A stretch of DNA of 64,000 nucleotides from a virus, in the IMG/VR virus record IMGVR_UViG_3300042988_000341, positions 1 through 64,000 of that record; one strand, written 5' to 3'. Position numbers and translations under genes: made by a program. The notes under the pieces are model-generated. The model saw only the letters and a program-made list of their open reading frames with translations. It was not told the origin of the DNA and searched no databases. The stretch's first letter is position 1; the number at the start of each line of letters is the position of its first letter. This document shows positions 1 through 64,000 of this stretch, piece by piece.

Positions 1-1
1 T

Positions 2-142
2 AATGGCTACCCGCTTAGTGCTTTAAGAAAAGCACTAAAATCTAACGGGGTAGTCAAATCAACATCAAAGAGGCTCTCCAAGGTAGAAGGTTGGTTAATA
101 CGCTATTTGGATAGTTTAGATAGCGCGGTAGATGTCGAGTAG
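2..142 (+). CDS. 3' end of a truncated ORF, possibly a homing-endonuclease C-terminal DNA-binding domain
   Basis: Open frame 2-142 reads NGYPLSALRKALKSNGVVKSTSKRLSKVEGWLIRYLD...; basic helix plus GW..RY ending resembles NUMOD1/IENR1-type tails; converges on and overlaps the gp47 3' end. Confidence 0.3.
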   Translation, partial: NGYPLSALRKALKSNGVVKSTSKRLSKVEGWLIRYLDSLDSAVDVE

Positions 143-1132
143 TAACTTTTTGTCAAATGCTCCCTCCTGGAGTTCATCGATTTGTTTCTGAATGATAGCA
201 TCGACTGATTCAAACTCAGTATTAGCGTAGTCAGTGCTATCAGTCTCTAAGTCTGTCTTCATGGGAATCAAAGTCATTTCGCGTAATCCGAATTGAGGCA
301 CTAATGTCTCTCGCAAAAATGCGCTCTCTTCGTAGCTCACCTCGATATCTAAGTTAACTTTAACATAACTGCCAGGAACAAGCAACTTTTCTGGTTCTTC
401 AAGCATCTGTGACAAATTGTAGATGCGATATTTTGGAGCTTGAGGCCAAATGTGGTACACCGGCTCTTCGTCCCATTCGAGTACCATCATGCCGCGATTG
501 TCGTCCCCCACATCCGAGAAGTTGTGCGGGAACGCATTGCCAATGTACGAGACATTGCCCTTGTGCTGGCGTTTGTGGAAGTGACCACTAAACACACGGT
601 CAAACTTTTTCAAGTGAGTTGTTTGTAATTCGCCATGGTCTGGCATTTCAATCATAGCATTCAAAATGAAGTGTGGTAGTTCAAAGTGACCAAACAGGTA
701 CTTGCCACTTTTCTGTTCAAGTTGCCGCCAATCTTCGCCAACTAACCAAGGAGCAATGACCACATTGCCCTGTTCGAACCAACCATCAACCACGGTTACA
801 TTCGGCAGATGCTTAGCCCACTCAACACTATGAACATCACGCTTGTCGCGGAAGAACAAGTCGTGATTACCGGCGATAAAGTACACATGATCAAACGCCT
901 TACTCAAACGCTCTAGCGCACTAAGGCCAAAGTGTAGCGTTTGAATATTGATAGCAGCGCGATTGTGATTCCAATCACCCAGGAAGAAGCAAGTCTCACA
1001 GCCCTCCTTCTTAGCATTGGCAATGAACCAATCAATGAAGTTGCTACAATCAGTATTGTGTTGTAAGGAGTTCGACTTCAACCCCCAATGGATGTCGGTG
1101 AAAACTGCTGCTTTTTTGAATAAGTTGCTCAT
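116..1132 (-). CDS. gp47: Mre11/SbcD-family recombination endonuclease subunit (T4 gp47-like)
   Basis: Metallophosphoesterase motifs FTDIH, LGDW, AGNHD, FGHFE, FSGHFH; adjacent to gp55 as in T4-like phages. Confidence 0.92.
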   Translation of the reverse strand: MSNLFKKAAVFTDIHWGLKSNSLQHNTDCSNFIDWFIANAKKEGCETCFFLGDWNHNRAAINIQTLHFGLSALERLSKAFDHVYFIAGNHDLFFRDKRDVHSVEWAKHLPNVTVVDGWFEQGNVVIAPWLVGEDWRQLEQKSGKYLFGHFELPHFILNAMIEMPDHGELQTTHLKKFDRVFSGHFHKRQHKGNVSYIGNAFPHNFSDVGDDNRGMMVLEWDEEPVYHIWPQAPKYRIYNLSQMLEEPEKLLVPGSYVKVNLDIEVSYEESAFLRETLVPQFGLREMTLIPMKTDLETDSTDYANTEFESVDAIIQKQIDELQEGAFDKKLLLDIYRAI

Positions 1133-1161
1133 TGAATGTATAGATAGTTATAACTCATATT

Positions 1162-1190
1162 AGTATAGCAAAAAGGGCGGAACAAGTCAA
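1162..1190 (-). promoter_or_regulatory. sigma70-type promoter for gp47
   Basis: Minus strand TTGACT-N17-TATACT with extended -10 TG. Confidence 0.75.
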
Positions 1191-1198
1191 CCCTTTTT
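1170..1198 (-). terminator. weak hairpin / possible terminator between gp55 and gp47
   Basis: AAAAAGGG...CCCTTTTT inverted repeat with 13-nt loop enclosing the -35 box; short GC stem. Confidence 0.3.
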
Positions 1199-1221
1199 GG
1201 AACTTAGTTTATCCGAACCGT

Positions 1222-2145
1222 TTAGTCGTTTCTTCGCATCTCTCTAGCATATTCGGATTGAAATTGCCGCGTGAATGATGGGGCGAGACCCGCAGATTCC
1301 ATGATGTCGTCTCTGATACTTTGACTTTTCTTTTCAGTATTGAGCACACGACAGAATGAGTTGTTGAGTACAGCGGTAAAGTACGCAAATGGATTGTTTG
1401 ACTTTGCTTCATTGAAGCGCAGTCCAACATAGGTAAGTTGGAGCACAGCACTACCGCGCATTTCATCGTTATACGAGTAGCCACGCCAGTTCCATTTTGT
1501 GCCATACTTCTCGCATAACTTCAAGTACATACGAGCAAGTGTATTGGTAATCTGGCCTTTGTCTCGTGCAAACTCGCCAGTCTTCATGTCACCTTCCCAA
1601 TGTGACTTGCCTACGCAGACCATACTGCCAACCGAATTCATTTTGAAGTGCTGAAATGGCGGGAAGTTCACGCGAATGTGGACCATGTCGCCCAATTCCG
1701 CCGCTGCTGGTAACGCTTCTTCCAACTCGGCAAACAAATCTTCACCGTCATCGTCGAACTGGATAATATCCTTAGCACTTTTCTTTTTTGTGACTTTCTT
1801 TGGGGCTTTCGGCGCTACTGGAATATGATCCCATGTCATCACACGGAAGATCAAGTCGGTGTCAGGGATGGTAGCAGGGTCAGTGGTGCCCTTGGTCAAT
1901 CCCAGCTCAAGATCGGTGCGTAGTGCCCGAGCTACTTTGGCTGCCTGAATAGTTTCAGGACGACTAGCATATTCTAAATTCACTTCTAAGTCGCTATTAT
2001 CTAAGTAATCAACGATGAAGTCATACTGATGATACTCGGGCTTGGTATAAGAGCAGTAAGTGTTCTTACTCTTATGAATTTCGACTAAAATGTCTTTGTT
2101 GTTGAGGTAGTTCTTGGGTTTTGTTGGCGTTATTGTTGTAGTCAT
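1222..2145 (-). CDS. gp55: late-transcription sigma factor (T4 gp55-like) with large internal insertion
   Basis: NYLNNKDIL N-terminus; C-terminal WRGYSYNDEM...RFNEAKSNNPFAYFTAVLNNSF motif typical of gp55; start placed at ATG 2145, downstream of the promoter. Confidence 0.88.
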   Translation of the reverse strand: MTTTITPTKPKNYLNNKDILVEIHKSKNTYCSYTKPEYHQYDFIVDYLDNSDLEVNLEYASRPETIQAAKVARALRTDLELGLTKGTTDPATIPDTDLIFRVMTWDHIPVAPKAPKKVTKKKSAKDIIQFDDDGEDLFAELEEALPAAAELGDMVHIRVNFPPFQHFKMNSVGSMVCVGKSHWEGDMKTGEFARDKGQITNTLARMYLKLCEKYGTKWNWRGYSYNDEMRGSAVLQLTYVGLRFNEAKSNNPFAYFTAVLNNSFCRVLNTEKKSQSIRDDIMESAGLAPSFTRQFQSEYAREMRRND

Positions 2146-2155
2146 AGATAGTTCC

Positions 2156-2183
2156 AGTATAGCATAGAAGCGAGTATTGTCAA
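2156..2183 (-). promoter_or_regulatory. sigma70-type promoter for gp55
   Basis: Minus strand TTGACA-N16-TATACT with extended -10 TG. Confidence 0.7.
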
Positions 2184-2228
2184 GTGAAAATGGTAAATTT
2201 CTACTTGACAAAAACTACAAATGGCACA

Positions 2229-2246
2229 TATTTATGCTGATAAATA
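2229..2246. promoter_or_regulatory. back-to-back late promoter boxes
   Basis: CATAAATA on minus (2229-2236) and GATAAATA on plus (2239-2246), variants of the T4 late TATAAATA box, at the divergence point. Confidence 0.7.
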
Positions 2247-2267
2247 CTAAAAAGGACAATCACAATT

Positions 2268-3596
2268 ATGGCAGCATCATCAACTACGGTATCTAACGAA
2301 GATCCAGAAGTAGCAGCACGAGCGGCAAGACAAGCTGAGATGGACGCACAAATTGCTGCGGTCAAGGCAGCACAAGACGCTAATGCTCCTCCAAAAGATC
2401 CAGCTGTATTAGCACAAGAAGCAAAGAATGCAGCCGATATAGCAGCACTAGAAGCTACGAGAGCTAGCACTCAACCACAACCATCTCAAAGTGAGATGAT
2501 TGCTGCTTTAAAAGCAGAGCAAGACAAAATCAACGCGGCGAATGGAGTCAAGCCAACAACTATTACTGACGAAGAAGCGGCGGCAGTTCAGGCAGCCGCC
2601 GCAGCGCAGGGCCCGATTATAGTTCCGCTATCACAAGTCAACAAATCAACAGTTGTACCCGATGATGACCCTCGAGCAGTAGCACTAAAAACAGCGCAAG
2701 CAAAAACTGCTGCTGACTTAGCTGCTTCTGGTAAAGGGAAAGTAAATACGGAAGCAAACGAAGTTGTCACTACCGCACCTAAGCCGCCATCAGTGAAATA
2801 TCCGGTAGCTCCAGACTGGCGTTTCAGAGTGTCGCTTGCTCCTAACGCAGATTATTTCTACAATGCCGCTGATGCCGGCATCTTAGCACCACTCAAATCG
2901 ACAAAAGGCGTGATTTTCCCGTATACTCCAACAGTATCAGTATCGTATGTTGCTAAGTACGACACACAGACACCAACGCACAGTAACTTTTCAATCAACA
3001 ACTATCAGCATAGTTCAGTAGAGCAAGTCACTGTCACTGGAGACTTCACCGCGCAAGACATCCAAGAAGCAAACTACTTACTTGCTACAATTCACTTCTT
3101 TAAGAGCGCTACTAAGATGTTCTACGGTAAAGACAAAACCCCAGCCCGTGGCGTACCACCACCGCTGCTGTACTTGTCTGGCTTCGGTCAGTATCAGTTC
3201 GACAATCATCCTGTCGTACTGACTAACTTCACATACACTCTACCAGTAGATGTTGATTATATCAACGCTTACCCCAATGGCACAAAAGTCGGCGTCAACG
3301 GCGCTCAGCTAGCAGCATTCAATCAACAAAAGAAGACAGGTGACATCAGAGCGTTCATCGAGCGATTGAAGGCCGCCGTCACTAAAGGCAGTAAGAAGGG
3401 CGGAGGTGCTGAGGGAGCTGCGCCGACACTCTCGCAATCGTTGACCCGTGTGCCCACTAAGATTAGTATTTCTCTTACATTTCAACCCATCGTTACTCGC
3501 AATGCGATAAGTAACGAGTTCAGTCTCAAAGACTACGCTAGTGGCAAATTACTACGCGGCAGTCAAAACAAAAATACAGGCGGAGGTATCTGGTAA
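2268..3596 (+). CDS. putative baseplate/tail-tube-initiator-like structural protein with Ala-rich N-terminal extension
   Basis: First gene of structural block; C-terminal half has GVIFPYTP...PPPLLYLSGFG...PVVLTNFTYTLP tube-fold-like pattern; late promoter upstream. Confidence 0.55.
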   Translation: MAASSTTVSNEDPEVAARAARQAEMDAQIAAVKAAQDANAPPKDPAVLAQEAKNAADIAALEATRASTQPQPSQSEMIAALKAEQDKINAANGVKPTTITDEEAAAVQAAAAAQGPIIVPLSQVNKSTVVPDDDPRAVALKTAQAKTAADLAASGKGKVNTEANEVVTTAPKPPSVKYPVAPDWRFRVSLAPNADYFYNAADAGILAPLKSTKGVIFPYTPTVSVSYVAKYDTQTPTHSNFSINNYQHSSVEQVTVTGDFTAQDIQEANYLLATIHFFKSATKMFYGKDKTPARGVPPPLLYLSGFGQYQFDNHPVVLTNFTYTLPVDVDYINAYPNGTKVGVNGAQLAAFNQQKKTGDIRAFIERLKAAVTKGSKKGGGAEGAAPTLSQSLTRVPTKISISLTFQPIVTRNAISNEFSLKDYASGKLLRGSQNKNTGGGIW

Positions 3597-3895
3597 TGGG
3601 CTACTCAGCATCAAGTCCGTATCACACGAGTAAAATCGTCAACGGCAAGTTTTTAGATGTAATGATCAATCGCCCTATTCCAGGCGACGGTGGTGATTAT
3701 TACTGGACAATCGAGCCCGCGTACAATCATCGTCCTGATTTACTAGCTAGTCATCTTTACGATGACAGTAAATTGTGGTGGGTGTTCGCTCAGCGAAATC
3801 CTAATACGCTGAAAGACCCTCTTGGTGACTTCACTACGGGTACGCAAATCTACATACCGAATGTTGATACATTAAAAGCAACGCTAGGATTGTAA
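3596..3895 (+). CDS. gp53: LysM-like baseplate wedge protein (gp53/tail X-like)
   Basis: HRPDLLASHLYDDSKLWWVFAQRN...G.QIYIP motif; 99 aa; lies upstream of hub and spike genes. Confidence 0.75.
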   Translation: MGYSASSPYHTSKIVNGKFLDVMINRPIPGDGGDYYWTIEPAYNHRPDLLASHLYDDSKLWWVFAQRNPNTLKDPLGDFTTGTQIYIPNVDTLKATLGL

Positions 3896-3898
3896 GAG

Positions 3899-6661
3899 AT
3901 GACATCATCTGAATTTAGACAAGCGCTTAGTGACTATCAAACACTAACGGCAAAATCAAGAGCTGCTGATAATAGTGATGCTGGTATCCTTGCTCAACTG
4001 AAGGAAGTACTATCTAGACTTCAAACTGCCGACAGTGAAGGATACGAAGGAGCCTCGTCCGCCGCCAGTGATGTGAACTCATACATATCACTAATTCAGT
4101 CAAAGTTGGACACTAATGCTGCAGCTGCTACCGCAGCAGCCAAGAAAACAGCCGATGATGTAGCCGCAAACAAAACAAATGTAGCAGAGAACAAAAAAAC
4201 AGAAGATGCTACCACTAGTGCTACCACAGCATCAACTGCGGGGCAAGCAAGCGGAGTTACGCCAAAAGCAACAACACCGGCCAGCACCGCCAAACAATCG
4301 ACGACTGCTGGCGCAGACTACACTGGTCCGCAAATCCCTGGCGTGAGAATGATCAACCCACTTAGTCAGTTCAGTAGCTACACATACTCTCTTGTGTTGT
4401 ACATGATGACTCCGGAAGCATTCACGAACTTCACTCTTGCCGGTGGCTCAATGTCTGGCATCAAGGGCAAGGGCAAAGGCGTGTACATCGTAGCACAAAG
4501 CGGCGGCATCAACGGCGATATTGAAGATCGAGCAATCACGTTCTCTGGAAAACTGGGCGATGGAGAAGCTGGTCTAGACTACTTCATCGATGATCTCACG
4601 ATAGTTAACATCATGCCAGCCGGCGGCGGTGATGGCGCCACTGCTAGTACTGAATTCAAATTCAAGATCATTCAGCCTACCGGATTCAGCTTCGTGCAGG
4701 ACATAGGCAAAACTAGTCGAGCGATTAATCTCGAAAGTAAAATCACAACAAATACCACAATCAATCCACTTGATCAATTCTATGTTCTAGGCATCAAATT
4801 CTACGGCTACGATGTCAACGGCACAGTAATGTCCGCGACAAGTCCGGAGGTGGCTGGATACGACAATGGCGGCAGCGACGGGGACAAGAATGCGGTAATT
4901 CAACGATACTTCGGCATCAAAATCAACGGCATGAAGTTCAAGCTAGATAACAAAGTCACTCACTACGACATGACAGCAGTACCGGCTAGTGATACATTTG
5001 CATATGGCACAATAAACAGTACGATCAAAAAAGATTTCACAATTGCAGCAGGCACAGTAGCGGAAGCTCTTGGCGCAGTGACTGGCGCGGGTATCAGAGG
5101 CTTGTCTGAGGTACTCAACAACGAGGGCAAAGATCAAAAAGATCGCGGCGTAATCGATACGCCGACAAAGTACACATTCGAGTTCTATGATGAAGATGGC
5201 AAAAAAGTGTCGCCTACTGAGAGCGTGATCGGCAAGAGTGGTCTAGTTGACAAGACGATAGCAACAGCAGACAATGCTCCTGTGTCAACTGCTACTGACT
5301 TGAGTAAAGTAACCATCGCTGACAGTTACAAAGCTGGAAGTATCCCCAAAGGCAAGAAAAGTATCTCTGTGCCTGCTGGCACAAGTCTAGTAAGCGTAGT
5401 TGATAACATCATCGTCAAAAGTAATTTTATTAGTGATGCTTTAACAAAAACAATCAGTCAGGACGCAGAAGCGCAATCTGTCAAAAAATCACCCACCGCC
5501 ACACTACAGTGGTACTCATTATCGCCGTACGCTGTGCCACGCGCCCGAGAAAACGGCAACTGGGTCTGTGACCTCACATACCAGATTCGTCCATTCTCTG
5601 TGCCGTACCTACGTAGTGACATCGTGGGTGCTACTAGCAAATATACTGGCCCGTACAAATTCTATCACTATTACTTTACGGGTCAAAACAGCGAAGTATT
5701 AGAATACTCACAACAGTTTGATAACTTGTTCTTCATGTTAGCTGACATGCCTACTAACCCAGACGCTGATCCGGTTGACAAGCCAAAAGACAACACACCT
5801 AGAGCTGTATCAAACGCAGTGGAGGGCTCTAACAATTCAGGCAACAATAACAAAGCAGGTCAACTAAACGACATGGTCAAAGCTCAGTTGTACAGTCCAG
5901 CAGATACAAACAAAGCAAAGTTAAAAATTCTAGGCGATCCTGATTACTTAGCTACTAACATCGGGGTGACATATCAACCAGGCACAAAGTATTTCAACAA
6001 AGATAGAAGCATCAACATCAACAGTGGCCAAGTGTTCATTCAGTTGAACTTCAATACGGCTACTGATTATGGCATAAATGACGCCGGCGATCAAACAGGA
6101 ACTGGCCTACTCAATGTTAGTGACAAAGTTCAATTTTACGAATCAACGTCAGCAAAAGACGCCGGTATAGACGGGATTGTCTTCAATGTTATTAGAGTGG
6201 TAAGTACTCTATCTAAAGGAGTATTTCTACAAACGCTTGAATGTAAAGTGCCGCCCCTTGAAGACCTTATTGGACCAGGCAACGCAAAATCATCACTGGA
6301 TGCCAGCGGTAGAATGAATGCGGAGTCTGATCCTCGAGTATCTGCCGCAGCATCTCAATCAGTGCCAGTCAACAATGCCTCGTCAGCCACAGCAGCGAAT
6401 GGACCGGCATCAGGCGGGAATGCTAGTGAAGCAAAGACAGCAGTAGACACAAGAACTACTAATACTCCACCGACCACAGTGACTAAGAAAGAAGACACCA
6501 CCAGTGATGCGAAGGACGCTGGTAGTACCGCGAATACTAGTTCATCAAAGCAAGCAACTTCTAGTCCTGTCAATAACACACTACAGGGTTCAACGGTACT
6601 AGATGATACCGTGACCGCAAAAACGCCACCACAGAGTGAAGATACCAACCAACGAGCATAA
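3899..6661 (+). CDS. putative baseplate hub protein (gp27/late-control-D-like) with low-complexity termini
   Basis: NPLSQFSSYTY N-core and AKLKILGDPDYL...FLQTLEC C-core; position between gp53 and gp5. Confidence 0.6.
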   Translation: MTSSEFRQALSDYQTLTAKSRAADNSDAGILAQLKEVLSRLQTADSEGYEGASSAASDVNSYISLIQSKLDTNAAAATAAAKKTADDVAANKTNVAENKKTEDATTSATTASTAGQASGVTPKATTPASTAKQSTTAGADYTGPQIPGVRMINPLSQFSSYTYSLVLYMMTPEAFTNFTLAGGSMSGIKGKGKGVYIVAQSGGINGDIEDRAITFSGKLGDGEAGLDYFIDDLTIVNIMPAGGGDGATASTEFKFKIIQPTGFSFVQDIGKTSRAINLESKITTNTTINPLDQFYVLGIKFYGYDVNGTVMSATSPEVAGYDNGGSDGDKNAVIQRYFGIKINGMKFKLDNKVTHYDMTAVPASDTFAYGTINSTIKKDFTIAAGTVAEALGAVTGAGIRGLSEVLNNEGKDQKDRGVIDTPTKYTFEFYDEDGKKVSPTESVIGKSGLVDKTIATADNAPVSTATDLSKVTIADSYKAGSIPKGKKSISVPAGTSLVSVVDNIIVKSNFISDALTKTISQDAEAQSVKKSPTATLQWYSLSPYAVPRARENGNWVCDLTYQIRPFSVPYLRSDIVGATSKYTGPYKFYHYYFTGQNSEVLEYSQQFDNLFFMLADMPTNPDADPVDKPKDNTPRAVSNAVEGSNNSGNNNKAGQLNDMVKAQLYSPADTNKAKLKILGDPDYLATNIGVTYQPGTKYFNKDRSININSGQVFIQLNFNTATDYGINDAGDQTGTGLLNVSDKVQFYESTSAKDAGIDGIVFNVIRVVSTLSKGVFLQTLECKVPPLEDLIGPGNAKSSLDASGRMNAESDPRVSAAASQSVPVNNASSATAANGPASGGNASEAKTAVDTRTTNTPPTTVTKKEDTTSDAKDAGSTANTSSSKQATSSPVNNTLQGSTVLDDTVTAKTPPQSEDTNQRA

Positions 6662-6663
6662 TC

Positions 6664-8118
6664 ATGGCAACTAACGCACAACATAAGAGTCAAAAACCAA
6701 CCAAAGCATATGCCGAATCAGGAGCCGGAAATAAATCAGGCCCGTTCATCGGCGTAGTAAAGAATAATGTGGACAAAACTCGCAGCGGCAAGATCGAAGT
6801 CTATATCGCGGCATTCGGTGGCAGTGATCCTGATTCATCCAACAACTGGACGCCCGTTAGTTATATGAGTCCATTCATCGGCATCTCTAGTTCCGGTAAA
6901 AATCCAAAATCTGGTCCAGATAAATCGGGAGATGGCGGCTATTTGGGCAACCCAAATAGTTACGGATTCTGGGCTTCAAGTCCAGACATTGGAACAGAAG
7001 TAGTGTGTATCTTCATCAACGGTAACAAGGGTCAAGGTTACTATATCGGATGTGTGCCGAAAGTCGGCTTACTCCAGATGGTCCCGGCGATCGGAGCCTC
7101 ATCAAAAGTAAAACCAAACGATGGTGAAGCTGGCGCATACGCGGGAGCCAATCGACTACCGACAAGTGAAATTAATACAGCTAACCCTAGCGTAAGAAAC
7201 AGTAGTCAGCCTTATAACGAAACTAAGCCCGTTCATAGCTACCAAGCAAGCATCTTAGCACAGCAAGGTCTAATCAGAGATGACATCAGAGGCGTCATTG
7301 GAAGCAGCGCTCAGCGCGAATCACCTAGTAGAGTATTCGGTATCTCAACGCCTGGCGGCGCGATCTATGATGGCGGCTACAACGCAGCGACATTGGGCAC
7401 AGCAGTGAAGAACGGCGTGGACCCCAGTAAGCTCAAGCAACTAGGCAGAACGGGCGGTCATACATTCGTTATGGACGACGGCTCATTACAGGGAAAAGAT
7501 CAGCACATCAGACTACGAACAGCGGGCGGACATCAAATCACAATGAGTGATAGCGGTCAAGCTCTGTTCATTACACACGCTAACGGTCAGAGTTGGGTAG
7601 AGTTGGGCAAAGAGGGCACGGTAGATATCTACTCAACTAACTCATTCAATGTAAGAACTCAGGGAGATATAAACTTTCACGCTGATAGAGATATCAACAT
7701 GCACGCTGGTAGAAATATGAATGTCAACGCCGAGTCTATTAATCACGAGAGTAAAAAAGATTATTCAATAAGAGCAGGCGGCGCATTTGCAGGCTATACT
7801 ACGGGTTCATTCTCATTCAAAGCAGATGCTAGTATTGCTATGACCGCGGGAGGCGGTGCTGGAATAAAATCAGGCGGTGTCTTGTCACTGAAGGGCGACA
7901 AATTGAACTTGAATTCAGATAGTCCATCAGAAGCTCAGGCGGTAGCAGCCATGTCAAAGACTAATCACACTGATACACTTTTTAGTGAATCAAAAGGATG
8001 GCTATCAGCATCTCCTAATCTAGAGAGCATCGCGACTAGAGTACCAACGCATCAACCGTACATTGGCAGCGGCACCGGACTTGATATACCATTCAACAAC
8101 GTAGCAGGAGGAAGCTAA
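6664..8118 (+). CDS. gp5: baseplate central spike (gp5/VgrG-like OB-fold plus beta-helix), no lysozyme domain seen
   Basis: GVVKNNVD..RSGKIEVYI, SYGFW..PDIGTEV.CIF OB-fold; GHTFVMDD, RLRTAGGHQI and beta-helix repeats. Confidence 0.8.
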   Translation: MATNAQHKSQKPTKAYAESGAGNKSGPFIGVVKNNVDKTRSGKIEVYIAAFGGSDPDSSNNWTPVSYMSPFIGISSSGKNPKSGPDKSGDGGYLGNPNSYGFWASSPDIGTEVVCIFINGNKGQGYYIGCVPKVGLLQMVPAIGASSKVKPNDGEAGAYAGANRLPTSEINTANPSVRNSSQPYNETKPVHSYQASILAQQGLIRDDIRGVIGSSAQRESPSRVFGISTPGGAIYDGGYNAATLGTAVKNGVDPSKLKQLGRTGGHTFVMDDGSLQGKDQHIRLRTAGGHQITMSDSGQALFITHANGQSWVELGKEGTVDIYSTNSFNVRTQGDINFHADRDINMHAGRNMNVNAESINHESKKDYSIRAGGAFAGYTTGSFSFKADASIAMTAGGGAGIKSGGVLSLKGDKLNLNSDSPSEAQAVAAMSKTNHTDTLFSESKGWLSASPNLESIATRVPTHQPYIGSGTGLDIPFNNVAGGS

Positions 8119-8120
8119 TC

Positions 8121-9893
8121 ATGCCTACACCACTAATCAACACATTAAACACATCAACGCCCGCCGTGCCGGCAAACCCAGTAACTGCGGCCGAGCTTAA
8201 TGCCGCGCCAATATCAACCGCTACCGCTGGTCCACTATCGTCTACAGCAGTACAAGCAATAACTGCTCAGATGGCAGTCAATGTACAGAAATTATCCAGC
8301 GACGACCAGAAATCAGCTGGCGTTATCAATAGTACTACCGGCGTGACCGCAACGCAACTAGAAGCCGCGGGAACTATAGCTCCTGGTTCGGGTTCATTAA
8401 CCGCAATGCTAATCAGTAAAGGCATGTCACCAACAAAGGCACTAGATGGAGTAATGACTGGTTCTGGCGGCGCTACATCTTCCGCCACATTAGTTAACAA
8501 CATCCAACCGCAGACAAAAGCAATAGAGACTGTATTATCAAAATCAGCAGCATCTCTTCAAACAAGTGGGATACTTACCGGCAAAGAAAGTTCAGCACAA
8601 GCAGGCGGCCCAATTATGGCGGCGGCAGTTCTTGGAGTAGGAGCAGTTACAAAACTATTAAGTAGTAGTAGTCCGTCATCAGGTCTAGGTATCAAGATGC
8701 CAAATTCAGTAGGCAGTTTATCTGATATGTTCTCAAGCGGTAAGTCTGCGGGCGGTATGGCAGATAAACTAACTTCTGGTGGAATCGCTACTAGCATCAG
8801 TGGCATGATGGATTCTGCGACAAAATCAGCAACTGGTGCCCTAAATGGACTAAAAAGCACAGCGGAAAAGGCATTCTCGTCAGTAGAAAGTTCTTTTGTA
8901 TCATTAAAGGGAGGAGTAACGAACACCCTAGGCAAAGTCTCAGCATCTGCTAGTGCTATTAAACTCAGTGATGCTTCACTAGCAAACAAAAAAGTAGAAG
9001 AAACAAAAGCAGAAGTAGCAGCATTAGAAGAAGCTGTGCTTGATGCTAAGAAAAAATACAGAGAAGATGATTCAGAAACGAACTCATTAGCTCTTGCTAC
9101 AGCAGAAAAAAACCTAGCTGCGGCAAAGCAAAAGCAAGCAAAAGCAAGCACTAGTTTTCTATCTTCGGCGACAGCAAGTATGCCAAGTATGTCATCAATA
9201 AGCAACACTCTTAACTCTGGTATCAATGCTCTGCCTGGAGGCATTGGTGCCTTCGCAACTCAAGTGTCGTCGAAAGGCGGCAACCCACTAACATCAATAA
9301 TGTCTGCTACTAAATCTGCCAGCGGCAGTAGTTCATCATTTGACCTGTCTAAAAGCGCTGGCAATATCATGGCCAGCGTTAACAGTACCATAAGTAGCTC
9401 AATGAAGACTGCGATGGGCACTGCTGACAGTGCTTTGAAATCAGCACAAACAGCAGCGAGTGGCATGATGGGACAACTAGAAACAAGCCTAGCATCGATC
9501 GGCTCAGCGGCAGGCCAAATAAAAATGCCAGTTATGTCCGGAGATGCCACGGCAAAGTCAGCAAAGGCATCAATGACCGCAGTACAAGGCAAGTTACTAG
9601 GCGATCCAAAAATTCCAAGACCGGGCGCAGTGACTAATGATACAGAATCGACAGAAGATCCTGATGAAGCAGTCAACAAACAAGCAACCGCACTGGCCGC
9701 CATTGAGGATAAGCAGTCTGCTGTTGACATCATTGATCAGAAAATAGGCGCAATATTTGAAAAAATAGCAGCTAAAACTATTAGTCAGGACGATGGCTAC
9801 TCTCAGATCAGTAAACTTCAAGCTGAGTTAGATACTGCCCAAGAGCAATTAGCTATTGCTCAGGGTAAGTATCAGGCTACAGTTAGCGCATAA
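8121..9893 (+). CDS. Ala/Ser-rich, partly coiled-coil structural protein of unknown function
   Basis: 590-aa ORF with RBS (GGAGG) in the structural operon between gp5 and gp25. Confidence 0.6.
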   Translation: MPTPLINTLNTSTPAVPANPVTAAELNAAPISTATAGPLSSTAVQAITAQMAVNVQKLSSDDQKSAGVINSTTGVTATQLEAAGTIAPGSGSLTAMLISKGMSPTKALDGVMTGSGGATSSATLVNNIQPQTKAIETVLSKSAASLQTSGILTGKESSAQAGGPIMAAAVLGVGAVTKLLSSSSPSSGLGIKMPNSVGSLSDMFSSGKSAGGMADKLTSGGIATSISGMMDSATKSATGALNGLKSTAEKAFSSVESSFVSLKGGVTNTLGKVSASASAIKLSDASLANKKVEETKAEVAALEEAVLDAKKKYREDDSETNSLALATAEKNLAAAKQKQAKASTSFLSSATASMPSMSSISNTLNSGINALPGGIGAFATQVSSKGGNPLTSIMSATKSASGSSSSFDLSKSAGNIMASVNSTISSSMKTAMGTADSALKSAQTAASGMMGQLETSLASIGSAAGQIKMPVMSGDATAKSAKASMTAVQGKLLGDPKIPRPGAVTNDTESTEDPDEAVNKQATALAAIEDKQSAVDIIDQKIGAIFEKIAAKTISQDDGYSQISKLQAELDTAQEQLAIAQGKYQATVSA

Positions 9894-9896
9894 ATA
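9889..9896 (+). promoter_or_regulatory. late promoter box
   Basis: CATAAATA 4 nt upstream of gp25 ATG (9901). Confidence 0.6.
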
Positions 9897-9900
9897 CATC

Positions 9901-10332
9901 ATGGCACTATTTACCGGCTTTTCGACGATTGACATTAACACTCCAGCATCAAAAATTATTGATGGGCTGTTGATCGAAAATAAGACACTAGGAAAGAAGT
10001 TCAAACTCACGGACAAAGAATTAATCGTTAGGGACTTAATGAACTCATTGTCAATCAAGCAGGGTGAAAAGGTAGGCAATCCTACATATGGCACTGCCAT
10101 CTGGAGCTATGTGTTTGATCCAAGTACTGATGAATTACACGCCGAAATGGAAAGTGAAATCAGAAGAGTGATTGCCTTAGATCCTCGAGTAATCCTACAC
10201 TCATGTACTGTAACGCCAAGCGAGAATGATGTGAGTATAGAGATGGAAGTTGAGTTTAATCCGTTCGCAGAAATAAGCATCATTGGATTAAGTCTTAGTA
10301 AGAGTACAGGCACTGTCTCACAAATCTCATAA
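9901..10332 (+). CDS. gp25: baseplate wedge/sheath initiator (gp25/GPW family)
   Basis: GEKVGNPTYGTAIWSYVFDP...DPRV motif; start reassigned to ATG 9901. Confidence 0.88.
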   Translation: MALFTGFSTIDINTPASKIIDGLLIENKTLGKKFKLTDKELIVRDLMNSLSIKQGEKVGNPTYGTAIWSYVFDPSTDELHAEMESEIRRVIALDPRVILHSCTVTPSENDVSIEMEVEFNPFAEISIIGLSLSKSTGTVSQIS

Positions 10333-10352
10333 AAGTCAGTGATTTTCAGCGT

Positions 10353-10360
10353 GATAAATA
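10353..10360 (+). promoter_or_regulatory. late promoter box
   Basis: GATAAATA upstream of gp6, flanked by GTGATTT/AAATCAC inverted repeat. Confidence 0.7.
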
Positions 10361-10381
10361 CTAAATCACGGGAAATCTAAC

Positions 10382-13300
10382 ATGGCATCAACATCAAGAC
10401 AATCAAGTTTATTCGGCGCACAAGACTGGCAAAAGCTGTATCAGGCATACAGCAGCGCTGATTTACAGTCGTATGACTACGAATCCCTACGCAAAAACTT
10501 CATTGACTACCTGACGCAAAATTATCCAGAGACATTCAATGACTATGTTGAGTCAAGTGAATTCGTTGCCTTACTCGATGTCATGGCATATATGGGACAA
10601 GCGTTAGCATTCCGTGGTGACTTAAACGCCCGCGAGAACTTCATGGACACAGCCCAGCGCCGCGACTCTGTAATTAAACTTGCCAACTTAATTAGTTATA
10701 ATCCAAAGAGAAACAACGCAGCGCAGGGTCTAGTAAAAGTTACGGCAGTATCTACTACTGAAAACATCACTGACATCAACGGCAATCAACTAAGCGATCG
10801 TGTGATATTATGGAATGACCCATCAAATTCAAGCTGGCAAGAACAATTCAACACAGTAATTAATGCTACTCTACTTAATAATCAGCGTATAGGTAAGCCC
10901 GGCAACAGTCAAGATTTATTAGGCATCAAAACTGATGAGTACACTATCAACATTCCTGCCTCGCAACTTCCTACATCAACTTATCAAGCACAAGTCGGTG
11001 GCACCACAATGAACTTCGAGCTAGTGTCTATATCTAGTCTAAATCAAGACTACTTGTATGAATTACCGCCAGCTCCCAACAGTCAGTTTAGTATGCTGTA
11101 TAGAAATGATAAACTGGGATACGGTAGCATAAACACTGGATTTTTCTTCTACTTCAAGCAAGGTAGTTTACAAACTGTTGATTTTAGTTTTGCCGAAGCA
11201 ATTCAAAACAATATGCAACTAATAAATGTACAGGGTGTTAACAATTCAGATACATGGTTGTACAAGCTAGACACCACTGGTACACCAACTGATCTATGGA
11301 CTCAAGTTCAGAACGTATATACCGCATCTACTGATAGTAATGGCGCCTCAGTAAAGAGTTTGTACAGTGTGACGAGTAGAGCAAACGATGAAGTAACTTA
11401 TGTTTTTGGCGACGGCGTGTTCTCGACAATACCTACCGGTAATTTTCGTGCGTATGTCCGTAGCAGTAATGCTCTAGAATACACCATTAATCCAACAGAA
11501 ATGTCTGGTATCTCTGTAGACATCAATTACGTCAGTCGTAGTGGTCGCCAAGAGACACTAACAGTCACTTTCTCGCTACAAACTCCCAACAGCACTGCTC
11601 AAAATCGCGAATCACTATCAGCAATCAAAGAACGTGCTCCTGCTAGATTCTATACACAAAATCGTATGGTTAACGGCGAAGACTACACCAGCTTTCCGTT
11701 TACTTTATACAACTCAATCATCAAATCAAAAGCTCTGAACAGAACGAGTATTGGCGTGTCACGCAATCTAGATTTGCTTGACCCAACAGGTAAGTACAGT
11801 TCTACTAACGTGTTTGCTGACGACGGCGCAATTACTTTTGACAATACACCATACACAACAACATTCTCTACTTCTAATACTTACTATGCTACTGAGTTTT
11901 TAAGTAGCACTCTGCCGGCCATTTTAGCAGAATCCGCCACACTACAGTACTATCATACATACTACACTAAGTATCCAGTCACAGCGGAAGTCCCCGAAAC
12001 GGAATGGTGGCTAACATCTATAAACGGAACTCAAGTTACTGGATATTTCTTCACTACCGCTGCCTCTTCTGGTAGTAAAGCGCCAATCGCAGTGGGCTCA
12101 TTCAGTAGTTCGAGTGCTAGATTTATCACAAAGGGAGCGTTACTGGAGTTTGTTCCTAAAGTAGCAGGTCAGTACTTCGATGATAACAACAGATTGACAA
12201 CAGTCAAAACAGGTAAAGAAAGTATCTGGGTAGCAGTTGACGGCGTTGTAGGCGACGGCTATAACTACGGTATAGGTAATTTAAGTTCAGGGCTTGGCCC
12301 GATCACCCTAAGTGGTTATGTACCAAAGAATACAATGATTAGAGCCACTAAAGGCATCATTCCTGAGTTCAGCACCACATTAAGTACTACAATCAGCACA
12401 GAGGCTCTTGCTAAAATTAGACTAAAGCAAAACTTTGCCCTACAGTTCAGCAATGGTAAAATTGTTACTGATGAGCGCTGGTCAGTGATTGATATCCCTA
12501 CGTACACTGGAACTGAACTACGTAATGATTATCTAGTCAAGTTCGAGTATAACGCCACTGATAGTAACTATCTTGTGTCTATTAGAAACGTCAAATACTC
12601 ATTCTCTAGCGTATCGGAAGTAAGATTTACATACGATAGCAGTCAACGTGTTTATGACCCAAAAACAGGACAAGTGCTTAGTGATTATGTCGGTGTTTTA
12701 ATTCCAGGACAATCTGACACCTATTTGAACATCATCGGTCAGCCAGCTCAAAGTGACGGCTACGCAGATGATTTTCAAGTGACCGTGTCTCCGATAAATC
12801 AAACCACTGGTTACTCATCTAATCCAAATTTCTTTGATGTGATAACTGATAGTACAACTGAGCCCACTATTAAAGTAGGCACTACTGTATTCTTCTCCAC
12901 TGCTGTCGGAGATGCCACAGGACTAACCACAACACAGTTACTAGCAAAAGATACAGTGGTTTACTCTGACTCGCTAGTATCACTAGCACAGGTAAGTGAT
13001 GCTGTTTATGAGTATAAAACTGGTCAAGTGTTCTACTGTCCATCAGCATTAGACATAAATCTAACATCAGAAATTATGGTAGGAACAAACTATTATCTAG
13101 TGACCGCTACGTGTAATAGTGATCATAAATTGTTGGATGGAACCACAGTGATCATACGAAATAAAACAACCATCACTGATTACACCAGACCGTATTATGG
13201 CAAGTTCACAATTACTAGAATCAGCGACAAGGTATTCACGTACAAGACGGAGACTACCGTTCAGTTGACAACGCCGTTGACGAATGAGTCGAAAGTAGCA

Positions 13301-14014
13301 GAGCGTTTCTATATTTCTTCGGAAATCCCAGCGACTTACCCTATCGTACTAGAATTATCGGATGTTACGGATAACTACAGCGCTGCTGTTGGCACTGATG
13401 GCTTGAACTTTCAATATCGTCATAACAGCGGACAGACAAGTAGAATTGATCCATCAACAACTAACATCATCGATTTGTATCTAGTTACTCAGAGTTATTA
13501 TACTAACTATACAAATTGGATTACTGACACCACGGGTACTCTAACTGAGCCCGACAAGCCGACACTAAATGAACTACAGCAGTCATACGGTGAATTGGAC
13601 AGCTACAAGATGGTAAGCGATAGTGTAGTGCTGAATAGCGTGACATTTAAGCCACTGTTTGGCTCAAAAGCAATAGCATCACTTCAAGCAACCATCAAAG
13701 TCGTCAAAAATGCCAAGACCACTGCCAGTGATACTCAAATACGTAGTAGTGTGTTGTCGGCGATGAACACATACTTTTCGATTGACAACTGGAATTTCGG
13801 TGACACGTTCTACTTCTCTGAGTTGAGTGCTTATCTACACAGTCAATTAGGCTCAATGATTAGTTCCGTGATCCTGGTATCTAGCGACCCGACCGCAAAA
13901 TTCGGCGATATGTACGAAGTGCGAAGTGCTCCATACGAGATTTTCGTCAATGGCGCAACAGTAAGTGACATTGTGGTACTAAGCAGTTTGACCGCCAGTA
14001 ACATGAATCGATAA
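10382..14014 (+). CDS. gp6: baseplate wedge subunit (gp6-like)
   Basis: FNDYVESSEF, ENFMDTAQRRDSV..LA..ISY.PKR, FGDGVF, ESLSAIKERAP..FYTQNRMVNGEDY motifs. Confidence 0.88.
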   Translation: MASTSRQSSLFGAQDWQKLYQAYSSADLQSYDYESLRKNFIDYLTQNYPETFNDYVESSEFVALLDVMAYMGQALAFRGDLNARENFMDTAQRRDSVIKLANLISYNPKRNNAAQGLVKVTAVSTTENITDINGNQLSDRVILWNDPSNSSWQEQFNTVINATLLNNQRIGKPGNSQDLLGIKTDEYTINIPASQLPTSTYQAQVGGTTMNFELVSISSLNQDYLYELPPAPNSQFSMLYRNDKLGYGSINTGFFFYFKQGSLQTVDFSFAEAIQNNMQLINVQGVNNSDTWLYKLDTTGTPTDLWTQVQNVYTASTDSNGASVKSLYSVTSRANDEVTYVFGDGVFSTIPTGNFRAYVRSSNALEYTINPTEMSGISVDINYVSRSGRQETLTVTFSLQTPNSTAQNRESLSAIKERAPARFYTQNRMVNGEDYTSFPFTLYNSIIKSKALNRTSIGVSRNLDLLDPTGKYSSTNVFADDGAITFDNTPYTTTFSTSNTYYATEFLSSTLPAILAESATLQYYHTYYTKYPVTAEVPETEWWLTSINGTQVTGYFFTTAASSGSKAPIAVGSFSSSSARFITKGALLEFVPKVAGQYFDDNNRLTTVKTGKESIWVAVDGVVGDGYNYGIGNLSSGLGPITLSGYVPKNTMIRATKGIIPEFSTTLSTTISTEALAKIRLKQNFALQFSNGKIVTDERWSVIDIPTYTGTELRNDYLVKFEYNATDSNYLVSIRNVKYSFSSVSEVRFTYDSSQRVYDPKTGQVLSDYVGVLIPGQSDTYLNIIGQPAQSDGYADDFQVTVSPINQTTGYSSNPNFFDVITDSTTEPTIKVGTTVFFSTAVGDATGLTTTQLLAKDTVVYSDSLVSLAQVSDAVYEYKTGQVFYCPSALDINLTSEIMVGTNYYLVTATCNSDHKLLDGTTVIIRNKTTITDYTRPYYGKFTITRISDKVFTYKTETTVQLTTPLTNESKVAERFYISSEIPATYPIVLELSDVTDNYSAAVGTDGLNFQYRHNSGQTSRIDPSTTNIIDLYLVTQSYYTNYTNWITDTTGTLTEPDKPTLNELQQSYGELDSYKMVSDSVVLNSVTFKPLFGSKAIASLQATIKVVKNAKTTASDTQIRSSVLSAMNTYFSIDNWNFGDTFYFSELSAYLHSQLGSMISSVILVSSDPTAKFGDMYEVRSAPYEIFVNGATVSDIVVLSSLTASNMNR

Positions 14015-14035
14015 GAAAATCAGCGTTTTTGCCAA

Positions 14036-14043
14036 GATAAATA
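14036..14043 (+). promoter_or_regulatory. late promoter box
   Basis: GATAAATA upstream of the giant ORF. Confidence 0.7.
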
Positions 14044-14070
14044 CTATATCTACAACAGGTAAAGTATAAA

Positions 14071-17000
14071 ATGGTGAACCAAGTCAGAACCCTCGATTTT
14101 CTTCCAGAGATTTTTCAAACTGAAACTAACGATCAGTTTCTATCATCAACGCTGGATGTTCTAACCAAACAGCCGAACATGACCCGTGTCCAGGGTTACA
14201 TCGGTAACAAATATGGCTATGCTATCGAGGCCGGTGACAATTACGTCACAGAGACTACACAGAGTCGCAGTAATTATCAATTAGATCCTGCTGTTGTTTT
14301 TCTAAAAGAAGACACACAGATTGCTCAAGATTTTATCGACTATCCCGGCATCATTGCTGCTCTTACTAACGGCGGCGGCGTAACATCAAATCATAACAAA
14401 CTATTCAGCAACACTTTTTACAGTTGGGACAGTTTCGCGGATATCGATAAACTGGTAAACTATGCACAATATTACTGGTTACCATTAGGGCCTGACGCTA
14501 TTCTAATCTATGAAGATGTCGATGTCACTGATATTTTAGGCAAAACTAACTACACGGCGCCAAATGGCCTAGCATTCGTCAATGGTTTAAAAGTAAACTT
14601 CTCTGGTACAGTCACTCCGTCTAATTACGCTAACGTAGATTACTACGTAGAAGGCGTTGGTACATCAATCACTTTAGTGCCAGCAAGCGAACTGCTATGT
14701 ACGGAAGTTACTGGTGGCGGCATCTATACACCGTGGGACAATGATCCGTATGATACTGTTGACTGGAGCATTTCTCTCTACGTGCCTATTCAGCCTGACT
14801 ACATCGTAATCAATAGAAGTAGCAGAGATAGAAACGCATGGAGTAGAGGTAATCGCTGGTTCCATCAAGGCGTAATCGACGCTACTGTCAAATACAATGG
14901 CGATGTAACTAACAATCAGTACAACACTCAAACCCGCGCTCAGCGCCCTATTGTAGAATTTCAAGGCAATATGTCGTTGTATAACAGCGGCAAGTCATAT
15001 GCTGCCATTGTAGATTTTATCGACACTCGTACAAAAGATGCGCTATCAACAGTGGCCGGTAGTAACGGCATTCAAGTTAAGACAGACGTTAATCGTACTA
15101 GTAATCGAGTATCAACGGAAGGTATTGTCGTCAATGACACTACTAATTTAGTAGAAGGTATGACAGTAACATTCTCTGGCAACTTGCCGATTGAGTTGGA
15201 TGCCACTAAAGAATACGTAATTCGCTCAATCGATAACGTTCTATCTACCATCACTGTTAGTTTGCCACCAACTGTATTAAACGGCACTACTACATATCAC
15301 CCAGTAATCAAAGCTACGGTGGGTTCATATGACATGAAGGTAACTGGCATCTCTGAGATCGGTCTACTAAACGATACTACCGTCGTATTCGCTAACGATA
15401 ATGACATCAACGTTCGTAAAACTGTGTACAAAGTAACAACAGTAGAAGCGGGCGCAGATGCTAAAAAAATCATCGCATTAACACCTCTGCCTAACGTAAC
15501 AGTAGAGACTGGCAGTCAAATTTATGTTGCTGCTGGTCCAGGAGATTATCTAGGCCAGGCATGGCGCTTTGAGATTGACACCACTGGCGTAATTCGTCCG
15601 GCGGGCGATCAAGGCTGGACTCAGAGTCAAAAGAAAATCGCTATTAATCAAAGCCCGTTGTTCGACATCGTTGACGATAATGAAATCAGTTTCTCTGATA
15701 CTTCATTCTACATGAACTCATCATTTGCGGGCTCTAAATTGTTCAGCTACACTATTGGCACTGGCACTAACGACAGCGTGTTAGGATTTGCGACAACATA
15801 CAGTAGTCCAGCCAATACTGGTGACTTCTTGTTCACTGTTCACATGAATAGCGACAAGTTCACTTACACCAATGATAGTACCGGTTCAACGATTACAAAG
15901 ATGATCAGTGATGGTTACGCCCAGTATCGCCCAACGACAACTGCTACAGTAAAACGCACCGGTTGGGTAAAAGCAGTAGCTCCGAGTGTACAATATCAAG
16001 TATTCATATTTGACGTGACTGATGTCAACAAGAGCGGTCTTGTGTGTGATGTGGCAATGAGTTCAGAAGCGCAGACTCTATGGGCTCCTATAAAAATATA
16101 CAAGAATGGTGAGTTCATTGATAGCTCATACTACAAGACGACAGTTGATACTACTATCGGCACTACAATAGTAACATTCAATGATGGTCTATCAGTGGGC
16201 GATCAAGTATCAGTACAACTTATTAGTGATCAGGTAAGTAAGACTGCGTACTACCAGATTCCAAGTAATTTACAAAGTAACCCATTCAATACACAAATCA
16301 GTAGTGTTGCTGCTGGTGACTTGAAGAATTACTACAACAGCATCTTTGGTAATGCTCCGAACGCAGCTGGTGTAGTATTCGGTCAGAATAACTTGGGCAA
16401 CTTAGGCGACCTAGCAAAGTACGGCAACACAATTATTCAGAATAGTGCTAGTCTGTTATTACCTGGCGTATTCTTACGTAAGTCATCGTACAACATTCAG
16501 GATGCTCTACAGTACAACTGTGACGAGTACATGGATTATAAGCATACGTTGCTACAACTAGCGTACACTGGTGATTACAGTGTATATCAAACAGTTGACA
16601 CCATCCTAGATGACATCATCTATCAGATTTCTAGTGCTAAGAACGAAAGTGACTCTTTCTATTGGAGTGACATGATCGTTAGCGGTAGCCCATTTAGTGT
16701 CAATACATACTCATTTGGTGCGGCGGTGACGGTTGCTACATTTGCTACTAGTAGAGTTTATGACTTTGCTAATGCTAACTACTACGGTCTAGCCGTGTAT
16801 ATTACGGAAACAGTAGATGGCGTTACTACGACATCTCAGCTAATCAGAGGCGTGGATTACTTTCCAAGTACCACTGAACCTAGTGTCACTATTAAACGCT
16901 CAATATCAACTAGCACAACAATCACAGTCAAAGAATACAATCAGACGTGGGGTAGTTATATCCCCAACACCCCAACAAAACTAGGTTTGTACCCAGCAAC

Positions 17001-20000
17001 TATACCGCATGTCAAGCTAGATGCTACGTACACTCAACCGACTTACTTCATCGTCGGTCACGACGGCAGTCACAACAGATTGTATGGCACATATACTGAC
17101 GGTAAGTTAGATGACTTCCGCGATCTAGCATTGCTCGAATTCGAAACTAGAATTTACAACAACTTAAAAGTCAGCGGAGATATTCCACTACAATACACTG
17201 ATGTGTTTCCTGGTCAGTGGCGTAAAACTGATTATAGTTGGGAAGAAATCTTACCAACATATACTTCTAACTTCTTGAACTGGGTAGGCAAAAATAAACT
17301 TGGTGACTATCGTCGTCAAGTATTCTCGCACACTAATAGCTTCTCATTTAACTACAACAAAGCAACAAATACAGCCGACAGCACTCTATTAAAACAAGGT
17401 AACTGGCGCGGCATCTACAACTGGTTCTACGACACTAGCAACCCAGCGGATGCTCCATGGGAGATGTTAGGCTTTACTACTAAACCTCAATGGTGGGACA
17501 GTCGTTACGGTAGTGCTCCGTACACAACAGGCAACATGTTAATGTGGCAAGACATTGCTGATGGACGAGTGTGGAACAACGGTACACCGTACATTGACAG
17601 CACTCGTGTTCGTCCTGGACTCCTAAAGACACTACCGGTGGATGATGCTGGCGCATTAATAGATCCTCTAGTAAAGATTATTAAAAACTACGACAGTCTA
17701 ACGTTCGAACGTGGATGGGTAGCCGGCGATCAAGGTCCAACTGAAACTAGTTACTTGAAGAGTAGTAGTTGGCCATTCGACTTGATGAAGTTGATGAGTG
17801 TTTTAAAACCAGCTGACTTCTATAACTTGAATGCTGACCGCGACATGTATAAGTACGACTCAGACTTAGATCAGTATCTATTCAACGGTAGATATCATTT
17901 AGACCCAGCGGATCTAATAATCTACGGCAACGGCACTGCTAAGCACAGTTACATCAACTGGGTAGTAGACTACATCAATCAAACTGGCACAGACGGCCAA
18001 GCATCAGTAGCAACTACGTTAAAGAACATCGATGTTCGTTTAACATACAAACTAGCTGGCTTTAGTGACAAGCAATATCTACGATTCTTAACAGAGAACA
18101 CTGCGCCTAGTGCTACGTCAAATAGCTTATTAATCCCAGATGACAGTTACTCAGTCTTGTTGTACGATAATGTACCTAGTGATAAAGTGACATACAGTAG
18201 TGTAATTATTCAAAAAACTGATAGAGGTTACACTGTTTGGGGTAACAGTATTACTAATCCGTACTTCAAAACAGTAGCGCCAAAAGTCGGACCATATCAG
18301 AAACTTACTTACGGTAATACAACCGTTCAACTATCAACGGTGTACGATGCTGCGTCATCAGTATCAATCGCTTACGGCACTGAGTTCTATACTATTCAGG
18401 GCGTTAGTGAGTTCTTACGCAACTATGGTCGTTGGTTAACTGAGCACGGTGTGGTATTTGAAAACTCACGCGACGATGCTCTAATCGACTGGACAGCTAT
18501 GATCGGCGAGTTCGTTAGTTGGGCTCAGCAAATGTGGGAGACTGGTAGTATCATTAGCTTGAACCCAAACGCTAAAGAATTCAAAATGTACAAATCAGGG
18601 TTGATCGTACAGCCTCTAACATTACACAAAGAAAACTTCATTCTCAATCAAAACTTGATTACCCTCAAGAGTCAGAACATGGCAGTGTTGAGAAACAACG
18701 AAGAGTTTAGTGTACGTGTGCTAAGCGACGGCGACACTATTGCGTACACTAATCTACACTTGAGTACTGTTGAACACGCTATTGTTTTCGACAATCAGAC
18801 AGTATTCGGTGATACTATTTACAATACAGACAGTGGTCTAAGACAAACTCGACTGGTCATGCAAGGCAAGAAAACTGCCGACTGGAGCGGCTACGTAAAC
18901 GCTGACGGTTTTATTCTCAACCAAGCTGACATCAGTGAGTGGGACAACTCTACAAAGTATCCTAAAGGTCAGATTGTTCTGTACAAAAATAAGTACTGGT
19001 TTGCTAAAGAACTAATCCAGCCATCAGATACGTTTGACTACACTCTTTGGACTGAGAGTAATTACGAGAACATCAAACAAGGCTTGTTGCCAAATCCTAG
19101 TACTGCTGCGTATGAGAGTAGTCAACTCTACGATATTCAACAAGCAAACTTAGAACAAGATGAAGATTTACTAGCATTTGGCTTGATAGGTTTCCGTCCA
19201 CGTGATTACATGTCGTTAGCATCGCTATCAGACGTTACGCAAATTAATGTTTACAAAAACATGATTAGCAGTAAGGGTACTAACAAGTCAACACTAGCGT
19301 TCAAGGGAGCAACACCGTTACAGGGCGATCTTGATTATGACGTTCGTGAAAACTGGGCAATCAAAACTAGCAACTTCGGTAGTGTACTAAACAGTAACTT
19401 CGTAGAAACGCCACTATATCAAAATCTACTTACTGGTAACCCAGCGATCATCGGCTTTGGTGACGCGATGGCAAGTACAGTAGATTTCTCGACAATAGGT
19501 TTCAAATCTGGAGTACAGCAAAAAGTTGCTATCGGTGACATCGCATTCAAGGGCAAAAAGAAGAACAAAGGCGGGCAAGACTACAAGTATCAGAACGATT
19601 TGATCAACTACGGACGCAGTCCAGATAACGCAAACTTCCTACCATCATACAGCTTGACGTATGTTGAAGAACGTGGCCTACCAACAGCCGGTTATGTCAA
19701 CATCGATGACGTTGACTACTATGCTTACAACTTATCTGATTTAAACTCTACTGCTACAAACATCTCTGATTTGTATCGCGGTGATGTAGTGTGGGTAGCA
19801 AACTACAACAGTAAGTGGGATGTGTTCACGCCAGTAAGCATTGGCACAGTACTAAGTTCAGTTAGAAACAACTTGAACGACACTGTAACATTGACATTCT
19901 CTGAACCGCATGGTCTACTAGAAGATGATCCGTTTGTAGTTGTTGATTTTGATGATCGTGTAAACGGTTACTACACAGCAACTACCATCGTTGATTTACG

Positions 20001-23000
20001 TTCAGTGGTTATCGATTTAACGCTACCTAAGACAGTTGTAACACTAACTGGCACTGGCATCACATTCAAGTTGTACAGCGTTCGTGTAGAGCAAGCAAGT
20101 AACTTGAGCTTATACACAGAAACAGTGCCGTTTGCGGAATTCTCTACTCGCTTGAGTTGGGTTGACGAAGACACTAGTGGTGACTGGTCCGTACTCGGCG
20201 CTTCGCCTGTGTACGAGAAGCAAACAATAAGCATTGACGCTACACTAACAAAAGCTAGTACTACTGTTGCGGTTACATCTAAGACGGGCGTCATTGTTGG
20301 TCAGCTAGTATCTGGTACCGGTATCGTTAACGGAACTACAGTATCTGCCATCAGCGCAACAACCAATACTATCACTATATCAGTGGCACCAACCGCATCC
20401 AGTGACACTACACTGACATTTGAAAATACACGTACTGGTTACGGCAAGTCAGTGGCATACACTAGTGCTATCGGTGAACTAGTTGTCGCTAATAATGGAC
20501 TGTACAAAAACGGCTCTCTACTACAAACTATCAACGGCATCACCTCAGTAGTAGCATCAGGCACAACAGCGATTTGCAGTAGTCCGTCTACTCTCTATGT
20601 ATTTGACTTCAACTTGAATACAGTATCATTATCTACTCTTTACACTGACGAAACTTACATCATTGTATCGTTGGGCACCATGACACAGAAAGAGTGGAAC
20701 GAACTTGCTAACAGAGATGTAGCGTACAACGTTAATGATACTACAACATACAAAACGTACAAAGTTGGCGATGAAATTATTCCAAAAACAAGTTCATCTA
20801 CGCTATCAGGTACAGTGCGACTAAAGAAACTAGTAGTCAAATCATTGACAGTAGCAAACAACGGTGTCATCACATTAAGTAGAGATACAAACTGGTTGTA
20901 TGTTGCTAACAATACTACACTAACTACATACTTCAAAGTAGGAACTACTTACATCAATACAGGAACTACTACTGTAGGCAGCGAAATCACAAGTCTAGCA
21001 ACAGCTAAAGACGGCAGTAAAGTAATCGTAGGCGCCAGCAATCAAGCATTGTTAGTCGGTGACGAGACATACTCGGAAGGTGGCGTAGTCTACGTTTATG
21101 ACAGAGCAAGCCGCTCATACCTACAAGATGTATTGACTAACAAAGTATTTACAGTATCGTCAGCAATAACTGGCGAGGTAGCTCAAGTTTACATCAACGC
21201 TACTCTACAAGAAGCTAGTAGTTACAGTGTTGTTGGTTCAACAGTTACGTTTACCGTAGCGCCGCCAGTAGGCACAACCATCTACATCAACTACGGCGCT
21301 CTAACAAAGCAGCAGACAATTACAAGTAGCAAGCCGCACATCGGCGCAAACTTCGGTCGCTCCGTCGCCACAAACAGATACGGCGCAGAAATTACTGTCG
21401 GCGCACCATACGAACTAGCAACAGTCAATGAAGTTAAGAACGTTGAAGGCGCAGTATATCGCTTCACTAATGCCGGTCAACGCTACGGCACTGTAACTGC
21501 TACAGTAAGTGAGAGTACGGATGTGGCCGGTACATTGTACATTGACGGGTTCGAAGTAAACTACAGCACTAGTAGCAAGTTAGCAAACCCAACACTACCA
21601 GCATCAGCAACTAATCCTGAGATGCCTAGTAGCATCACTGACAATAAGCGTAACCGCGTGGCGTATCAAATCAACTCCATCGAGCCAACTAACGTTGTTG
21701 CTACATACGGCGACACCGCAACTATGACCCTGTCAAACAAAGTCGGCACTGCTGCTGTACCTAATGATCAGATTGACATTGTTGGTGCCACAGAAGCAGC
21801 GCTATCTGACATCGGCATCACCCCATACATCAAGACACAAGTCATCAACGACAAGAACTTAGATACAAATAGTCAATTCGGCTGGACAGTAGCAATGAAT
21901 CAAGATGACAGTACTAGAGACAGTATCATCGTCAGTGCTCGTTCAGTAGATACGTTCAGTGAAACTACATTCGACTTCACCAATGACTTAAACGCCATGA
22001 ACGATTGTATCTTCGACAATGGCGCTACAACATTCATCGATAAGTTTCCGTTCACCGGCGGCGTATATCAATACGACTACTTGTCTTCAAATAGTGAGAC
22101 AATTGATGCTCCAGGCAAGTACACATTCGGTCAATACTGTATCATCCCAACTACAGACAGTGAACGAAGTCTACAATCAACAGCCCCTCATTACGGCAGT
22201 GCGCTATCATTCACGGACGGCGTAATCACTGTCGGTAGCCCAGACTGGTACAAATCAGGCACAGGCCGTGTCACTACTTTCAAAATCGATAGCTCATCAA
22301 CAAAGACAAGTAGTTGGTACACAGACAAGCAACCATTACCGCGTGTGGATGTCAATCGTCTAAGTACGATCTCTATCTACGATACAGAAACTAACAAAAC
22401 ACTAGATAGACTAGACTACATCGATCCTGCTCAGGGAAAGATGCTGTCCGCCGTTGAAACGAACATTGACATCATTGGTCTTGTCGATCCCGCAGTGTAC
22501 TCAACGGGTACAGTATGGGGAGCGAACCGCGTCGGAACAACATGGTTAGACACATCAAACATTCGCTTGATGAACTACAATCAACCAGATGTGACTTACA
22601 ACTCTCGTTACTTTGGTAGAGCATTCCCTGGCAGTACTGCGGACATCTACACTTGGATTAGTAGCTCAGTGCTACCAGTTGACTACAGTGGTAGCGGCTA
22701 TACATCCAACTTCAATGACTATGTAAGTGCCACAATCATTGATAAGTCTAGTAATACTCTAACCACTGAGTACTATTTCTGGGTAAAAGGCTACGATCAA
22801 GTTCCTGTAGGTAAGACATTAAGTCCATCAGTACTCAGTCAATACATTTTGAACCCAGCTAACAGTGGGGTAGCATTCTTGGGAGCGCTAACTACAAACA
22901 CAGTAGCTCTATTCAATGCTCAAGATAGTATTCAAAGTCACTCAAGTGCCCTACATTTAGGTTATAGTGTCGGTAACAACAGCGACCGTGGTCATCAAGA

Positions 23001-26000
23001 CTGGAGTCTAATTCAGGACGGCAATGATGAGTCATTCTTGGCCGGAGTACCATCTACGGTAGATCAAGTGCCATTCGGTATGTATTTGAAATACGTCACT
23101 AGTTTTATGGGCGCTGATCTATCAGGTCTGTCTGTGCCAGATACAACTTTACCCGAACTCGTTAGATATGGCACTTCATTCCGCCCTCGTCAAAGTATGT
23201 TTGTTGATAGAGCATTAGCCTTGAAGAATTTCATTCAGTACGCTAACGACACCATGGCAAAGTACACTATTACTGAGACTCGTGGTATGTACTTATTAAA
23301 TCAATCGCTATACATCAACGGCGAAGTATCAGCGATCTCTTCTACTAATATTTACATCACTACGCAAGAAGGCAAAACTGTTACAGGACTATACGAAGGT
23401 CAAGCAGTGACGGTTAAAGGTACTTCATACGGTGGCATAGAAGCGAATAAGTCACACTACATCACAAAGATAGGCACAGATGACTACGGTCAATATATTA
23501 CAGTAAGTGACTCTACTAATGGGTCTACTATAGGATTGACTGAGAACGTTGGCACAATGAGTATCAAGATATACGATACTACAGATTACTGGACAAACAC
23601 AACTTGGTGGGCAACCGGTTATAGTTCAAGCACGAAAGTAACTCTAGAAGTTCAATCATACACTGATCTAATGACTATTGGTCAAGGAGACCTCGTCGCT
23701 AGCTCTTACGGTAATGTAACGCTAACAGAGGGACTAGTGGCCCGTGTCATCAAAAATGGCCAGGGCGTAAATGAATATTACTCATATTCATCTACTGGCT
23801 GGACTAGAGTAGGTCTACAGCGCGGCACAATTCAAATCAAATCTGAATTGTACACCACGACACAGCCTATCCCATCAATGGAAATCTACCACATCATTCG
23901 TTGGATCACTGAACAACTATATGTAAACGAACTCTTAATCGAGAACAATCAAAGTCTAATGATGATGTTTAACTTGATTCAAAGCGAGGGTCAACAGCAG
24001 CAGAACTATCTACCATGGTTGAATAAGACCAGTTTGATAGATGTTAAGCACACAATTCGTCAACTAAAGCCCTACAAACAATACAAGCGTGACACTCGCG
24101 AGTTAGTCGAAGGCTACTTAAAAGAAGTAAAACCATATCACGTATTCATTAAAGACTTCTCATTCACCTATGATGGCATTGAAGAATACAACGGCGTGTT
24201 CACTGACTTTGACTTACCAGCACAGTACAACTCATCTGTTGGTAAATTCCTAAGCCCTCAATTAGTATCTCAAGTCACGACTTCGGGACAATACTTATCA
24301 ACTGATAGTATCTGGAAAGATGTATCGTATAGTGACTGGTACAATCATTTCGGCCTAACGATTAGCAACCAGCAAGTCAGTACTATCTTAGTGACTGCCC
24401 TTACTAATGATATTAGTAATACTAGTACATCTATTGTCGTTGATGAAGCTACTGTTCTTCCAGTTCGTGGAACAATTTTAATCGGCAACGAAGAAATTAG
24501 TTACACTATCTTAAATAGAAAAACAAACACTATCAGTGGTCTAACACGAGGCATTAACTTCCAGCAGCCACAGAGCTATACAGCAGGCACTAATGTATAT
24601 CTATTACCTGAACCAGTAATGGTCATGGATAGCGGTCGTGGCTATACAAGTCTTCCTGTTATTTCGGCTTACTTCGACACTACTGAATATCCATACGGTC
24701 CAAGAACGCCAGCAGTATTCACTCCGGTGCTATCAGAGACAAAGCTAGTTAGCGTGACACTGACTAATGCCGGCGACGGATACCCCGTACTGCCTGAGAT
24801 TAGAGTAGGTGCTAGTAGCATTAGTGGCTTAATCTACACAAATCAAATCGACAGTACACTAAATCAAATTAGTATCGCGGGTCACCCGTTTGTTGATGGT
24901 GATTGCGTTGTTGTCAGTGATATTGAAGATGATAGCACGACAAAGAGTCTAAAGAATAATCAGTATTATTACGTTAAGAGCATTGATGAAAACACCATCT
25001 CTCTATATAGAACATACAAAGAGGCAATCAACGGTTATACTACAGTCGAAACATTCCTATCATTCAGTGATACAGCAAATAATATCATTACGTTCGACAG
25101 CGCGACGAATATAGATAAACTACCATTTGTCACTGGCGACAAAATCAAGATCGTCTACGCATCAAAGCCAGCCTCTCCTGAATACTACTACGTAGAGAAT
25201 TTAGGAATAGATGGCGTACTTAACGGTGCTCCTAAGATAGCTATCTATTCTACTAAAGAAAAGGCCATGACCGGCTATTCTAACGACAGAATTACACCAT
25301 CCGGTTCAGGCTCAATATCTAATACGCCAAGAACAGATTCTACTAGAATCGCTCTATTAGATAATGTAACTGCCACAATCGCAGTCACTGCCCGCGTAAG
25401 TATCTTCACTGATAATCTACCAGTAAGAGAGATGAAAGTTAATATGAAGTTCGATAGAACATCGTATCTAAGCTACGCTAAAGACTGGAATGCTGAGACT
25501 GGACTATTCAGTGATGCTGGTTGGGGCACGGGCCTCTGGGGTCAGGGAATTTATTATTCAAAGAATGATCTAGCAGTATATGACGGCGTTCTATATCGCG
25601 CCAATAGAAATCTAAACACAACTGAACTCGCCGACACCTTTAATCTAGCATACTGGACAGAAGTAGATAGTGGAGACGGCGAACTAACAGCCGCCGATAG
25701 AATCGCTGGTTTCTATAAACCAACTGGTAGTATGGCTGGCTTTACAATGACCGATATGAGCCAGTTAATGACCGGCGTAACAAACCCATATCCAGTTGTT
25801 AAGAACTTACCATTTAGTGATACTAAGACGTATGCCTTCTTGGCAGGTCAAGTAGATTTAGATACTGATACTATTCAACTAAGAGAAACTGCTCCAGAAG
25901 TAGTTACTTACGTCGAGCGCATTACTGGAACTAGTAACAATGAGATTAGTTTAACCGCATTACCTGCTGCCACCTCAGTAGACAAGACTCTGTTCACACT

Positions 26001-29000
26001 TAAATCTACAGACAATGTGCGTATTGGCGACAGAATTAAATTTGACGGAGCATTATTTGGCAACATCGTTAGTAACGGTATTGATTCAGAAGTAACTCTG
26101 AAAAATAAGAACTATGTTGTATCGTTTATTAACTCATCAAAAGATGTAATCAGCATCAGTGACACGTTCACTAATGGTTCTATCGGTAATAGTATCTCGT
26201 TGACTACAAGTAATGGGTACATGACAATTAAGCCTGTGGAATACACTACTAGTAACATCTATGCTAACGGTATTGTATCATTGAATACTACTGACTTTGT
26301 GTCAGTTGGTGACTCAGTACGCTTTAGTAATGTATCAGTAACGGTTGATGTTAATCGAACATATTCTAGTACTAACCCTGCTACGCCAAGTCAATTACTA
26401 GTTAGCTCTACGGCCAATATTGCTCCAGGCATGAAGATTGAGTTTAGTGGCGATGTCAGCGCAGCAAACATTAGTAATGTTACTCCTTACTACGTAAAAC
26501 AAGTTATTGATACCAATAATATCACAATATCGGATGCGTTGATGGGACCAGTTCACCCATTGACTTCTAGTGTGTTAGCGGCAACTGCTAAAGTCACTGG
26601 CTCATTTGGTAAGTATGACGTACAGACTGCTACTAAAGTGTCAGCAAACGGATACATCACTGTGTCTAATACTGCTTCATATGCTAATGGCATGAACGTA
26701 TGGTTTACTGGCACAAATGCTTCACCTGTATTCGGAGGATTAAATACAGCAAACGGCGGCACTAACTTACAGAGCGCTGACTATACTTTAACAGTACAGT
26801 CGGCCACAGAAATTACATTGAGTTATTCAGGAACACCGATAACAGTATTGACTGCTGGAACCGGTAAGATGACTGCCGTGGTTGAAGCTAATGGTATCGT
26901 CGCTGACACTAACTATTTCGTTACGAGTGTCGCTAACAGTAATATAACTCTAAGTACGACACTTGGTGGCACAAGCATTACTACTATGCCTATCTCTGGA
27001 ACAATGTTAGCTGATAGTAGTCAGTTCTATGTAACAGAAGTTACCGCGGATACTAACAATCTAACACTCAATTCTATTGACGCTGTTAAATCATTATCTA
27101 TTGGTGATGAAATTTACTTTACCGGTAACGCTATCGGTGGCTTAGTTCCGTTACAAACATACACAGTTAAATCATTAGACTATGTAACTAACAAAGTTAC
27201 TCTAACAGATACTACTGGTTTATTTGGAGACACCCCATCATCTACGGAACGTATGTCATTATGGCGCGTCAAGTCATCTGTTAAGACATCATACGCTAAT
27301 GGCGATATGGTCAAAGTAGTATACACATTCCCAACAAGCAAAACGACTGAATACTATTATGTCACTGTCATTGACGATACTACTATATCTCTACGCACCA
27401 CTGACAATTCTATCGTTACTATTCCAGACGGCGCCAGCGGCACAGTTGTTAAACCACAAACGATTGTTGCTTTAACTGATCCTATCTCTTATTCTGTGGG
27501 CACGGCGTTACAGATGTTGTTCGAGCAATCTAGTAATCCAACTAATTTTGGGTTAACTAACTATCGTACTTACTGGGTAGGGATCATCGATAGTCGTCGT
27601 GCCGGAGTATATTTAAGTAAGGATGATGCCGAGAATGATACGAACAGAATTCCTCTTCTAAGTCAAAACGGCGGCCAATTCTTATATGGTAGTAACTACG
27701 ATACTATCATCAAGGCACCTAACGGCACTGCTGCCACCCAATATGACATCGTTGGCGCACCCTTCGAAAGTGGATATTCTCCAGAAGAACTAGTAGCAGG
27801 CATTGTTACTGATGGTATCAACTTCACAGTAACTACTCGTCCTGGCTCAACATGGGATCCTCTTTCGATTGCTAGTGGTACTAACTCGTCAAACTTCGGC
27901 GGGACGGGCTTCAATATGGTCAGACTGATTAGACAAGCACCTTCTACTAGCTTATACTATTCAGATGGGTCAAAGATGTTCAGTGATTCTACTACGGGTA
28001 TTCAATTTAAGGATATCGTAGTTAATCCAATGTCTATATCTGTTTATGGCAACACTAGTATGCCTGACGGTAAAGACGGACAAACTAGATTGACGCCAGG
28101 TGATGATTACACAGTTGACTGGATCAACGAGGTAATATATGTAATTGGTAGTGCTGTTGCGGCGTACACCTCATTTGATCTTGTGATATACGAAGCGGGC
28201 AACGGAAGTCATCTAATTCGTAGCAGTAGTAAATACTTCCCTATAAAGAAAGTACAAGACAATAAAGATAAATCATCTGGTATTACATATCACAGCGAAA
28301 TACATTTGGACGTACCTTACTGTTACGTTGAAACGCCAAACGAAACTAACTATTGGCTATCTACGTTAGTATCAGTTGGTAGTATTACTACAGATATGAA
28401 GGCATTAACATATCTGACTAACACTACACATCCGGAATATAGTTCAAGTGGTCACTATACTATTGAGCCACTTCGACCATATGATCAAGTAAACGACCCA
28501 TACAATCCAGCAAAAATTGTATTCACCGAAGAATATGATAATGCCACTGATTACGCCTCATTTGTATTGACTACTAATGTGATTGGCATGTTCGTTGTTT
28601 CTACAGAAGACATCAATAGCAGTTACTACGTGGATGGTATCGAATACGTTGACTTTGTTGTACCGATCACGGATCTAGCATACGCTCGAAGTAAACTAGA
28701 CCTACAATTAAATGGCACTAATGTATCAAACTACACAGTAGTAAATCCAACCGATGTCGAACTAGCGTCCAATAAAGGTTTCGCCACAATTACATTTAAG
28801 TTAAGTGATCTATCCTTATATGATAACATCAAAGTAACTTACGGAAGTAATGGTGCTTCTACTCCGTTAACCCAGCGAGTAGCAAAGGCAGAAGGTCTAC
28901 CAAAGGACTTTATTGAGCCAGTGACAACTAAATTAGGCAGTGTCTCGATTACTAGTACAGGTGGAGTATTCTCATGTACATCATCGGTGACACTGAAGGT

Positions 29001-32000
29001 TGGAGATATTATGAGTGTTAGTGGGTTATTATCCGGCACAGGTTCAATCGCAGGCTATGTTAATCCTACTACATATTACATTATTGCCACTAATGGCACA
29101 ACTAACTTTACTCTATCTACTACGTCCGGCGGCACAGCCGATGTTGTGACTACCCTAGGTTCGACTACAGGTCTGTCATTTAATGTAGTTCAGGACTATA
29201 CAGTTCCTAGATTATGTTACACGTTGAATAGCTTCCTTGGAGATGATAACTACAGTTCTATTAAGGTGACCGAAGTTAAAGCAGATGGGTACTTCTACGG
29301 TTCTTCTAGTATTCAAATGAAAGTCAATGATACGGTTACTATTACTGGTGAGTTAATCGGCACTGCGACCATCACTGGATATCATTCACCTATTAAGTAC
29401 TATATTGCCGATACTGACGGCTATAGTAAATTCAGTTTAACCTCATACTTTGGTGGTATACCAGACGTGACGGTCACCCCAGGAACTACTGTCGGTTTGA
29501 CGTTCAGTATTGAGAATAACTTAGTAGTAGAAATCGATGGCGTTCGCGTAGATGGCCCATCACCTACCCAAATATATCGTAAGATTATTCAAGTTGACAA
29601 AGACGAATTAAAAATTTCTTACCCTACCCCAGTTTACGGTATTAGTGAATTCGATATCGAGTTCTTTACAGTGCTGGTAAACGGTTCGGAAATCCCTCAA
29701 TTTAACCCAGTGGCCCCAACTGAAATCTACTGGAACTTAAATTACGATTTCGCTAACGGTAAGTTCTATCAAATGGACGCTGACTTCATTAACGATGCCT
29801 TCAATACGGTAGTAACAGAAGACGACTTAGCAACTGGTGCTTGGGGCTTCTTTGACGACGGCACACCATTCGATAATCAATCATCATTTAACGTTGTTCT
29901 TAACCCTAATTTTATTAAATTAAAAGACAACGATATTATTACATTATCTTATCAAGTGCCGGGTCAAGTACCACCAGATACATTCACAATTGAAGTAGAT
30001 GAAGATAAGTTAGGAGGCACATTGAATGTATTGAATACGGGTTCAGTATTTAAGACAGGCACCTCTAAAGTAGCGATTACTACATTCGGTAGAACAACGG
30101 GTCAAAGTTTATTAACTCAGCGTGTAACTGATGCTACCGTTAATTTAATTCCTAGACTATCTTCGTTAGAAGATTTGTCAGGCGCTCGTATCCCTGGCAT
30201 CAAGTTCAGTCTTACCAGCCCGCCGCTGATAACGCTAGATACTGTTCATAGCTTGACTAACAAGAGTCCTCTACAGCAAGTCATGATTCACGGAACATCT
30301 GCCAGTACTTTAGATGGCCGACGCTTCTACGTAAGTAGCACTAACTATTATGATATGTCTACAGTACAAGACTCAAGTAAGCAGGTGTATTTGTACAACG
30401 TAGATGAGCCATCTAATACGAATTTGACCAATCGTTGGGATACTTCTTCTGCGTCTCCGTTCACCGCACTGACTGGCACTAGTTATATTCAGTTATTGAA
30501 TGCCGTGAATAGTGGTGATTCAACTCTATCTATTAACCCGTTAGTAATCACTCAACCTGACGGTTACAAGTTAACGGACGTTAGTAGACTGTTCGTTAGT
30601 ATTATCTATTCACCGGATGCTCCAGGTCCATATATTGGCCATCGTGAATATGTTCCTACTAATTTATTGAGTTTCACTCAATTCGGTGACGTTAGTACCT
30701 TACTAATTCAGAAAGCTATTGCTCCTGGTGATCAAGTATTGATTACTAGTATGGTGCCTACTACAAGCCCAGACGAGAATAAGTTTAGAATTAATAACAC
30801 GTGGAACACAGTAAGTGGTGTGCCTAATACGCCTAAGTTACATCGTGAAAATCAATTCACTAGAACTTATGTAACAGAAGTGATCAATGACATTAACACT
30901 GGTGAATTGTCTTCATTCAGAGTTAATAATCCACAAGCCCTAGTTAAGACAGCAGTATTCAGCGGTAGCGACTCAGTGTCCGGCGCAAGAGATGTGGTAA
31001 TGGATCCAGAATCTGGTATCTACTACTGTTTAGTGGATAATGTTAATAACAGACAAGTATCCGACATCAAGATAACTACTGTTGCTGGTGTAGCAATCAC
31101 TGGCTTTGAATCAATTGCTACTTCTAACACCACAACAGTAAAGATTATCTTCTCTAGTAATCCAGGAGTAACTAAAGTAAATGTAACTATCTCTGCTGGC
31201 AACACTCTAATGATTAACGGCGAAGAACTACAATTCTCTTCTATTGTACTAGAACAAAGTAATCCAAGTTATGGACTAATCTCTGGCTTTAAGCGCGGTC
31301 GTAATTCAACTGGTGCTAAAGAAATCAAACTTTATGATATAGTTCAGGGTGTACTAGATGAGAACATCAGTGATGCTGGCAACGCATATAAGAACTGGTA
31401 TAGTAACAATATCAAGACTGCTATTACTGCCAATGCTACTGGCGGAACATACACATTCACATATCCTACTGGAGTTAATAGTGATGGTTCTACCGCTAGT
31501 GATGTTATTGGCTCAGTAGTAGCAAAAGATACAATCGCATTCATAACTAAGAAAACTCATGCTAACGGCAAAACATACACGGATTACGTATCTTCTACCG
31601 AGACAGCTAACATTATCTATACTAATGCTAGCACCGAAGAATATGTATACGCTACCTATGCTAGTACTGGCGGCAGTGATACTACCATGACTATGGTATC
31701 TACTGCTGGTATTACTAAGGGAATGTATGTTTCTGGCAAAGGCATTACAGCCGGTACAACTGTCACTCAAATATTCGGCAGAGTTATCACGTTAAGTAGT
31801 GCTGTTACTCAACCAGAAGGCGAGTACTCGTTCTATAATATTCCTACAGCAAACGTATTCAACTTTAATATCGACGCTGACAATAATATTAGAAAGATTG
31901 CGGTCGGTAGTACTGTATCGTTCAAGCATGATGGTAATCTAGTCACCATAGATACAATCGACGCTAACGGCAATATAGTTATTCAGAATGCGTTTACTGT

Positions 32001-32301
32001 TACTAACAGCTACGCTAATACTCAAGGCGGGCTAGTTTCTATTGCTAATTCTACTACCTGGACTATCGAAACTGCAGAAAGCCCAGCAGCCAGAGTCGGT
32101 GACGAGATTACGACCCAATACCATGACTTTGATATCGCTAATAGCTATCAATCAGGAAATACTTGGATAATTAAGACATCTGAACAGCATTCATTAGTAG
32201 CTGCCGATACTACAGTATATCTAACTCATAGTCTTGACCTGCCGCTACAGCTTGATGGCAATAGCACGATTGCTGATTTCTTGAATAAGCAGGTTAGATA
32301 A
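14071..32301 (+). CDS. giant (6076 aa) baseplate/virion structural protein with many repeated beta-modules (gp7-position)
   Basis: Uninterrupted 18.2 kb ORF after gp6; FLPEIFQT N-terminus, EVKPYH motif, FG-GAP-like segments, many YYV...ISL modules. Confidence 0.75.
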   Translation: MVNQVRTLDFLPEIFQTETNDQFLSSTLDVLTKQPNMTRVQGYIGNKYGYAIEAGDNYVTETTQSRSNYQLDPAVVFLKEDTQIAQDFIDYPGIIAALTNGGGVTSNHNKLFSNTFYSWDSFADIDKLVNYAQYYWLPLGPDAILIYEDVDVTDILGKTNYTAPNGLAFVNGLKVNFSGTVTPSNYANVDYYVEGVGTSITLVPASELLCTEVTGGGIYTPWDNDPYDTVDWSISLYVPIQPDYIVINRSSRDRNAWSRGNRWFHQGVIDATVKYNGDVTNNQYNTQTRAQRPIVEFQGNMSLYNSGKSYAAIVDFIDTRTKDALSTVAGSNGIQVKTDVNRTSNRVSTEGIVVNDTTNLVEGMTVTFSGNLPIELDATKEYVIRSIDNVLSTITVSLPPTVLNGTTTYHPVIKATVGSYDMKVTGISEIGLLNDTTVVFANDNDINVRKTVYKVTTVEAGADAKKIIALTPLPNVTVETGSQIYVAAGPGDYLGQAWRFEIDTTGVIRPAGDQGWTQSQKKIAINQSPLFDIVDDNEISFSDTSFYMNSSFAGSKLFSYTIGTGTNDSVLGFATTYSSPANTGDFLFTVHMNSDKFTYTNDSTGSTITKMISDGYAQYRPTTTATVKRTGWVKAVAPSVQYQVFIFDVTDVNKSGLVCDVAMSSEAQTLWAPIKIYKNGEFIDSSYYKTTVDTTIGTTIVTFNDGLSVGDQVSVQLISDQVSKTAYYQIPSNLQSNPFNTQISSVAAGDLKNYYNSIFGNAPNAAGVVFGQNNLGNLGDLAKYGNTIIQNSASLLLPGVFLRKSSYNIQDALQYNCDEYMDYKHTLLQLAYTGDYSVYQTVDTILDDIIYQISSAKNESDSFYWSDMIVSGSPFSVNTYSFGAAVTVATFATSRVYDFANANYYGLAVYITETVDGVTTTSQLIRGVDYFPSTTEPSVTIKRSISTSTTITVKEYNQTWGSYIPNTPTKLGLYPATIPHVKLDATYTQPTYFIVGHDGSHNRLYGTYTDGKLDDFRDLALLEFETRIYNNLKVSGDIPLQYTDVFPGQWRKTDYSWEEILPTYTSNFLNWVGKNKLGDYRRQVFSHTNSFSFNYNKATNTADSTLLKQGNWRGIYNWFYDTSNPADAPWEMLGFTTKPQWWDSRYGSAPYTTGNMLMWQDIADGRVWNNGTPYIDSTRVRPGLLKTLPVDDAGALIDPLVKIIKNYDSLTFERGWVAGDQGPTETSYLKSSSWPFDLMKLMSVLKPADFYNLNADRDMYKYDSDLDQYLFNGRYHLDPADLIIYGNGTAKHSYINWVVDYINQTGTDGQASVATTLKNIDVRLTYKLAGFSDKQYLRFLTENTAPSATSNSLLIPDDSYSVLLYDNVPSDKVTYSSVIIQKTDRGYTVWGNSITNPYFKTVAPKVGPYQKLTYGNTTVQLSTVYDAASSVSIAYGTEFYTIQGVSEFLRNYGRWLTEHGVVFENSRDDALIDWTAMIGEFVSWAQQMWETGSIISLNPNAKEFKMYKSGLIVQPLTLHKENFILNQNLITLKSQNMAVLRNNEEFSVRVLSDGDTIAYTNLHLSTVEHAIVFDNQTVFGDTIYNTDSGLRQTRLVMQGKKTADWSGYVNADGFILNQADISEWDNSTKYPKGQIVLYKNKYWFAKELIQPSDTFDYTLWTESNYENIKQGLLPNPSTAAYESSQLYDIQQANLEQDEDLLAFGLIGFRPRDYMSLASLSDVTQINVYKNMISSKGTNKSTLAFKGATPLQGDLDYDVRENWAIKTSNFGSVLNSNFVETPLYQNLLTGNPAIIGFGDAMASTVDFSTIGFKSGVQQKVAIGDIAFKGKKKNKGGQDYKYQNDLINYGRSPDNANFLPSYSLTYVEERGLPTAGYVNIDDVDYYAYNLSDLNSTATNISDLYRGDVVWVANYNSKWDVFTPVSIGTVLSSVRNNLNDTVTLTFSEPHGLLEDDPFVVVDFDDRVNGYYTATTIVDLRSVVIDLTLPKTVVTLTGTGITFKLYSVRVEQASNLSLYTETVPFAEFSTRLSWVDEDTSGDWSVLGASPVYEKQTISIDATLTKASTTVAVTSKTGVIVGQLVSGTGIVNGTTVSAISATTNTITISVAPTASSDTTLTFENTRTGYGKSVAYTSAIGELVVANNGLYKNGSLLQTINGITSVVASGTTAICSSPSTLYVFDFNLNTVSLSTLYTDETYIIVSLGTMTQKEWNELANRDVAYNVNDTTTYKTYKVGDEIIPKTSSSTLSGTVRLKKLVVKSLTVANNGVITLSRDTNWLYVANNTTLTTYFKVGTTYINTGTTTVGSEITSLATAKDGSKVIVGASNQALLVGDETYSEGGVVYVYDRASRSYLQDVLTNKVFTVSSAITGEVAQVYINATLQEASSYSVVGSTVTFTVAPPVGTTIYINYGALTKQQTITSSKPHIGANFGRSVATNRYGAEITVGAPYELATVNEVKNVEGAVYRFTNAGQRYGTVTATVSESTDVAGTLYIDGFEVNYSTSSKLANPTLPASATNPEMPSSITDNKRNRVAYQINSIEPTNVVATYGDTATMTLSNKVGTAAVPNDQIDIVGATEAALSDIGITPYIKTQVINDKNLDTNSQFGWTVAMNQDDSTRDSIIVSARSVDTFSETTFDFTNDLNAMNDCIFDNGATTFIDKFPFTGGVYQYDYLSSNSETIDAPGKYTFGQYCIIPTTDSERSLQSTAPHYGSALSFTDGVITVGSPDWYKSGTGRVTTFKIDSSSTKTSSWYTDKQPLPRVDVNRLSTISIYDTETNKTLDRLDYIDPAQGKMLSAVETNIDIIGLVDPAVYSTGTVWGANRVGTTWLDTSNIRLMNYNQPDVTYNSRYFGRAFPGSTADIYTWISSSVLPVDYSGSGYTSNFNDYVSATIIDKSSNTLTTEYYFWVKGYDQVPVGKTLSPSVLSQYILNPANSGVAFLGALTTNTVALFNAQDSIQSHSSALHLGYSVGNNSDRGHQDWSLIQDGNDESFLAGVPSTVDQVPFGMYLKYVTSFMGADLSGLSVPDTTLPELVRYGTSFRPRQSMFVDRALALKNFIQYANDTMAKYTITETRGMYLLNQSLYINGEVSAISSTNIYITTQEGKTVTGLYEGQAVTVKGTSYGGIEANKSHYITKIGTDDYGQYITVSDSTNGSTIGLTENVGTMSIKIYDTTDYWTNTTWWATGYSSSTKVTLEVQSYTDLMTIGQGDLVASSYGNVTLTEGLVARVIKNGQGVNEYYSYSSTGWTRVGLQRGTIQIKSELYTTTQPIPSMEIYHIIRWITEQLYVNELLIENNQSLMMMFNLIQSEGQQQQNYLPWLNKTSLIDVKHTIRQLKPYKQYKRDTRELVEGYLKEVKPYHVFIKDFSFTYDGIEEYNGVFTDFDLPAQYNSSVGKFLSPQLVSQVTTSGQYLSTDSIWKDVSYSDWYNHFGLTISNQQVSTILVTALTNDISNTSTSIVVDEATVLPVRGTILIGNEEISYTILNRKTNTISGLTRGINFQQPQSYTAGTNVYLLPEPVMVMDSGRGYTSLPVISAYFDTTEYPYGPRTPAVFTPVLSETKLVSVTLTNAGDGYPVLPEIRVGASSISGLIYTNQIDSTLNQISIAGHPFVDGDCVVVSDIEDDSTTKSLKNNQYYYVKSIDENTISLYRTYKEAINGYTTVETFLSFSDTANNIITFDSATNIDKLPFVTGDKIKIVYASKPASPEYYYVENLGIDGVLNGAPKIAIYSTKEKAMTGYSNDRITPSGSGSISNTPRTDSTRIALLDNVTATIAVTARVSIFTDNLPVREMKVNMKFDRTSYLSYAKDWNAETGLFSDAGWGTGLWGQGIYYSKNDLAVYDGVLYRANRNLNTTELADTFNLAYWTEVDSGDGELTAADRIAGFYKPTGSMAGFTMTDMSQLMTGVTNPYPVVKNLPFSDTKTYAFLAGQVDLDTDTIQLRETAPEVVTYVERITGTSNNEISLTALPAATSVDKTLFTLKSTDNVRIGDRIKFDGALFGNIVSNGIDSEVTLKNKNYVVSFINSSKDVISISDTFTNGSIGNSISLTTSNGYMTIKPVEYTTSNIYANGIVSLNTTDFVSVGDSVRFSNVSVTVDVNRTYSSTNPATPSQLLVSSTANIAPGMKIEFSGDVSAANISNVTPYYVKQVIDTNNITISDALMGPVHPLTSSVLAATAKVTGSFGKYDVQTATKVSANGYITVSNTASYANGMNVWFTGTNASPVFGGLNTANGGTNLQSADYTLTVQSATEITLSYSGTPITVLTAGTGKMTAVVEANGIVADTNYFVTSVANSNITLSTTLGGTSITTMPISGTMLADSSQFYVTEVTADTNNLTLNSIDAVKSLSIGDEIYFTGNAIGGLVPLQTYTVKSLDYVTNKVTLTDTTGLFGDTPSSTERMSLWRVKSSVKTSYANGDMVKVVYTFPTSKTTEYYYVTVIDDTTISLRTTDNSIVTIPDGASGTVVKPQTIVALTDPISYSVGTALQMLFEQSSNPTNFGLTNYRTYWVGIIDSRRAGVYLSKDDAENDTNRIPLLSQNGGQFLYGSNYDTIIKAPNGTAATQYDIVGAPFESGYSPEELVAGIVTDGINFTVTTRPGSTWDPLSIASGTNSSNFGGTGFNMVRLIRQAPSTSLYYSDGSKMFSDSTTGIQFKDIVVNPMSISVYGNTSMPDGKDGQTRLTPGDDYTVDWINEVIYVIGSAVAAYTSFDLVIYEAGNGSHLIRSSSKYFPIKKVQDNKDKSSGITYHSEIHLDVPYCYVETPNETNYWLSTLVSVGSITTDMKALTYLTNTTHPEYSSSGHYTIEPLRPYDQVNDPYNPAKIVFTEEYDNATDYASFVLTTNVIGMFVVSTEDINSSYYVDGIEYVDFVVPITDLAYARSKLDLQLNGTNVSNYTVVNPTDVELASNKGFATITFKLSDLSLYDNIKVTYGSNGASTPLTQRVAKAEGLPKDFIEPVTTKLGSVSITSTGGVFSCTSSVTLKVGDIMSVSGLLSGTGSIAGYVNPTTYYIIATNGTTNFTLSTTSGGTADVVTTLGSTTGLSFNVVQDYTVPRLCYTLNSFLGDDNYSSIKVTEVKADGYFYGSSSIQMKVNDTVTITGELIGTATITGYHSPIKYYIADTDGYSKFSLTSYFGGIPDVTVTPGTTVGLTFSIENNLVVEIDGVRVDGPSPTQIYRKIIQVDKDELKISYPTPVYGISEFDIEFFTVLVNGSEIPQFNPVAPTEIYWNLNYDFANGKFYQMDADFINDAFNTVVTEDDLATGAWGFFDDGTPFDNQSSFNVVLNPNFIKLKDNDIITLSYQVPGQVPPDTFTIEVDEDKLGGTLNVLNTGSVFKTGTSKVAITTFGRTTGQSLLTQRVTDATVNLIPRLSSLEDLSGARIPGIKFSLTSPPLITLDTVHSLTNKSPLQQVMIHGTSASTLDGRRFYVSSTNYYDMSTVQDSSKQVYLYNVDEPSNTNLTNRWDTSSASPFTALTGTSYIQLLNAVNSGDSTLSINPLVITQPDGYKLTDVSRLFVSIIYSPDAPGPYIGHREYVPTNLLSFTQFGDVSTLLIQKAIAPGDQVLITSMVPTTSPDENKFRINNTWNTVSGVPNTPKLHRENQFTRTYVTEVINDINTGELSSFRVNNPQALVKTAVFSGSDSVSGARDVVMDPESGIYYCLVDNVNNRQVSDIKITTVAGVAITGFESIATSNTTTVKIIFSSNPGVTKVNVTISAGNTLMINGEELQFSSIVLEQSNPSYGLISGFKRGRNSTGAKEIKLYDIVQGVLDENISDAGNAYKNWYSNNIKTAITANATGGTYTFTYPTGVNSDGSTASDVIGSVVAKDTIAFITKKTHANGKTYTDYVSSTETANIIYTNASTEEYVYATYASTGGSDTTMTMVSTAGITKGMYVSGKGITAGTTVTQIFGRVITLSSAVTQPEGEYSFYNIPTANVFNFNIDADNNIRKIAVGSTVSFKHDGNLVTIDTIDANGNIVIQNAFTVTNSYANTQGGLVSIANSTTWTIETAESPAARVGDEITTQYHDFDIANSYQSGNTWIIKTSEQHSLVAADTTVYLTHSLDLPLQLDGNSTIADFLNKQVR

Positions 32302-32303
32302 GA

Positions 32304-32311
32304 GATAAATA
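32304..32311 (+). promoter_or_regulatory. late promoter box
   Basis: GATAAATA 5 nt upstream of ATG 32317. Confidence 0.7.
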
Positions 32312-32316
32312 TAACT

Positions 32317-32469
32317 ATGACAGAACAGGATAAATCAGAAGCCGCGCCCAATCATGTTAGAACTCCAGAACGAGTTCCTAACGAAACTGCCGGTTTCTAT
32401 TTCTCTAGTTTTTTAAAAATTACAGACCCGGACTCGGGCAAAGTTCTAGTACAAACTAGAGCCGATTAA
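32317..32469 (+). CDS. unannotated 50-aa protein paralogous to the N-terminus of the next gene
   Basis: MTEQDKSEAAPNHVRTPERVPNETAGFYFSSFLKITDPDSGKVLVQTRAD*; fills the gap directly after a late box. Confidence 0.7.
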   Translation: MTEQDKSEAAPNHVRTPERVPNETAGFYFSSFLKITDPDSGKVLVQTRAD

Positions 32470-32482
32470 TAAAGGAATACAA

Positions 32483-33100
32483 GTGGAACAACTCACAACA
32501 GTAAGCGTCAAGGGACACATTAAGATTTTCGACCCAAATAGTGGAGAAGTTCTAGTGGATAAAGACAACGCCATTAATTATGAGAATATTTCTCTAGCTA
32601 TTGCTAATACCCTGAGCAATCGTGGCGTTGGCACAATCTATCAGATGGCATTCGGCAATGGCGGCGCCTCTGTGGATAGTACTGGCTTGATTACATATCT
32701 TCCGCCTAACGTAAATGGCGTAAATTCAGAGTTATATAATCAAACATATGCTAAGAATGTGGATGATAATCTAATCAGTAATCAGGACCCAACTCGTAAT
32801 AAAATGACGGTTAGTCATGTTAGTGGCAAAACTTACAGTGATATTCTAATCAGTTGCTTACTTGATTACGGTGAGCCCAGTGGACAATACGCATTCGATA
32901 ATGCTACTGACAGTGATAGTGAGTTTGTATTCGATGAGCTTGGTCTCAAGTGTAACTATGGCAGTGATGGCACTAATACTCTAATTACTAAACTAATCAG
33001 CCACGTAGTATTCCACCCAGTACAAAAATCACTAAACAGACAGATTCAGGTTGATTACACTATTCGTGTACAAGCAATCACTAACTTAGTAACAGTGTAA
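32483..33100 (+). CDS. putative baseplate/tail-fibre attachment protein
   Basis: GTG start with RBS AAGGA; MAFGNGG...FVFDELGL...HPVQKSLNR.IQVDYTIR; lies between baseplate and fibre genes. Confidence 0.6.
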   Translation: MEQLTTVSVKGHIKIFDPNSGEVLVDKDNAINYENISLAIANTLSNRGVGTIYQMAFGNGGASVDSTGLITYLPPNVNGVNSELYNQTYAKNVDDNLISNQDPTRNKMTVSHVSGKTYSDILISCLLDYGEPSGQYAFDNATDSDSEFVFDELGLKCNYGSDGTNTLITKLISHVVFHPVQKSLNRQIQVDYTIRVQAITNLVTV

Positions 33101-33109
33101 GGAATATAA

Positions 33110-35038
33110 ATGGCAAATTCATATCAGATTAACTATTACGGTAGTAACGGCAATGCCACAATGCAACTAGAAGTTGGTTACGCCGCCGCATTTGGTCTAG
33201 GTAGCGCTAATACTCATGATCTTTCCAATACACTAGCTAACACACATGGCTTAGTATTAATGGGACGTAACTATACCAGTAATACTGCTATTGATGGTCA
33301 TGGTAAAGTTACAAATCAAAACTATGTTAGATTAGCTGAGAACTTTGCCAACACCTATACCAATCATAGTAACGCTAATCTTTATCCTCAGTTCATTACT
33401 GGTCAATTAGTATATGAAACTAGTCCTGCGCCAAATAAGAGAGCTAATACTCTATACCTATTCACTAGTACTGGAAATTATTCCACTGCCAGTAAAGTTG
33501 AGATTTTAAGTAGTGATAACCCACCCACCAAGATTTCTTGGGGCAGTAACAGCCCTACAGTGGAAAGTAACGTTGCAGTGACAAGTCAAGACGGCAATGT
33601 AGCTATCGGCGTTAATGGTACAGCAAACGTAGTAACTATCGCTAGTACTGGCAGTTCTAATAGTGGTAATATTACGTTCAATATCGGCACTAATTTCTCA
33701 TATGATTATGTATACGGCGGCATAGGTAACGTAACCTCTGATCGCTTCTATGCTAATGTCGCTAGTAATGGTTCCGGCCAATTTTATGGCAACGGTTATA
33801 CACTAGAGAATTTAAATGGTGGTAACGTAGACGGTGAAGTTAAGTTTGCTAACGTGGCTAATAATGTAGCTGGTGGCAACGTAAGTGGTCAAGTAGGCAA
33901 TGCTAATTTAGCATGGCGAGTTTATAACAACAGTCAACCTAATATTACTAGCGTTGGTACACTAACTTCTTTATCTATATCTGGCGCTATTAACAGTACA
34001 TTAACTGGCGCCTCACCATTCAATTTGGCATCTACTAGTCTTGTCGCAAACTTGAACGCGGAGCTCTTAGGCGGGTTCCCCGGCTCTAAAGCTGCGGTAG
34101 CTGATACTGCCGTAATCAGAGATACTAACGGCAGTATCACCGGTAACGGCATCATTGCTAATACGGTGGCAGGTCAGCTTACAGACGGAGATCAGCCAAA
34201 TATTACATCAGTTGGTACATTAAATGGACTTACTGTTGGCGGCACTGGTATTGACGGTATTCTAATGACCGGCAATCAGCCTTTTATTACTACACTAGAT
34301 AACGTATCGGTATCTGGCAACATCACTGTTACTGGCAATATTGTTGGCACAGTAGCAGCAAGTGCTACTAGTAATATCGGCGGCGGCAATGGCGTATTTA
34401 CTACAAGTGTGGTTTCTCCTACCGGCAGCTTTACTACCACCGTAGAAGCACCATCAGCTAACATAACTAACGTATTTGCTACTACTGGTAATATTACTAC
34501 AGTAAATTCAACCACTGGTAATATTACTACAGTAAATGCCACGACGGTAAACGCAACAACTGTTCATTCGTCTTCGTTAACAACTGGCGCTACTGCTACG
34601 ACAGGCACAATCACCGGCACATGGACACTAGCTGCTGGCAGTACCCTACAGTCAACCTATGCTGACTTGGCAGAATATTATTCAAGTGAATTAGACATTC
34701 TGCCAGGTACAGTAGTAGAATTTGGCGGCACAGAAGAAGTACAGATGTGCGACACTCGTAATAGTACTAGAATAGCTGGCGTAGTATCTACTGATCCCGC
34801 GTATGTCATGAACCAAAAGATTGGACAATCTGTGCCTCGGGTGCTAGTGGCACTTATCGGCAGAGTGCCATGTCATGTATTCGGCACTTGCCAAAAGGGC
34901 GACATGATGGTAGCAGCCGGCGGCGGCTACGCTATGGTTAATAATAACCCAGCGATGGGTTCAGTGATTGGCAAAGCACTAGAAGACAAACTGACTAGTG
35001 GTATCGGCACCATTGAAGTGGTAGTTGGCCGACTATAA
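33110..35038 (+). CDS. tail fibre/spike with C-terminal intramolecular chaperone (peptidase G2-like) domain
   Basis: N-terminal L.GRNY...ENFA...GQL anchor; N/T/G-rich shaft; C-terminal YADLAEYY...GVVSTDPAYVMN...GRVPC. Confidence 0.8.
   Translation: MANSYQINYYGSNGNATMQLEVGYAAAFGLGSANTHDLSNTLANTHGLVLMGRNYTSNTAIDGHGKVTNQNYVRLAENFANTYTNHSNANLYPQFITGQLVYETSPAPNKRANTLYLFTSTGNYSTASKVEILSSDNPPTKISWGSNSPTVESNVAVTSQDGNVAIGVNGTANVVTIASTGSSNSGNITFNIGTNFSYDYVYGGIGNVTSDRFYANVASNGSGQFYGNGYTLENLNGGNVDGEVKFANVANNVAGGNVSGQVGNANLAWRVYNNSQPNITSVGTLTSLSISGAINSTLTGASPFNLASTSLVANLNAELLGGFPGSKAAVADTAVIRDTNGSITGNGIIANTVAGQLTDGDQPNITSVGTLNGLTVGGTGIDGILMTGNQPFITTLDNVSVSGNITVTGNIVGTVAASATSNIGGGNGVFTTSVVSPTGSFTTTVEAPSANITNVFATTGNITTVNSTTGNITTVNATTVNATTVHSSSLTTGATATTGTITGTWTLAAGSTLQSTYADLAEYYSSELDILPGTVVEFGGTEEVQMCDTRNSTRIAGVVSTDPAYVMNQKIGQSVPRVLVALIGRVPCHVFGTCQKGDMMVAAGGGYAMVNNNPAMGSVIGKALEDKLTSGIGTIEVVVGRL
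34484..34537 (+). repeat. 30-nt-period tandem repeat within tail fibre
   Basis: ACTGGTAATATTACTACAGTAAAT twice, encoding TGNITTVN. Confidence 0.85.
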
Positions 35039-35043
35039 TACAC

Positions 35044-35051
35044 GATAAATA
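35044..35051 (+). promoter_or_regulatory. late promoter box
   Basis: GATAAATA upstream of second fibre gene. Confidence 0.7.
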
Positions 35052-35072
35052 AACGAATAAGGATAAATTGAG

Positions 35073-37007
35073 ATGTCATATACATTAAATTACGGAAAAG
35101 ACGGCAACACCTCGCTAACGGTACCTGATGGACAATCAGGAACAGTTGCTAACTTAACATTCCCTGGTAGAAACTTTAGTGGCTATGGCAGCCCAGTAGA
35201 TCAAAACTTCTTGTCTATTGTTGAAAACTTTACTAGTGCTAACGTACAGGGACCTCAAAACCCAATCACTGGTCAATTATGGTATGATGTGGCTAATACT
35301 GAATCTACCAATCAAGGCTTAAAAGTATTTGATGATACTGGCAGCAGCGCTAATCTTATCCCGCATACTGATTGGACTAATCTCGTAACTTTTGATAAAC
35401 CAGCAAACGTATATGCCAATGGCATGCCTTATGACATTAACCCAAAGGATATCTCTGGCGTAGGCACGTTGAGTGCTACTACTGGTAACTTTACTGCGTT
35501 GAAGGCTAATACTGGTAATTTTACCACGAATGTCACATCCCCTTTGGGAAATTTCACATCAATGTTCGCAGGGAATAGCACCAGTAACGTAGTAATTAGC
35601 AATGCTGGGGTTACCATTAACGGAGGCACGTTATCATTACCCACCGCAACAATTACTGGCAATTTAACTACAGGTAATCTCTATGGAGGGAATCTAGTAG
35701 AAGCGAACTTTGGACAATTCAATAATGATGTATTAATTAAGGGCAATATTGTAGTTCAGGGAACTACCACCACTGCGTCATCTAATAGCTTTACTGTAGT
35801 AAACCCAATTATTAGTTTAGGAGGCGCCAATGGAGCAAACCTCACCGCCAATGATGGCAAAGATCGCGGCCTACACTTAGTATATTATAACAGCACACAA
35901 AAAGACGCATTCATTGGATATAAAAATCCTAACGCAGCAGCACAAGGAAATGGCGCGAACTTTGCAGGCGAATTCATAATCGCAAGCAGTGCTGATTTTG
36001 CTACTACCACTGATGTTGCTGGTATTACCACATTAGGCAATCTAAGAGCAGGTAACGCAAATTTCTCCGGCGGCACGGTCACTGCGACAACGTTCAGCGG
36101 TAATCTCGCCAATGGGACCAGTAAAGTAAGTATCCCAGCACTTGACGGTAACGTTAATATTAGCTCGGGCGCTAACGCGAATGTGTTGGTAGTTGCTCCT
36201 ACCTACGTAACAATCACAGGAAGCGCCGCTACAACAAACAGCACTGGCGCCCTACGAGTTGCTGGCGGCGTAGGTATCACCGGTAACTTATATGTCGGTG
36301 GAAGCATCGTCGGTAGCATCGGTAGCACCTCAAGTAATATTGCTGGCAACCAAGCCAACGTCAACAAAATCATCGCTTCTACTGGCGATATTACCTCTCT
36401 AGCCACAGGCACTGTCACTACTACCAGTACAGCAACTCTTAACCAACTTCTAGTTAATACTAGTGCTCAAGTTGGTAGCTTCGTATCAAATACAAGCGTG
36501 GAGACTGCTACTCTGAAAGTTACCAGTGGAGCAAACATCGTTGGCACACTAACGGCCACTACAATCTCGGCAGGAGCAGCAAATACTACAGCCGGCACTA
36601 TCAACGGAGCGTGGTCACTCACCGCAGGTTCAACCTTAGAAGCCACCTACTCAGCCGACTTAGCTGAGCGTCATCACGCTGACGATATCTATCCTACAGG
36701 CTCTGTAATGACCGTAGGAGGAATCAATGAAATCACCGGTGCTTCTACCACATCTAAAGTGCTAGGCGTAGTTAGTGATGACTGGGCATACTTAATGAAC
36801 GGTGGTGCGGGCCCACAAGAGACCCACCCAGCTGTTGCTTATGTGGGTAGAGTTCCTGTTCGTATTGTTGGTCCAGTAAATAAACATGACGAAGTAAGTC
36901 CATTCGCTAATGGCGTAGCCACTTCTAGTAAGGAAAACTCTTTTGGATGGGCACTAGAAACTAATCTAGATATCGGTGAAAAACTAGTACTGTGTATCGT
37001 CAAGTAA
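35073..37007 (+). CDS. second tail fibre/spike with C-terminal intramolecular chaperone domain
   Basis: GRNFSGYG..VDQNF...ENF...GQLWYD anchor; SADLAERH...GVVS..AYLMN...GRVPV C-terminus. Confidence 0.8.
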   Translation: MSYTLNYGKDGNTSLTVPDGQSGTVANLTFPGRNFSGYGSPVDQNFLSIVENFTSANVQGPQNPITGQLWYDVANTESTNQGLKVFDDTGSSANLIPHTDWTNLVTFDKPANVYANGMPYDINPKDISGVGTLSATTGNFTALKANTGNFTTNVTSPLGNFTSMFAGNSTSNVVISNAGVTINGGTLSLPTATITGNLTTGNLYGGNLVEANFGQFNNDVLIKGNIVVQGTTTTASSNSFTVVNPIISLGGANGANLTANDGKDRGLHLVYYNSTQKDAFIGYKNPNAAAQGNGANFAGEFIIASSADFATTTDVAGITTLGNLRAGNANFSGGTVTATTFSGNLANGTSKVSIPALDGNVNISSGANANVLVVAPTYVTITGSAATTNSTGALRVAGGVGITGNLYVGGSIVGSIGSTSSNIAGNQANVNKIIASTGDITSLATGTVTTTSTATLNQLLVNTSAQVGSFVSNTSVETATLKVTSGANIVGTLTATTISAGAANTTAGTINGAWSLTAGSTLEATYSADLAERHHADDIYPTGSVMTVGGINEITGASTTSKVLGVVSDDWAYLMNGGAGPQETHPAVAYVGRVPVRIVGPVNKHDEVSPFANGVATSSKENSFGWALETNLDIGEKLVLCIVK

Positions 37008-37016
37008 GGATCAACA

Positions 37017-37964
37017 ATGACATATTCAGTAGGCGGACTAGTACAAGCAGCAGATATCAACGGCTTTATCACTGATAACGCCGACACTATCAACGAGATA
37101 TGGGGCACCGGCACCGATGATTCTGGTTATGGCCAGACCGCAGTTACTGCTGGAATTAACGTAGGCGATACTATTAACCACACGCCATGGGATACTCTAG
37201 TTACAAGATTAGCATCGGCAGCCGCCCATCAAGGCACAACTGCTACTGCTAGAGTGGCCCCAGCCACTGGCGACACTGTGGCTATTCTGGCAGCTCTAGG
37301 AGCAGATATTACTACTGTTATTACTAATCGTCGTAACGCAGCAACTCAGGGCAGTACTACTACAACTACTAGTACCACGACCAGCACTTGGTCTAACAGT
37401 CTTACATTTAACATATCAGTGGCACTGGGTTCAAACAACCAAGCAAGATACTTCTTTAATTGTGGAGGTCAAATTGGTATCTCCCTATCCCATACCGGCA
37501 ATCACAGCGGTAACGGAGCTGACATTGACTCTCTAATAAGAGATATTTGCTCTGACTTAGGAACTATTTGGCTAAGTAGTGGAACATGTACTCTAGCTGG
37601 TACTGCCTACACTGGCACTACAAAAGTCGGCGGTTCGAACGCAGGCGGCGCAACAATCGGAACTGGCACTGGGTTCTATCAATTGTCGTCTACCGCAGCA
37701 CAGATAGCTAGACAAACTAGTGATACTACTATTATGGGGTGGCAAAATAACGCGAACTACTCTGCGGGTTCGTTTGTGACAATTACTGCTAGTTATAATA
37801 GTGCTGGCACATTAACATTTGTTGTTACTATTGATGAAGTTCCTAACGGAGCTGTAGTTCAAACTGGCACGACCGCTACTCTTACTGTTCGTCCGCCAGA
37901 AACCACTAACTTAACTGCTAGTTGGGCAGTGGGTACCGTATCTGTTACTAATACTCCAGCGTAA
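37017..37964 (+). CDS. virion fibre-like protein, paralog 1 of 3
   Basis: DINGF...SGYGQ...HQGT...ARYFFNCGGQIG...ICSDLGTIWLSS shared with next two ORFs. Confidence 0.7.
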   Translation: MTYSVGGLVQAADINGFITDNADTINEIWGTGTDDSGYGQTAVTAGINVGDTINHTPWDTLVTRLASAAAHQGTTATARVAPATGDTVAILAALGADITTVITNRRNAATQGSTTTTTSTTTSTWSNSLTFNISVALGSNNQARYFFNCGGQIGISLSHTGNHSGNGADIDSLIRDICSDLGTIWLSSGTCTLAGTAYTGTTKVGGSNAGGATIGTGTGFYQLSSTAAQIARQTSDTTIMGWQNNANYSAGSFVTITASYNSAGTLTFVVTIDEVPNGAVVQTGTTATLTVRPPETTNLTASWAVGTVSVTNTPA

Positions 37965-37989
37965 CAGTATAACATTGTAGTATAGAATA

Positions 37990-38967
37990 ATGTCATACCG
38001 TAACACAGGCAAAATTCAATCAAGCGATATTAATGGCTTTTTGAATAACAATACACCAAACCTTAACCGACTATTAGGAGTGGGTACAGGTGACAGTGGT
38101 TACGGTCAACCTGAAATTCCTGGTGTTAGAACAGGAGAAAAAATCTCCAATGTCACCTGGAAAAAGTTAATAGACGGAATCACTAAGGTAGCCGCCCATC
38201 AGGGTACCAGTGTCGCTAGTATGGTTAATACCGCAATACCGGTGGAACCAGCAGATGATACCAAGATTAGAATTATCGCAAACTCAGTAGATACTATTAT
38301 CGCTACTAATCTAGTTGCGATTAACACTAATCGACGAAATGCCGCTAGTCAAACTACCCTACCTCCAACAACTAAGACCATAAATGGAACATGGGCAGGC
38401 GGCACTGAATCAGTATCATTTACTATTAGTTTTGATGGAGCTAACGTTACGGAAAAGCATAACAGAGCTAGATACTTCTTTAATTGCGGAGGTCAACTAG
38501 GTGTATATGCCAGACATGACGCAGGTACCGGATATACAATTAATAAGCTCATCAGCGAGATTTGTAGCAATATGGGAACTATTTGGCTAAGTAGCCCTAC
38601 AGGAACAAATACCGTAAAACTATCAAACGCAGTATATACTGGAGTTCACAAAGCTGGCGGCAGCTTTGGCGGGGGTAGCGATACTGCCACTGGTTATGGA
38701 TTCCATAGTCCATGGGTAAACTCAGACACCACAGTACACACTCAGCTAGGTTCATCGGCCTACGGTGGTGGTAATAATACACAATACAGTAGTACTTCTA
38801 ATGGTAAAGTTAAGGTTCGCTACAATGGTGCGGGAAGCATCACTGTTACTGTTTCGCTTCAAACCGGCTCAACTATCGCGGTATCAAAAGGTACAGCAAT
38901 CACTTTGCTGGTTAAAACAGGCAACTCTAATTTAACTGAAAGTTGGGGCGTGATAACTATTAGTTAG
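37990..38967 (+). CDS. virion fibre-like protein, paralog 2 of 3
   Basis: Same conserved blocks (SGYGQ, HQGT, ARYFFNCGGQLG, GTIWLSS). Confidence 0.7.
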   Translation: MSYRNTGKIQSSDINGFLNNNTPNLNRLLGVGTGDSGYGQPEIPGVRTGEKISNVTWKKLIDGITKVAAHQGTSVASMVNTAIPVEPADDTKIRIIANSVDTIIATNLVAINTNRRNAASQTTLPPTTKTINGTWAGGTESVSFTISFDGANVTEKHNRARYFFNCGGQLGVYARHDAGTGYTINKLISEICSNMGTIWLSSPTGTNTVKLSNAVYTGVHKAGGSFGGGSDTATGYGFHSPWVNSDTTVHTQLGSSAYGGGNNTQYSSTSNGKVKVRYNGAGSITVTVSLQTGSTIAVSKGTAITLLVKTGNSNLTESWGVITIS

Positions 38968-38978
38968 AGAATACATAT

Positions 38979-39980
38979 ATGACATATCAATCAGGCTCGT
39001 TAGGTAAAATACAAAAAGGAGATATTAATGGTTTCCTGAATACTAACACGCCCAACTTTAATGGATTATGGAGTACTGGTAGTGGAGATAGTGGCTATGG
39101 CCAGACAGCTATTTCTGCTGTAGCTACTGGTGACAAGATTAAGACCACTACTTGGAAGAACTTAATCGATTACATCACTAAGATGGCTAATCATCAGGGT
39201 AGTACTATTACTAGTATGAGTAACACCTTAGCTCCTACTGTTCCAGCTACTGGAAAAACTATTCGTATCATCGCTGATAATATCAACACGGTGATCACTA
39301 ACAATTTAACAACGTTAACTACCAACAGATTAAACTCCGCCGTACTTAATCGCAGTACTAACTCCACAACTAAAACGCATGGTAGCACTTGGAGTAATTC
39401 ATTAACTGCTACATTTACTATTACGTTTCCAAGTCATGATGCGGCAAGATATTATTTCAATGCCGGCGGGCAGATTGGCATTCAAGGCAGTCATCCTTAT
39501 GTTGCTGGCTATAATATTAACGGCCTAATTAGTGAAATTTGTAATGATATTGGTACGATATGGATGTCTAGTCCTACCAGCGGCACAGTTAGTATAGAAG
39601 GCAGTAACTGGCATGGCATCGAACAAAAATCCAGCACTGGAGCAGGCAGCTCGGTAAATATTAGTACTAACCATGGCTTCTATGCCTGGACCAACACTAG
39701 TACCCCGGTCATCACACAAAAGGGCTCCACTAGTTTTGTAGGTTCATGGACTGGTACAAACTACACATCAGGAACATATGGACAAGTATCAGTCAAGTAT
39801 GATGGTGCTGGCGTAGTTACAGTGACCTATCTACTAGACGAAGTGCCAGATGGTAGCGCCGCAGCTGCCAATACCTCGGTTACATTAATCCTTAAACAGC
39901 CAACTACCACCTATCTTACTAATAGTTGGGGTGTTATCGGCTCAACACTAACAGTATCTGGCTCAATCGCCGCCACATAA
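38979..39980 (+). CDS. virion fibre-like protein, paralog 3 of 3
   Basis: Same conserved blocks (SGYGQ, HQGS, ARYYFNAGGQIG, GTIWMSS). Confidence 0.7.
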   Translation: MTYQSGSLGKIQKGDINGFLNTNTPNFNGLWSTGSGDSGYGQTAISAVATGDKIKTTTWKNLIDYITKMANHQGSTITSMSNTLAPTVPATGKTIRIIADNINTVITNNLTTLTTNRLNSAVLNRSTNSTTKTHGSTWSNSLTATFTITFPSHDAARYYFNAGGQIGIQGSHPYVAGYNINGLISEICNDIGTIWMSSPTSGTVSIEGSNWHGIEQKSSTGAGSSVNISTNHGFYAWTNTSTPVITQKGSTSFVGSWTGTNYTSGTYGQVSVKYDGAGVVTVTYLLDEVPDGSAAAANTSVTLILKQPTTTYLTNSWGVIGSTLTVSGSIAAT

Positions 39981-40004
39981 AATTCTACTACTACAGTACA
40001 GCTT

Positions 40005-40011
40005 CTAAATA
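40005..40011 (+). promoter_or_regulatory. late promoter box heading the enzyme operon
   Basis: CTAAATA followed by RBS AGGAG and ATG 40027. Confidence 0.6.
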
Positions 40012-40026
40012 TCATAGGAGCAAATA

Positions 40027-40338
40027 ATGTCAACAAAAGTATTAGTAGATAACATCAAGCATAGATTTAATCATAATGAATCAAAGCTATACCTCAAAGA
40101 AAAATATACCAATAAACTAACTATAGCTCATAGTGGCGGTATGTTTGCAATTACACCACAGTTAATCTCATTTCTCCGTGAGCCTACCAATGATACTAAC
40201 TATGAAATCTTAATAGATATCTATGGTAATCCAGTGGAGGTAGATCGCCAGGAGTTATTAACATTGGCAGCACAGACCTACAGTGAGGTCATGTCCGAGT
40301 GGCACACTGAATATACTGAACTACAGGCAAAGAGATAA
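40027..40338 (+). CDS. hypothetical protein (first gene of enzyme operon)
   Basis: 103-aa ORF with RBS; stop overlaps next start. Confidence 0.7.
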   Translation: MSTKVLVDNIKHRFNHNESKLYLKEKYTNKLTIAHSGGMFAITPQLISFLREPTNDTNYEILIDIYGNPVEVDRQELLTLAAQTYSEVMSEWHTEYTELQAKR

Positions 40339-41144
40339 TGTCAGGATTAACCAGAGGTGTAGTAATCATAGCGCATAACACTATGAAGGACGACTACTAT
40401 CGTATGGCAGTCGCAGTCGCCCAACGTGTCCAGCGCTTCCTCAATCTACCCACAACTATTATCACAGACGAGACTACTCTGGCGTCACATGGCGCTGGGG
40501 ATTACAAGTTCGACCATACCATTGTGGTCGAACCCGATCGTAATAATCACCTTAAGAACGCAGTGTGGATCAATAAGAACAGATATCGAGTATATGACCT
40601 TACACCGTATGACGATACTTTAGTACTAGATACTGATTATATGATTAATAGCAGCAGACTCCTCCAAATTTTTGAACAACCCAGTGACTTCTGCTGTTAT
40701 CGTACCGCTAGATATATTGGCACAGGCAATGCTACCAATGAAATGATTGGTAAAAACTCCCACTCTACATACTGGGCAACAGTGATGCGATTTACCAGGA
40801 CAGAACGCACTAGAGACCTATTCGAAATGATTAAGTTGATACAGGAGAATTATGTATATTATGCTGAATTACATGGATTCCTACCGTATACCTATCGCAA
40901 TGATCATGCCCTAACAATCGCCCTCCACACGGTAAATGGACACATGGAGATAGCCACCGACTTTATTATTGGCGAGCTCCAACATATCGGCTCAGATGGT
41001 CTGGTAGAGCGAGTTGATGATACTACGTATAATATCAAGTGCGATATTAGTATTAGAGGCAGACTAAAGAAGTCAGTAATCACTGTTAAGGATCAAGATT
41101 TTCACATGCTGAATAAGGACAACTATATGAGTTTAATCGTATGA
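40338..41144 (+). CDS. GT-A fold glycosyltransferase (GT8-like)
   Basis: RGVVIIA N-terminal strand; YDLTPYDDTLVLDTDY DxD motif; YRND..L; C-terminal H.LNK. Confidence 0.7.
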   Translation: MSGLTRGVVIIAHNTMKDDYYRMAVAVAQRVQRFLNLPTTIITDETTLASHGAGDYKFDHTIVVEPDRNNHLKNAVWINKNRYRVYDLTPYDDTLVLDTDYMINSSRLLQIFEQPSDFCCYRTARYIGTGNATNEMIGKNSHSTYWATVMRFTRTERTRDLFEMIKLIQENYVYYAELHGFLPYTYRNDHALTIALHTVNGHMEIATDFIIGELQHIGSDGLVERVDDTTYNIKCDISIRGRLKKSVITVKDQDFHMLNKDNYMSLIV

Positions 41145-41944
41145 GCATCAAAGATACCCAAGGATACGTAATAATGGCAGTTAATACTACGCAAGTAGAT
41201 TATGTCCATCTAGCCACAGTTCTCCGTGATAGTATTCACCGAGTTATGCCAGCTGCCCTAGTATCTATTATTACCAATGTGGATATAGTAGATGATGGGT
41301 GGGACAAGATCATACCCATCGTGGATATGGATACGACTGATTGGAAATTAGCCAATGATTGGCAAGTATATGAATTATCTCCATACACTAGAACTATAAA
41401 ACTAGAAGCTGATATGTATATTCCTAGAGATATTACATACTGGTGGGATATTCTTAAAGATAGAGACCTCAATATTTGTACTACTATTAGAGATTACCGT
41501 GGAGTTATATCTAATGATAGGTCATATAGACGAACATTCGTGGACTCTGGTATACCTCAAACATATAACGCTATCACCTATTTTAAGAAGTCCCAATTGG
41601 CCAGTGAATTCTACGCAGCAGTCAAGAACATTTTTGAGAACTGGAGCGATTATCTACCACTGCTGAAATTCAGTACGGAAGTACGTGCCACTACCGATGT
41701 GGTATATGCTCTAGCATCTATGGTGGTCGGTGAGGAGAATACAACACTACCGTCATTCAAAGAATTCTCCATGGTTCATATGAAACGTGCTATTAACAAC
41801 TTAGAAACAGAAGTATGGCATGATGAGCTAGTATATGAGGTATATCCAGATACTATGAGAATAAACACGTATCCTCAGTTATACCCCGTACATTATCATA
41901 ACAAAGACTTTGCGTACAAGATTGTAGAGGAACTCAATGATTGA
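41141..41944 (+). CDS. GT-A fold glycosyltransferase paralog (ExD motif)
   Basis: YELSPYTRTIKLEADM aligns with previous gene; TDVVYALA; VHMK; HYHNK. Confidence 0.65.
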   Translation: MSIKDTQGYVIMAVNTTQVDYVHLATVLRDSIHRVMPAALVSIITNVDIVDDGWDKIIPIVDMDTTDWKLANDWQVYELSPYTRTIKLEADMYIPRDITYWWDILKDRDLNICTTIRDYRGVISNDRSYRRTFVDSGIPQTYNAITYFKKSQLASEFYAAVKNIFENWSDYLPLLKFSTEVRATTDVVYALASMVVGEENTTLPSFKEFSMVHMKRAINNLETEVWHDELVYEVYPDTMRINTYPQLYPVHYHNKDFAYKIVEELND

Positions 41945-42329
41945 TCTTAATAACTTAACGCCAGAACAACAGTTAGAGCTAGCCCAAGCATTACAGGTAG
42001 CTTTATCTACAATTCAGCCACTACCTCAACCAGAATACAGAGTATATTACAGCAGTGATGGTAAGGTGATCACCTATACCACCGAAGATTTACCCGGTGA
42101 CTATTTAGTAATTACTCTTGAAGATTACCAGCAAGCTAGGCATGATGCCGTAATCATAGGTGGTAAATTAATATATACGCATGTTCGCCGGCATGTAACT
42201 AAGTTAGTCAAAACTAAAAATAATACTCAAGGGTTTGCTGCTAGTAAATATGACATTAGTGTAGTCGCACAAGGTAGCTACCCAGATGTCAATCATTACC
42301 AAGTACAAGCCAATGAAATTAAACGATAA
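41937..42329 (+). CDS. hypothetical protein
   Basis: 130-aa ORF overlapping neighbours in the operon. Confidence 0.65.
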   Translation: MIDLNNLTPEQQLELAQALQVALSTIQPLPQPEYRVYYSSDGKVITYTTEDLPGDYLVITLEDYQQARHDAVIIGGKLIYTHVRRHVTKLVKTKNNTQGFAASKYDISVVAQGSYPDVNHYQVQANEIKR

Positions 42330-43251
42330 GACCCAGGAAGAAGTATTAGAAGTTATAGAGATAGATGAACTTGACATAGTATACCTATCATATGATGAAC
42401 CACAGAAAGAAGACTTCTGGATCAAACTAAAGAACATGGCTCCATGGGCTACTAGAGTAGATGGAGTTCGAGGTAGTGATGCTGCTCATAAGGCAGCTGC
42501 CGCCGCGTCCAATACTGAACGATTCATTCTAGTGGATGGTGACAATATGTTAGAAGAGCACTTCCTGGACGAGTGCCTAACTATCACCGCTAGTAATCGG
42601 GATGCTCAATTCCGTTGGCGGGCCAAGAACTGTATCAATGGCCTCCACTATGGCAATGGTGGCGTATCATGTTGGACCAGATCCTATATCAACAATATGC
42701 GTACTCACGAGGCCAGTGATCCCACTAATACTCGAACTAACATTGAGTTCTGCCTGGATCCTAATTATTGGCCTATGCATAACTGCTACTCTACCACCTA
42801 CCCTAACTATACTCCTCAACAGGCATGGAGAGCAGGATTCCGTGAAGGTGTAAAGATGTGTAATCGCGATGGTCCAATGCCTGCTAGCGCCAGCACCTTC
42901 CTCCAACATGTATGGCCAGGCAATCTCCAGAATCTCCACATATGGCAAACCATCGGGCGTGACGTAGAGAATGGTCAGTGGGCTATACTAGGAGCTAGAC
43001 TAGGCACACACTATCTAATGTTACGTGACTGGGACTATAGAGAAGTACAGGACTTTAGCTGCTTAGACCGACTATGGGAGCTACATAAGAATGATGATGA
43101 GCACGTAGCTCACGAGTTGATGCTAGACTTAAACAGGGCACTAGGCACTACGATAGTGGAGCTAGACGCAAGTGCCTCTAAATTCTTTAAAGATTACGTT
43201 AGTGTAAAATGGCGCAATACTGATATTATGAACAGAGAAACATATGAATGA
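42313..43251 (+). CDS. GT-A fold glycosyltransferase-like protein
   Basis: LDIVYLSYDEP, GVRGSDAAH, FILVDGD (DxD), NGLHYGNGG, AWRAGFREGVKM. Confidence 0.65.
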   Translation: MKLNDKTQEEVLEVIEIDELDIVYLSYDEPQKEDFWIKLKNMAPWATRVDGVRGSDAAHKAAAAASNTERFILVDGDNMLEEHFLDECLTITASNRDAQFRWRAKNCINGLHYGNGGVSCWTRSYINNMRTHEASDPTNTRTNIEFCLDPNYWPMHNCYSTTYPNYTPQQAWRAGFREGVKMCNRDGPMPASASTFLQHVWPGNLQNLHIWQTIGRDVENGQWAILGARLGTHYLMLRDWDYREVQDFSCLDRLWELHKNDDEHVAHELMLDLNRALGTTIVELDASASKFFKDYVSVKWRNTDIMNRETYE

Positions 43252-44818
43252 ACAACGAATAAATGTTAGTGATATTCACTGGTTCAGAACAGGAAACAAG
43301 TCTGATCATGGCCGAAATGTTGAGTCAATTAAGCAATTACTTGGTCAAGTTGGTCCAGGGTTCTGCTTAGCTAAGTTCAGCCAGGTCACTATGCATCTAG
43401 GTCAAGGTACAGTTCATAGTTGTCACCACCCTAGAGTTCATCATATACCACTAGAGGAACTCAAAGAATCCCCAGCAGCCCTGTTTAATAGCAGGTACCT
43501 ACAGGGATTAAGAACTGAGATGAAGGCAGGTGAACGTCCATCGGAGTGTGGATACTGCTGGAGAATTGAAGATGGTCAGGGTACTGGCACTAGTGATAGG
43601 TTCCTCAAAAGTATGACTGAATGGTCAGTACCACACTATGATATTGCTATTAATAGCACTGATACTACTATACACTATCCGTCCTATCTAGAGGTTGACT
43701 TTAGTAATGTCTGTAACTTTGAATGTATCTACTGTGGTCCAGAGTTCAGTAGTAAGTGGGTAGAGAACATCAATCGTCATGGTCCAGTTATTATGCTTAG
43801 AAATACTGATGGCTTGACTGGACAACAGGGATACAAGTCAGACTATGCTACTATGCACTACAAGAACAAGGATCATAACCCACATCTAGAGGCGTTCTGG
43901 CAATGGTGGCCAGAGATGGTCGGTCATCTCAGAGTATTCCGCATTACTGGTGGTGAGCCATTAATGAGTCGAGAAACATTTAAGATGATGGATTACTTTG
44001 CTGAGAACCCGCACCCAGATATAGAACTAAACATCAATAGTAATCTAGGCGTACCACAGAAACTATGGGATGAATTCATCTCTAAGGTGGAGAAGCTAGA
44101 TAGGAACAATCTAACGGTATATACCTCAGTGGACGCATGGGGCGCTAGAGCTGAATACATTCGAACTGGCTTAGACTTCCAGTTATTCCAACAACGATAT
44201 ATCCAGCTATGTGAATTGGGTATTAAAGTTAATACTATGTGTACATTTAACATTCTAAGTGTTACTAGTATCTTAGATTACCTTAAGTGGATAATTGAGA
44301 TGAAGCGTAGATTCAACTATAATGCGTACTATGCTGACTTAGAGCAGAAATTTGGCTTTAAGTGGTCAACTCAGGCTACAGTTAATAAACCAATTAAGGT
44401 AGGTATAGACATGCCGTATCTACGTCACCCACTACACTTAGACGTACTGGCCACAATCAACCAACAGTTAATTCAAGATTATTTAATCCCAGCATTCAAA
44501 TTTGTACAGGAGAATCAGAGTACCACGATTGTTACTGAGGATGGCACTGAACTAAGCTCCTGTACGGGGTTCGAAGCACATGAGGTAGCAATGTTTACTA
44601 GAATCGTTACTGACATCTTAGATAGATGGAGAACCAGAGATGGTGAACGTGTTAGACACGAACGAGCCAAGCTATTTGACTTCCTAACTGAGATCGACGA
44701 GCGCCAGGGCTCTAGCTTTAGAGATACATTCCCTGAGATGGAATCTCTATGGCAACGTTGCGAACTAGATATCGATAGTTATTATAACCCTGGTCCTCTA
44801 ACACTAACTAATATATGA
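43244..44818 (+). CDS. radical SAM enzyme with N-terminal twitch/SPASM domain
   Basis: CNFECIYC triad, TGGEP; N-terminal C...SCHH...CGYCW auxiliary cluster ligands. Confidence 0.9.
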   Translation: MNEQRINVSDIHWFRTGNKSDHGRNVESIKQLLGQVGPGFCLAKFSQVTMHLGQGTVHSCHHPRVHHIPLEELKESPAALFNSRYLQGLRTEMKAGERPSECGYCWRIEDGQGTGTSDRFLKSMTEWSVPHYDIAINSTDTTIHYPSYLEVDFSNVCNFECIYCGPEFSSKWVENINRHGPVIMLRNTDGLTGQQGYKSDYATMHYKNKDHNPHLEAFWQWWPEMVGHLRVFRITGGEPLMSRETFKMMDYFAENPHPDIELNINSNLGVPQKLWDEFISKVEKLDRNNLTVYTSVDAWGARAEYIRTGLDFQLFQQRYIQLCELGIKVNTMCTFNILSVTSILDYLKWIIEMKRRFNYNAYYADLEQKFGFKWSTQATVNKPIKVGIDMPYLRHPLHLDVLATINQQLIQDYLIPAFKFVQENQSTTIVTEDGTELSSCTGFEAHEVAMFTRIVTDILDRWRTRDGERVRHERAKLFDFLTEIDERQGSSFRDTFPEMESLWQRCELDIDSYYNPGPLTLTNI

Positions 44819-46116
44819 ATAATAATATGAATAATAATAAAACAATATGCGCGGTACCCTTTGTTAGTACCATGATTAACACTGATACTACAGTTAGATA
44901 CTGCTGTATGGTAGCTAAATGGACTAATAGCAGAGTCACCAAAGATGATGGCTCATCATATACATGTAGAGATAACTTTACTACTGATTCCTGGAATAGT
45001 CAGTATATGCGAAACTTACGAGTGTCTATGTTACGAGGTGAAACTATTACTGGCTGCGACACTTGTTACAAACAAGAGGAAGACGGCAGAACTAGTAATA
45101 GACAGCACAGTATCATGGAGTGGAATTGGCGCATAGGCGAGGACCAACTGCGCGACATCTTTAAACATGCTGAGGCCAACGATGGCCATCTCGATATGCC
45201 GCCGGTATACCTGGACCTACGACTAGGTAATCTGTGTAATCTTAAATGTCGTATGTGTAACCCGTGGAATAGTAGTCAAATTGTCAGAGAGCACAAGGAC
45301 AGCTTGGTTAATAACCCCGAATACATTCGAGTATGGGAGAAGACTTTTGGTAAATTCCCAGAGAAGGTTATGGATGAACAAGTATGGTTCGATGGTGATG
45401 TTCTATGGGATCAAGTAATATCATTAATCCCTGTACTAAAGAAAGTATACATGACTGGAGGCGAGCCTACCTTAATCAAAAACAACTTTAAGTTCATGGA
45501 AGAATGTATCAAACAAGGTAGAACAGACATTGCCCTGTTCTTTAACACTAACTGCACTAATATCAACAGACAGTTCTTAGGACTAATTAGTCAGTTCGAT
45601 GAAGTAAGTATCAACGCTAGTATGGATGGTATCGGTATAGTTAACGATTATATCCGCGCCCCTAGTAAGTGGGAACAAATCAGCACTAACATCGAGCGAT
45701 TGGCTGAACTACCAAACGTTAAACTGGGAGTTACTCCTACGATACAGGTGTATAATGTCTATAATATAGTGGCCATGATCAAATGGGTAGAGCATATTCG
45801 AACTAAGTACGAACGAGATATCTTTATTGACTTCCTCATCAACCAGCATCCACTACACCTGAACACCAATATATTGCCTCAACACATTAAAGATGAGGTT
45901 ATCGCGGAGGTGGTAGATTTCAAAGATAATCATATGGCTAATCATCATCCAATGACTATCAACAGTTTGACTGGACTAATAGGACATTTAAAAACGCCCA
46001 CTCCTCCTAATCATCAAGAGCAACTAGAGCGCTTCAAGGTATATACCAGGGCACTGGATACAGAACGTGGTCAATCATTGATTGATGTAGACGCAAGATT
46101 AACAGGATTATTATGA
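44815..46116 (+). CDS. radical SAM enzyme with N-terminal twitch/SPASM domain
   Basis: CNLKCRMC, TGGEP; N-terminal CAVPF...CC...CDTC. Confidence 0.9.
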   Translation: MNNNMNNNKTICAVPFVSTMINTDTTVRYCCMVAKWTNSRVTKDDGSSYTCRDNFTTDSWNSQYMRNLRVSMLRGETITGCDTCYKQEEDGRTSNRQHSIMEWNWRIGEDQLRDIFKHAEANDGHLDMPPVYLDLRLGNLCNLKCRMCNPWNSSQIVREHKDSLVNNPEYIRVWEKTFGKFPEKVMDEQVWFDGDVLWDQVISLIPVLKKVYMTGGEPTLIKNNFKFMEECIKQGRTDIALFFNTNCTNINRQFLGLISQFDEVSINASMDGIGIVNDYIRAPSKWEQISTNIERLAELPNVKLGVTPTIQVYNVYNIVAMIKWVEHIRTKYERDIFIDFLINQHPLHLNTNILPQHIKDEVIAEVVDFKDNHMANHHPMTINSLTGLIGHLKTPTPPNHQEQLERFKVYTRALDTERGQSLIDVDARLTGLL

Positions 46117-47378
46117 TTGACATTAATAAACTTTGTGTGCAGCCATGGATGCACCTAGCCAGCTTTAATAATGGCCAGGTGCCTCTATGTTGCGTTGCTC
46201 AACCAGAGCAAGGTATTAATTTAAATACCCAAACGCCGATCCAAATATGGAATAGCCAACAGTTTAAAACTGCTAGATTGCAGTTCTTAGCCGGTGAACA
46301 ACCACCACAATGTAGTGCTTGTTGGCGCGAAGAGGCGGCTGGAGTTAAAAGTCACCGCCAGATTGAGAATACAATGTGGTCGCGAATCCTGGGTCCAGAG
46401 TATCTACAAGAGTTAATTGCTAGTACTGGCGAAGATGGCACTCTTGATAGAAACCCAATTACCTTAGATTTGCGTATAGGTAATACCTGTAATCTACAGT
46501 GCGTTATGTGTAGGCCGCATGATAGTAGCAGATGGCTAGCTGATAGTCGGAAACTAGCCCAATCATTGACTAGTCCTGGTGCTCGTGGTGATTGGGAATA
46601 TAAGGCTACCAGTATCAAGTCAACTGATTGCTTTGACTGGTTCTCTAGACTAGAAACTCAGAATGCCCTGGGCGAATTCATGGGAGATATTCAGAGAATT
46701 GTCTTTGGCGGCGGCGAGCCACTAATGCTTAAAGAACACTTAGAGTTTATTACTAGACTGGTAGAGTCAGGTCACGCTGGGAACATTACCCTGGGCTATC
46801 ATACTAATGGCACTCAATTAACTGAACGATTCATTGAGTTATGGAGTCACTTTAAAGCAGTAGAGTTAATGATTAGTGTGGACGACTGGGGACAACGTAA
46901 CGACTACGTAAGATACCCTAGCAGTTGGTCAACTTTGCTAGCTAACCTAGACAGACTAGATAATACTGCTGACAATATTAAGGTTAATATCTTGGCTACA
47001 GTACATGCTATGAATATCTACAATCTACCTGAGTTCGCCCAGCAGGTCTTAGACCGAGGATGGTCCAAGATAGGTAGCAGAAATCACGGTCTGTTCTTTG
47101 TGGGCACCACCCACTGGCCTCAATATATGAGTACTCAAGTACTACCTGCCACAATTAAAGATCAGGTAGCTAGTCATTGGGCTAAATTTCCTGCTATAAT
47201 GGAGCATCCTCAGTGGCGGAACAGAATTCACCAACAACTAGAGTTCATGCTGAGTAGAGATGAGTCTAGTAGATTCCCGGACCTCGTTGATTATATCGAC
47301 CGTCTCGATGACATTAGGCCCATCAAGTTCAAGGATCTATACAGTGAATACTATCAACTCCTTCGAGGCACACAATGA
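46113..47378 (+). CDS. radical SAM enzyme with N-terminal twitch/SPASM domain
   Basis: CNLQCVMC, GGGEP; N-terminal CVQPW...CC...CSAC. Confidence 0.9.
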   Translation: MIDINKLCVQPWMHLASFNNGQVPLCCVAQPEQGINLNTQTPIQIWNSQQFKTARLQFLAGEQPPQCSACWREEAAGVKSHRQIENTMWSRILGPEYLQELIASTGEDGTLDRNPITLDLRIGNTCNLQCVMCRPHDSSRWLADSRKLAQSLTSPGARGDWEYKATSIKSTDCFDWFSRLETQNALGEFMGDIQRIVFGGGEPLMLKEHLEFITRLVESGHAGNITLGYHTNGTQLTERFIELWSHFKAVELMISVDDWGQRNDYVRYPSSWSTLLANLDRLDNTADNIKVNILATVHAMNIYNLPEFAQQVLDRGWSKIGSRNHGLFFVGTTHWPQYMSTQVLPATIKDQVASHWAKFPAIMEHPQWRNRIHQQLEFMLSRDESSRFPDLVDYIDRLDDIRPIKFKDLYSEYYQLLRGTQ

Positions 47379-48388
47379 AACACGAAATCGGCGAAAGTGA
47401 TATCATATTCATGAGTAAGACGGAGATATCTAAGCACACTGCTGAGTATCTACACTCCAATGGTCCTAACTCATGGAAGGACTGGTGGTGCAGCGCTGGA
47501 TTAAGGTCCCTGTACATCAGTCATGATGGGTTAATCTATAGAGGCACGTGTCAGGTAGACGGCGTGATTGGTAGTATCTATAACACCGGTAGTCCTAGAG
47601 CAGTAGAACTAAGTCAATGGGTTAAATGTACCGCGGATACATGTATGTGTGCTCCCGATATGAGAGCTCCTAAAGTAGTTAATATTGAAAATAGCAACAT
47701 TGTTGGCATGACCCATCAATATTTGCCTAAGGCGTACTGGGTTAATAACGCAGAAGTGGATCTGGTCAATGACCCATATGTTACATATAGCCAGGCCCAT
47801 GAGGAGTTTAAACTAGTCATATGGGAACTAGGTCGACGCTGTAACTATGATTGTTGGTATTGTGGTCCAGATGCCCATAATACATACGAGAGTCAAAAGA
47901 CCCTAGGTTCACTATTAGCGGCGGTCCGCCAACTACAGATTATATGGCTTAATAGTCAACCAGCCAAGTTTGTATTCGCTGGTGGCGAATCAACATTCAA
48001 CCCAGACTTCATGGAGTTTGCTAATCATCTACACAAGGACGGTCACAGAATTCATACAACTACCAATGGCAGTCATACCACCGCGTACTACACTGAACTA
48101 GCTAGGATATCTGATATCTCATTTAGCGCTCACCTCAGTTATCTTGAGACTCCAAACATCGCAAAGAAGTTTATAGCAAACGTAGCAGCAGCAACCATCA
48201 ACGCGGGATTAAACTATATCGAGGTCAGAATCATGCTCCAACCAGGTAAATTACTCCAGGCCCAGGAGCTCCATACTCGCTTAATAGAAGTTACTCCACG
48301 TGTTACAGTCGATCTCCTACATAACGAAACTAAGACTACCATTGAATATACCGCCCAAGAAGTCCAATGGGCTACCAGTCATCAATAA
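47375..48388 (+). CDS. radical SAM enzyme with N-terminal Cys-rich auxiliary domain
   Basis: CNYDCWYC, AGGES, TTNGS; N-terminal CSAG...GTC...C...CMC. Confidence 0.85.
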   Translation: MKHEIGESDIIFMSKTEISKHTAEYLHSNGPNSWKDWWCSAGLRSLYISHDGLIYRGTCQVDGVIGSIYNTGSPRAVELSQWVKCTADTCMCAPDMRAPKVVNIENSNIVGMTHQYLPKAYWVNNAEVDLVNDPYVTYSQAHEEFKLVIWELGRRCNYDCWYCGPDAHNTYESQKTLGSLLAAVRQLQIIWLNSQPAKFVFAGGESTFNPDFMEFANHLHKDGHRIHTTTNGSHTTAYYTELARISDISFSAHLSYLETPNIAKKFIANVAAATINAGLNYIEVRIMLQPGKLLQAQELHTRLIEVTPRVTVDLLHNETKTTIEYTAQEVQWATSHQ

Positions 48389-48390
48389 CT

Positions 48391-48495
48391 ATGCTTAAAA
48401 CACTAGCTAATCTCCTGTACTATGGCCCACTACTATGGTACAAACAACGCAAGAAACTCAAAGAGCTCCGTCGTCAAGACCCATTTACCTATTAA
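48391..48495 (+). CDS. unannotated 34-aa basic peptide ending DPFTY
   Basis: MLKTLANLLYYGPLLWYKQRKKLKELRRQDPFTY*; exactly fills the gap with 2-nt spacing (TAACTATG) on both sides. Confidence 0.7.
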   Translation: MLKTLANLLYYGPLLWYKQRKKLKELRRQDPFTY

Positions 48496-48497
48496 CT

Positions 48498-49259
48498 ATG
48501 AATACAATCATTATTAACGCCCATACCAGAACAGGCAGCGAACTTCTACTAGCTATTCTTCGTAGTCGAGGGTACTATACACTAGGTGAAATTGTTACTA
48601 ACTCGGTGCCACAATCATTCATCACTAATCACAGGCGGGACCCCAACTTCGAACACGAATACTTTGAACAGTTTAATCGTGGACTAAGATATCTACTTAA
48701 CGATACTAATGCGCCTAATAAGGTAGTTAAAGTAATGATCAACCATCGCCATGCTATTAGGCCATATATCTACCAATATGCTACCAGTCAAATACTACTA
48801 CATCGTCAGGATATGTTTGCTAGTCAGATTAGTCATGGAGTAGCTATGGCCAGTGGCCAATGGATTAAATGGGGCTCAAATCAACCATTGGAGTGGAAGT
48901 CATTGGCTACTCCATTCACTGGCACGTTAGATGCCCAGAACTTCGAGCAACGTCTCCAGTGGAGAATCTCGGACTATGAAGAATTACTTGAATCGACACC
49001 ACCGTATACCAGAGTAGTTATGTACGATGAACTAGTAGAATATGCCCGGGCTAAGCCCCACTCTCTATATACTATACCAACTGATCCACCAGTGATTAGT
49101 AATATCGAGGAGCTCCAGGACATATATTACAGGTATCTGCCTAGAGTCGAGGCTATTAATGGACGAATCACAGCAATCAAAACCTCTGCATGCAATAGTT
49201 TAGATAGTACAGATAGTACAGATACCACGTTCGCCCAATACTTAGATAGCCTATGTTAA
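48498..49259 (+). CDS. Stf0-like sulfotransferase
   Basis: 5'-PSB loop HTRTGSELL, GE, and 3'-PB-like LHRQDMFASQISHGVA..SGQW; start reassigned to ATG 48498. Confidence 0.7.
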   Translation: MNTIIINAHTRTGSELLLAILRSRGYYTLGEIVTNSVPQSFITNHRRDPNFEHEYFEQFNRGLRYLLNDTNAPNKVVKVMINHRHAIRPYIYQYATSQILLHRQDMFASQISHGVAMASGQWIKWGSNQPLEWKSLATPFTGTLDAQNFEQRLQWRISDYEELLESTPPYTRVVMYDELVEYARAKPHSLYTIPTDPPVISNIEELQDIYYRYLPRVEAINGRITAIKTSACNSLDSTDSTDTTFAQYLDSLC

Positions 49260-50011
49260 CCACCAGATACCATCAAACAGACTCCGAGGAGCTGCTGGCC
49301 TACAATATGGAGCATCAGCCCGCTAGCTGGCGCTGGCATAAGGAGACGTTTGACTATACCTTTAACAGTCGTGGGTGGAGAATGAATAAGGAGATCGAGG
49401 ACGTTGATTATTCTAACTATCTCCTGTTCCTAGGGTGTAGCTATACTGTGGGCATTGGGCTGCCAGTAGAAGAAACATTCCCCGCAATTATTGCCCAGCA
49501 GACTGGCAGGGACTATATTAATGCTGCCCAAGGTGGCACCAGTACCTATTACTCATGGCATACATGTATTGACCTTATCGCCACCCTGCCAGGGGCACCT
49601 GGTGCCATTGTTATTAACTGGCCAGCTCTCCACCGCAATATGTATTGGCAGGCTAACGGTCAGCCTGTCCATTGTAGTCCACGTTTGATGAATAATGTGC
49701 CCGCCGAGTTTAAAACAGGGTTCACTAGTCACTGGATGAATGAGACTGACCTGGTCAATAAATTTAATAAGGCCAGGCTGAGTCTCCAGCTGTTATGCGC
49801 GGCCAAGAATATTCCACTATGGGATTTCACTCAATTTGATACTCCTGTACAGCAGCAGACTGGTGTGCCGCTGATCATGGCCGATACTGGCAGTAGTGAC
49901 TCTAATGGTCGGTGGGCCAGAGATATTCAGCGTGGTAGTCAGTGGACCGCGCATCTTGGTCCCGACCATCACCAGTACGTGGCCAATCGATTCCTCGCGA
50001 ACTTTTCATAA
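49253..50011 (+). CDS. SGNH/GDSL-like hydrolase or acyltransferase
   Basis: Block I-like FLGCSYTVGIG, block II-like INAAQGGTS, C-terminal HLGPDHH. Confidence 0.6.
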   Translation: MLTTRYHQTDSEELLAYNMEHQPASWRWHKETFDYTFNSRGWRMNKEIEDVDYSNYLLFLGCSYTVGIGLPVEETFPAIIAQQTGRDYINAAQGGTSTYYSWHTCIDLIATLPGAPGAIVINWPALHRNMYWQANGQPVHCSPRLMNNVPAEFKTGFTSHWMNETDLVNKFNKARLSLQLLCAAKNIPLWDFTQFDTPVQQQTGVPLIMADTGSSDSNGRWARDIQRGSQWTAHLGPDHHQYVANRFLANFS

Positions 50012-50113
50012 CTTTATTTTTCTACTTACTCGTCCCAACTGCGTTGCAAATACTTTTTAGTGGTGGACGGCTAAAATAGCTAATAATCGCCTAATTAACG
50101 GTATTTTTCACTG

Positions 50114-50121
50114 AATAAATA
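50114..50121 (+). promoter_or_regulatory. late promoter box
   Basis: AATAAATA upstream of the carbamoyltransferase. Confidence 0.55.
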
Positions 50122-50139
50122 TAAAGAACTTTATCTACT

Positions 50140-51603
50140 ATGAACTACATTGGAATATCTTGTGGCTACCATGATGCTGCTATTACCGTTATTGACGGTA
50201 CTGGTAATATAGTGTATGCTGGTCATGCTGAGCGGTATGGTGGTGGTAAACATACTCCACACTTGAATAGTGGCATTATTAATGCTGCTATGGCTAGTAT
50301 CAATACTAGTACTGATAGTTATAGTCTACATTATTATGAGCGTCCACTAGTTAAATGGTTACGCAGATGGTGGGCTGGTGAGAGGCCATCGTGGAGGAGT
50401 ATAGATATAGGTAGTATTATTGGTACGCAGAATATGGCTCTACTTGGTTATGATAGTAGGAAGATTAATACTTATAATCATCATCTTAGTCATGCGGCTG
50501 CTGGCTTCCAAACTAGTCCATATATGGATGCTACTGTGGTTATTATTGATGCTATTGGTGAGTTTGAATGTGTTACTATATGGAAGGCAGGGTGGGATGA
50601 TGGTAGGGCAAAATATACGAGATTGTATACTAGATATTATCCGAATTCGATCGGACTCTTTTATACTGGAATTACTAGAAGGTGTGGCCTACGCCCATTA
50701 GACGAGGAGTATATCTTAATGGGTATGGCTGCCTATGGTGTTCCTAGATATGTTGAGGAGATGAGGCGGTTATTAGATATGAATTTACATCGTGGTTGTG
50801 ATTGGTTCTTGCCTGATGCTGATATCTATGACTTGGCTGCTAGTGCACAGGTGCTGGTGGAGGAGCTAATAGTGGAGGTGGTGGAGATTGCTAAAAAAAT
50901 TGGAGCTAGCTCCAATTTAGTATACGGTGGTGGTCTAGCATTAAACTGTAGGGCGAATAGATTGCTGGGTGATTATTATTCTAATGTATGGATTATGCCT
51001 AATCCTGGTGATGCTGGTAGTAGTTTAGGCGCGGCCGCTCTAGGTTATGGTGGCCGAATTAAGTTTAATAATTGCTATTTGGGCACTAATATTAGTGGAC
51101 AGTATCCGGTTACGGAGTTGTTGGAGGAGTTATTATCTACTGGTATAGTTGGAGTAGCATCAGGTAGGGCGGAGTTTGGTCCACGAGCCTTGGGTAATAG
51201 AAGTTTATTAGCTGACCCTAGAGGTAAGGATATTCGAACTAGGGTGAATAATATTAAACAACGCCAGCAATTTAGACCATTTGCTCCTGTTATCTTAGAG
51301 GAGCATGCCGATATGTACTTTGATCTGGTACCGGGTGTTAATAGTCAATATATGCAGGTAGTGGCTAGATGTAGAGTGCCAGAATTATTCCCTGCTATTG
51401 TTCATTATGATGGTACCAGTAGAGTTCAAACAGTAGCGGCAGATGGTTCTGGCATCCGACTATTATTGGAGGCATGGTACGAGAGGACAGGTTGCCCTAT
51501 GTTATTAAATACCTCGCTGAATATTCGAGGTAGGCCTATGGTTAATACCCAGGAGGATGCTGCTCAGTTTGAGGCTGAATATGGTGTTCGGGTATTAAGT
51601 TAA
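50140..51603 (+). CDS. NodU/CmcH/TobZ-family O-carbamoyltransferase
   Basis: GYHDAA, HHLSHAA, DAIGE, GGLALNC, PGDAGSSLGAA, EFGPRALGNRSLLADPR, FRPFAP, LLNTSLN. Confidence 0.95.
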   Translation: MNYIGISCGYHDAAITVIDGTGNIVYAGHAERYGGGKHTPHLNSGIINAAMASINTSTDSYSLHYYERPLVKWLRRWWAGERPSWRSIDIGSIIGTQNMALLGYDSRKINTYNHHLSHAAAGFQTSPYMDATVVIIDAIGEFECVTIWKAGWDDGRAKYTRLYTRYYPNSIGLFYTGITRRCGLRPLDEEYILMGMAAYGVPRYVEEMRRLLDMNLHRGCDWFLPDADIYDLAASAQVLVEELIVEVVEIAKKIGASSNLVYGGGLALNCRANRLLGDYYSNVWIMPNPGDAGSSLGAAALGYGGRIKFNNCYLGTNISGQYPVTELLEELLSTGIVGVASGRAEFGPRALGNRSLLADPRGKDIRTRVNNIKQRQQFRPFAPVILEEHADMYFDLVPGVNSQYMQVVARCRVPELFPAIVHYDGTSRVQTVAADGSGIRLLLEAWYERTGCPMLLNTSLNIRGRPMVNTQEDAAQFEAEYGVRVLS

Positions 51604-52172
51604 ACGCCGCATACTACTAGATGAATACGCTCCTCTAGCCCGCCATTATATACCCAGTGAACTTCCCTAGTATCTAATTCATACCAATGATTATCTAGTG
51701 GAAGATGATAACAGCTAGCGGTAGTAGGTAGTTCACTTCTGTCTAGGTTCATATCAGTGGTAGCATGTGCTACCTGTGCTCCTGGATTAGTTTTTAATAC
51801 TAGATGATATCTGACCTCGGCGTCCTTATGTACACTTAGGCCAGTTTTAGGTGGTAATCTCATAAATCTAATTCTACCTAGCCTAATATCAAGATGTTCT
51901 TGTAACTCCTCAATACAACGGCGAACTGTCCAGGTATTATCAATATTCCACTGGGTGAAGTCTACCTCGTGCGCTCTGTAACCACCAATACTTGATGAAT
52001 ATAAACTACCAGTGCCGTCTCTCCAGCAATCTATACTGGTTGGTTGAGAATTTAATGCTAGTTGATTCATGTCCTGCCATACATCAGCTAGTATTTTATT
52101 ATCTAATAGTTGCTGTAAATCAGCTAGTACAGCCTGGGCAGGCGCGGTTAAATTTAATTTTTTAAGAAACAT
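51600..52172 (-). CDS. Asp/Asn beta-hydroxylase-like Fe(II)/2OG dioxygenase, copy A
   Basis: RIRFMRL...LSVHKD...RYHLVL...HWVYNGG..ERIHLV (HxD...H triad plus 2OG-binding Arg). Confidence 0.8.
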   Translation of the reverse strand: MFLKKLNLTAPAQAVLADLQQLLDNKILADVWQDMNQLALNSQPTSIDCWRDGTGSLYSSSIGGYRAHEVDFTQWNIDNTWTVRRCIEELQEHLDIRLGRIRFMRLPPKTGLSVHKDAEVRYHLVLKTNPGAQVAHATTDMNLDRSELPTTASCYHLPLDNHWYELDTREVHWVYNGGLEERIHLVVCGV

Positions 52173-52814
52173 TTATTTTCTCCAAATTGCCATGTATCTA
52201 GTATATTCAGCAGTAACGAATTCACCAGTATAATAGGGAGCTTCCACCCTATTCTGAACTAGGAAGTCGCTAATATCAGTGGAGCACCTAATATGCTCCT
52301 CGCACTCAAAGTAGTTGTTGCCCTGTACTACAATTAAGGTACCAGTTGGAATATTATCCAACCAGGTATCATAAGTTGCCTGTAGAACATGCTCAGTGGA
52401 AGTATTAATTACGATATCTGGTCTAATATCAGATTGGTATTGATAGGTAGCCATATCTGCGGTCACCGCCTTAAATCGCCAATCGTCCATCTCGTGAATT
52501 TTATTTACTTGATCTGCTATAGGCTCACACCAGGAATCTAAGTCAATACTGCGTATCTTCCTAACATTAATATCAGATTGAATTATCATATTAGCTAGAA
52601 TTCCTATCCACCCACCAAAGATATAGATATTTTGAGGAGCGCCCGCCATAACATACTCACTGAGATGATTAACCAACCAACCCTTAGATGCTAATTGACC
52701 CCACCATAAGGCATCTAATGCCCTAGTACGCTCCTGGTGACTGTCAATATTACGAATAGCATTCATCCATTGAGCTATCTCTAAATTACTGATCTTAAAC
52801 TCTGATTTATTCAT
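52173..52814 (-). CDS. class I SAM-dependent methyltransferase-like protein
   Basis: IYIFGGWIG motif I, SIDLD acidic motif II, TADM, VINTSTEH. Confidence 0.7.
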   Translation of the reverse strand: MNKSEFKISNLEIAQWMNAIRNIDSHQERTRALDALWWGQLASKGWLVNHLSEYVMAGAPQNIYIFGGWIGILANMIIQSDINVRKIRSIDLDSWCEPIADQVNKIHEMDDWRFKAVTADMATYQYQSDIRPDIVINTSTEHVLQATYDTWLDNIPTGTLIVVQGNNYFECEEHIRCSTDISDFLVQNRVEAPYYTGEFVTAEYTRYMAIWRK

Positions 52815-52819
52815 GGAGG

Positions 52820-52838
52820 TATTTATATGGTGTAAATA
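52820..52838. promoter_or_regulatory. divergent late promoter pair
   Basis: TATAAATA on minus (52820-52827) and TGTAAATA on plus (52831-52838), each 5 nt from its ATG. Confidence 0.75.
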
Positions 52839-52843
52839 ACTCT

Positions 52844-54325
52844 ATGATAGAAGATGATGAAGACTACTGGGAAATTCCTGATAATATCGATAGGAGTTCG
52901 TTTGATTTTACTTGGCGTCCTGACCTCTATGAGCCTCCGTATATTCATCAATTCCCTATTAAATCTAATATAGATGGCGGTCCAAGATATATTGCTGCTG
53001 GCGCAACCGATATTAAATATCATACCGAGCCGATTGCTACTATTATTCCAGACTGGAGTAAATGGTGGATACCGGACACCATCGATCGGAATTCATTTGA
53101 TTTTACATGGGAGCCCGATATCTACGAGCCTCCATATATTCATCAATTCCCTACTAAATGGGCCAATGATGCTGGCCCTAGATACATAGCTACTGGCGCT
53201 ACTGATTTTAAATATCACGATGAACCAGTAGCTGATATTAATATTGACTGGAGTAAATGGTGGATACCGGACAATATTGATTGTAGTAATTTTGATTTTA
53301 CATGGGTGCCAGGAAAAACTGATAGGCCATACATATATCAATTCGGTACCCAACATCAAAAGACAGGCGGACCTAGATATATTCAACCAGGTAGCAGAAG
53401 ATTTAAATATGAATCGTCTCAACACGCAATTAAATTACCAGATACTGATAATTGGGTAGTACATCCTGATCTAGAAGTTATTGACTTTGATTGGAGCTGG
53501 CACCCAGACAGTACTGACAGCATTTATAACTATGTTTTTGGCACAAGAGATATACCTCCACAGGAAATAAATTTAATTACCTACAAGATGGCTACCGGAG
53601 CACCTAGTAAATATTCAGATATTATGGCCAACGCTAGATGGCAGGATCTAGATATTATATTCGTTAGTAATGGTGAGGTCGGCGAACAGCAACGATATGA
53701 TAGATTGTGCGAGGTGGCTGGCAGAGAAGTTAAATGGGTACGAGGCGTTAATGGCAGAGAGAATGCCCTTAGCGCGGCAGCCCAATTATCCACTACCCAA
53801 TGGTTTATCTTATTCCCTGGTAAATTATGGGCAGATGCGGCGTTTGATTTTAATTTCCAACCCAATCGAACATATGAGCCTAAGCATTATATTTTTTATG
53901 CCAAGAACCCATTAAATGGATTGGAATATGGGCATCAGGCAGCAGTATGTTATAATCGACAATTAGTATTAGAGACTATCAACTACGGCCTCGACTTTAC
54001 CATGAGTAAATTACACGATATTGTGCCAGTATTAAGTGGAGTAGCCCAATATAACAGTAGTGTTATTATGACCTGGCGCACGGCATTCCGTGAGGTGATT
54101 AAATTACTACATGCTGGTGATGCTGAGAGCGCCGCCAGATTAGAAGTTTGGCGAACAGTGGCAGACGGAGAGAATGCTGAGTGGAGTATAGCAGGCGCTA
54201 ATGATGCGTTGGATTATTATACGGAAGTATCGGGTGATATATCAAAACTCATGGACACATTTAGTTGGCAGTGGTTGGAAGAATATTTTAACAGCAAATA
54301 TTCATTAACAACCGCAGACCACTAG
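52844..54325 (+). CDS. protein with ~4 N-terminal 65-aa Trp/Pro-rich repeats fused to a GT-A-like domain lacking DxD
   Basis: Repeats W.IPD.ID..FDFTW.P....PYIHQF...GPRY; C-domain aligns with 42313 ORF (LDIIFVS, NPLNGLEYG, WRTAFREVIKL). Confidence 0.7.
   Translation: MIEDDEDYWEIPDNIDRSSFDFTWRPDLYEPPYIHQFPIKSNIDGGPRYIAAGATDIKYHTEPIATIIPDWSKWWIPDTIDRNSFDFTWEPDIYEPPYIHQFPTKWANDAGPRYIATGATDFKYHDEPVADINIDWSKWWIPDNIDCSNFDFTWVPGKTDRPYIYQFGTQHQKTGGPRYIQPGSRRFKYESSQHAIKLPDTDNWVVHPDLEVIDFDWSWHPDSTDSIYNYVFGTRDIPPQEINLITYKMATGAPSKYSDIMANARWQDLDIIFVSNGEVGEQQRYDRLCEVAGREVKWVRGVNGRENALSAAAQLSTTQWFILFPGKLWADAAFDFNFQPNRTYEPKHYIFYAKNPLNGLEYGHQAAVCYNRQLVLETINYGLDFTMSKLHDIVPVLSGVAQYNSSVIMTWRTAFREVIKLLHAGDAESAARLEVWRTVADGENAEWSIAGANDALDYYTEVSGDISKLMDTFSWQWLEEYFNSKYSLTTADH
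52868..53540 (+). repeat. 195-nt-period coding tandem repeat
   Basis: GACTGGAGTAAATGGTGGATACCGGACA exact at 53051 and 53246; degenerate third and fourth units. Confidence 0.85.
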
Positions 54326-54883
54326 ATGAATTCTCTCCTGCTCACCGCCGTTATATACCCAATGAGGTTCTCTAGCGTCTAATTCGTACCAGTGATTATC
54401 TTGTGGTATATGATAGCATTGTGCTACCGATGGTAGTTCAATATCACTGTCAGTAGTTACATGATGGGCGAATACAACTGCTGGATTAGTTTTTAATACT
54501 AGATGATACCGTAATTCATAATCTCGATGAACACTAAGGCCAGTTCTGGGCAATAATCTCATAAACCTAATTCTACCCAGTTCAATGCCCAGAGTATCTC
54601 TAAGTAACTCAAGCTGCTGTCTGACATACCACGACTGATCGATATTCCATCGAGTAAAGTCATTCTCATTGAATAGATAAACATCATTCTTATAGTCGTA
54701 TTTACTGCCGATACAGTCCTGCCATGGATCAATACTATCTGGGCGACTAGTCAAACCTACCTGATTCCTCATATGCCAGATATTGTCGTTCTCTGACCAC
54801 GCTGTTTGTGTCTCCAATATAGTGATTAAATCATTATTAATTCTGTTGCTATCACTTGTTATATCTAGCTTCTTTAAGAACAT
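54305..54883 (-). CDS. Asp/Asn beta-hydroxylase-like Fe(II)/2OG dioxygenase, copy B
   Basis: Close paralog of 51600-52172 (MFLKKL start; LGRIRFMRL; SVHRD; HWVYNGGEQERIHLVVCG). Confidence 0.8.
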   Translation of the reverse strand: MFLKKLDITSDSNRINNDLITILETQTAWSENDNIWHMRNQVGLTSRPDSIDPWQDCIGSKYDYKNDVYLFNENDFTRWNIDQSWYVRQQLELLRDTLGIELGRIRFMRLLPRTGLSVHRDYELRYHLVLKTNPAVVFAHHVTTDSDIELPSVAQCYHIPQDNHWYELDAREPHWVYNGGEQERIHLVVCGC

Positions 54884-54903
54884 TTAGTGGTTACTCCTGT
54901 CGT

Positions 54904-54936
54904 TATTTAGTTGTTCAAAATCTCTTTGTCTAAATA
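54904..54936. promoter_or_regulatory. divergent late promoter pair
   Basis: CTAAATA on minus (54904-54910) and CTAAATA on plus (54930-54936). Confidence 0.6.
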
Positions 54937-54954
54937 CACTCGAGGTAAATTACA

Positions 54955-55131
54955 ATGAACGATAAAGAATGGTTAGACAGAGTACAACAGGCTGCTACAG
55001 TATACAACGACAGTAGATTACACACAGACTTCCAGGAAGATGAAGTGCTGAAATTCGTGGAATATCTTTACAAACAGTATGGATACGAGTATAATAAGCC
55101 ACAACCACGACAACGAAATACGCCAAGATGA
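54955..55131 (+). CDS. unannotated 58-aa protein
   Basis: MNDKEWLDRVQQAA...FVEYLYKQYGYEY...; RBS GAGG; ATGA overlap with next gene. Confidence 0.7.
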   Translation: MNDKEWLDRVQQAATVYNDSRLHTDFQEDEVLKFVEYLYKQYGYEYNKPQPRQRNTPR

Positions 55132-55394
55132 AAGTCACCAACAGCCTAGACTGGGACCAAGTTCGCAATGAATTGAAGTCTCAACTCAGTCAACTTAGTT
55201 ACAACAGTGACTTACGTAAGATGCTACGTACAATCGACACCTTAGTAGACGAACTATCACGTCTGGAAGTCGAAGCACGACAACACGGTAACAGAGGCAG
55301 TTACCAGTCAAAATGTACTACTAAAGTAACAGAAATCAATACTGCTATTGATAATCTTGATAAGTGGATTACAATGGCCTTACTACTCGAATAA
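55128..55394 (+). CDS. hypothetical helical protein
   Basis: 88-aa ORF translationally coupled to the upstream ORF. Confidence 0.7.
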   Translation: MKVTNSLDWDQVRNELKSQLSQLSYNSDLRKMLRTIDTLVDELSRLEVEARQHGNRGSYQSKCTTKVTEINTAIDNLDKWITMALLLE

Positions 55395-55395
55395 T

Positions 55396-55424
55396 TTGAC
55401 AGTAAATCGATCCAGTGCTATAAT
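55396..55424 (+). promoter_or_regulatory. perfect-consensus sigma70 early promoter
   Basis: TTGACA-N17-TATAAT with extended TG. Confidence 0.85.
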
Positions 55425-55450
55425 TAACGCTTAGACACTGAAAGACATCG

Positions 55451-55597
55451 ATGAAATACATCCTGATCCTGAAAACTGGCCGAGTAATGACATTCAACGT
55501 CTTGGCGTGTGCTGAGTTGTACACGCAAATCTACGGTGGTACTCTGATCACCTCAATCATCGCTGACGAAGTAGAAAGTACTACTTCCATTATTTGA
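55451..55597 (+). CDS. unannotated 48-aa early protein
   Basis: MKYILILKTGRVMTFNVLACAELYTQIYGGTLITSII...; lies between two promoters. Confidence 0.6.
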   Translation: MKYILILKTGRVMTFNVLACAELYTQIYGGTLITSIIADEVESTTSII

Positions 55598-55622
55598 CAA
55601 TAAATCAACAACCTGATACAAT
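55594..55622 (+). promoter_or_regulatory. sigma70 early promoter
   Basis: TTGACA-N17-TACAAT with extended TG. Confidence 0.8.
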
Positions 55623-55650
55623 ACTTGTATTGAATGATTAACTGGAGTAA

Positions 55651-55860
55651 ATGATGAACAGCTTTGAAATCGACACCCAATACGTAGTCAACACCTTCCT
55701 CGACTACGGCGAAACTGCCCAATTTGAATTCGGTACCCTGTTCGCTAAGTGCTCAGAAGATACAATCGACAACATCATCAATCACTTTACTGACAACTTG
55801 AAACTCAAAACACAAGTGTCACAATTCGGCAATCAGTTCGCAATCGACTTCGTAGCCTAA
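55651..55860 (+). CDS. small early hypothetical protein
   Basis: RBS GGAG; 69 aa. Confidence 0.7.
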   Translation: MMNSFEIDTQYVVNTFLDYGETAQFEFGTLFAKCSEDTIDNIINHFTDNLKLKTQVSQFGNQFAIDFVA

Positions 55861-55870
55861 GGAGCCAACC

Positions 55871-56140
55871 ATGGAATATACAGTCAACATCTTCAAAGCA
55901 GATGGTCGTGCTAAGACAGGTGAACGCCTGTTCGGTACATACACATTTGATCGTAATGACACCGCTTCAATGGACCGTGAAGTCGCCGAATTGAAACGTG
56001 CCTATCCTCCAGGTTACCGCTTTGAGTACTATGAGAAGTACAAGACTGTCAAAAGTCTTATGACTGGTCAATCAGTCAAAATCGACGCTGATACCCCATG
56101 GTGCTGTAACCCCGCATCGGAGTCATTCTGGTCCAACTAA
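55871..56140 (+). CDS. small early hypothetical protein
   Basis: RBS AAGGAG; C-terminal TPWCCNPASESFWS motif. Confidence 0.7.
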   Translation: MEYTVNIFKADGRAKTGERLFGTYTFDRNDTASMDREVAELKRAYPPGYRFEYYEKYKTVKSLMTGQSVKIDADTPWCCNPASESFWSN

Positions 56141-56157
56141 ATTGGATCAACTGACCG

Positions 56158-56187
56158 TTGACAGAAACCACCCACCACGCTTACAAT
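56158..56187 (+). promoter_or_regulatory. sigma70 early promoter
   Basis: TTGACA-N18-TACAAT. Confidence 0.7.
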
Positions 56188-56223
56188 CAATCTATCAAAT
56201 TTTTTAACTAGGAGTAAATCCCA

Positions 56224-57336
56224 ATGGCATCAGCAGTATCCGACGGCTACACCGTCACCTCTCAACAAGCACGTAAAGCCCTGCTTACCGCATTCAAAGT
56301 AAAGCGTCCCGTATTCTTGTGGGGTCCTCCTGGTATCGGTAAGTCGGATGTAGTTGCCGAGATTACCCAAGAACTAGGCGGCGCAATGATTGACTTGCGT
56401 ATGGCCCAGATGGAACCTACCGACATTCGCGGCATCCCCTTCTTCAACAAAGAAGCCGGCAAGATGGACTGGGCTCCTCCAATTGATTTGCCTGACGCAG
56501 AATTCGCCGCCCAACATCCAGTAGTCGTGTTGTTCTTGGACGAAATGAACTCGGCAGCACCATCAGTTCAGGCTGCTGGCTATCAACTCATTCTCAATCG
56601 TCGTGTTGGTAAGTACGTACTACCCGACAACGTGGTAATCGTGGCTGCTGGTAACCGTGACACTGACAAAGGTGTTACTTACCGTATGCCTATGCCCTTG
56701 GCTAACCGCTTTGTTCACGTTGAAATGCGCCCTGACTTCAACTCATGGCAAGCATGGGCCATTGACAATGGTGTACACAATGACGTTGTTGGTTACTTGT
56801 CTGGTAACAAGCAAGACATGTACGACTTCGATGCTAAGTCATCGAGTAAAGCATTCGCTACACCACGTAGTTGGGTATTCGTGTCCGAATTGTTGAAAGA
56901 CGAAGACACTATGGACTACGATACCCTGTCAACACTGGTATCTGGCGCTGTTGGCGAAGGCTTGGCTGCTAAGTTCATGACCCACCGCCGCTACATGGAC
57001 AAGATGCCACGTCCTCAAGACATCCTGTCTGGCAAAGTTACCTCGCTTGATACTAAAGAAATCTCTGCGATGTACTCATTGACCATCAGTATGTGTTACG
57101 AGTTGCGCGAAGTGATGAACAACAAAGAAATCGCACGTGAAAAACTCACTGAAATGGTTGACAACTTCTTGGCATACATGATGAAGAACTTTGAAACAGA
57201 GTTGGTAATCATGGGCGGTAAGACAGCACTGACTACTTACCAGATTCCTATGAACCCAATGAAGATGAAATCTTTTGACGAGTTTAATAAACGGTTTGGA
57301 AAATATATCAGAGCCGCGCACGGCGTAGCTAAGTAA
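56224..57336 (+). CDS. MoxR-like AAA+ ATPase
   Basis: Walker A GPPGIGKS, Walker B LFLDE, AAGN sensor, LANRF Arg finger, TPRSW. Confidence 0.9.
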   Translation: MASAVSDGYTVTSQQARKALLTAFKVKRPVFLWGPPGIGKSDVVAEITQELGGAMIDLRMAQMEPTDIRGIPFFNKEAGKMDWAPPIDLPDAEFAAQHPVVVLFLDEMNSAAPSVQAAGYQLILNRRVGKYVLPDNVVIVAAGNRDTDKGVTYRMPMPLANRFVHVEMRPDFNSWQAWAIDNGVHNDVVGYLSGNKQDMYDFDAKSSSKAFATPRSWVFVSELLKDEDTMDYDTLSTLVSGAVGEGLAAKFMTHRRYMDKMPRPQDILSGKVTSLDTKEISAMYSLTISMCYELREVMNNKEIAREKLTEMVDNFLAYMMKNFETELVIMGGKTALTTYQIPMNPMKMKSFDEFNKRFGKYIRAAHGVAK

Positions 57337-58131
57337 TCATCGATCTCGGGATATCTTCTCAAGAAGTGTCTCGAGGTCTTGACTACATAGTAGACCCTTG
57401 CTCTTGTTATCAACGTGCCATAATACTTCTAAGTTATGAACAGATGCTATTACTTCTGGTGGCACGTTGTTATCATATCCGTATCTGATACTGACCATAT
57501 GATCAAGTTGATGCTCTGTCAGCCCAAATACTAAGTTGTTTGGATTGATTAGATGCTTATGTTCACGATAGGTCTGCCGGGTCAGCGCCATAACCTGAGA
57601 CTTGTAACTTCTAAACTCAGCACTCTTGGTATGATCTACCCATCTACCGGATTCTTCATTGGTCTCTCTAGTCTTAGCAATAACCTTCTCTAGGTTTGGC
57701 CCGTATAATTCTCGCCTAGTAGCAATCATTCGCTCATCGATAGTTGGGTCATTCGCTCTAGTAGCAGCCATGGTAACTGCTGCCTTCTTAGCAAGCTCCT
57801 CGTTGTGAAGTGCGTGGATGCTGCCGTAACGCTCTAACATGGTCTTCGCAGTTATCTTCTTGCCCTCTTCACCGTGTAGATACATCTTATGTCCATAACG
57901 CTCTATACAAGTATTCTCTTTGGACTTCGCTACTTCCTCGGTTTGCCAAGGATAATCTGTGCCGTAGTTCTTACGGCTGGTATCAATCTTACGTTGCTTT
58001 ACCGCGGGGCAAGCATTGTGGCTCTTGGAGCACTGATGGACGGGTCTACCAGCAAATGGGCCAGAGCGAAGACTGCCCTTAGTAGTATGAGTTGCTGCCT
58101 GACCGCAGCCATGTTCGCATAGAATATTCAT
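57337..58131 (-). mobile_element. free-standing HNH-type homing endonuclease-like gene
   Basis: Cys-rich N-terminus, (E/K)(R/N/L)YG repeats, C-terminal LDHMVS...HNLEVL....N..K; inserted antisense between ATPase and vWA partner. Confidence 0.7.
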
Positions 58132-58137
58132 AGTACT

Positions 58138-58166
58138 ATTGTATCACTATTACTCACAAAAATCAA
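58138..58166 (-). promoter_or_regulatory. sigma70 promoter of the HNH gene (leaderless)
   Basis: Minus strand TTGATT-N17-TACAAT with TG, 6 nt before ATG 58131. Confidence 0.65.
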
Positions 58167-58196
58167 CACTCATTCATCCAATATCCATCGATACGC

Positions 58197-58225
58197 TTGA
58201 CAGTAACCGATACATCAAGTACAAT
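58197..58225 (+). promoter_or_regulatory. sigma70 early promoter
   Basis: TTGACA-N17-TACAAT. Confidence 0.8.
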
Positions 58226-58256
58226 AGATACTTAGACACCATAATAGGACTCACAA

Positions 58257-59546
58257 ATGACAGCACTGACAGCAACAAAACAACGAAGCAAGACTAAAGG
58301 CAAAAATCAAGATAAACTTGACAAACTGGTAGGTCCTGTTGACAAATCGATTGACGCACAAGCACGTGACCGTCTAATCATTGCTCGTACCTCGTTGTTG
58401 TTCCGTCATTCATTCTTTGGCAACTTAGCCACTCGTCTCAAACTCATCAATGCTGACGAATGGTTGTCTACGGCCGCCACAGATGGCCGCAACTTCTACT
58501 ACAACTCTCGCTTCATTATGTTGCTAACAGCAGGCGAAGTTGAGTTCTTGGTAGGTCACGAAGTACTACACGTAGTATACGACCACATGGGTCGCCGTGA
58601 TGACCGTGACCCACAGATGTGGAACATTGCTGATGACTACGCCGTCAATGCTGACTTGAAAAAGCACAACGTCGGTACGTTCATTACCTCAGTGCCATGC
58701 TTGTACGAAAAGAAGTATGAAGACATGGGCGCGGAAGCAATCTACGATGACTTGATGAAGAACGCCCAAAACATCGATATGAACGACTTACTCGATCAAC
58801 TTATCGATCAGCACATGGACGACAATGATGGTGACAGCGACGGCGAAGGCGATGGCACAGACGGTAAGAAGCCCGGCAAGATGTCCGCAGAAGAACGTGA
58901 ACAGATGCGCCAGGAGATCAAGCAAAACATCATCAACGCGGCTCGTGTAGCAAAAGAAGCAGGTCACGGATTACCTGGTAATGTCAAGCGAATGATCCAA
59001 GACATTACTGAGCCTAAGATGCCATGGCGCGAACTCATTCAAGCCAACCTGTTGTCTACCATTCGTACTGACTACTCGTTTATGCGCCCCTCTCGTCGCG
59101 GCTGGCATACTGATGCTATCATGCCCGGTACTGCTCCTGGTGAAGAAGTAGAAGTCACTGTTGCTATCGATACATCTGGTTCTATTGGTGACAAGGAAAT
59201 CAGGATCTTCTTGGGTGAAATTCAAGGCATCATGGACGCATTCTCTGGTTACAAGATCAAGGTAATCTCATGGGATACTGGTGTACACGCACCTGCCGAG
59301 TTCACCTCAGAGAACTTAGAGAGCATCACTGAGTACGTGCCTGGCGGTGGTGGCGGTACTGACCCTAGCTGTATCTTCGAGTACCTCAAGGAAGAAGGTG
59401 TGGTGCCTAATCGTCTAATCGTCTTAACAGACGGCTACTTCTATGGTAGTTCTGGTGACCCTGACTACTGCGATACAACCTGGATCATCTTTGGAAACCC
59501 AGGATTCGTGGCACCGTTCGGCACACACGCTCACTATCAAGAATAA
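58257..59546 (+). CDS. DUF2201-type metallopeptidase-vWA protein (MoxR partner)
   Basis: TAATDG, HEVLH (HExxH), WNIADDYAVN; vWA MIDAS DTSGS, GGGGT, LTDG. Confidence 0.9.
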   Translation: MTALTATKQRSKTKGKNQDKLDKLVGPVDKSIDAQARDRLIIARTSLLFRHSFFGNLATRLKLINADEWLSTAATDGRNFYYNSRFIMLLTAGEVEFLVGHEVLHVVYDHMGRRDDRDPQMWNIADDYAVNADLKKHNVGTFITSVPCLYEKKYEDMGAEAIYDDLMKNAQNIDMNDLLDQLIDQHMDDNDGDSDGEGDGTDGKKPGKMSAEEREQMRQEIKQNIINAARVAKEAGHGLPGNVKRMIQDITEPKMPWRELIQANLLSTIRTDYSFMRPSRRGWHTDAIMPGTAPGEEVEVTVAIDTSGSIGDKEIRIFLGEIQGIMDAFSGYKIKVISWDTGVHAPAEFTSENLESITEYVPGGGGGTDPSCIFEYLKEEGVVPNRLIVLTDGYFYGSSGDPDYCDTTWIIFGNPGFVAPFGTHAHYQE

Positions 59547-59773
59547 TGGCTATTGTCAAGCACAGCAATGAAGTTACGGTACTAGTATACGCCGATCAAT
59601 CAGGCGAAGTATATTACCGTAATCAGTTCAATAGTCCTATCGATAGTTCAGAGGCTGCTATCGAGCGTTGGCATAAATGGCTTCACGTGTTGAACACTGC
59701 TGAACAGTATCCAGGGCTTAGTGAAGCAATCACTGATATTGAAGTTCTATACGAATTGATTAGGCCAGAATGA
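59546..59773 (+). CDS. hypothetical protein
   Basis: 75-aa ORF coupled to neighbours. Confidence 0.6.
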   Translation: MAIVKHSNEVTVLVYADQSGEVYYRNQFNSPIDSSEAAIERWHKWLHVLNTAEQYPGLSEAITDIEVLYELIRPE

Positions 59774-60099
59774 GAGAAAGTGAACACGAATACGTTATTA
59801 TGTGGAACGAGGATGATATTCTCGATCTCATTGATGTCACGGCACACGAACAGTATCAACTCGTACTGATGCTCAAGGGTGATCCTGCTGCCGATCAGAT
59901 AGGTAACCCTATGCGGGCTATGGTCATCAGTGCGGTATTAGACGGCAAGCATAACAGAGAAATCTGGCGCTTTAATAGTAAGCTCGAAGCAGAAGAAATC
60001 TGCGACGAGTGGGAAGAAAATCGACAATCGGTTATGGATGAAGTTCGCGAAGCCGGTGAACTCATCTATGACACCTATGGAAGAAAAGTAAAATGCTAA
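59770..60099 (+). CDS. hypothetical acidic protein
   Basis: 109-aa ORF with ATGA overlap. Confidence 0.65.
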   Translation: MRESEHEYVIMWNEDDILDLIDVTAHEQYQLVLMLKGDPAADQIGNPMRAMVISAVLDGKHNREIWRFNSKLEAEEICDEWEENRQSVMDEVREAGELIYDTYGRKVKC

Positions 60100-60497
60100 T
60101 TGGAACAAGTCTCGGTCGTTGCCTAGTAAGTATCCTCAACGGCGAAGTTGAGCGTGATAACGTAGCACTCATCATCACCCGTACTCGTGCGGCAGATTAT
60201 GAACGCTTCTTAGCAGTCATTCGGTCATACTTCGATAACGGCAACTACGGAGCATCACAGGCGGCCGGCTATGAATTCACCGGGCACGAGTGGGAAGAGG
60301 TGGAAGGGTTAGCGCATCACTTGTGGCATCAAGGCCGCATTCACCAGCCCCGCACCTTCCGTGACAATGGGTTGTACCTGCTACCAGAAATGAAGCACAC
60401 CCTGTGGATGGAAGTAGTACCGACACTGAACTCGACTAATGAGAGCGTGATGCAAGCATACGAACACTACCAGACCCTGCGTGACCTGACAAAATAA
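60093..60497 (+). CDS. hypothetical protein
   Basis: 134-aa ORF; MLIGTSLGRC, GRIHQPR. Confidence 0.65.
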   Translation: MLIGTSLGRCLVSILNGEVERDNVALIITRTRAADYERFLAVIRSYFDNGNYGASQAAGYEFTGHEWEEVEGLAHHLWHQGRIHQPRTFRDNGLYLLPEMKHTLWMEVVPTLNSTNESVMQAYEHYQTLRDLTK

Positions 60498-60509
60498 ATT
60501 ACCATCACT

Positions 60510-60548
60510 TCCTAGTGTTAAATACTACAACTATCTAACACTAAGGAG
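60510..60548 (+). promoter_or_regulatory. late promoter inside an RBS-sequestering hairpin
   Basis: TCCTAGTGTTA / TAACACTAAGGA stem covers SD AAGGAG; GTTAAATA box at 60517-60524. Confidence 0.65.
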
Positions 60549-60557
60549 ACAGATAAC

Positions 60558-61217
60558 ATGGCACAATTCTTACGTCATATCGGGCAAGTCGGAGATCGCA
60601 AAGTAGCGGTAATCTTCCGTGAGGTACCTAACGAACCACATATGTGTATCGTTGTTTATTCCCAGCTCTTAAACAGAAACATCCACGATCCCCTAATGGC
60701 AGCAATCGAAAGCCCAAGCGGCCAAGCAGCCAAGGACCTAGGCGATCAACTCAATCGTTCATACACAATGGACGGCAAGATCATTCTTCAAGTACTTCAC
60801 CACGAAGGCATGATGAAGAAAGTCAACACCGATCAAGTGATGATGACGCCAGCAGCCAACACAAAAATTCGTCTAAGCGAATTGAACACAATGTTGGACG
60901 AGATGGAAAAGGGCGAGGCAGCAGTTCGCAAGTTGGCTGAGATGGACGCATCACGTGGACTACAAGACCCAGCTGACGTAGCTCGTCGTATGCGCGGTGA
61001 ACAACCATCAACTGATGCTTCTATGGGCGCCCTAGCCGATGATGCTATCGCTAAGAACTTGTTAGTTCAAGCTGAGCGCATGGCACAAGAAGCTAAAGGC
61101 CTAATCGCTGAGAGCGAACGTCTACGTAACGAAGCACAGGGAATGATCGCGATAAATACACCAGAGCCAGCAAAGCGCGGCCGCGGTCGTCCAGCAAAGG
61201 CTCCTGTTAAAGGATAA
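60558..61217 (+). CDS. hypothetical protein with coiled-coil and basic AT-hook-like tail
   Basis: 219 aa; C-terminal KRGRGRPAK. Confidence 0.75.
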   Translation: MAQFLRHIGQVGDRKVAVIFREVPNEPHMCIVVYSQLLNRNIHDPLMAAIESPSGQAAKDLGDQLNRSYTMDGKIILQVLHHEGMMKKVNTDQVMMTPAANTKIRLSELNTMLDEMEKGEAAVRKLAEMDASRGLQDPADVARRMRGEQPSTDASMGALADDAIAKNLLVQAERMAQEAKGLIAESERLRNEAQGMIAINTPEPAKRGRGRPAKAPVKG

Positions 61218-61222
61218 GCCAA

Positions 61223-61519
61223 ATGTCGCCTGAATTCGTCGAAAAGTGGGAACACATTATTCAAGATGTCGAGAAAACGAAGATACCAGTAGAGTTCATT
61301 CGTAAACTGGTAGTCAAACTATCTGGTCGCCGTCAACGAACAATCAATGTTCAACAGCTTCTCGATCAGGGTATGGAACCAGAAGACATTGAAGAGTTAG
61401 TCAGTCAAAAGTTAGAAGAGTATGATGACGATATGATTAGTGTTGAGTTCATTCTCAACATTGAAGGCATTGCCGAGATCGTACAACCTGAAACTGACAG
61501 CTTACTCAAGGGACTATGA
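61223..61519 (+). CDS. hypothetical protein
   Basis: 98 aa, RBS AAGGA. Confidence 0.7.
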   Translation: MSPEFVEKWEHIIQDVEKTKIPVEFIRKLVVKLSGRRQRTINVQQLLDQGMEPEDIEELVSQKLEEYDDDMISVEFILNIEGIAEIVQPETDSLLKGL

Positions 61520-61977
61520 AAGCAATATTCGCAGTTGACGCTATTGGTGGATTCGGTACAGCTACCGGTCTACCATGGCCACATTGTGCGGCAGACATGC
61601 GCCGCTTCAAAGAACTCACAGTTGATCAAACAGTAGTCATGGGCAGTGGCACATGGCGCAGTGACATGCCTAAGCCACTACCAAAGCGCCGCAACATTGT
61701 GCTATCTCGTTCGTTAACGGACAATCGCTGTGAAGTATACGCAAGCATTCAACAACTGATGATGAACGTCAAGGAAGACGAGAGTGTATGGGTAATCGGC
61801 GGCGCTGAGACCCTATGGAAACTTCGTCCGTACATCAACACGGTATATCTAACCCGCTTCAAACTCATCACCAAGTCAACAGTGACGATGAAGACAGACC
61901 TCTTCCTCGAAGGGTTCAATTTATCCAAAACAGAAGATTTTGGTGATCACACGCTTGACATCTACACACGAGCGTGA
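61516..61977 (+). CDS. frd: dihydrofolate reductase
   Basis: GLPW...DMRRFKELT...VVMG..TW...PLPKRRNIVLSR...WVIGGA. Confidence 0.9.
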   Translation: MKAIFAVDAIGGFGTATGLPWPHCAADMRRFKELTVDQTVVMGSGTWRSDMPKPLPKRRNIVLSRSLTDNRCEVYASIQQLMMNVKEDESVWVIGGAETLWKLRPYINTVYLTRFKLITKSTVTMKTDLFLEGFNLSKTEDFGDHTLDIYTRA

Positions 61978-62669
61978 TATCATGGATAATGGTACCTCGA
62001 AACAAACTGACTAAAGAAATCGTCAATGAACGTCTCCATCTCGATGGCAGAGGAATTCAGATGATAGGTGATTTTCATGGAGTAATGGTCAAAAGTAAAT
62101 TTTCTTGTACCAAAGATCACGAATGGTTAGCGTTACCGAATGGAATAATGTCAGGAAAAGGATGTCCTCATTGTGCCGGTCAATTTCCTTTATCTAAAGA
62201 AATTATAAATCATCGACTTGCTTTGGCTGATAGAGGAATTCAAATGACGGGTGTCTATTCAAATAACTATACGATAACTGAATTTGAGTGCTCATACGGC
62301 CATAATTGGCTAGCCCGTCCCAATGGAATAATGTCAGGAAAAGGATGTCCTCAATGCTCATTATATGGATATAAGACAAATAAACCAGGGTATCTATATC
62401 TTCTAAATTTTGGCGAATTTATAAAATATGGGATAACCAATAATTTGAAACGGAGATTACAGGAGCATAAAAAGAATGGAAAATATAGCACGATCCTCAC
62501 TCAATATTATGACGATGGTAATGTTCCTAAAGATATAGAGAGAAAAATAAAAAATACACTTGGCGGCAAATTTGTAACTGAGGAAGTATTTGAAGATGGA
62601 TGGACTGAGACCCTCAGTATTTCTAAAATCGACGAAGTGCTCAAGATAATTGATCCATTATTGTTGTAA
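61974..62669 (+). mobile_element. free-standing GIY-YIG-like homing endonuclease with two zinc-ribbon repeats (start may be ATG 61989)
   Basis: Two C..H.W...P......GCP.C units; GYLYLL...KYGITNNLKRRL..H; AT-rich relative to frd; between frd and td. Confidence 0.75.
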
Positions 62670-62692
62670 TTTCAAATTAAGGCTGATATAAT
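62664..62692 (+). promoter_or_regulatory. sigma70 promoter for thymidylate synthase (leaderless)
   Basis: TTGTAA-N17-TATAAT with TG, 6 nt before ATG 62699; no SD. Confidence 0.65.
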
Positions 62693-62698
62693 AAAAAT

Positions 62699-63610
62699 AT
62701 GAAAATATATCACGAATTATTACAAGACATTCTTCAGAATGGTGAATCAAGAGAGGATAGAACCGGCGTCGGTACTATATCTGTTTTTGGCCGCCAGATG
62801 AGATTCAACCTTCAAGATGGATTTCCAGCCATCACTACTAAGAAGTTGGCATTCAATGCCTGTAAAGCGGAATTACTCTGGTTTTTGGAGGGCAGTAATG
62901 ATGAACGCCGCCTCGCCGAAATAACTCATGGGACCAAAGATGGCACAACTACTATCTGGACCCCTAATGCTCTGGCTCCATATTGGAAGCCCAAAGCTAA
63001 GTTCGATGGAGATTTGGGCAGAGTGTACGGTGTACAGTGGAGACGCTGGCAAAAAGTTGAATTATCTAAGAGGAAAACAATCAATGACGATTTTGGTAAT
63101 AGTTATCGCGGGTCTAATAATGTTACGGTTCAAGAGATTGACCAAGTACGAGAACTCATCGACGGAATCAAAACAAACCCGTACGGACGCAGACACATAA
63201 TCTCAGCATGGAACGTAGCAGACCTAACCGATATGGCCCTTCCGCCGTGTCATATTCTCCAACAATATTATGTGAGTAAAGATGGTCGACTGAGTTGTCA
63301 TATGTACCAAAGATCGCAAGACGTATTTTTGGGCGCTCCGTTCAATTATGCCAGTTACGCTCTACTCACCCATATGATAGCACATGTATGTGACTTGCAG
63401 GTAGGTGAACTAGTAGTATCTACTGGCGACACTCACGTATATGCTAATCACGTAGAGCAAGTCAAAGAGCAACTGTCTCGTGAACCTTTACCTGCTCCTA
63501 AGTTGTGGCTAAATCCGGAAATTAAAGATATCGATAAGTTCACTATGGACGACATCAAGCTGATTGGATACGAAAGTCATCCACCCATTAAAGCACCGAT
63601 GGCAGTCTAA
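62699..63610 (+). CDS. thyA: thymidylate synthase
   Basis: DRTGVGT, ELLWFL, YGVQWR, ALPPCH (catalytic Cys), YQRSQDVFLGAPFNYASY (dUMP-specific Asn), DTHVY. Confidence 0.96.
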   Translation: MKIYHELLQDILQNGESREDRTGVGTISVFGRQMRFNLQDGFPAITTKKLAFNACKAELLWFLEGSNDERRLAEITHGTKDGTTTIWTPNALAPYWKPKAKFDGDLGRVYGVQWRRWQKVELSKRKTINDDFGNSYRGSNNVTVQEIDQVRELIDGIKTNPYGRRHIISAWNVADLTDMALPPCHILQQYYVSKDGRLSCHMYQRSQDVFLGAPFNYASYALLTHMIAHVCDLQVGELVVSTGDTHVYANHVEQVKEQLSREPLPAPKLWLNPEIKDIDKFTMDDIKLIGYESHPPIKAPMAV

Positions 63611-63945
63611 TGGCTCGTGCGTATCCCACTGACAAGGGCTATCTGGGCGAAGTGCCTGGTAGCCCTACTCATGATGTAATGGTCATTGATGACGTAGTGT
63701 ACAAAATCTACAATACTATCGTTCACTCATTTATGATGGGAGACGTAGACGAACCTGACTTGTACGCTGCTCAACCTCTGTGGGAATGGGAGAACAGTGA
63801 GGCTGGTCAGTGGGTTATGGAGAACGCTATCGAGACTCCGATGTGGCACAGACAGGCAGACTACACGACATACGGCACTCGCTATGTTATTACAGCGAAA
63901 CTAAAAGACGTTGACCACACTTACTTTTTGATGAAATACAAATAA
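63610..63945 (+). CDS. hypothetical protein
   Basis: 111 aa; FMMGDVDEPDLYAAQPLWEWE. Confidence 0.7.
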   Translation: MARAYPTDKGYLGEVPGSPTHDVMVIDDVVYKIYNTIVHSFMMGDVDEPDLYAAQPLWEWENSEAGQWVMENAIETPMWHRQADYTTYGTRYVITAKLKDVDHTYFLMKYK

Positions 63946-63953
63946 GGAACACA

Positions 63954-64000
63954 ATGAGAGTATTAGTAACAGGAGGCCAGGGACTGATAGGCCATCATGT
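63954..64000 (+). CDS. NAD-dependent epimerase/dehydratase (NDP-sugar SDR), truncated by window end
   Basis: MRVLVTGGQGLIGHH Rossmann TGxxGxxG motif; RBS AAGGA. Confidence 0.75.
   Translation, partial: MRVLVTGGQGLIGHH

Follow-up and report, generated by a model that had tools for sequence, protein, structure and literature searches.

The enzyme cluster and its surroundings

We analysed a 64,000-nt window of an 88.6-kb record from an uncultured giant freshwater phage, a jumbo myovirus, in which a block of sugar-transfer and tailoring genes lies right behind the tail-fibre genes. The interval 40027-54883 contains 16 tightly packed ORFs of at least 100 aa (13 on the plus strand, 3 on the minus strand). 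Together with a 34-aa ORF, these account for the ~17 packed genes reported in the initial annotation. The features considered here are:

37017-37964, 37990-38967 and 38979-39980, plus strand: fibA family, three paralogous Ser/Thr-rich proteins of 315-333 aa
40005-40011, plus: CTAAATA box, 15 nt ahead of s103, which opens the cluster (start 40027)
40027-40338, plus: s103, conserved 103-aa protein
40338-41144, plus: GT8a, predicted GT8-like retaining GT-A-fold protein (AF2 model, Foldseek)
41141-41944, plus: GT8b, paralog of GT8a (BLASTP E 1e-4)
41937-42329, plus: s130, conserved 130-aa protein
42286-43251, plus: predicted GT-A / nucleotide-diphospho-sugar-fold enzyme (model, VIA, Foldseek)
43244-44818, 44815-46116 and 46113-47378, plus: three tandem N-terminal-twitch (N_Twi) radical SAM enzymes (NCBIfam NF033640)
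47375-48388, plus: rSAM4, the remaining radical SAM enzyme, not of the N_Twi type
48391-48495, plus: 34-aa ORF; hydrophobic N-terminus, basic stretch, C-terminal ...DPFTY
48435-49259, plus: protein of unknown family; real start probably 48498
49253-50011, plus: protein of unknown family
50114-50121, plus: AATAAATA box, 18 nt upstream of the carbamoyltransferase gene (start 50140)
50140-51603, plus: NodU/CmcH-type O-carbamoyltransferase, accessory
51600-52172, minus: AspH-like 2OG/Fe(II) cupin, copy 1, accessory
52173-52814, minus: possible class I methyltransferase-fold protein
52820-52827, minus: TATAAATA box, 5 nt before the methyltransferase-like gene start (52814)
5 nt upstream of 52844, plus: GTAAATA box preceding the repeat-bearing GT-A paralog
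52844-54325, plus: repeat-bearing GT-A paralog
54305-54883, minus: AspH-like 2OG/Fe(II) cupin, copy 2
54904-54910, minus: CTAAATA box, 20 nt upstream of the start of AspH-like copy 2 (54883)
63954-64925 of the record, plus, beginning in the window and running past its end (64000): NAD-dependent NDP-sugar epimerase/dehydratase (PF01370, E 8.8e-46)

We found that TAAATA lies 5-20 nt ahead of the starts at 40027, 50140, 52814 (minus), 52844 and 54883 (minus). Throughout the window, TAAATA occurs in the 55 nt ahead of 12 of 43 genes, whereas its genome-wide rate predicts 0.8. A GATAAATA box is present at the baseplate and giant-protein genes, and the proposed resemblance between the boxes of the cluster units and those of the baseplate genes held up. 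As had also been stated, no sigma70 promoter was found at the unit starts: the window contains 58 sigma70-like sites, no enrichment over shuffled sequences (49.8 +/- 7.0), and none is at a unit start. Based on the boxes, we infer that the cluster is a late-expressed module.

The cluster had been described as directly following tail-fibre genes. Upstream of it lie genes for a baseplate wedge (phrog_10646, E 2.5e-260) and a baseplate hub, and one for a protein of 642 aa with a C-terminal match to a tail-fibre PHROG (E 5e-5). The genes that adjoin it are the three fibA paralogs, which are 37-45% identical to one another, have no match in Pfam or PHROG and have no annotated relative. We regard fibA as a candidate acceptor or fibre component; a place in the virion is suggested by its gene position. 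The N-X-S/T sequons of the fibre proteins were mostly accounted for by composition. Only those encoded at 33110-35038 were mildly enriched (24 observed versus 15.7 +/- 3.4 in shuffles, with 10/500 shuffles reaching 24).

A fixed core next to a fibre-side protein

The core has a fixed order: fibre-side protein, 103-aa protein, GT8a, GT8b, 130-aa protein, GT-A enzyme. We fetched 80 GT-A-anchored loci from uncultured relatives, of which 76 were evaluable because they have all five of fibA, s103, GT8a, GT8b and the GT-A gene. These genes occurred in that order, on one strand and within 7 kb, in 76/76. Anchoring on fibA gave a similar picture: the other four genes were downstream in 60-61 of 62 evaluable loci, the other 18 of 80 being too short to judge. 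A fibA homologue was present in 78/80 loci, the family always lying immediately upstream of the enzyme core; s103 (79/80) invariably separated fibA from GT8a, GT8b was found in 80/80, and s130 (a cluster of 70 proteins, in 69/80 loci) was always between GT8b and the GT-A gene. RsoM2USA, a cultured Ralstonia phage, keeps the core order in ORF355-347, mostly at 27-38% amino-acid identity, with ORF355 as the counterpart of fibA. The suggested synteny check of linkage to the fibre genes was thus strongly positive, with the core attached in all evaluable relatives and in RsoM2USA. The far flank of the cluster is not conserved, including in the comparison with RsoM2USA. Conserved order inside one clade may partly reflect shared descent. 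ORF356, 359 and 361, just upstream of ORF355, are RsoM2USA virion proteins by mass spectrometry; that analysis covered the most abundant gel bands only, and ORF355 is absent from its list.

GT8a had no match in Pfam. Its AF2 model (pLDDT 93.9) had 339 PDB matches at E<=1e-3, among them glycogenin (E 2e-6), LgtC, GlyE and UGGT at E 2e-6 to 2e-5, and D98-x-D100 is conserved. The predicted retaining GT-A/GT8-like assignment is confirmed at the level of fold. GT8b has E-x-D where DxD is expected, and D100 is invariant in the alignment. The model of the 42286-43251 product (pLDDT 89.5; VIA Z 9.2) places a GT-A fold with a DGD motif at residues ~23-175, followed by a C-terminal helical domain; this N-terminal fold, too, is a prediction confirmed at fold level. 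D84 and D86 are at least 90% conserved. The best Foldseek match was A64R, the capsid glycosyltransferase of PBCV-1 (E 1.3e-3). This is the most conserved cluster gene: 7999 of 8000 scored candidates had E<=1e-3, and the best 120 were 61-80% identical. Its start is uncertain, as public copies begin at residue 10.

Of the four GT-A-like proteins originally described, two were recovered from models and two via paralogy, but one of the latter has lost its DxD. This is the 52844-54325 product, whose C-terminal half is paralogous to the 42286-43251 enzyme, with PGK in place of DGD, and whose N-terminus carries three 65-aa repeats starting at residues 9, 74 and 139. DxD is conserved in the other three (as E-x-D in GT8b). 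Across relatives, nothing else in the module is as constant as the three GT-fold enzymes. s103 had no family match in profile searches and is possibly a chaperone or adaptor. Cluster proteins had no membrane-like segment (highest 19-residue Kyte-Doolittle mean 1.50), and no flippase, polymerase or ligase was seen among them in profile searches.

The variable radical SAM and tailoring cassette

Behind the core, gene content varies; this second part, the cassette, is made up of radical SAM and tailoring genes. Four radical SAM enzymes had been predicted, and all four matched PF04055 (28.0, 32.8, 43.3 and 42.9 bits, the first just below the 29.5 cut-off). The three tandem enzymes also matched NF033640 (N_Twi_rSAM; 282, 353.5 and 356.8 bits; cut-off 170), an uncharacterised family, to which rSAM4 scored only 26.5. 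These are the sole radical SAM proteins in the 88.6-kb record. In the N_Twi enzymes, CX3CX2C and the N-terminal Cys residues are invariant and the SPASM match in profile searches is N-terminal (residues 8-71); the Cys-rich region of rSAM4 is also N-terminal to the core. The earlier comparison with BtrN and NeoN was not supported: the closest solved relatives of the N_Twi enzymes are the peptide thioether synthase SkfB (E 5e-7) and MoaA, and their weaker NCBIfam matches are mostly peptide maturases.

Profile searches also recovered the carbamoyltransferase (PF16861, 167 bits; PF02543, 105 bits) and both AspH-like dioxygenases (PF05118, 29.8 and 36.8 bits; cut-off 22.6), which are 55% identical. 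The carbamoyltransferase is 42.8% identical to an RsoM2USA gene at another locus and occurs in 5/80 viral and 8/79 bacterial loci; AspH-like copy 1 occurs in 1/80. Along with the AspH pair, one radical SAM gene and 49253-50011 (5/80 viral loci), it is accessory, present in few relatives. Two labels went unsupported. The supposed Stf0-like sulfotransferase (48435-49259) had no match in Pfam at E<=10, in NCBIfam or in the PDB (phmmer, profile), and PF09037 had none in the genome; the protein has only 2 close homologues, and its alignment shows an invariant R-T-G-x-x-L-L near the N-terminus. The "SGNH-like" 49253-50011 product had no family or PDB match; weak relatives adjoin bacterial N_Twi arrays (E 1.3e-5). 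A methyltransferase at 52173-52814 remains tentative: one of 44 homologues matches PF13847 (3e-4), and the best PDB match, spermidine synthase, had E 1.2. Its homologues are in loci L003/L004, RsoM2USA (ORF347) and 4 bacterial-labelled loci. The ...DPFTY end of the 34-aa ORF product has a counterpart in peptides with a ...DPFIY end in the clusters of two loci (L087 and L136). The analogy to Nod-factor tailoring is weakened: the NodH-like sulfotransferase is unsupported, the NodS-like methyltransferase is doubtful, and the NodU equivalog scores 127 bits against a cut-off of 1000. Models and profile searches uphold the broader description of glycosyltransferase-fold plus tailoring enzymes.

N_Twi arrays are not confined to the neighbourhood of fibre genes. 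In Vibrio phage K566, five N_Twi radical SAM genes lie beside NAD and nucleotide genes, RsoM2USA has a second N_Twi locus, and Bdellovibrionota chromosomes have arrays with the rSAM4 type and sometimes a carbamoyltransferase, without fibA or GT8 genes. The cassette chemistry is therefore independent of the phage fibre. rSAM4 homologues adjoin the arrays in 24/79 bacterial loci, and bacterial N_Twi loci also contain GT2 and GDSL genes. In 10/80 relatives the cluster includes an NDP-sugar epimerase/dehydratase, and in 4/80 a nucleotidyltransferase-like fusion; here, the epimerase encoded at the window end likely supplies a modified nucleotide sugar.

Possible products of the cluster

Our preferred reading, with a rough probability of 0.45, is that a tailored glycan is assembled in the cytoplasm and attached to a virion protein. 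In its favour are the glycosyltransferase folds with their conserved DxD, the linkage of the core to fibA in relatives and in RsoM2USA, the NDP-sugar enzymes, the lack of membrane segments and the TAAATA boxes. The GT8-class structural neighbours also include protein glycosylators (glycogenin, GlyE, UGGT and a Skp1 galactosyltransferase), and A64R acts as a capsid glycosyltransferase. Against it count the sequon statistics, the N_Twi arrays found away from fibre genes, the possible share of common descent in the conserved order, and SkfB, which modifies a peptide, not a sugar.

The enzymes might instead alter the host LPS core, O-chain or capsule and block superinfection or re-adsorption of progeny to lysing cells; we consider this less likely, though a live rival. 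Such a reading, absent from the initial annotation, has been published for similar clusters (PMC7029224): pelagimyophages and cyanomyophages have a "host recognition cluster" linked to their fibre genes, which also has GT8-type glycosyltransferases and radical SAM cassettes and is interpreted as modifying the host O-chain. Asp/Asn beta-hydroxylase is a core gene of these phages. LgtC works on lipooligosaccharide without membrane segments; GT8 enzymes that act on LPS cores are soluble too, and the missing membrane segments are compatible with a lipid-linked acceptor. The GT2 and GDSL genes of bacterial N_Twi loci and the long latent period of RsoM2USA (270 min) fit as well. However, the cluster yielded no initiating phosphoglycosyltransferase, no flippase, polymerase or ligase and no acyl carrier function, all units stand behind late-type boxes in an operon-like run shared with structural genes, the core keeps its place beside a single small fibre-side protein in relatives whose hosts may well differ, and our glycosyltransferase genes have no detectable homologue in any cultured pelagi- or cyanomyophage.

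It is rather improbable, in our estimate, that the radical SAM, AspH-like and carbamoyltransferase enzymes modify residues of structural proteins directly (epimerisation, cross-links, hydroxylation and carbamoylation were considered) or make a free metabolite. The similarity to SkfB and peptide maturases points that way, as do the AspH family (PF05118), which hydroxylates protein residues, the conserved micropeptide within the cassette, and the radical SAM/carbamoyltransferase sub-module that lacks the GT core in Bdellovibrionota and K566. Against it stand the constancy of the three GT-fold enzymes, the recurrence of NDP-sugar enzymes in relatives and the GT2 genes flanking bacterial N_Twi arrays. 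Neither a Cys-rich or repeat precursor-like peptide nor a RiPP recognition element turned up, and s103 contains no Cys. Post-replicative glycosylation and carbamoylation of a modified base appears very improbable. DNA-decorating phage glycosyltransferases are well known (reportedly covered by Pyle et al. 2024), a thymidylate synthase/DHFR block lies within 10 kb of the cluster, and soluble enzymes suit a DNA substrate. But the sole thymidylate-synthase-family gene in the 88.6 kb (~25% of the genome), beside DHFR, keeps the PCH and PFN motifs, which we take to be typical of dUMP-specific ThyA; profile searches found no kinase, DNA-binding or base-flipping domain in the cluster; and the cluster sits in the structural late block, away from replication genes and locked to the fibre-side protein.

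We suggest that the tailored glycan would be the product of a two-part late module, a fixed core (with three fibA copies here) and a fast-changing cassette. Late in infection, the soluble glycosyltransferases would assemble a short cytoplasmic glycan from nucleotide sugars of the host or the phage, on a virion protein that most likely belongs to the adjacent fibA family or the fibres. Editing of the sugars by the cassette enzymes would follow, through radical chemistry, O-carbamoylation, hydroxylation and perhaps methylation, and exchange of the cassette among relatives would vary the decoration.

Setting and gene order of the cluster

We found that the enzyme genes of the cluster (40027-54883) start with a core that keeps its place beside fibre-side genes in relatives. 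The window covers the first 64 kb of an IMG/VR virus record that is 88,577 bp long and ~25% complete according to CheckV, corresponding to a full genome of roughly 350 kb. There was no near-identical DNA among 50,697 phage records. The sequencing runs containing this sequence are freshwater metagenomes. Three freshwater DNA runs contained region 39000-48900, and two of these may be the source sample; no RNA run was listed for it. The genes considered here are:

upstream of the cluster, baseplate hub gene (phrog_13211, E 9.5e-44)
upstream of the cluster, baseplate wedge gene (phrog_10646, E 2.5e-260)
14071-32301 (+), 6076-aa ORF with the baseplate wedge gene on one side and the fibre genes on the other
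upstream of the cluster, 205-aa protein
upstream of the cluster, two ~640-aa proteins, the C-terminus of one resembling a tail-fibre PHROG (E 5e-5)
37017-37964, 37990-38967 and 38979-39980 (+), fibA, three Ser/Thr-rich paralogs of 315-333 aa for which no annotated relative was found
40027-40338, s103, a conserved protein of 103 aa
40338-41144 and 41141-41944, GT8a and GT8b, glycosyltransferase-fold proteins
42286-43251, GT-A gene
43244-44818, 44815-46116 and 46113-47378, N_Twi radical SAM enzymes
47375-48388, rSAM4, the fourth radical SAM protein
50140-51603, carbamoyltransferase
51600-52172 (-) and 54305-54883 (-), AspH-like proteins
52844-54325, GT-A paralog

Trimer prediction for the first fibA paralog (37017-37964) gave no answer and counts neither way (score 0.00, mark 0.42).

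The initial annotation had tied the cluster to the neighbouring tail-fibre genes. This link held in a synteny survey: the enzyme core stays beside fibA, and the other flank varies. In metagenomes, 7999 of 8000 scored candidates matched the GT-A gene at E<=1e-3, and the top 120 were 61-80% identical. More than 599 IMG/VR stretches encode a relative, and we surveyed the 80 best of these loci. Homologues were present for fibA in 78, s103 in 79, GT8a and GT8b in all 80, and the N_Twi genes in 73-75. All loci with fibA, s103, GT8a, GT8b and the GT-A gene (76/76) had them in that order, within 7 kb and on one strand. We also anchored a survey on fibA; in 62 of 80 loci the DNA extended far enough downstream for an assessment. 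In this set, s103 was present in 61 loci, each GT gene in 60 and an N_Twi gene in 56. The two sets of counts are not independent events because the loci partly overlap and belong to one clade.

The cassette behind the core was variable. Of the 80 loci, 75 encoded N_Twi proteins, 289 in total, and between these lay radical SAM genes of other types, GDSL/DUF6071-like genes and members of unknown families. Ten loci had an NDP-sugar epimerase/dehydratase, and four had a nucleotidyltransferase-like fusion. The accessory genes were less frequent: carbamoyltransferase, SGNH-like and methyltransferase-like genes in five loci each (the last in the flank), and AspH in one. The record under study has an epimerase gene at 63954-64925 and gave no match to NTP_transferase (PF00483).

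The same gene order is found in a cultured phage, Ralstonia phage RsoM2USA (ORF355 to ORF347), where identity is 27-38% for most core genes. The carbamoyltransferase and a second N_Twi gene of RsoM2USA lie ~95 kb from its core. Three proteins encoded just before the core (ORF356, ORF359 and ORF361) were detected in virions by the authors of that phage. ORF361 (over 288 kDa) is the counterpart of the 6076-aa ORF, and the two can be aligned in short stretches only (20-36% identity).

Beyond the cluster, the window encodes a MoxR-like AAA ATPase (56224-57336) and a DUF2201 metallopeptidase/VWA-like protein (58257-59546), with a DUF7487 gene (-) between them. Homologues of the MoxR-like and DUF2201 genes adjoin the cluster of one relative (L003), inverted. 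Farther on (61516-63610), a putative T5orf172/GIY-YIG-like homing endonuclease gene (61974-62669) separates two nucleotide-metabolism genes, those for DHFR and thymidylate synthase.

Enzymes and promoter boxes of the cluster

We found that three proteins of the core are of the glycosyltransferase fold, two from models and one by paralogy. An AlphaFold model of GT8a, built from a 32-row alignment, had a pLDDT of 93.9. In Foldseek searches it matched the retaining GT-A enzymes glycogenin, LgtC, GlyE and the catalytic domain of UGGT (E 2e-6 to 2e-5); glycogenin-2 scored E 2.1e-6 with probability 1.00, and there were 339 PDB matches at E<=1e-3. In the 32 sequences, D100 of the DxD motif is invariant and D98 is at least 90% conserved. 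The paralog GT8b has ExD at this position. Feature-level leads from Atlas pointed to GT8 and Nucleotid_trans clusters (0.95-0.96). Pfam gave no match to GT8a even at E<=10; because sequence membership in PF01501 is lacking, we file GT8a as a GT8-like fold and not as a member of family 8.

The model of the GT-A gene product (pLDDT 89.5) has an N-terminal GT-A/nucleotide-diphospho-sugar domain and a helical C-terminal domain. Every top row in VIA was a GT-A or NTP-transferase fold, the best being B4GALNT1 (Z 9.2, rmsd 3.1, 140 residues aligned). The best Foldseek row was the PBCV-1 capsid glycosyltransferase A64R (PDB 2p6w; E 1.3e-3). In the GT-A gene product, D84 and D86 of the DxD are each at least 90% conserved. 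Since these fold scores are middling, they fit glycosyl transfer and nucleotidyl transfer alike. The C-terminal half of the GT-A paralog (52844-54325) is homologous to the GT-A gene product (E 2e-11), with PGK aligned to DGD, so that the DxD is lost. Judged from this alignment, that half is possibly non-catalytic or metal-independent. The four GT-A-like proteins proposed initially are supported, two by models and two by paralogy; three bear a DxD (ExD in GT8b), but the fourth does not. Its N-terminus (52844-53440, +) consists of three tandem 65-aa repeats (W-x-IPD-x-ID...FDFTW-x-P...PYI-x-QF...GPRYI), which may be an acceptor-binding module. The versions of this repeat-bearing protein in relatives are 750-877 aa long. 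PDB sequence searches with the GT-like families yielded chance-level rows only, as did a search with the 642-aa fibre protein upstream of the cluster.

Pfam confirmed the four radical SAM enzymes of the initial annotation and found no others in the record. Three belong to NF033640 over their full length, scoring 282 (43244-44818), 353.5 (44815-46116) and 356.8 bits (46113-47378) against a cut-off of 170. rSAM4 scored 26.5 bits and is a non-member of another type. In the N_Twi alignment, C27, C67 and C70 of the N-terminal auxiliary Cys cluster and C126, C130 and C133 of the CX3CX2C motif are all invariant. Residues 8-71 of the third enzyme (46113-47378) match SPASM in Pfam. The best PDB relatives, SkfB and MoaA, match over the core only. 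NF033640 has no solved structure, and we found no paper on the family in the literature searched.

Behind the radical SAM genes, both domains of an O-carbamoyltransferase were found in 50140-51603 (PF02543, 105.4 bits, cut-off 24; PF16861, 167.2 bits, cut-off 27). It had been named NodU; the family stands but the specific name does not, as it scored 127 bits against the 1000-bit cut-off of the NodU equivalog (NF041651). It thus resembles NodU/CmcH/TobZ-type enzymes in having both Pfam domains at high scores and differs in being a non-equivalog and an accessory gene (5/80 relatives' clusters). The two AspH-like dioxygenases were recognized correctly: both are cupins that exceed the PF05118 cut-off of 22.6 bits (29.8 and 36.8 bits, respectively), and they are 55% identical. 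Each sequence has an HKD/HRD motif and, distal to it, an IHL, which in our own reading would be the iron ligands.

Other labels in the initial annotation found little or no support. The nine remaining cluster ORFs had no Pfam match even at E<=10. The ORF labelled an Stf0-like sulfotransferase (48435-49259) matched nothing in any search run (Pfam at E<=10, NCBIfam, PDB phmmer and PDB profile), and its rows in PDB sequence searches were at chance level. The one likeness to such enzymes is an R-T-G-x-x-L-L motif, which resembles the PAPS loop. PF09037 was silent in the genome, but it was also silent in 14/14 control genomes. The SGNH-like label of 49253-50011 likewise failed in every search, with no Pfam, NCBIfam or PDB match and chance-level PDB rows. 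PF13472 (SGNH/GDSL) found nothing in the genome, though it detected proteins in 11/14 controls; PF19547 found nothing either, but was silent in all controls too. A BLASTP alignment of this protein to a relative's DUF6071/GDSL-like protein (E 0.046, 133 residues, 17% identity) was set aside as weak. For the proposed methyltransferase (52173-52814, -) there is a hint: one of 44 homologues matched PF13847, at 3e-4, but the best PDB row was spermidine synthase at E 1.2, among chance-level rows. The family consensus has a GWYG motif, rich in glycine, and, past the strand that follows, an acidic residue.

A 34-aa ORF (48391-48495, +) fits exactly between rSAM4 and the next gene, with TAACTATG junctions on both sides. 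Because of the space that it occupies, the next gene probably starts at 48498 rather than 48435. The predicted peptide is hydrophobic at the N-terminus and basic in the middle, and it ends in ...DPFTY. Two relatives, L087 (at 8645) and L136 (at 16104), encode peptides ending in ...DPFIY within their clusters.

The transcription units of the cluster carry candidate late-type boxes. In T4-type late promoters, a TATAAATA-like box precedes the transcript start by a few nt, and activity depends on gp55 and gp33. A TAAATA box at every unit start had been noted initially, and it was there: TAAATA lies 5-20 nt before the starts at 40027, 50140, 52814 (-), 52844 and 54883 (-). In the window, 12 of 43 genes have TAAATA within 55 nt upstream, compared to 0.8 expected from its overall rate. 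One perfect TATAAATA was found, and structural genes carry GATAAATA. Sigma70-like sites were at chance level. Divergent ATAAATA boxes on both strands (2229-2246) lie between the genes at 1222-2211 (-) and 2268-3596 (+), and the back-to-back boxes inside the cluster (52820-52838) resemble them.

Radical SAM arrays in bacteria and other phages

Using one genome per prokaryote species, we found 79 bacterial loci with N_Twi relatives at 24-46% identity, ~59 of them labelled Bdellovibrionota. In 76 loci there were 194 N_Twi proteins, up to seven in tandem (L023, a 1.9-Mb chromosome). Next to the N_Twi genes were rSAM4-type homologues (24 loci) and a carbamoyltransferase (eight loci). GT2, class V aminotransferase, GDSL-like and B12-radical SAM genes were recurrent neighbours, along with housekeeping genes. 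Across L008-L086, tandem arrays of two to seven occurred mainly in Bdellovibrionota MAGs, and several genomes had more than one such locus. Four loci binned as Neisseriaceae, Gammaproteobacteria, Legionellales and Verrucomicrobia (L027, L036, L072 and L085, respectively) contained GT core genes at 32-51% identity; these are probably phage DNA mis-binned with bacteria.

Vibrio phage K566 has five N_Twi-like genes (152217-183239), which lack the GT core and lie at a distance from its structural genes. This array adjoins genes for nicotinamide phosphoribosyltransferase, a PagP-like protein and ribonucleotide reductase. The arrays of K566 and Bdellovibrionota indicate that the radical SAM/carbamoyltransferase sub-module is older and wider than its link to fibre genes.

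Jumbo phages and Bdellovibrionota alike must recognize and attach to other bacteria, and Bdellovibrio uses adhesins that resemble phage fibres. It is conceivable, if quite doubtful, that N_Twi arrays are a swappable glycan-editing cassette, shared by the predatory Bdellovibrionota and a very large aquatic clade of jumbo phages, that would diversify the decoration of adhesive fibres by radical sugar chemistry.

Possible products of the cluster

Our results are most consistent with synthesis of a glycan on virion proteins, a reading to which we give a probability of about 0.45. A glycan is favoured by the constant core of three DxD-bearing GT-fold enzymes, by the nucleotide-sugar enzymes that recur in relatives and by the GT2 genes adjoining bacterial arrays. 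All cluster proteins are predicted to be soluble, and the cluster has no export or lipid-carrier enzyme, which favours an acceptor in the cytoplasm. The candidate acceptor would be linked to the virion, as suggested by the putative late-type box at every unit and by the fixed link of the core to a single small fibre-side protein, with a variable opposite flank. Enrichment of N-glycosylation sequons was mostly explained by composition, making sequon density uninformative, and no window protein has collagen-like G-X-Y runs, a candidate target of hydroxylases and GTs.

The enzymes might instead remodel the host envelope, altering the LPS core, O-chain or capsule. The solubility that favours a cytoplasmic acceptor is shared by LPS-core GT8 enzymes, and O-chain modification is the published reading of similar fibre-linked pelagimyophage clusters (PMC7029224). 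We regard this as a live rival, less probable than a virion glycan. Modification of a protein or peptide, rather than of a glycan, seems rather unlikely; it draws on the nearest solved relative of the N_Twi family, SkfB, which modifies peptides. The DNA of the phage is the least probable target, and we consider it improbable: the cluster is located in the structural block and has no DNA-handling domain, and the record, about a quarter of the genome, has a single ThyA-like gene, beside DHFR.

A virion glycan made in the cytoplasm would have precedents. Mycobacteriophage glycosyltransferases encoded near structural genes reportedly decorate virion proteins in the cytoplasm (Freeman et al. in 2023); these phages are siphoviruses of Actinobacteria, and the glycans are said to lie at the C-termini of capsid and tail-tube proteins. 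To our knowledge, phage virion glycosylation is documented only for these phages, with far simpler enzyme sets, and we know of no radical SAM, carbamoyl or oxygenase tailoring in them. In chloroviruses and mimiviruses, soluble viral enzymes make unusual glycans on structural proteins; these are eukaryotic giant viruses and, as far as we know, lack radical SAM arrays. The GT-A domain matched their enzymes in VIA (A64R, Z 7.8; Mimivirus R655, PDB 9crz, Z 6.8), with a likeness limited to the general GT-A fold (10-16% identity, 129-145 aligned residues).

A parallel in position and content is the host recognition cluster of pelagimyophages and cyanomyophages, which are T4-like aquatic myophages. 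It is described as hypervariable, joined to tail-fibre genes, and has GT8-type genes and exchangeable radical SAM cassettes; its authors interpreted it as modifying the host O-chain, and an Asp/Asn beta-hydroxylase is a core gene of these phages (Zaragoza-Solas et al. 2020; PMC7029224). Carbamoyltransferases also occur in them. Both clusters are variable GT and radical SAM blocks joined to fibre genes. However, orthology of the genes found no support: no homologue of the present GT genes was detected in those phages, and tblastn against 50,697 phage records found RsoM2USA only. Unlike the host recognition cluster, the cluster here has a strictly ordered six-gene core and arrays of one radical SAM family (NF033640). 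Moraphages have four core groups of putative glycosyltransferases, and the accessible part of that paper mentions neither radical SAM enzymes nor carbamoyltransferases (PMC12619734). A radical SAM gene of cyanophage S-SCSM2R was read as "antibiotic synthesis" (PMC12801897). In the literature searched we found neither the strict six-gene core, homologous ORFs of which may be annotated in supplementary tables, nor arrays of one uncharacterized radical SAM family or their sharing with Bdellovibrionota.

The combination of a fixed core with a variable cassette suggests a mechanism for fast change of host recognition or shielding. The core is open to experiment in a cultured phage, RsoM2USA, and the cluster offers a route to a first function for NF033640, a catalogued radical SAM family whose genes stand in arrays of two to seven. 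Should a virion glycan be the product, then a very common group of freshwater jumbo phages would build and chemically edit its own surface sugars.
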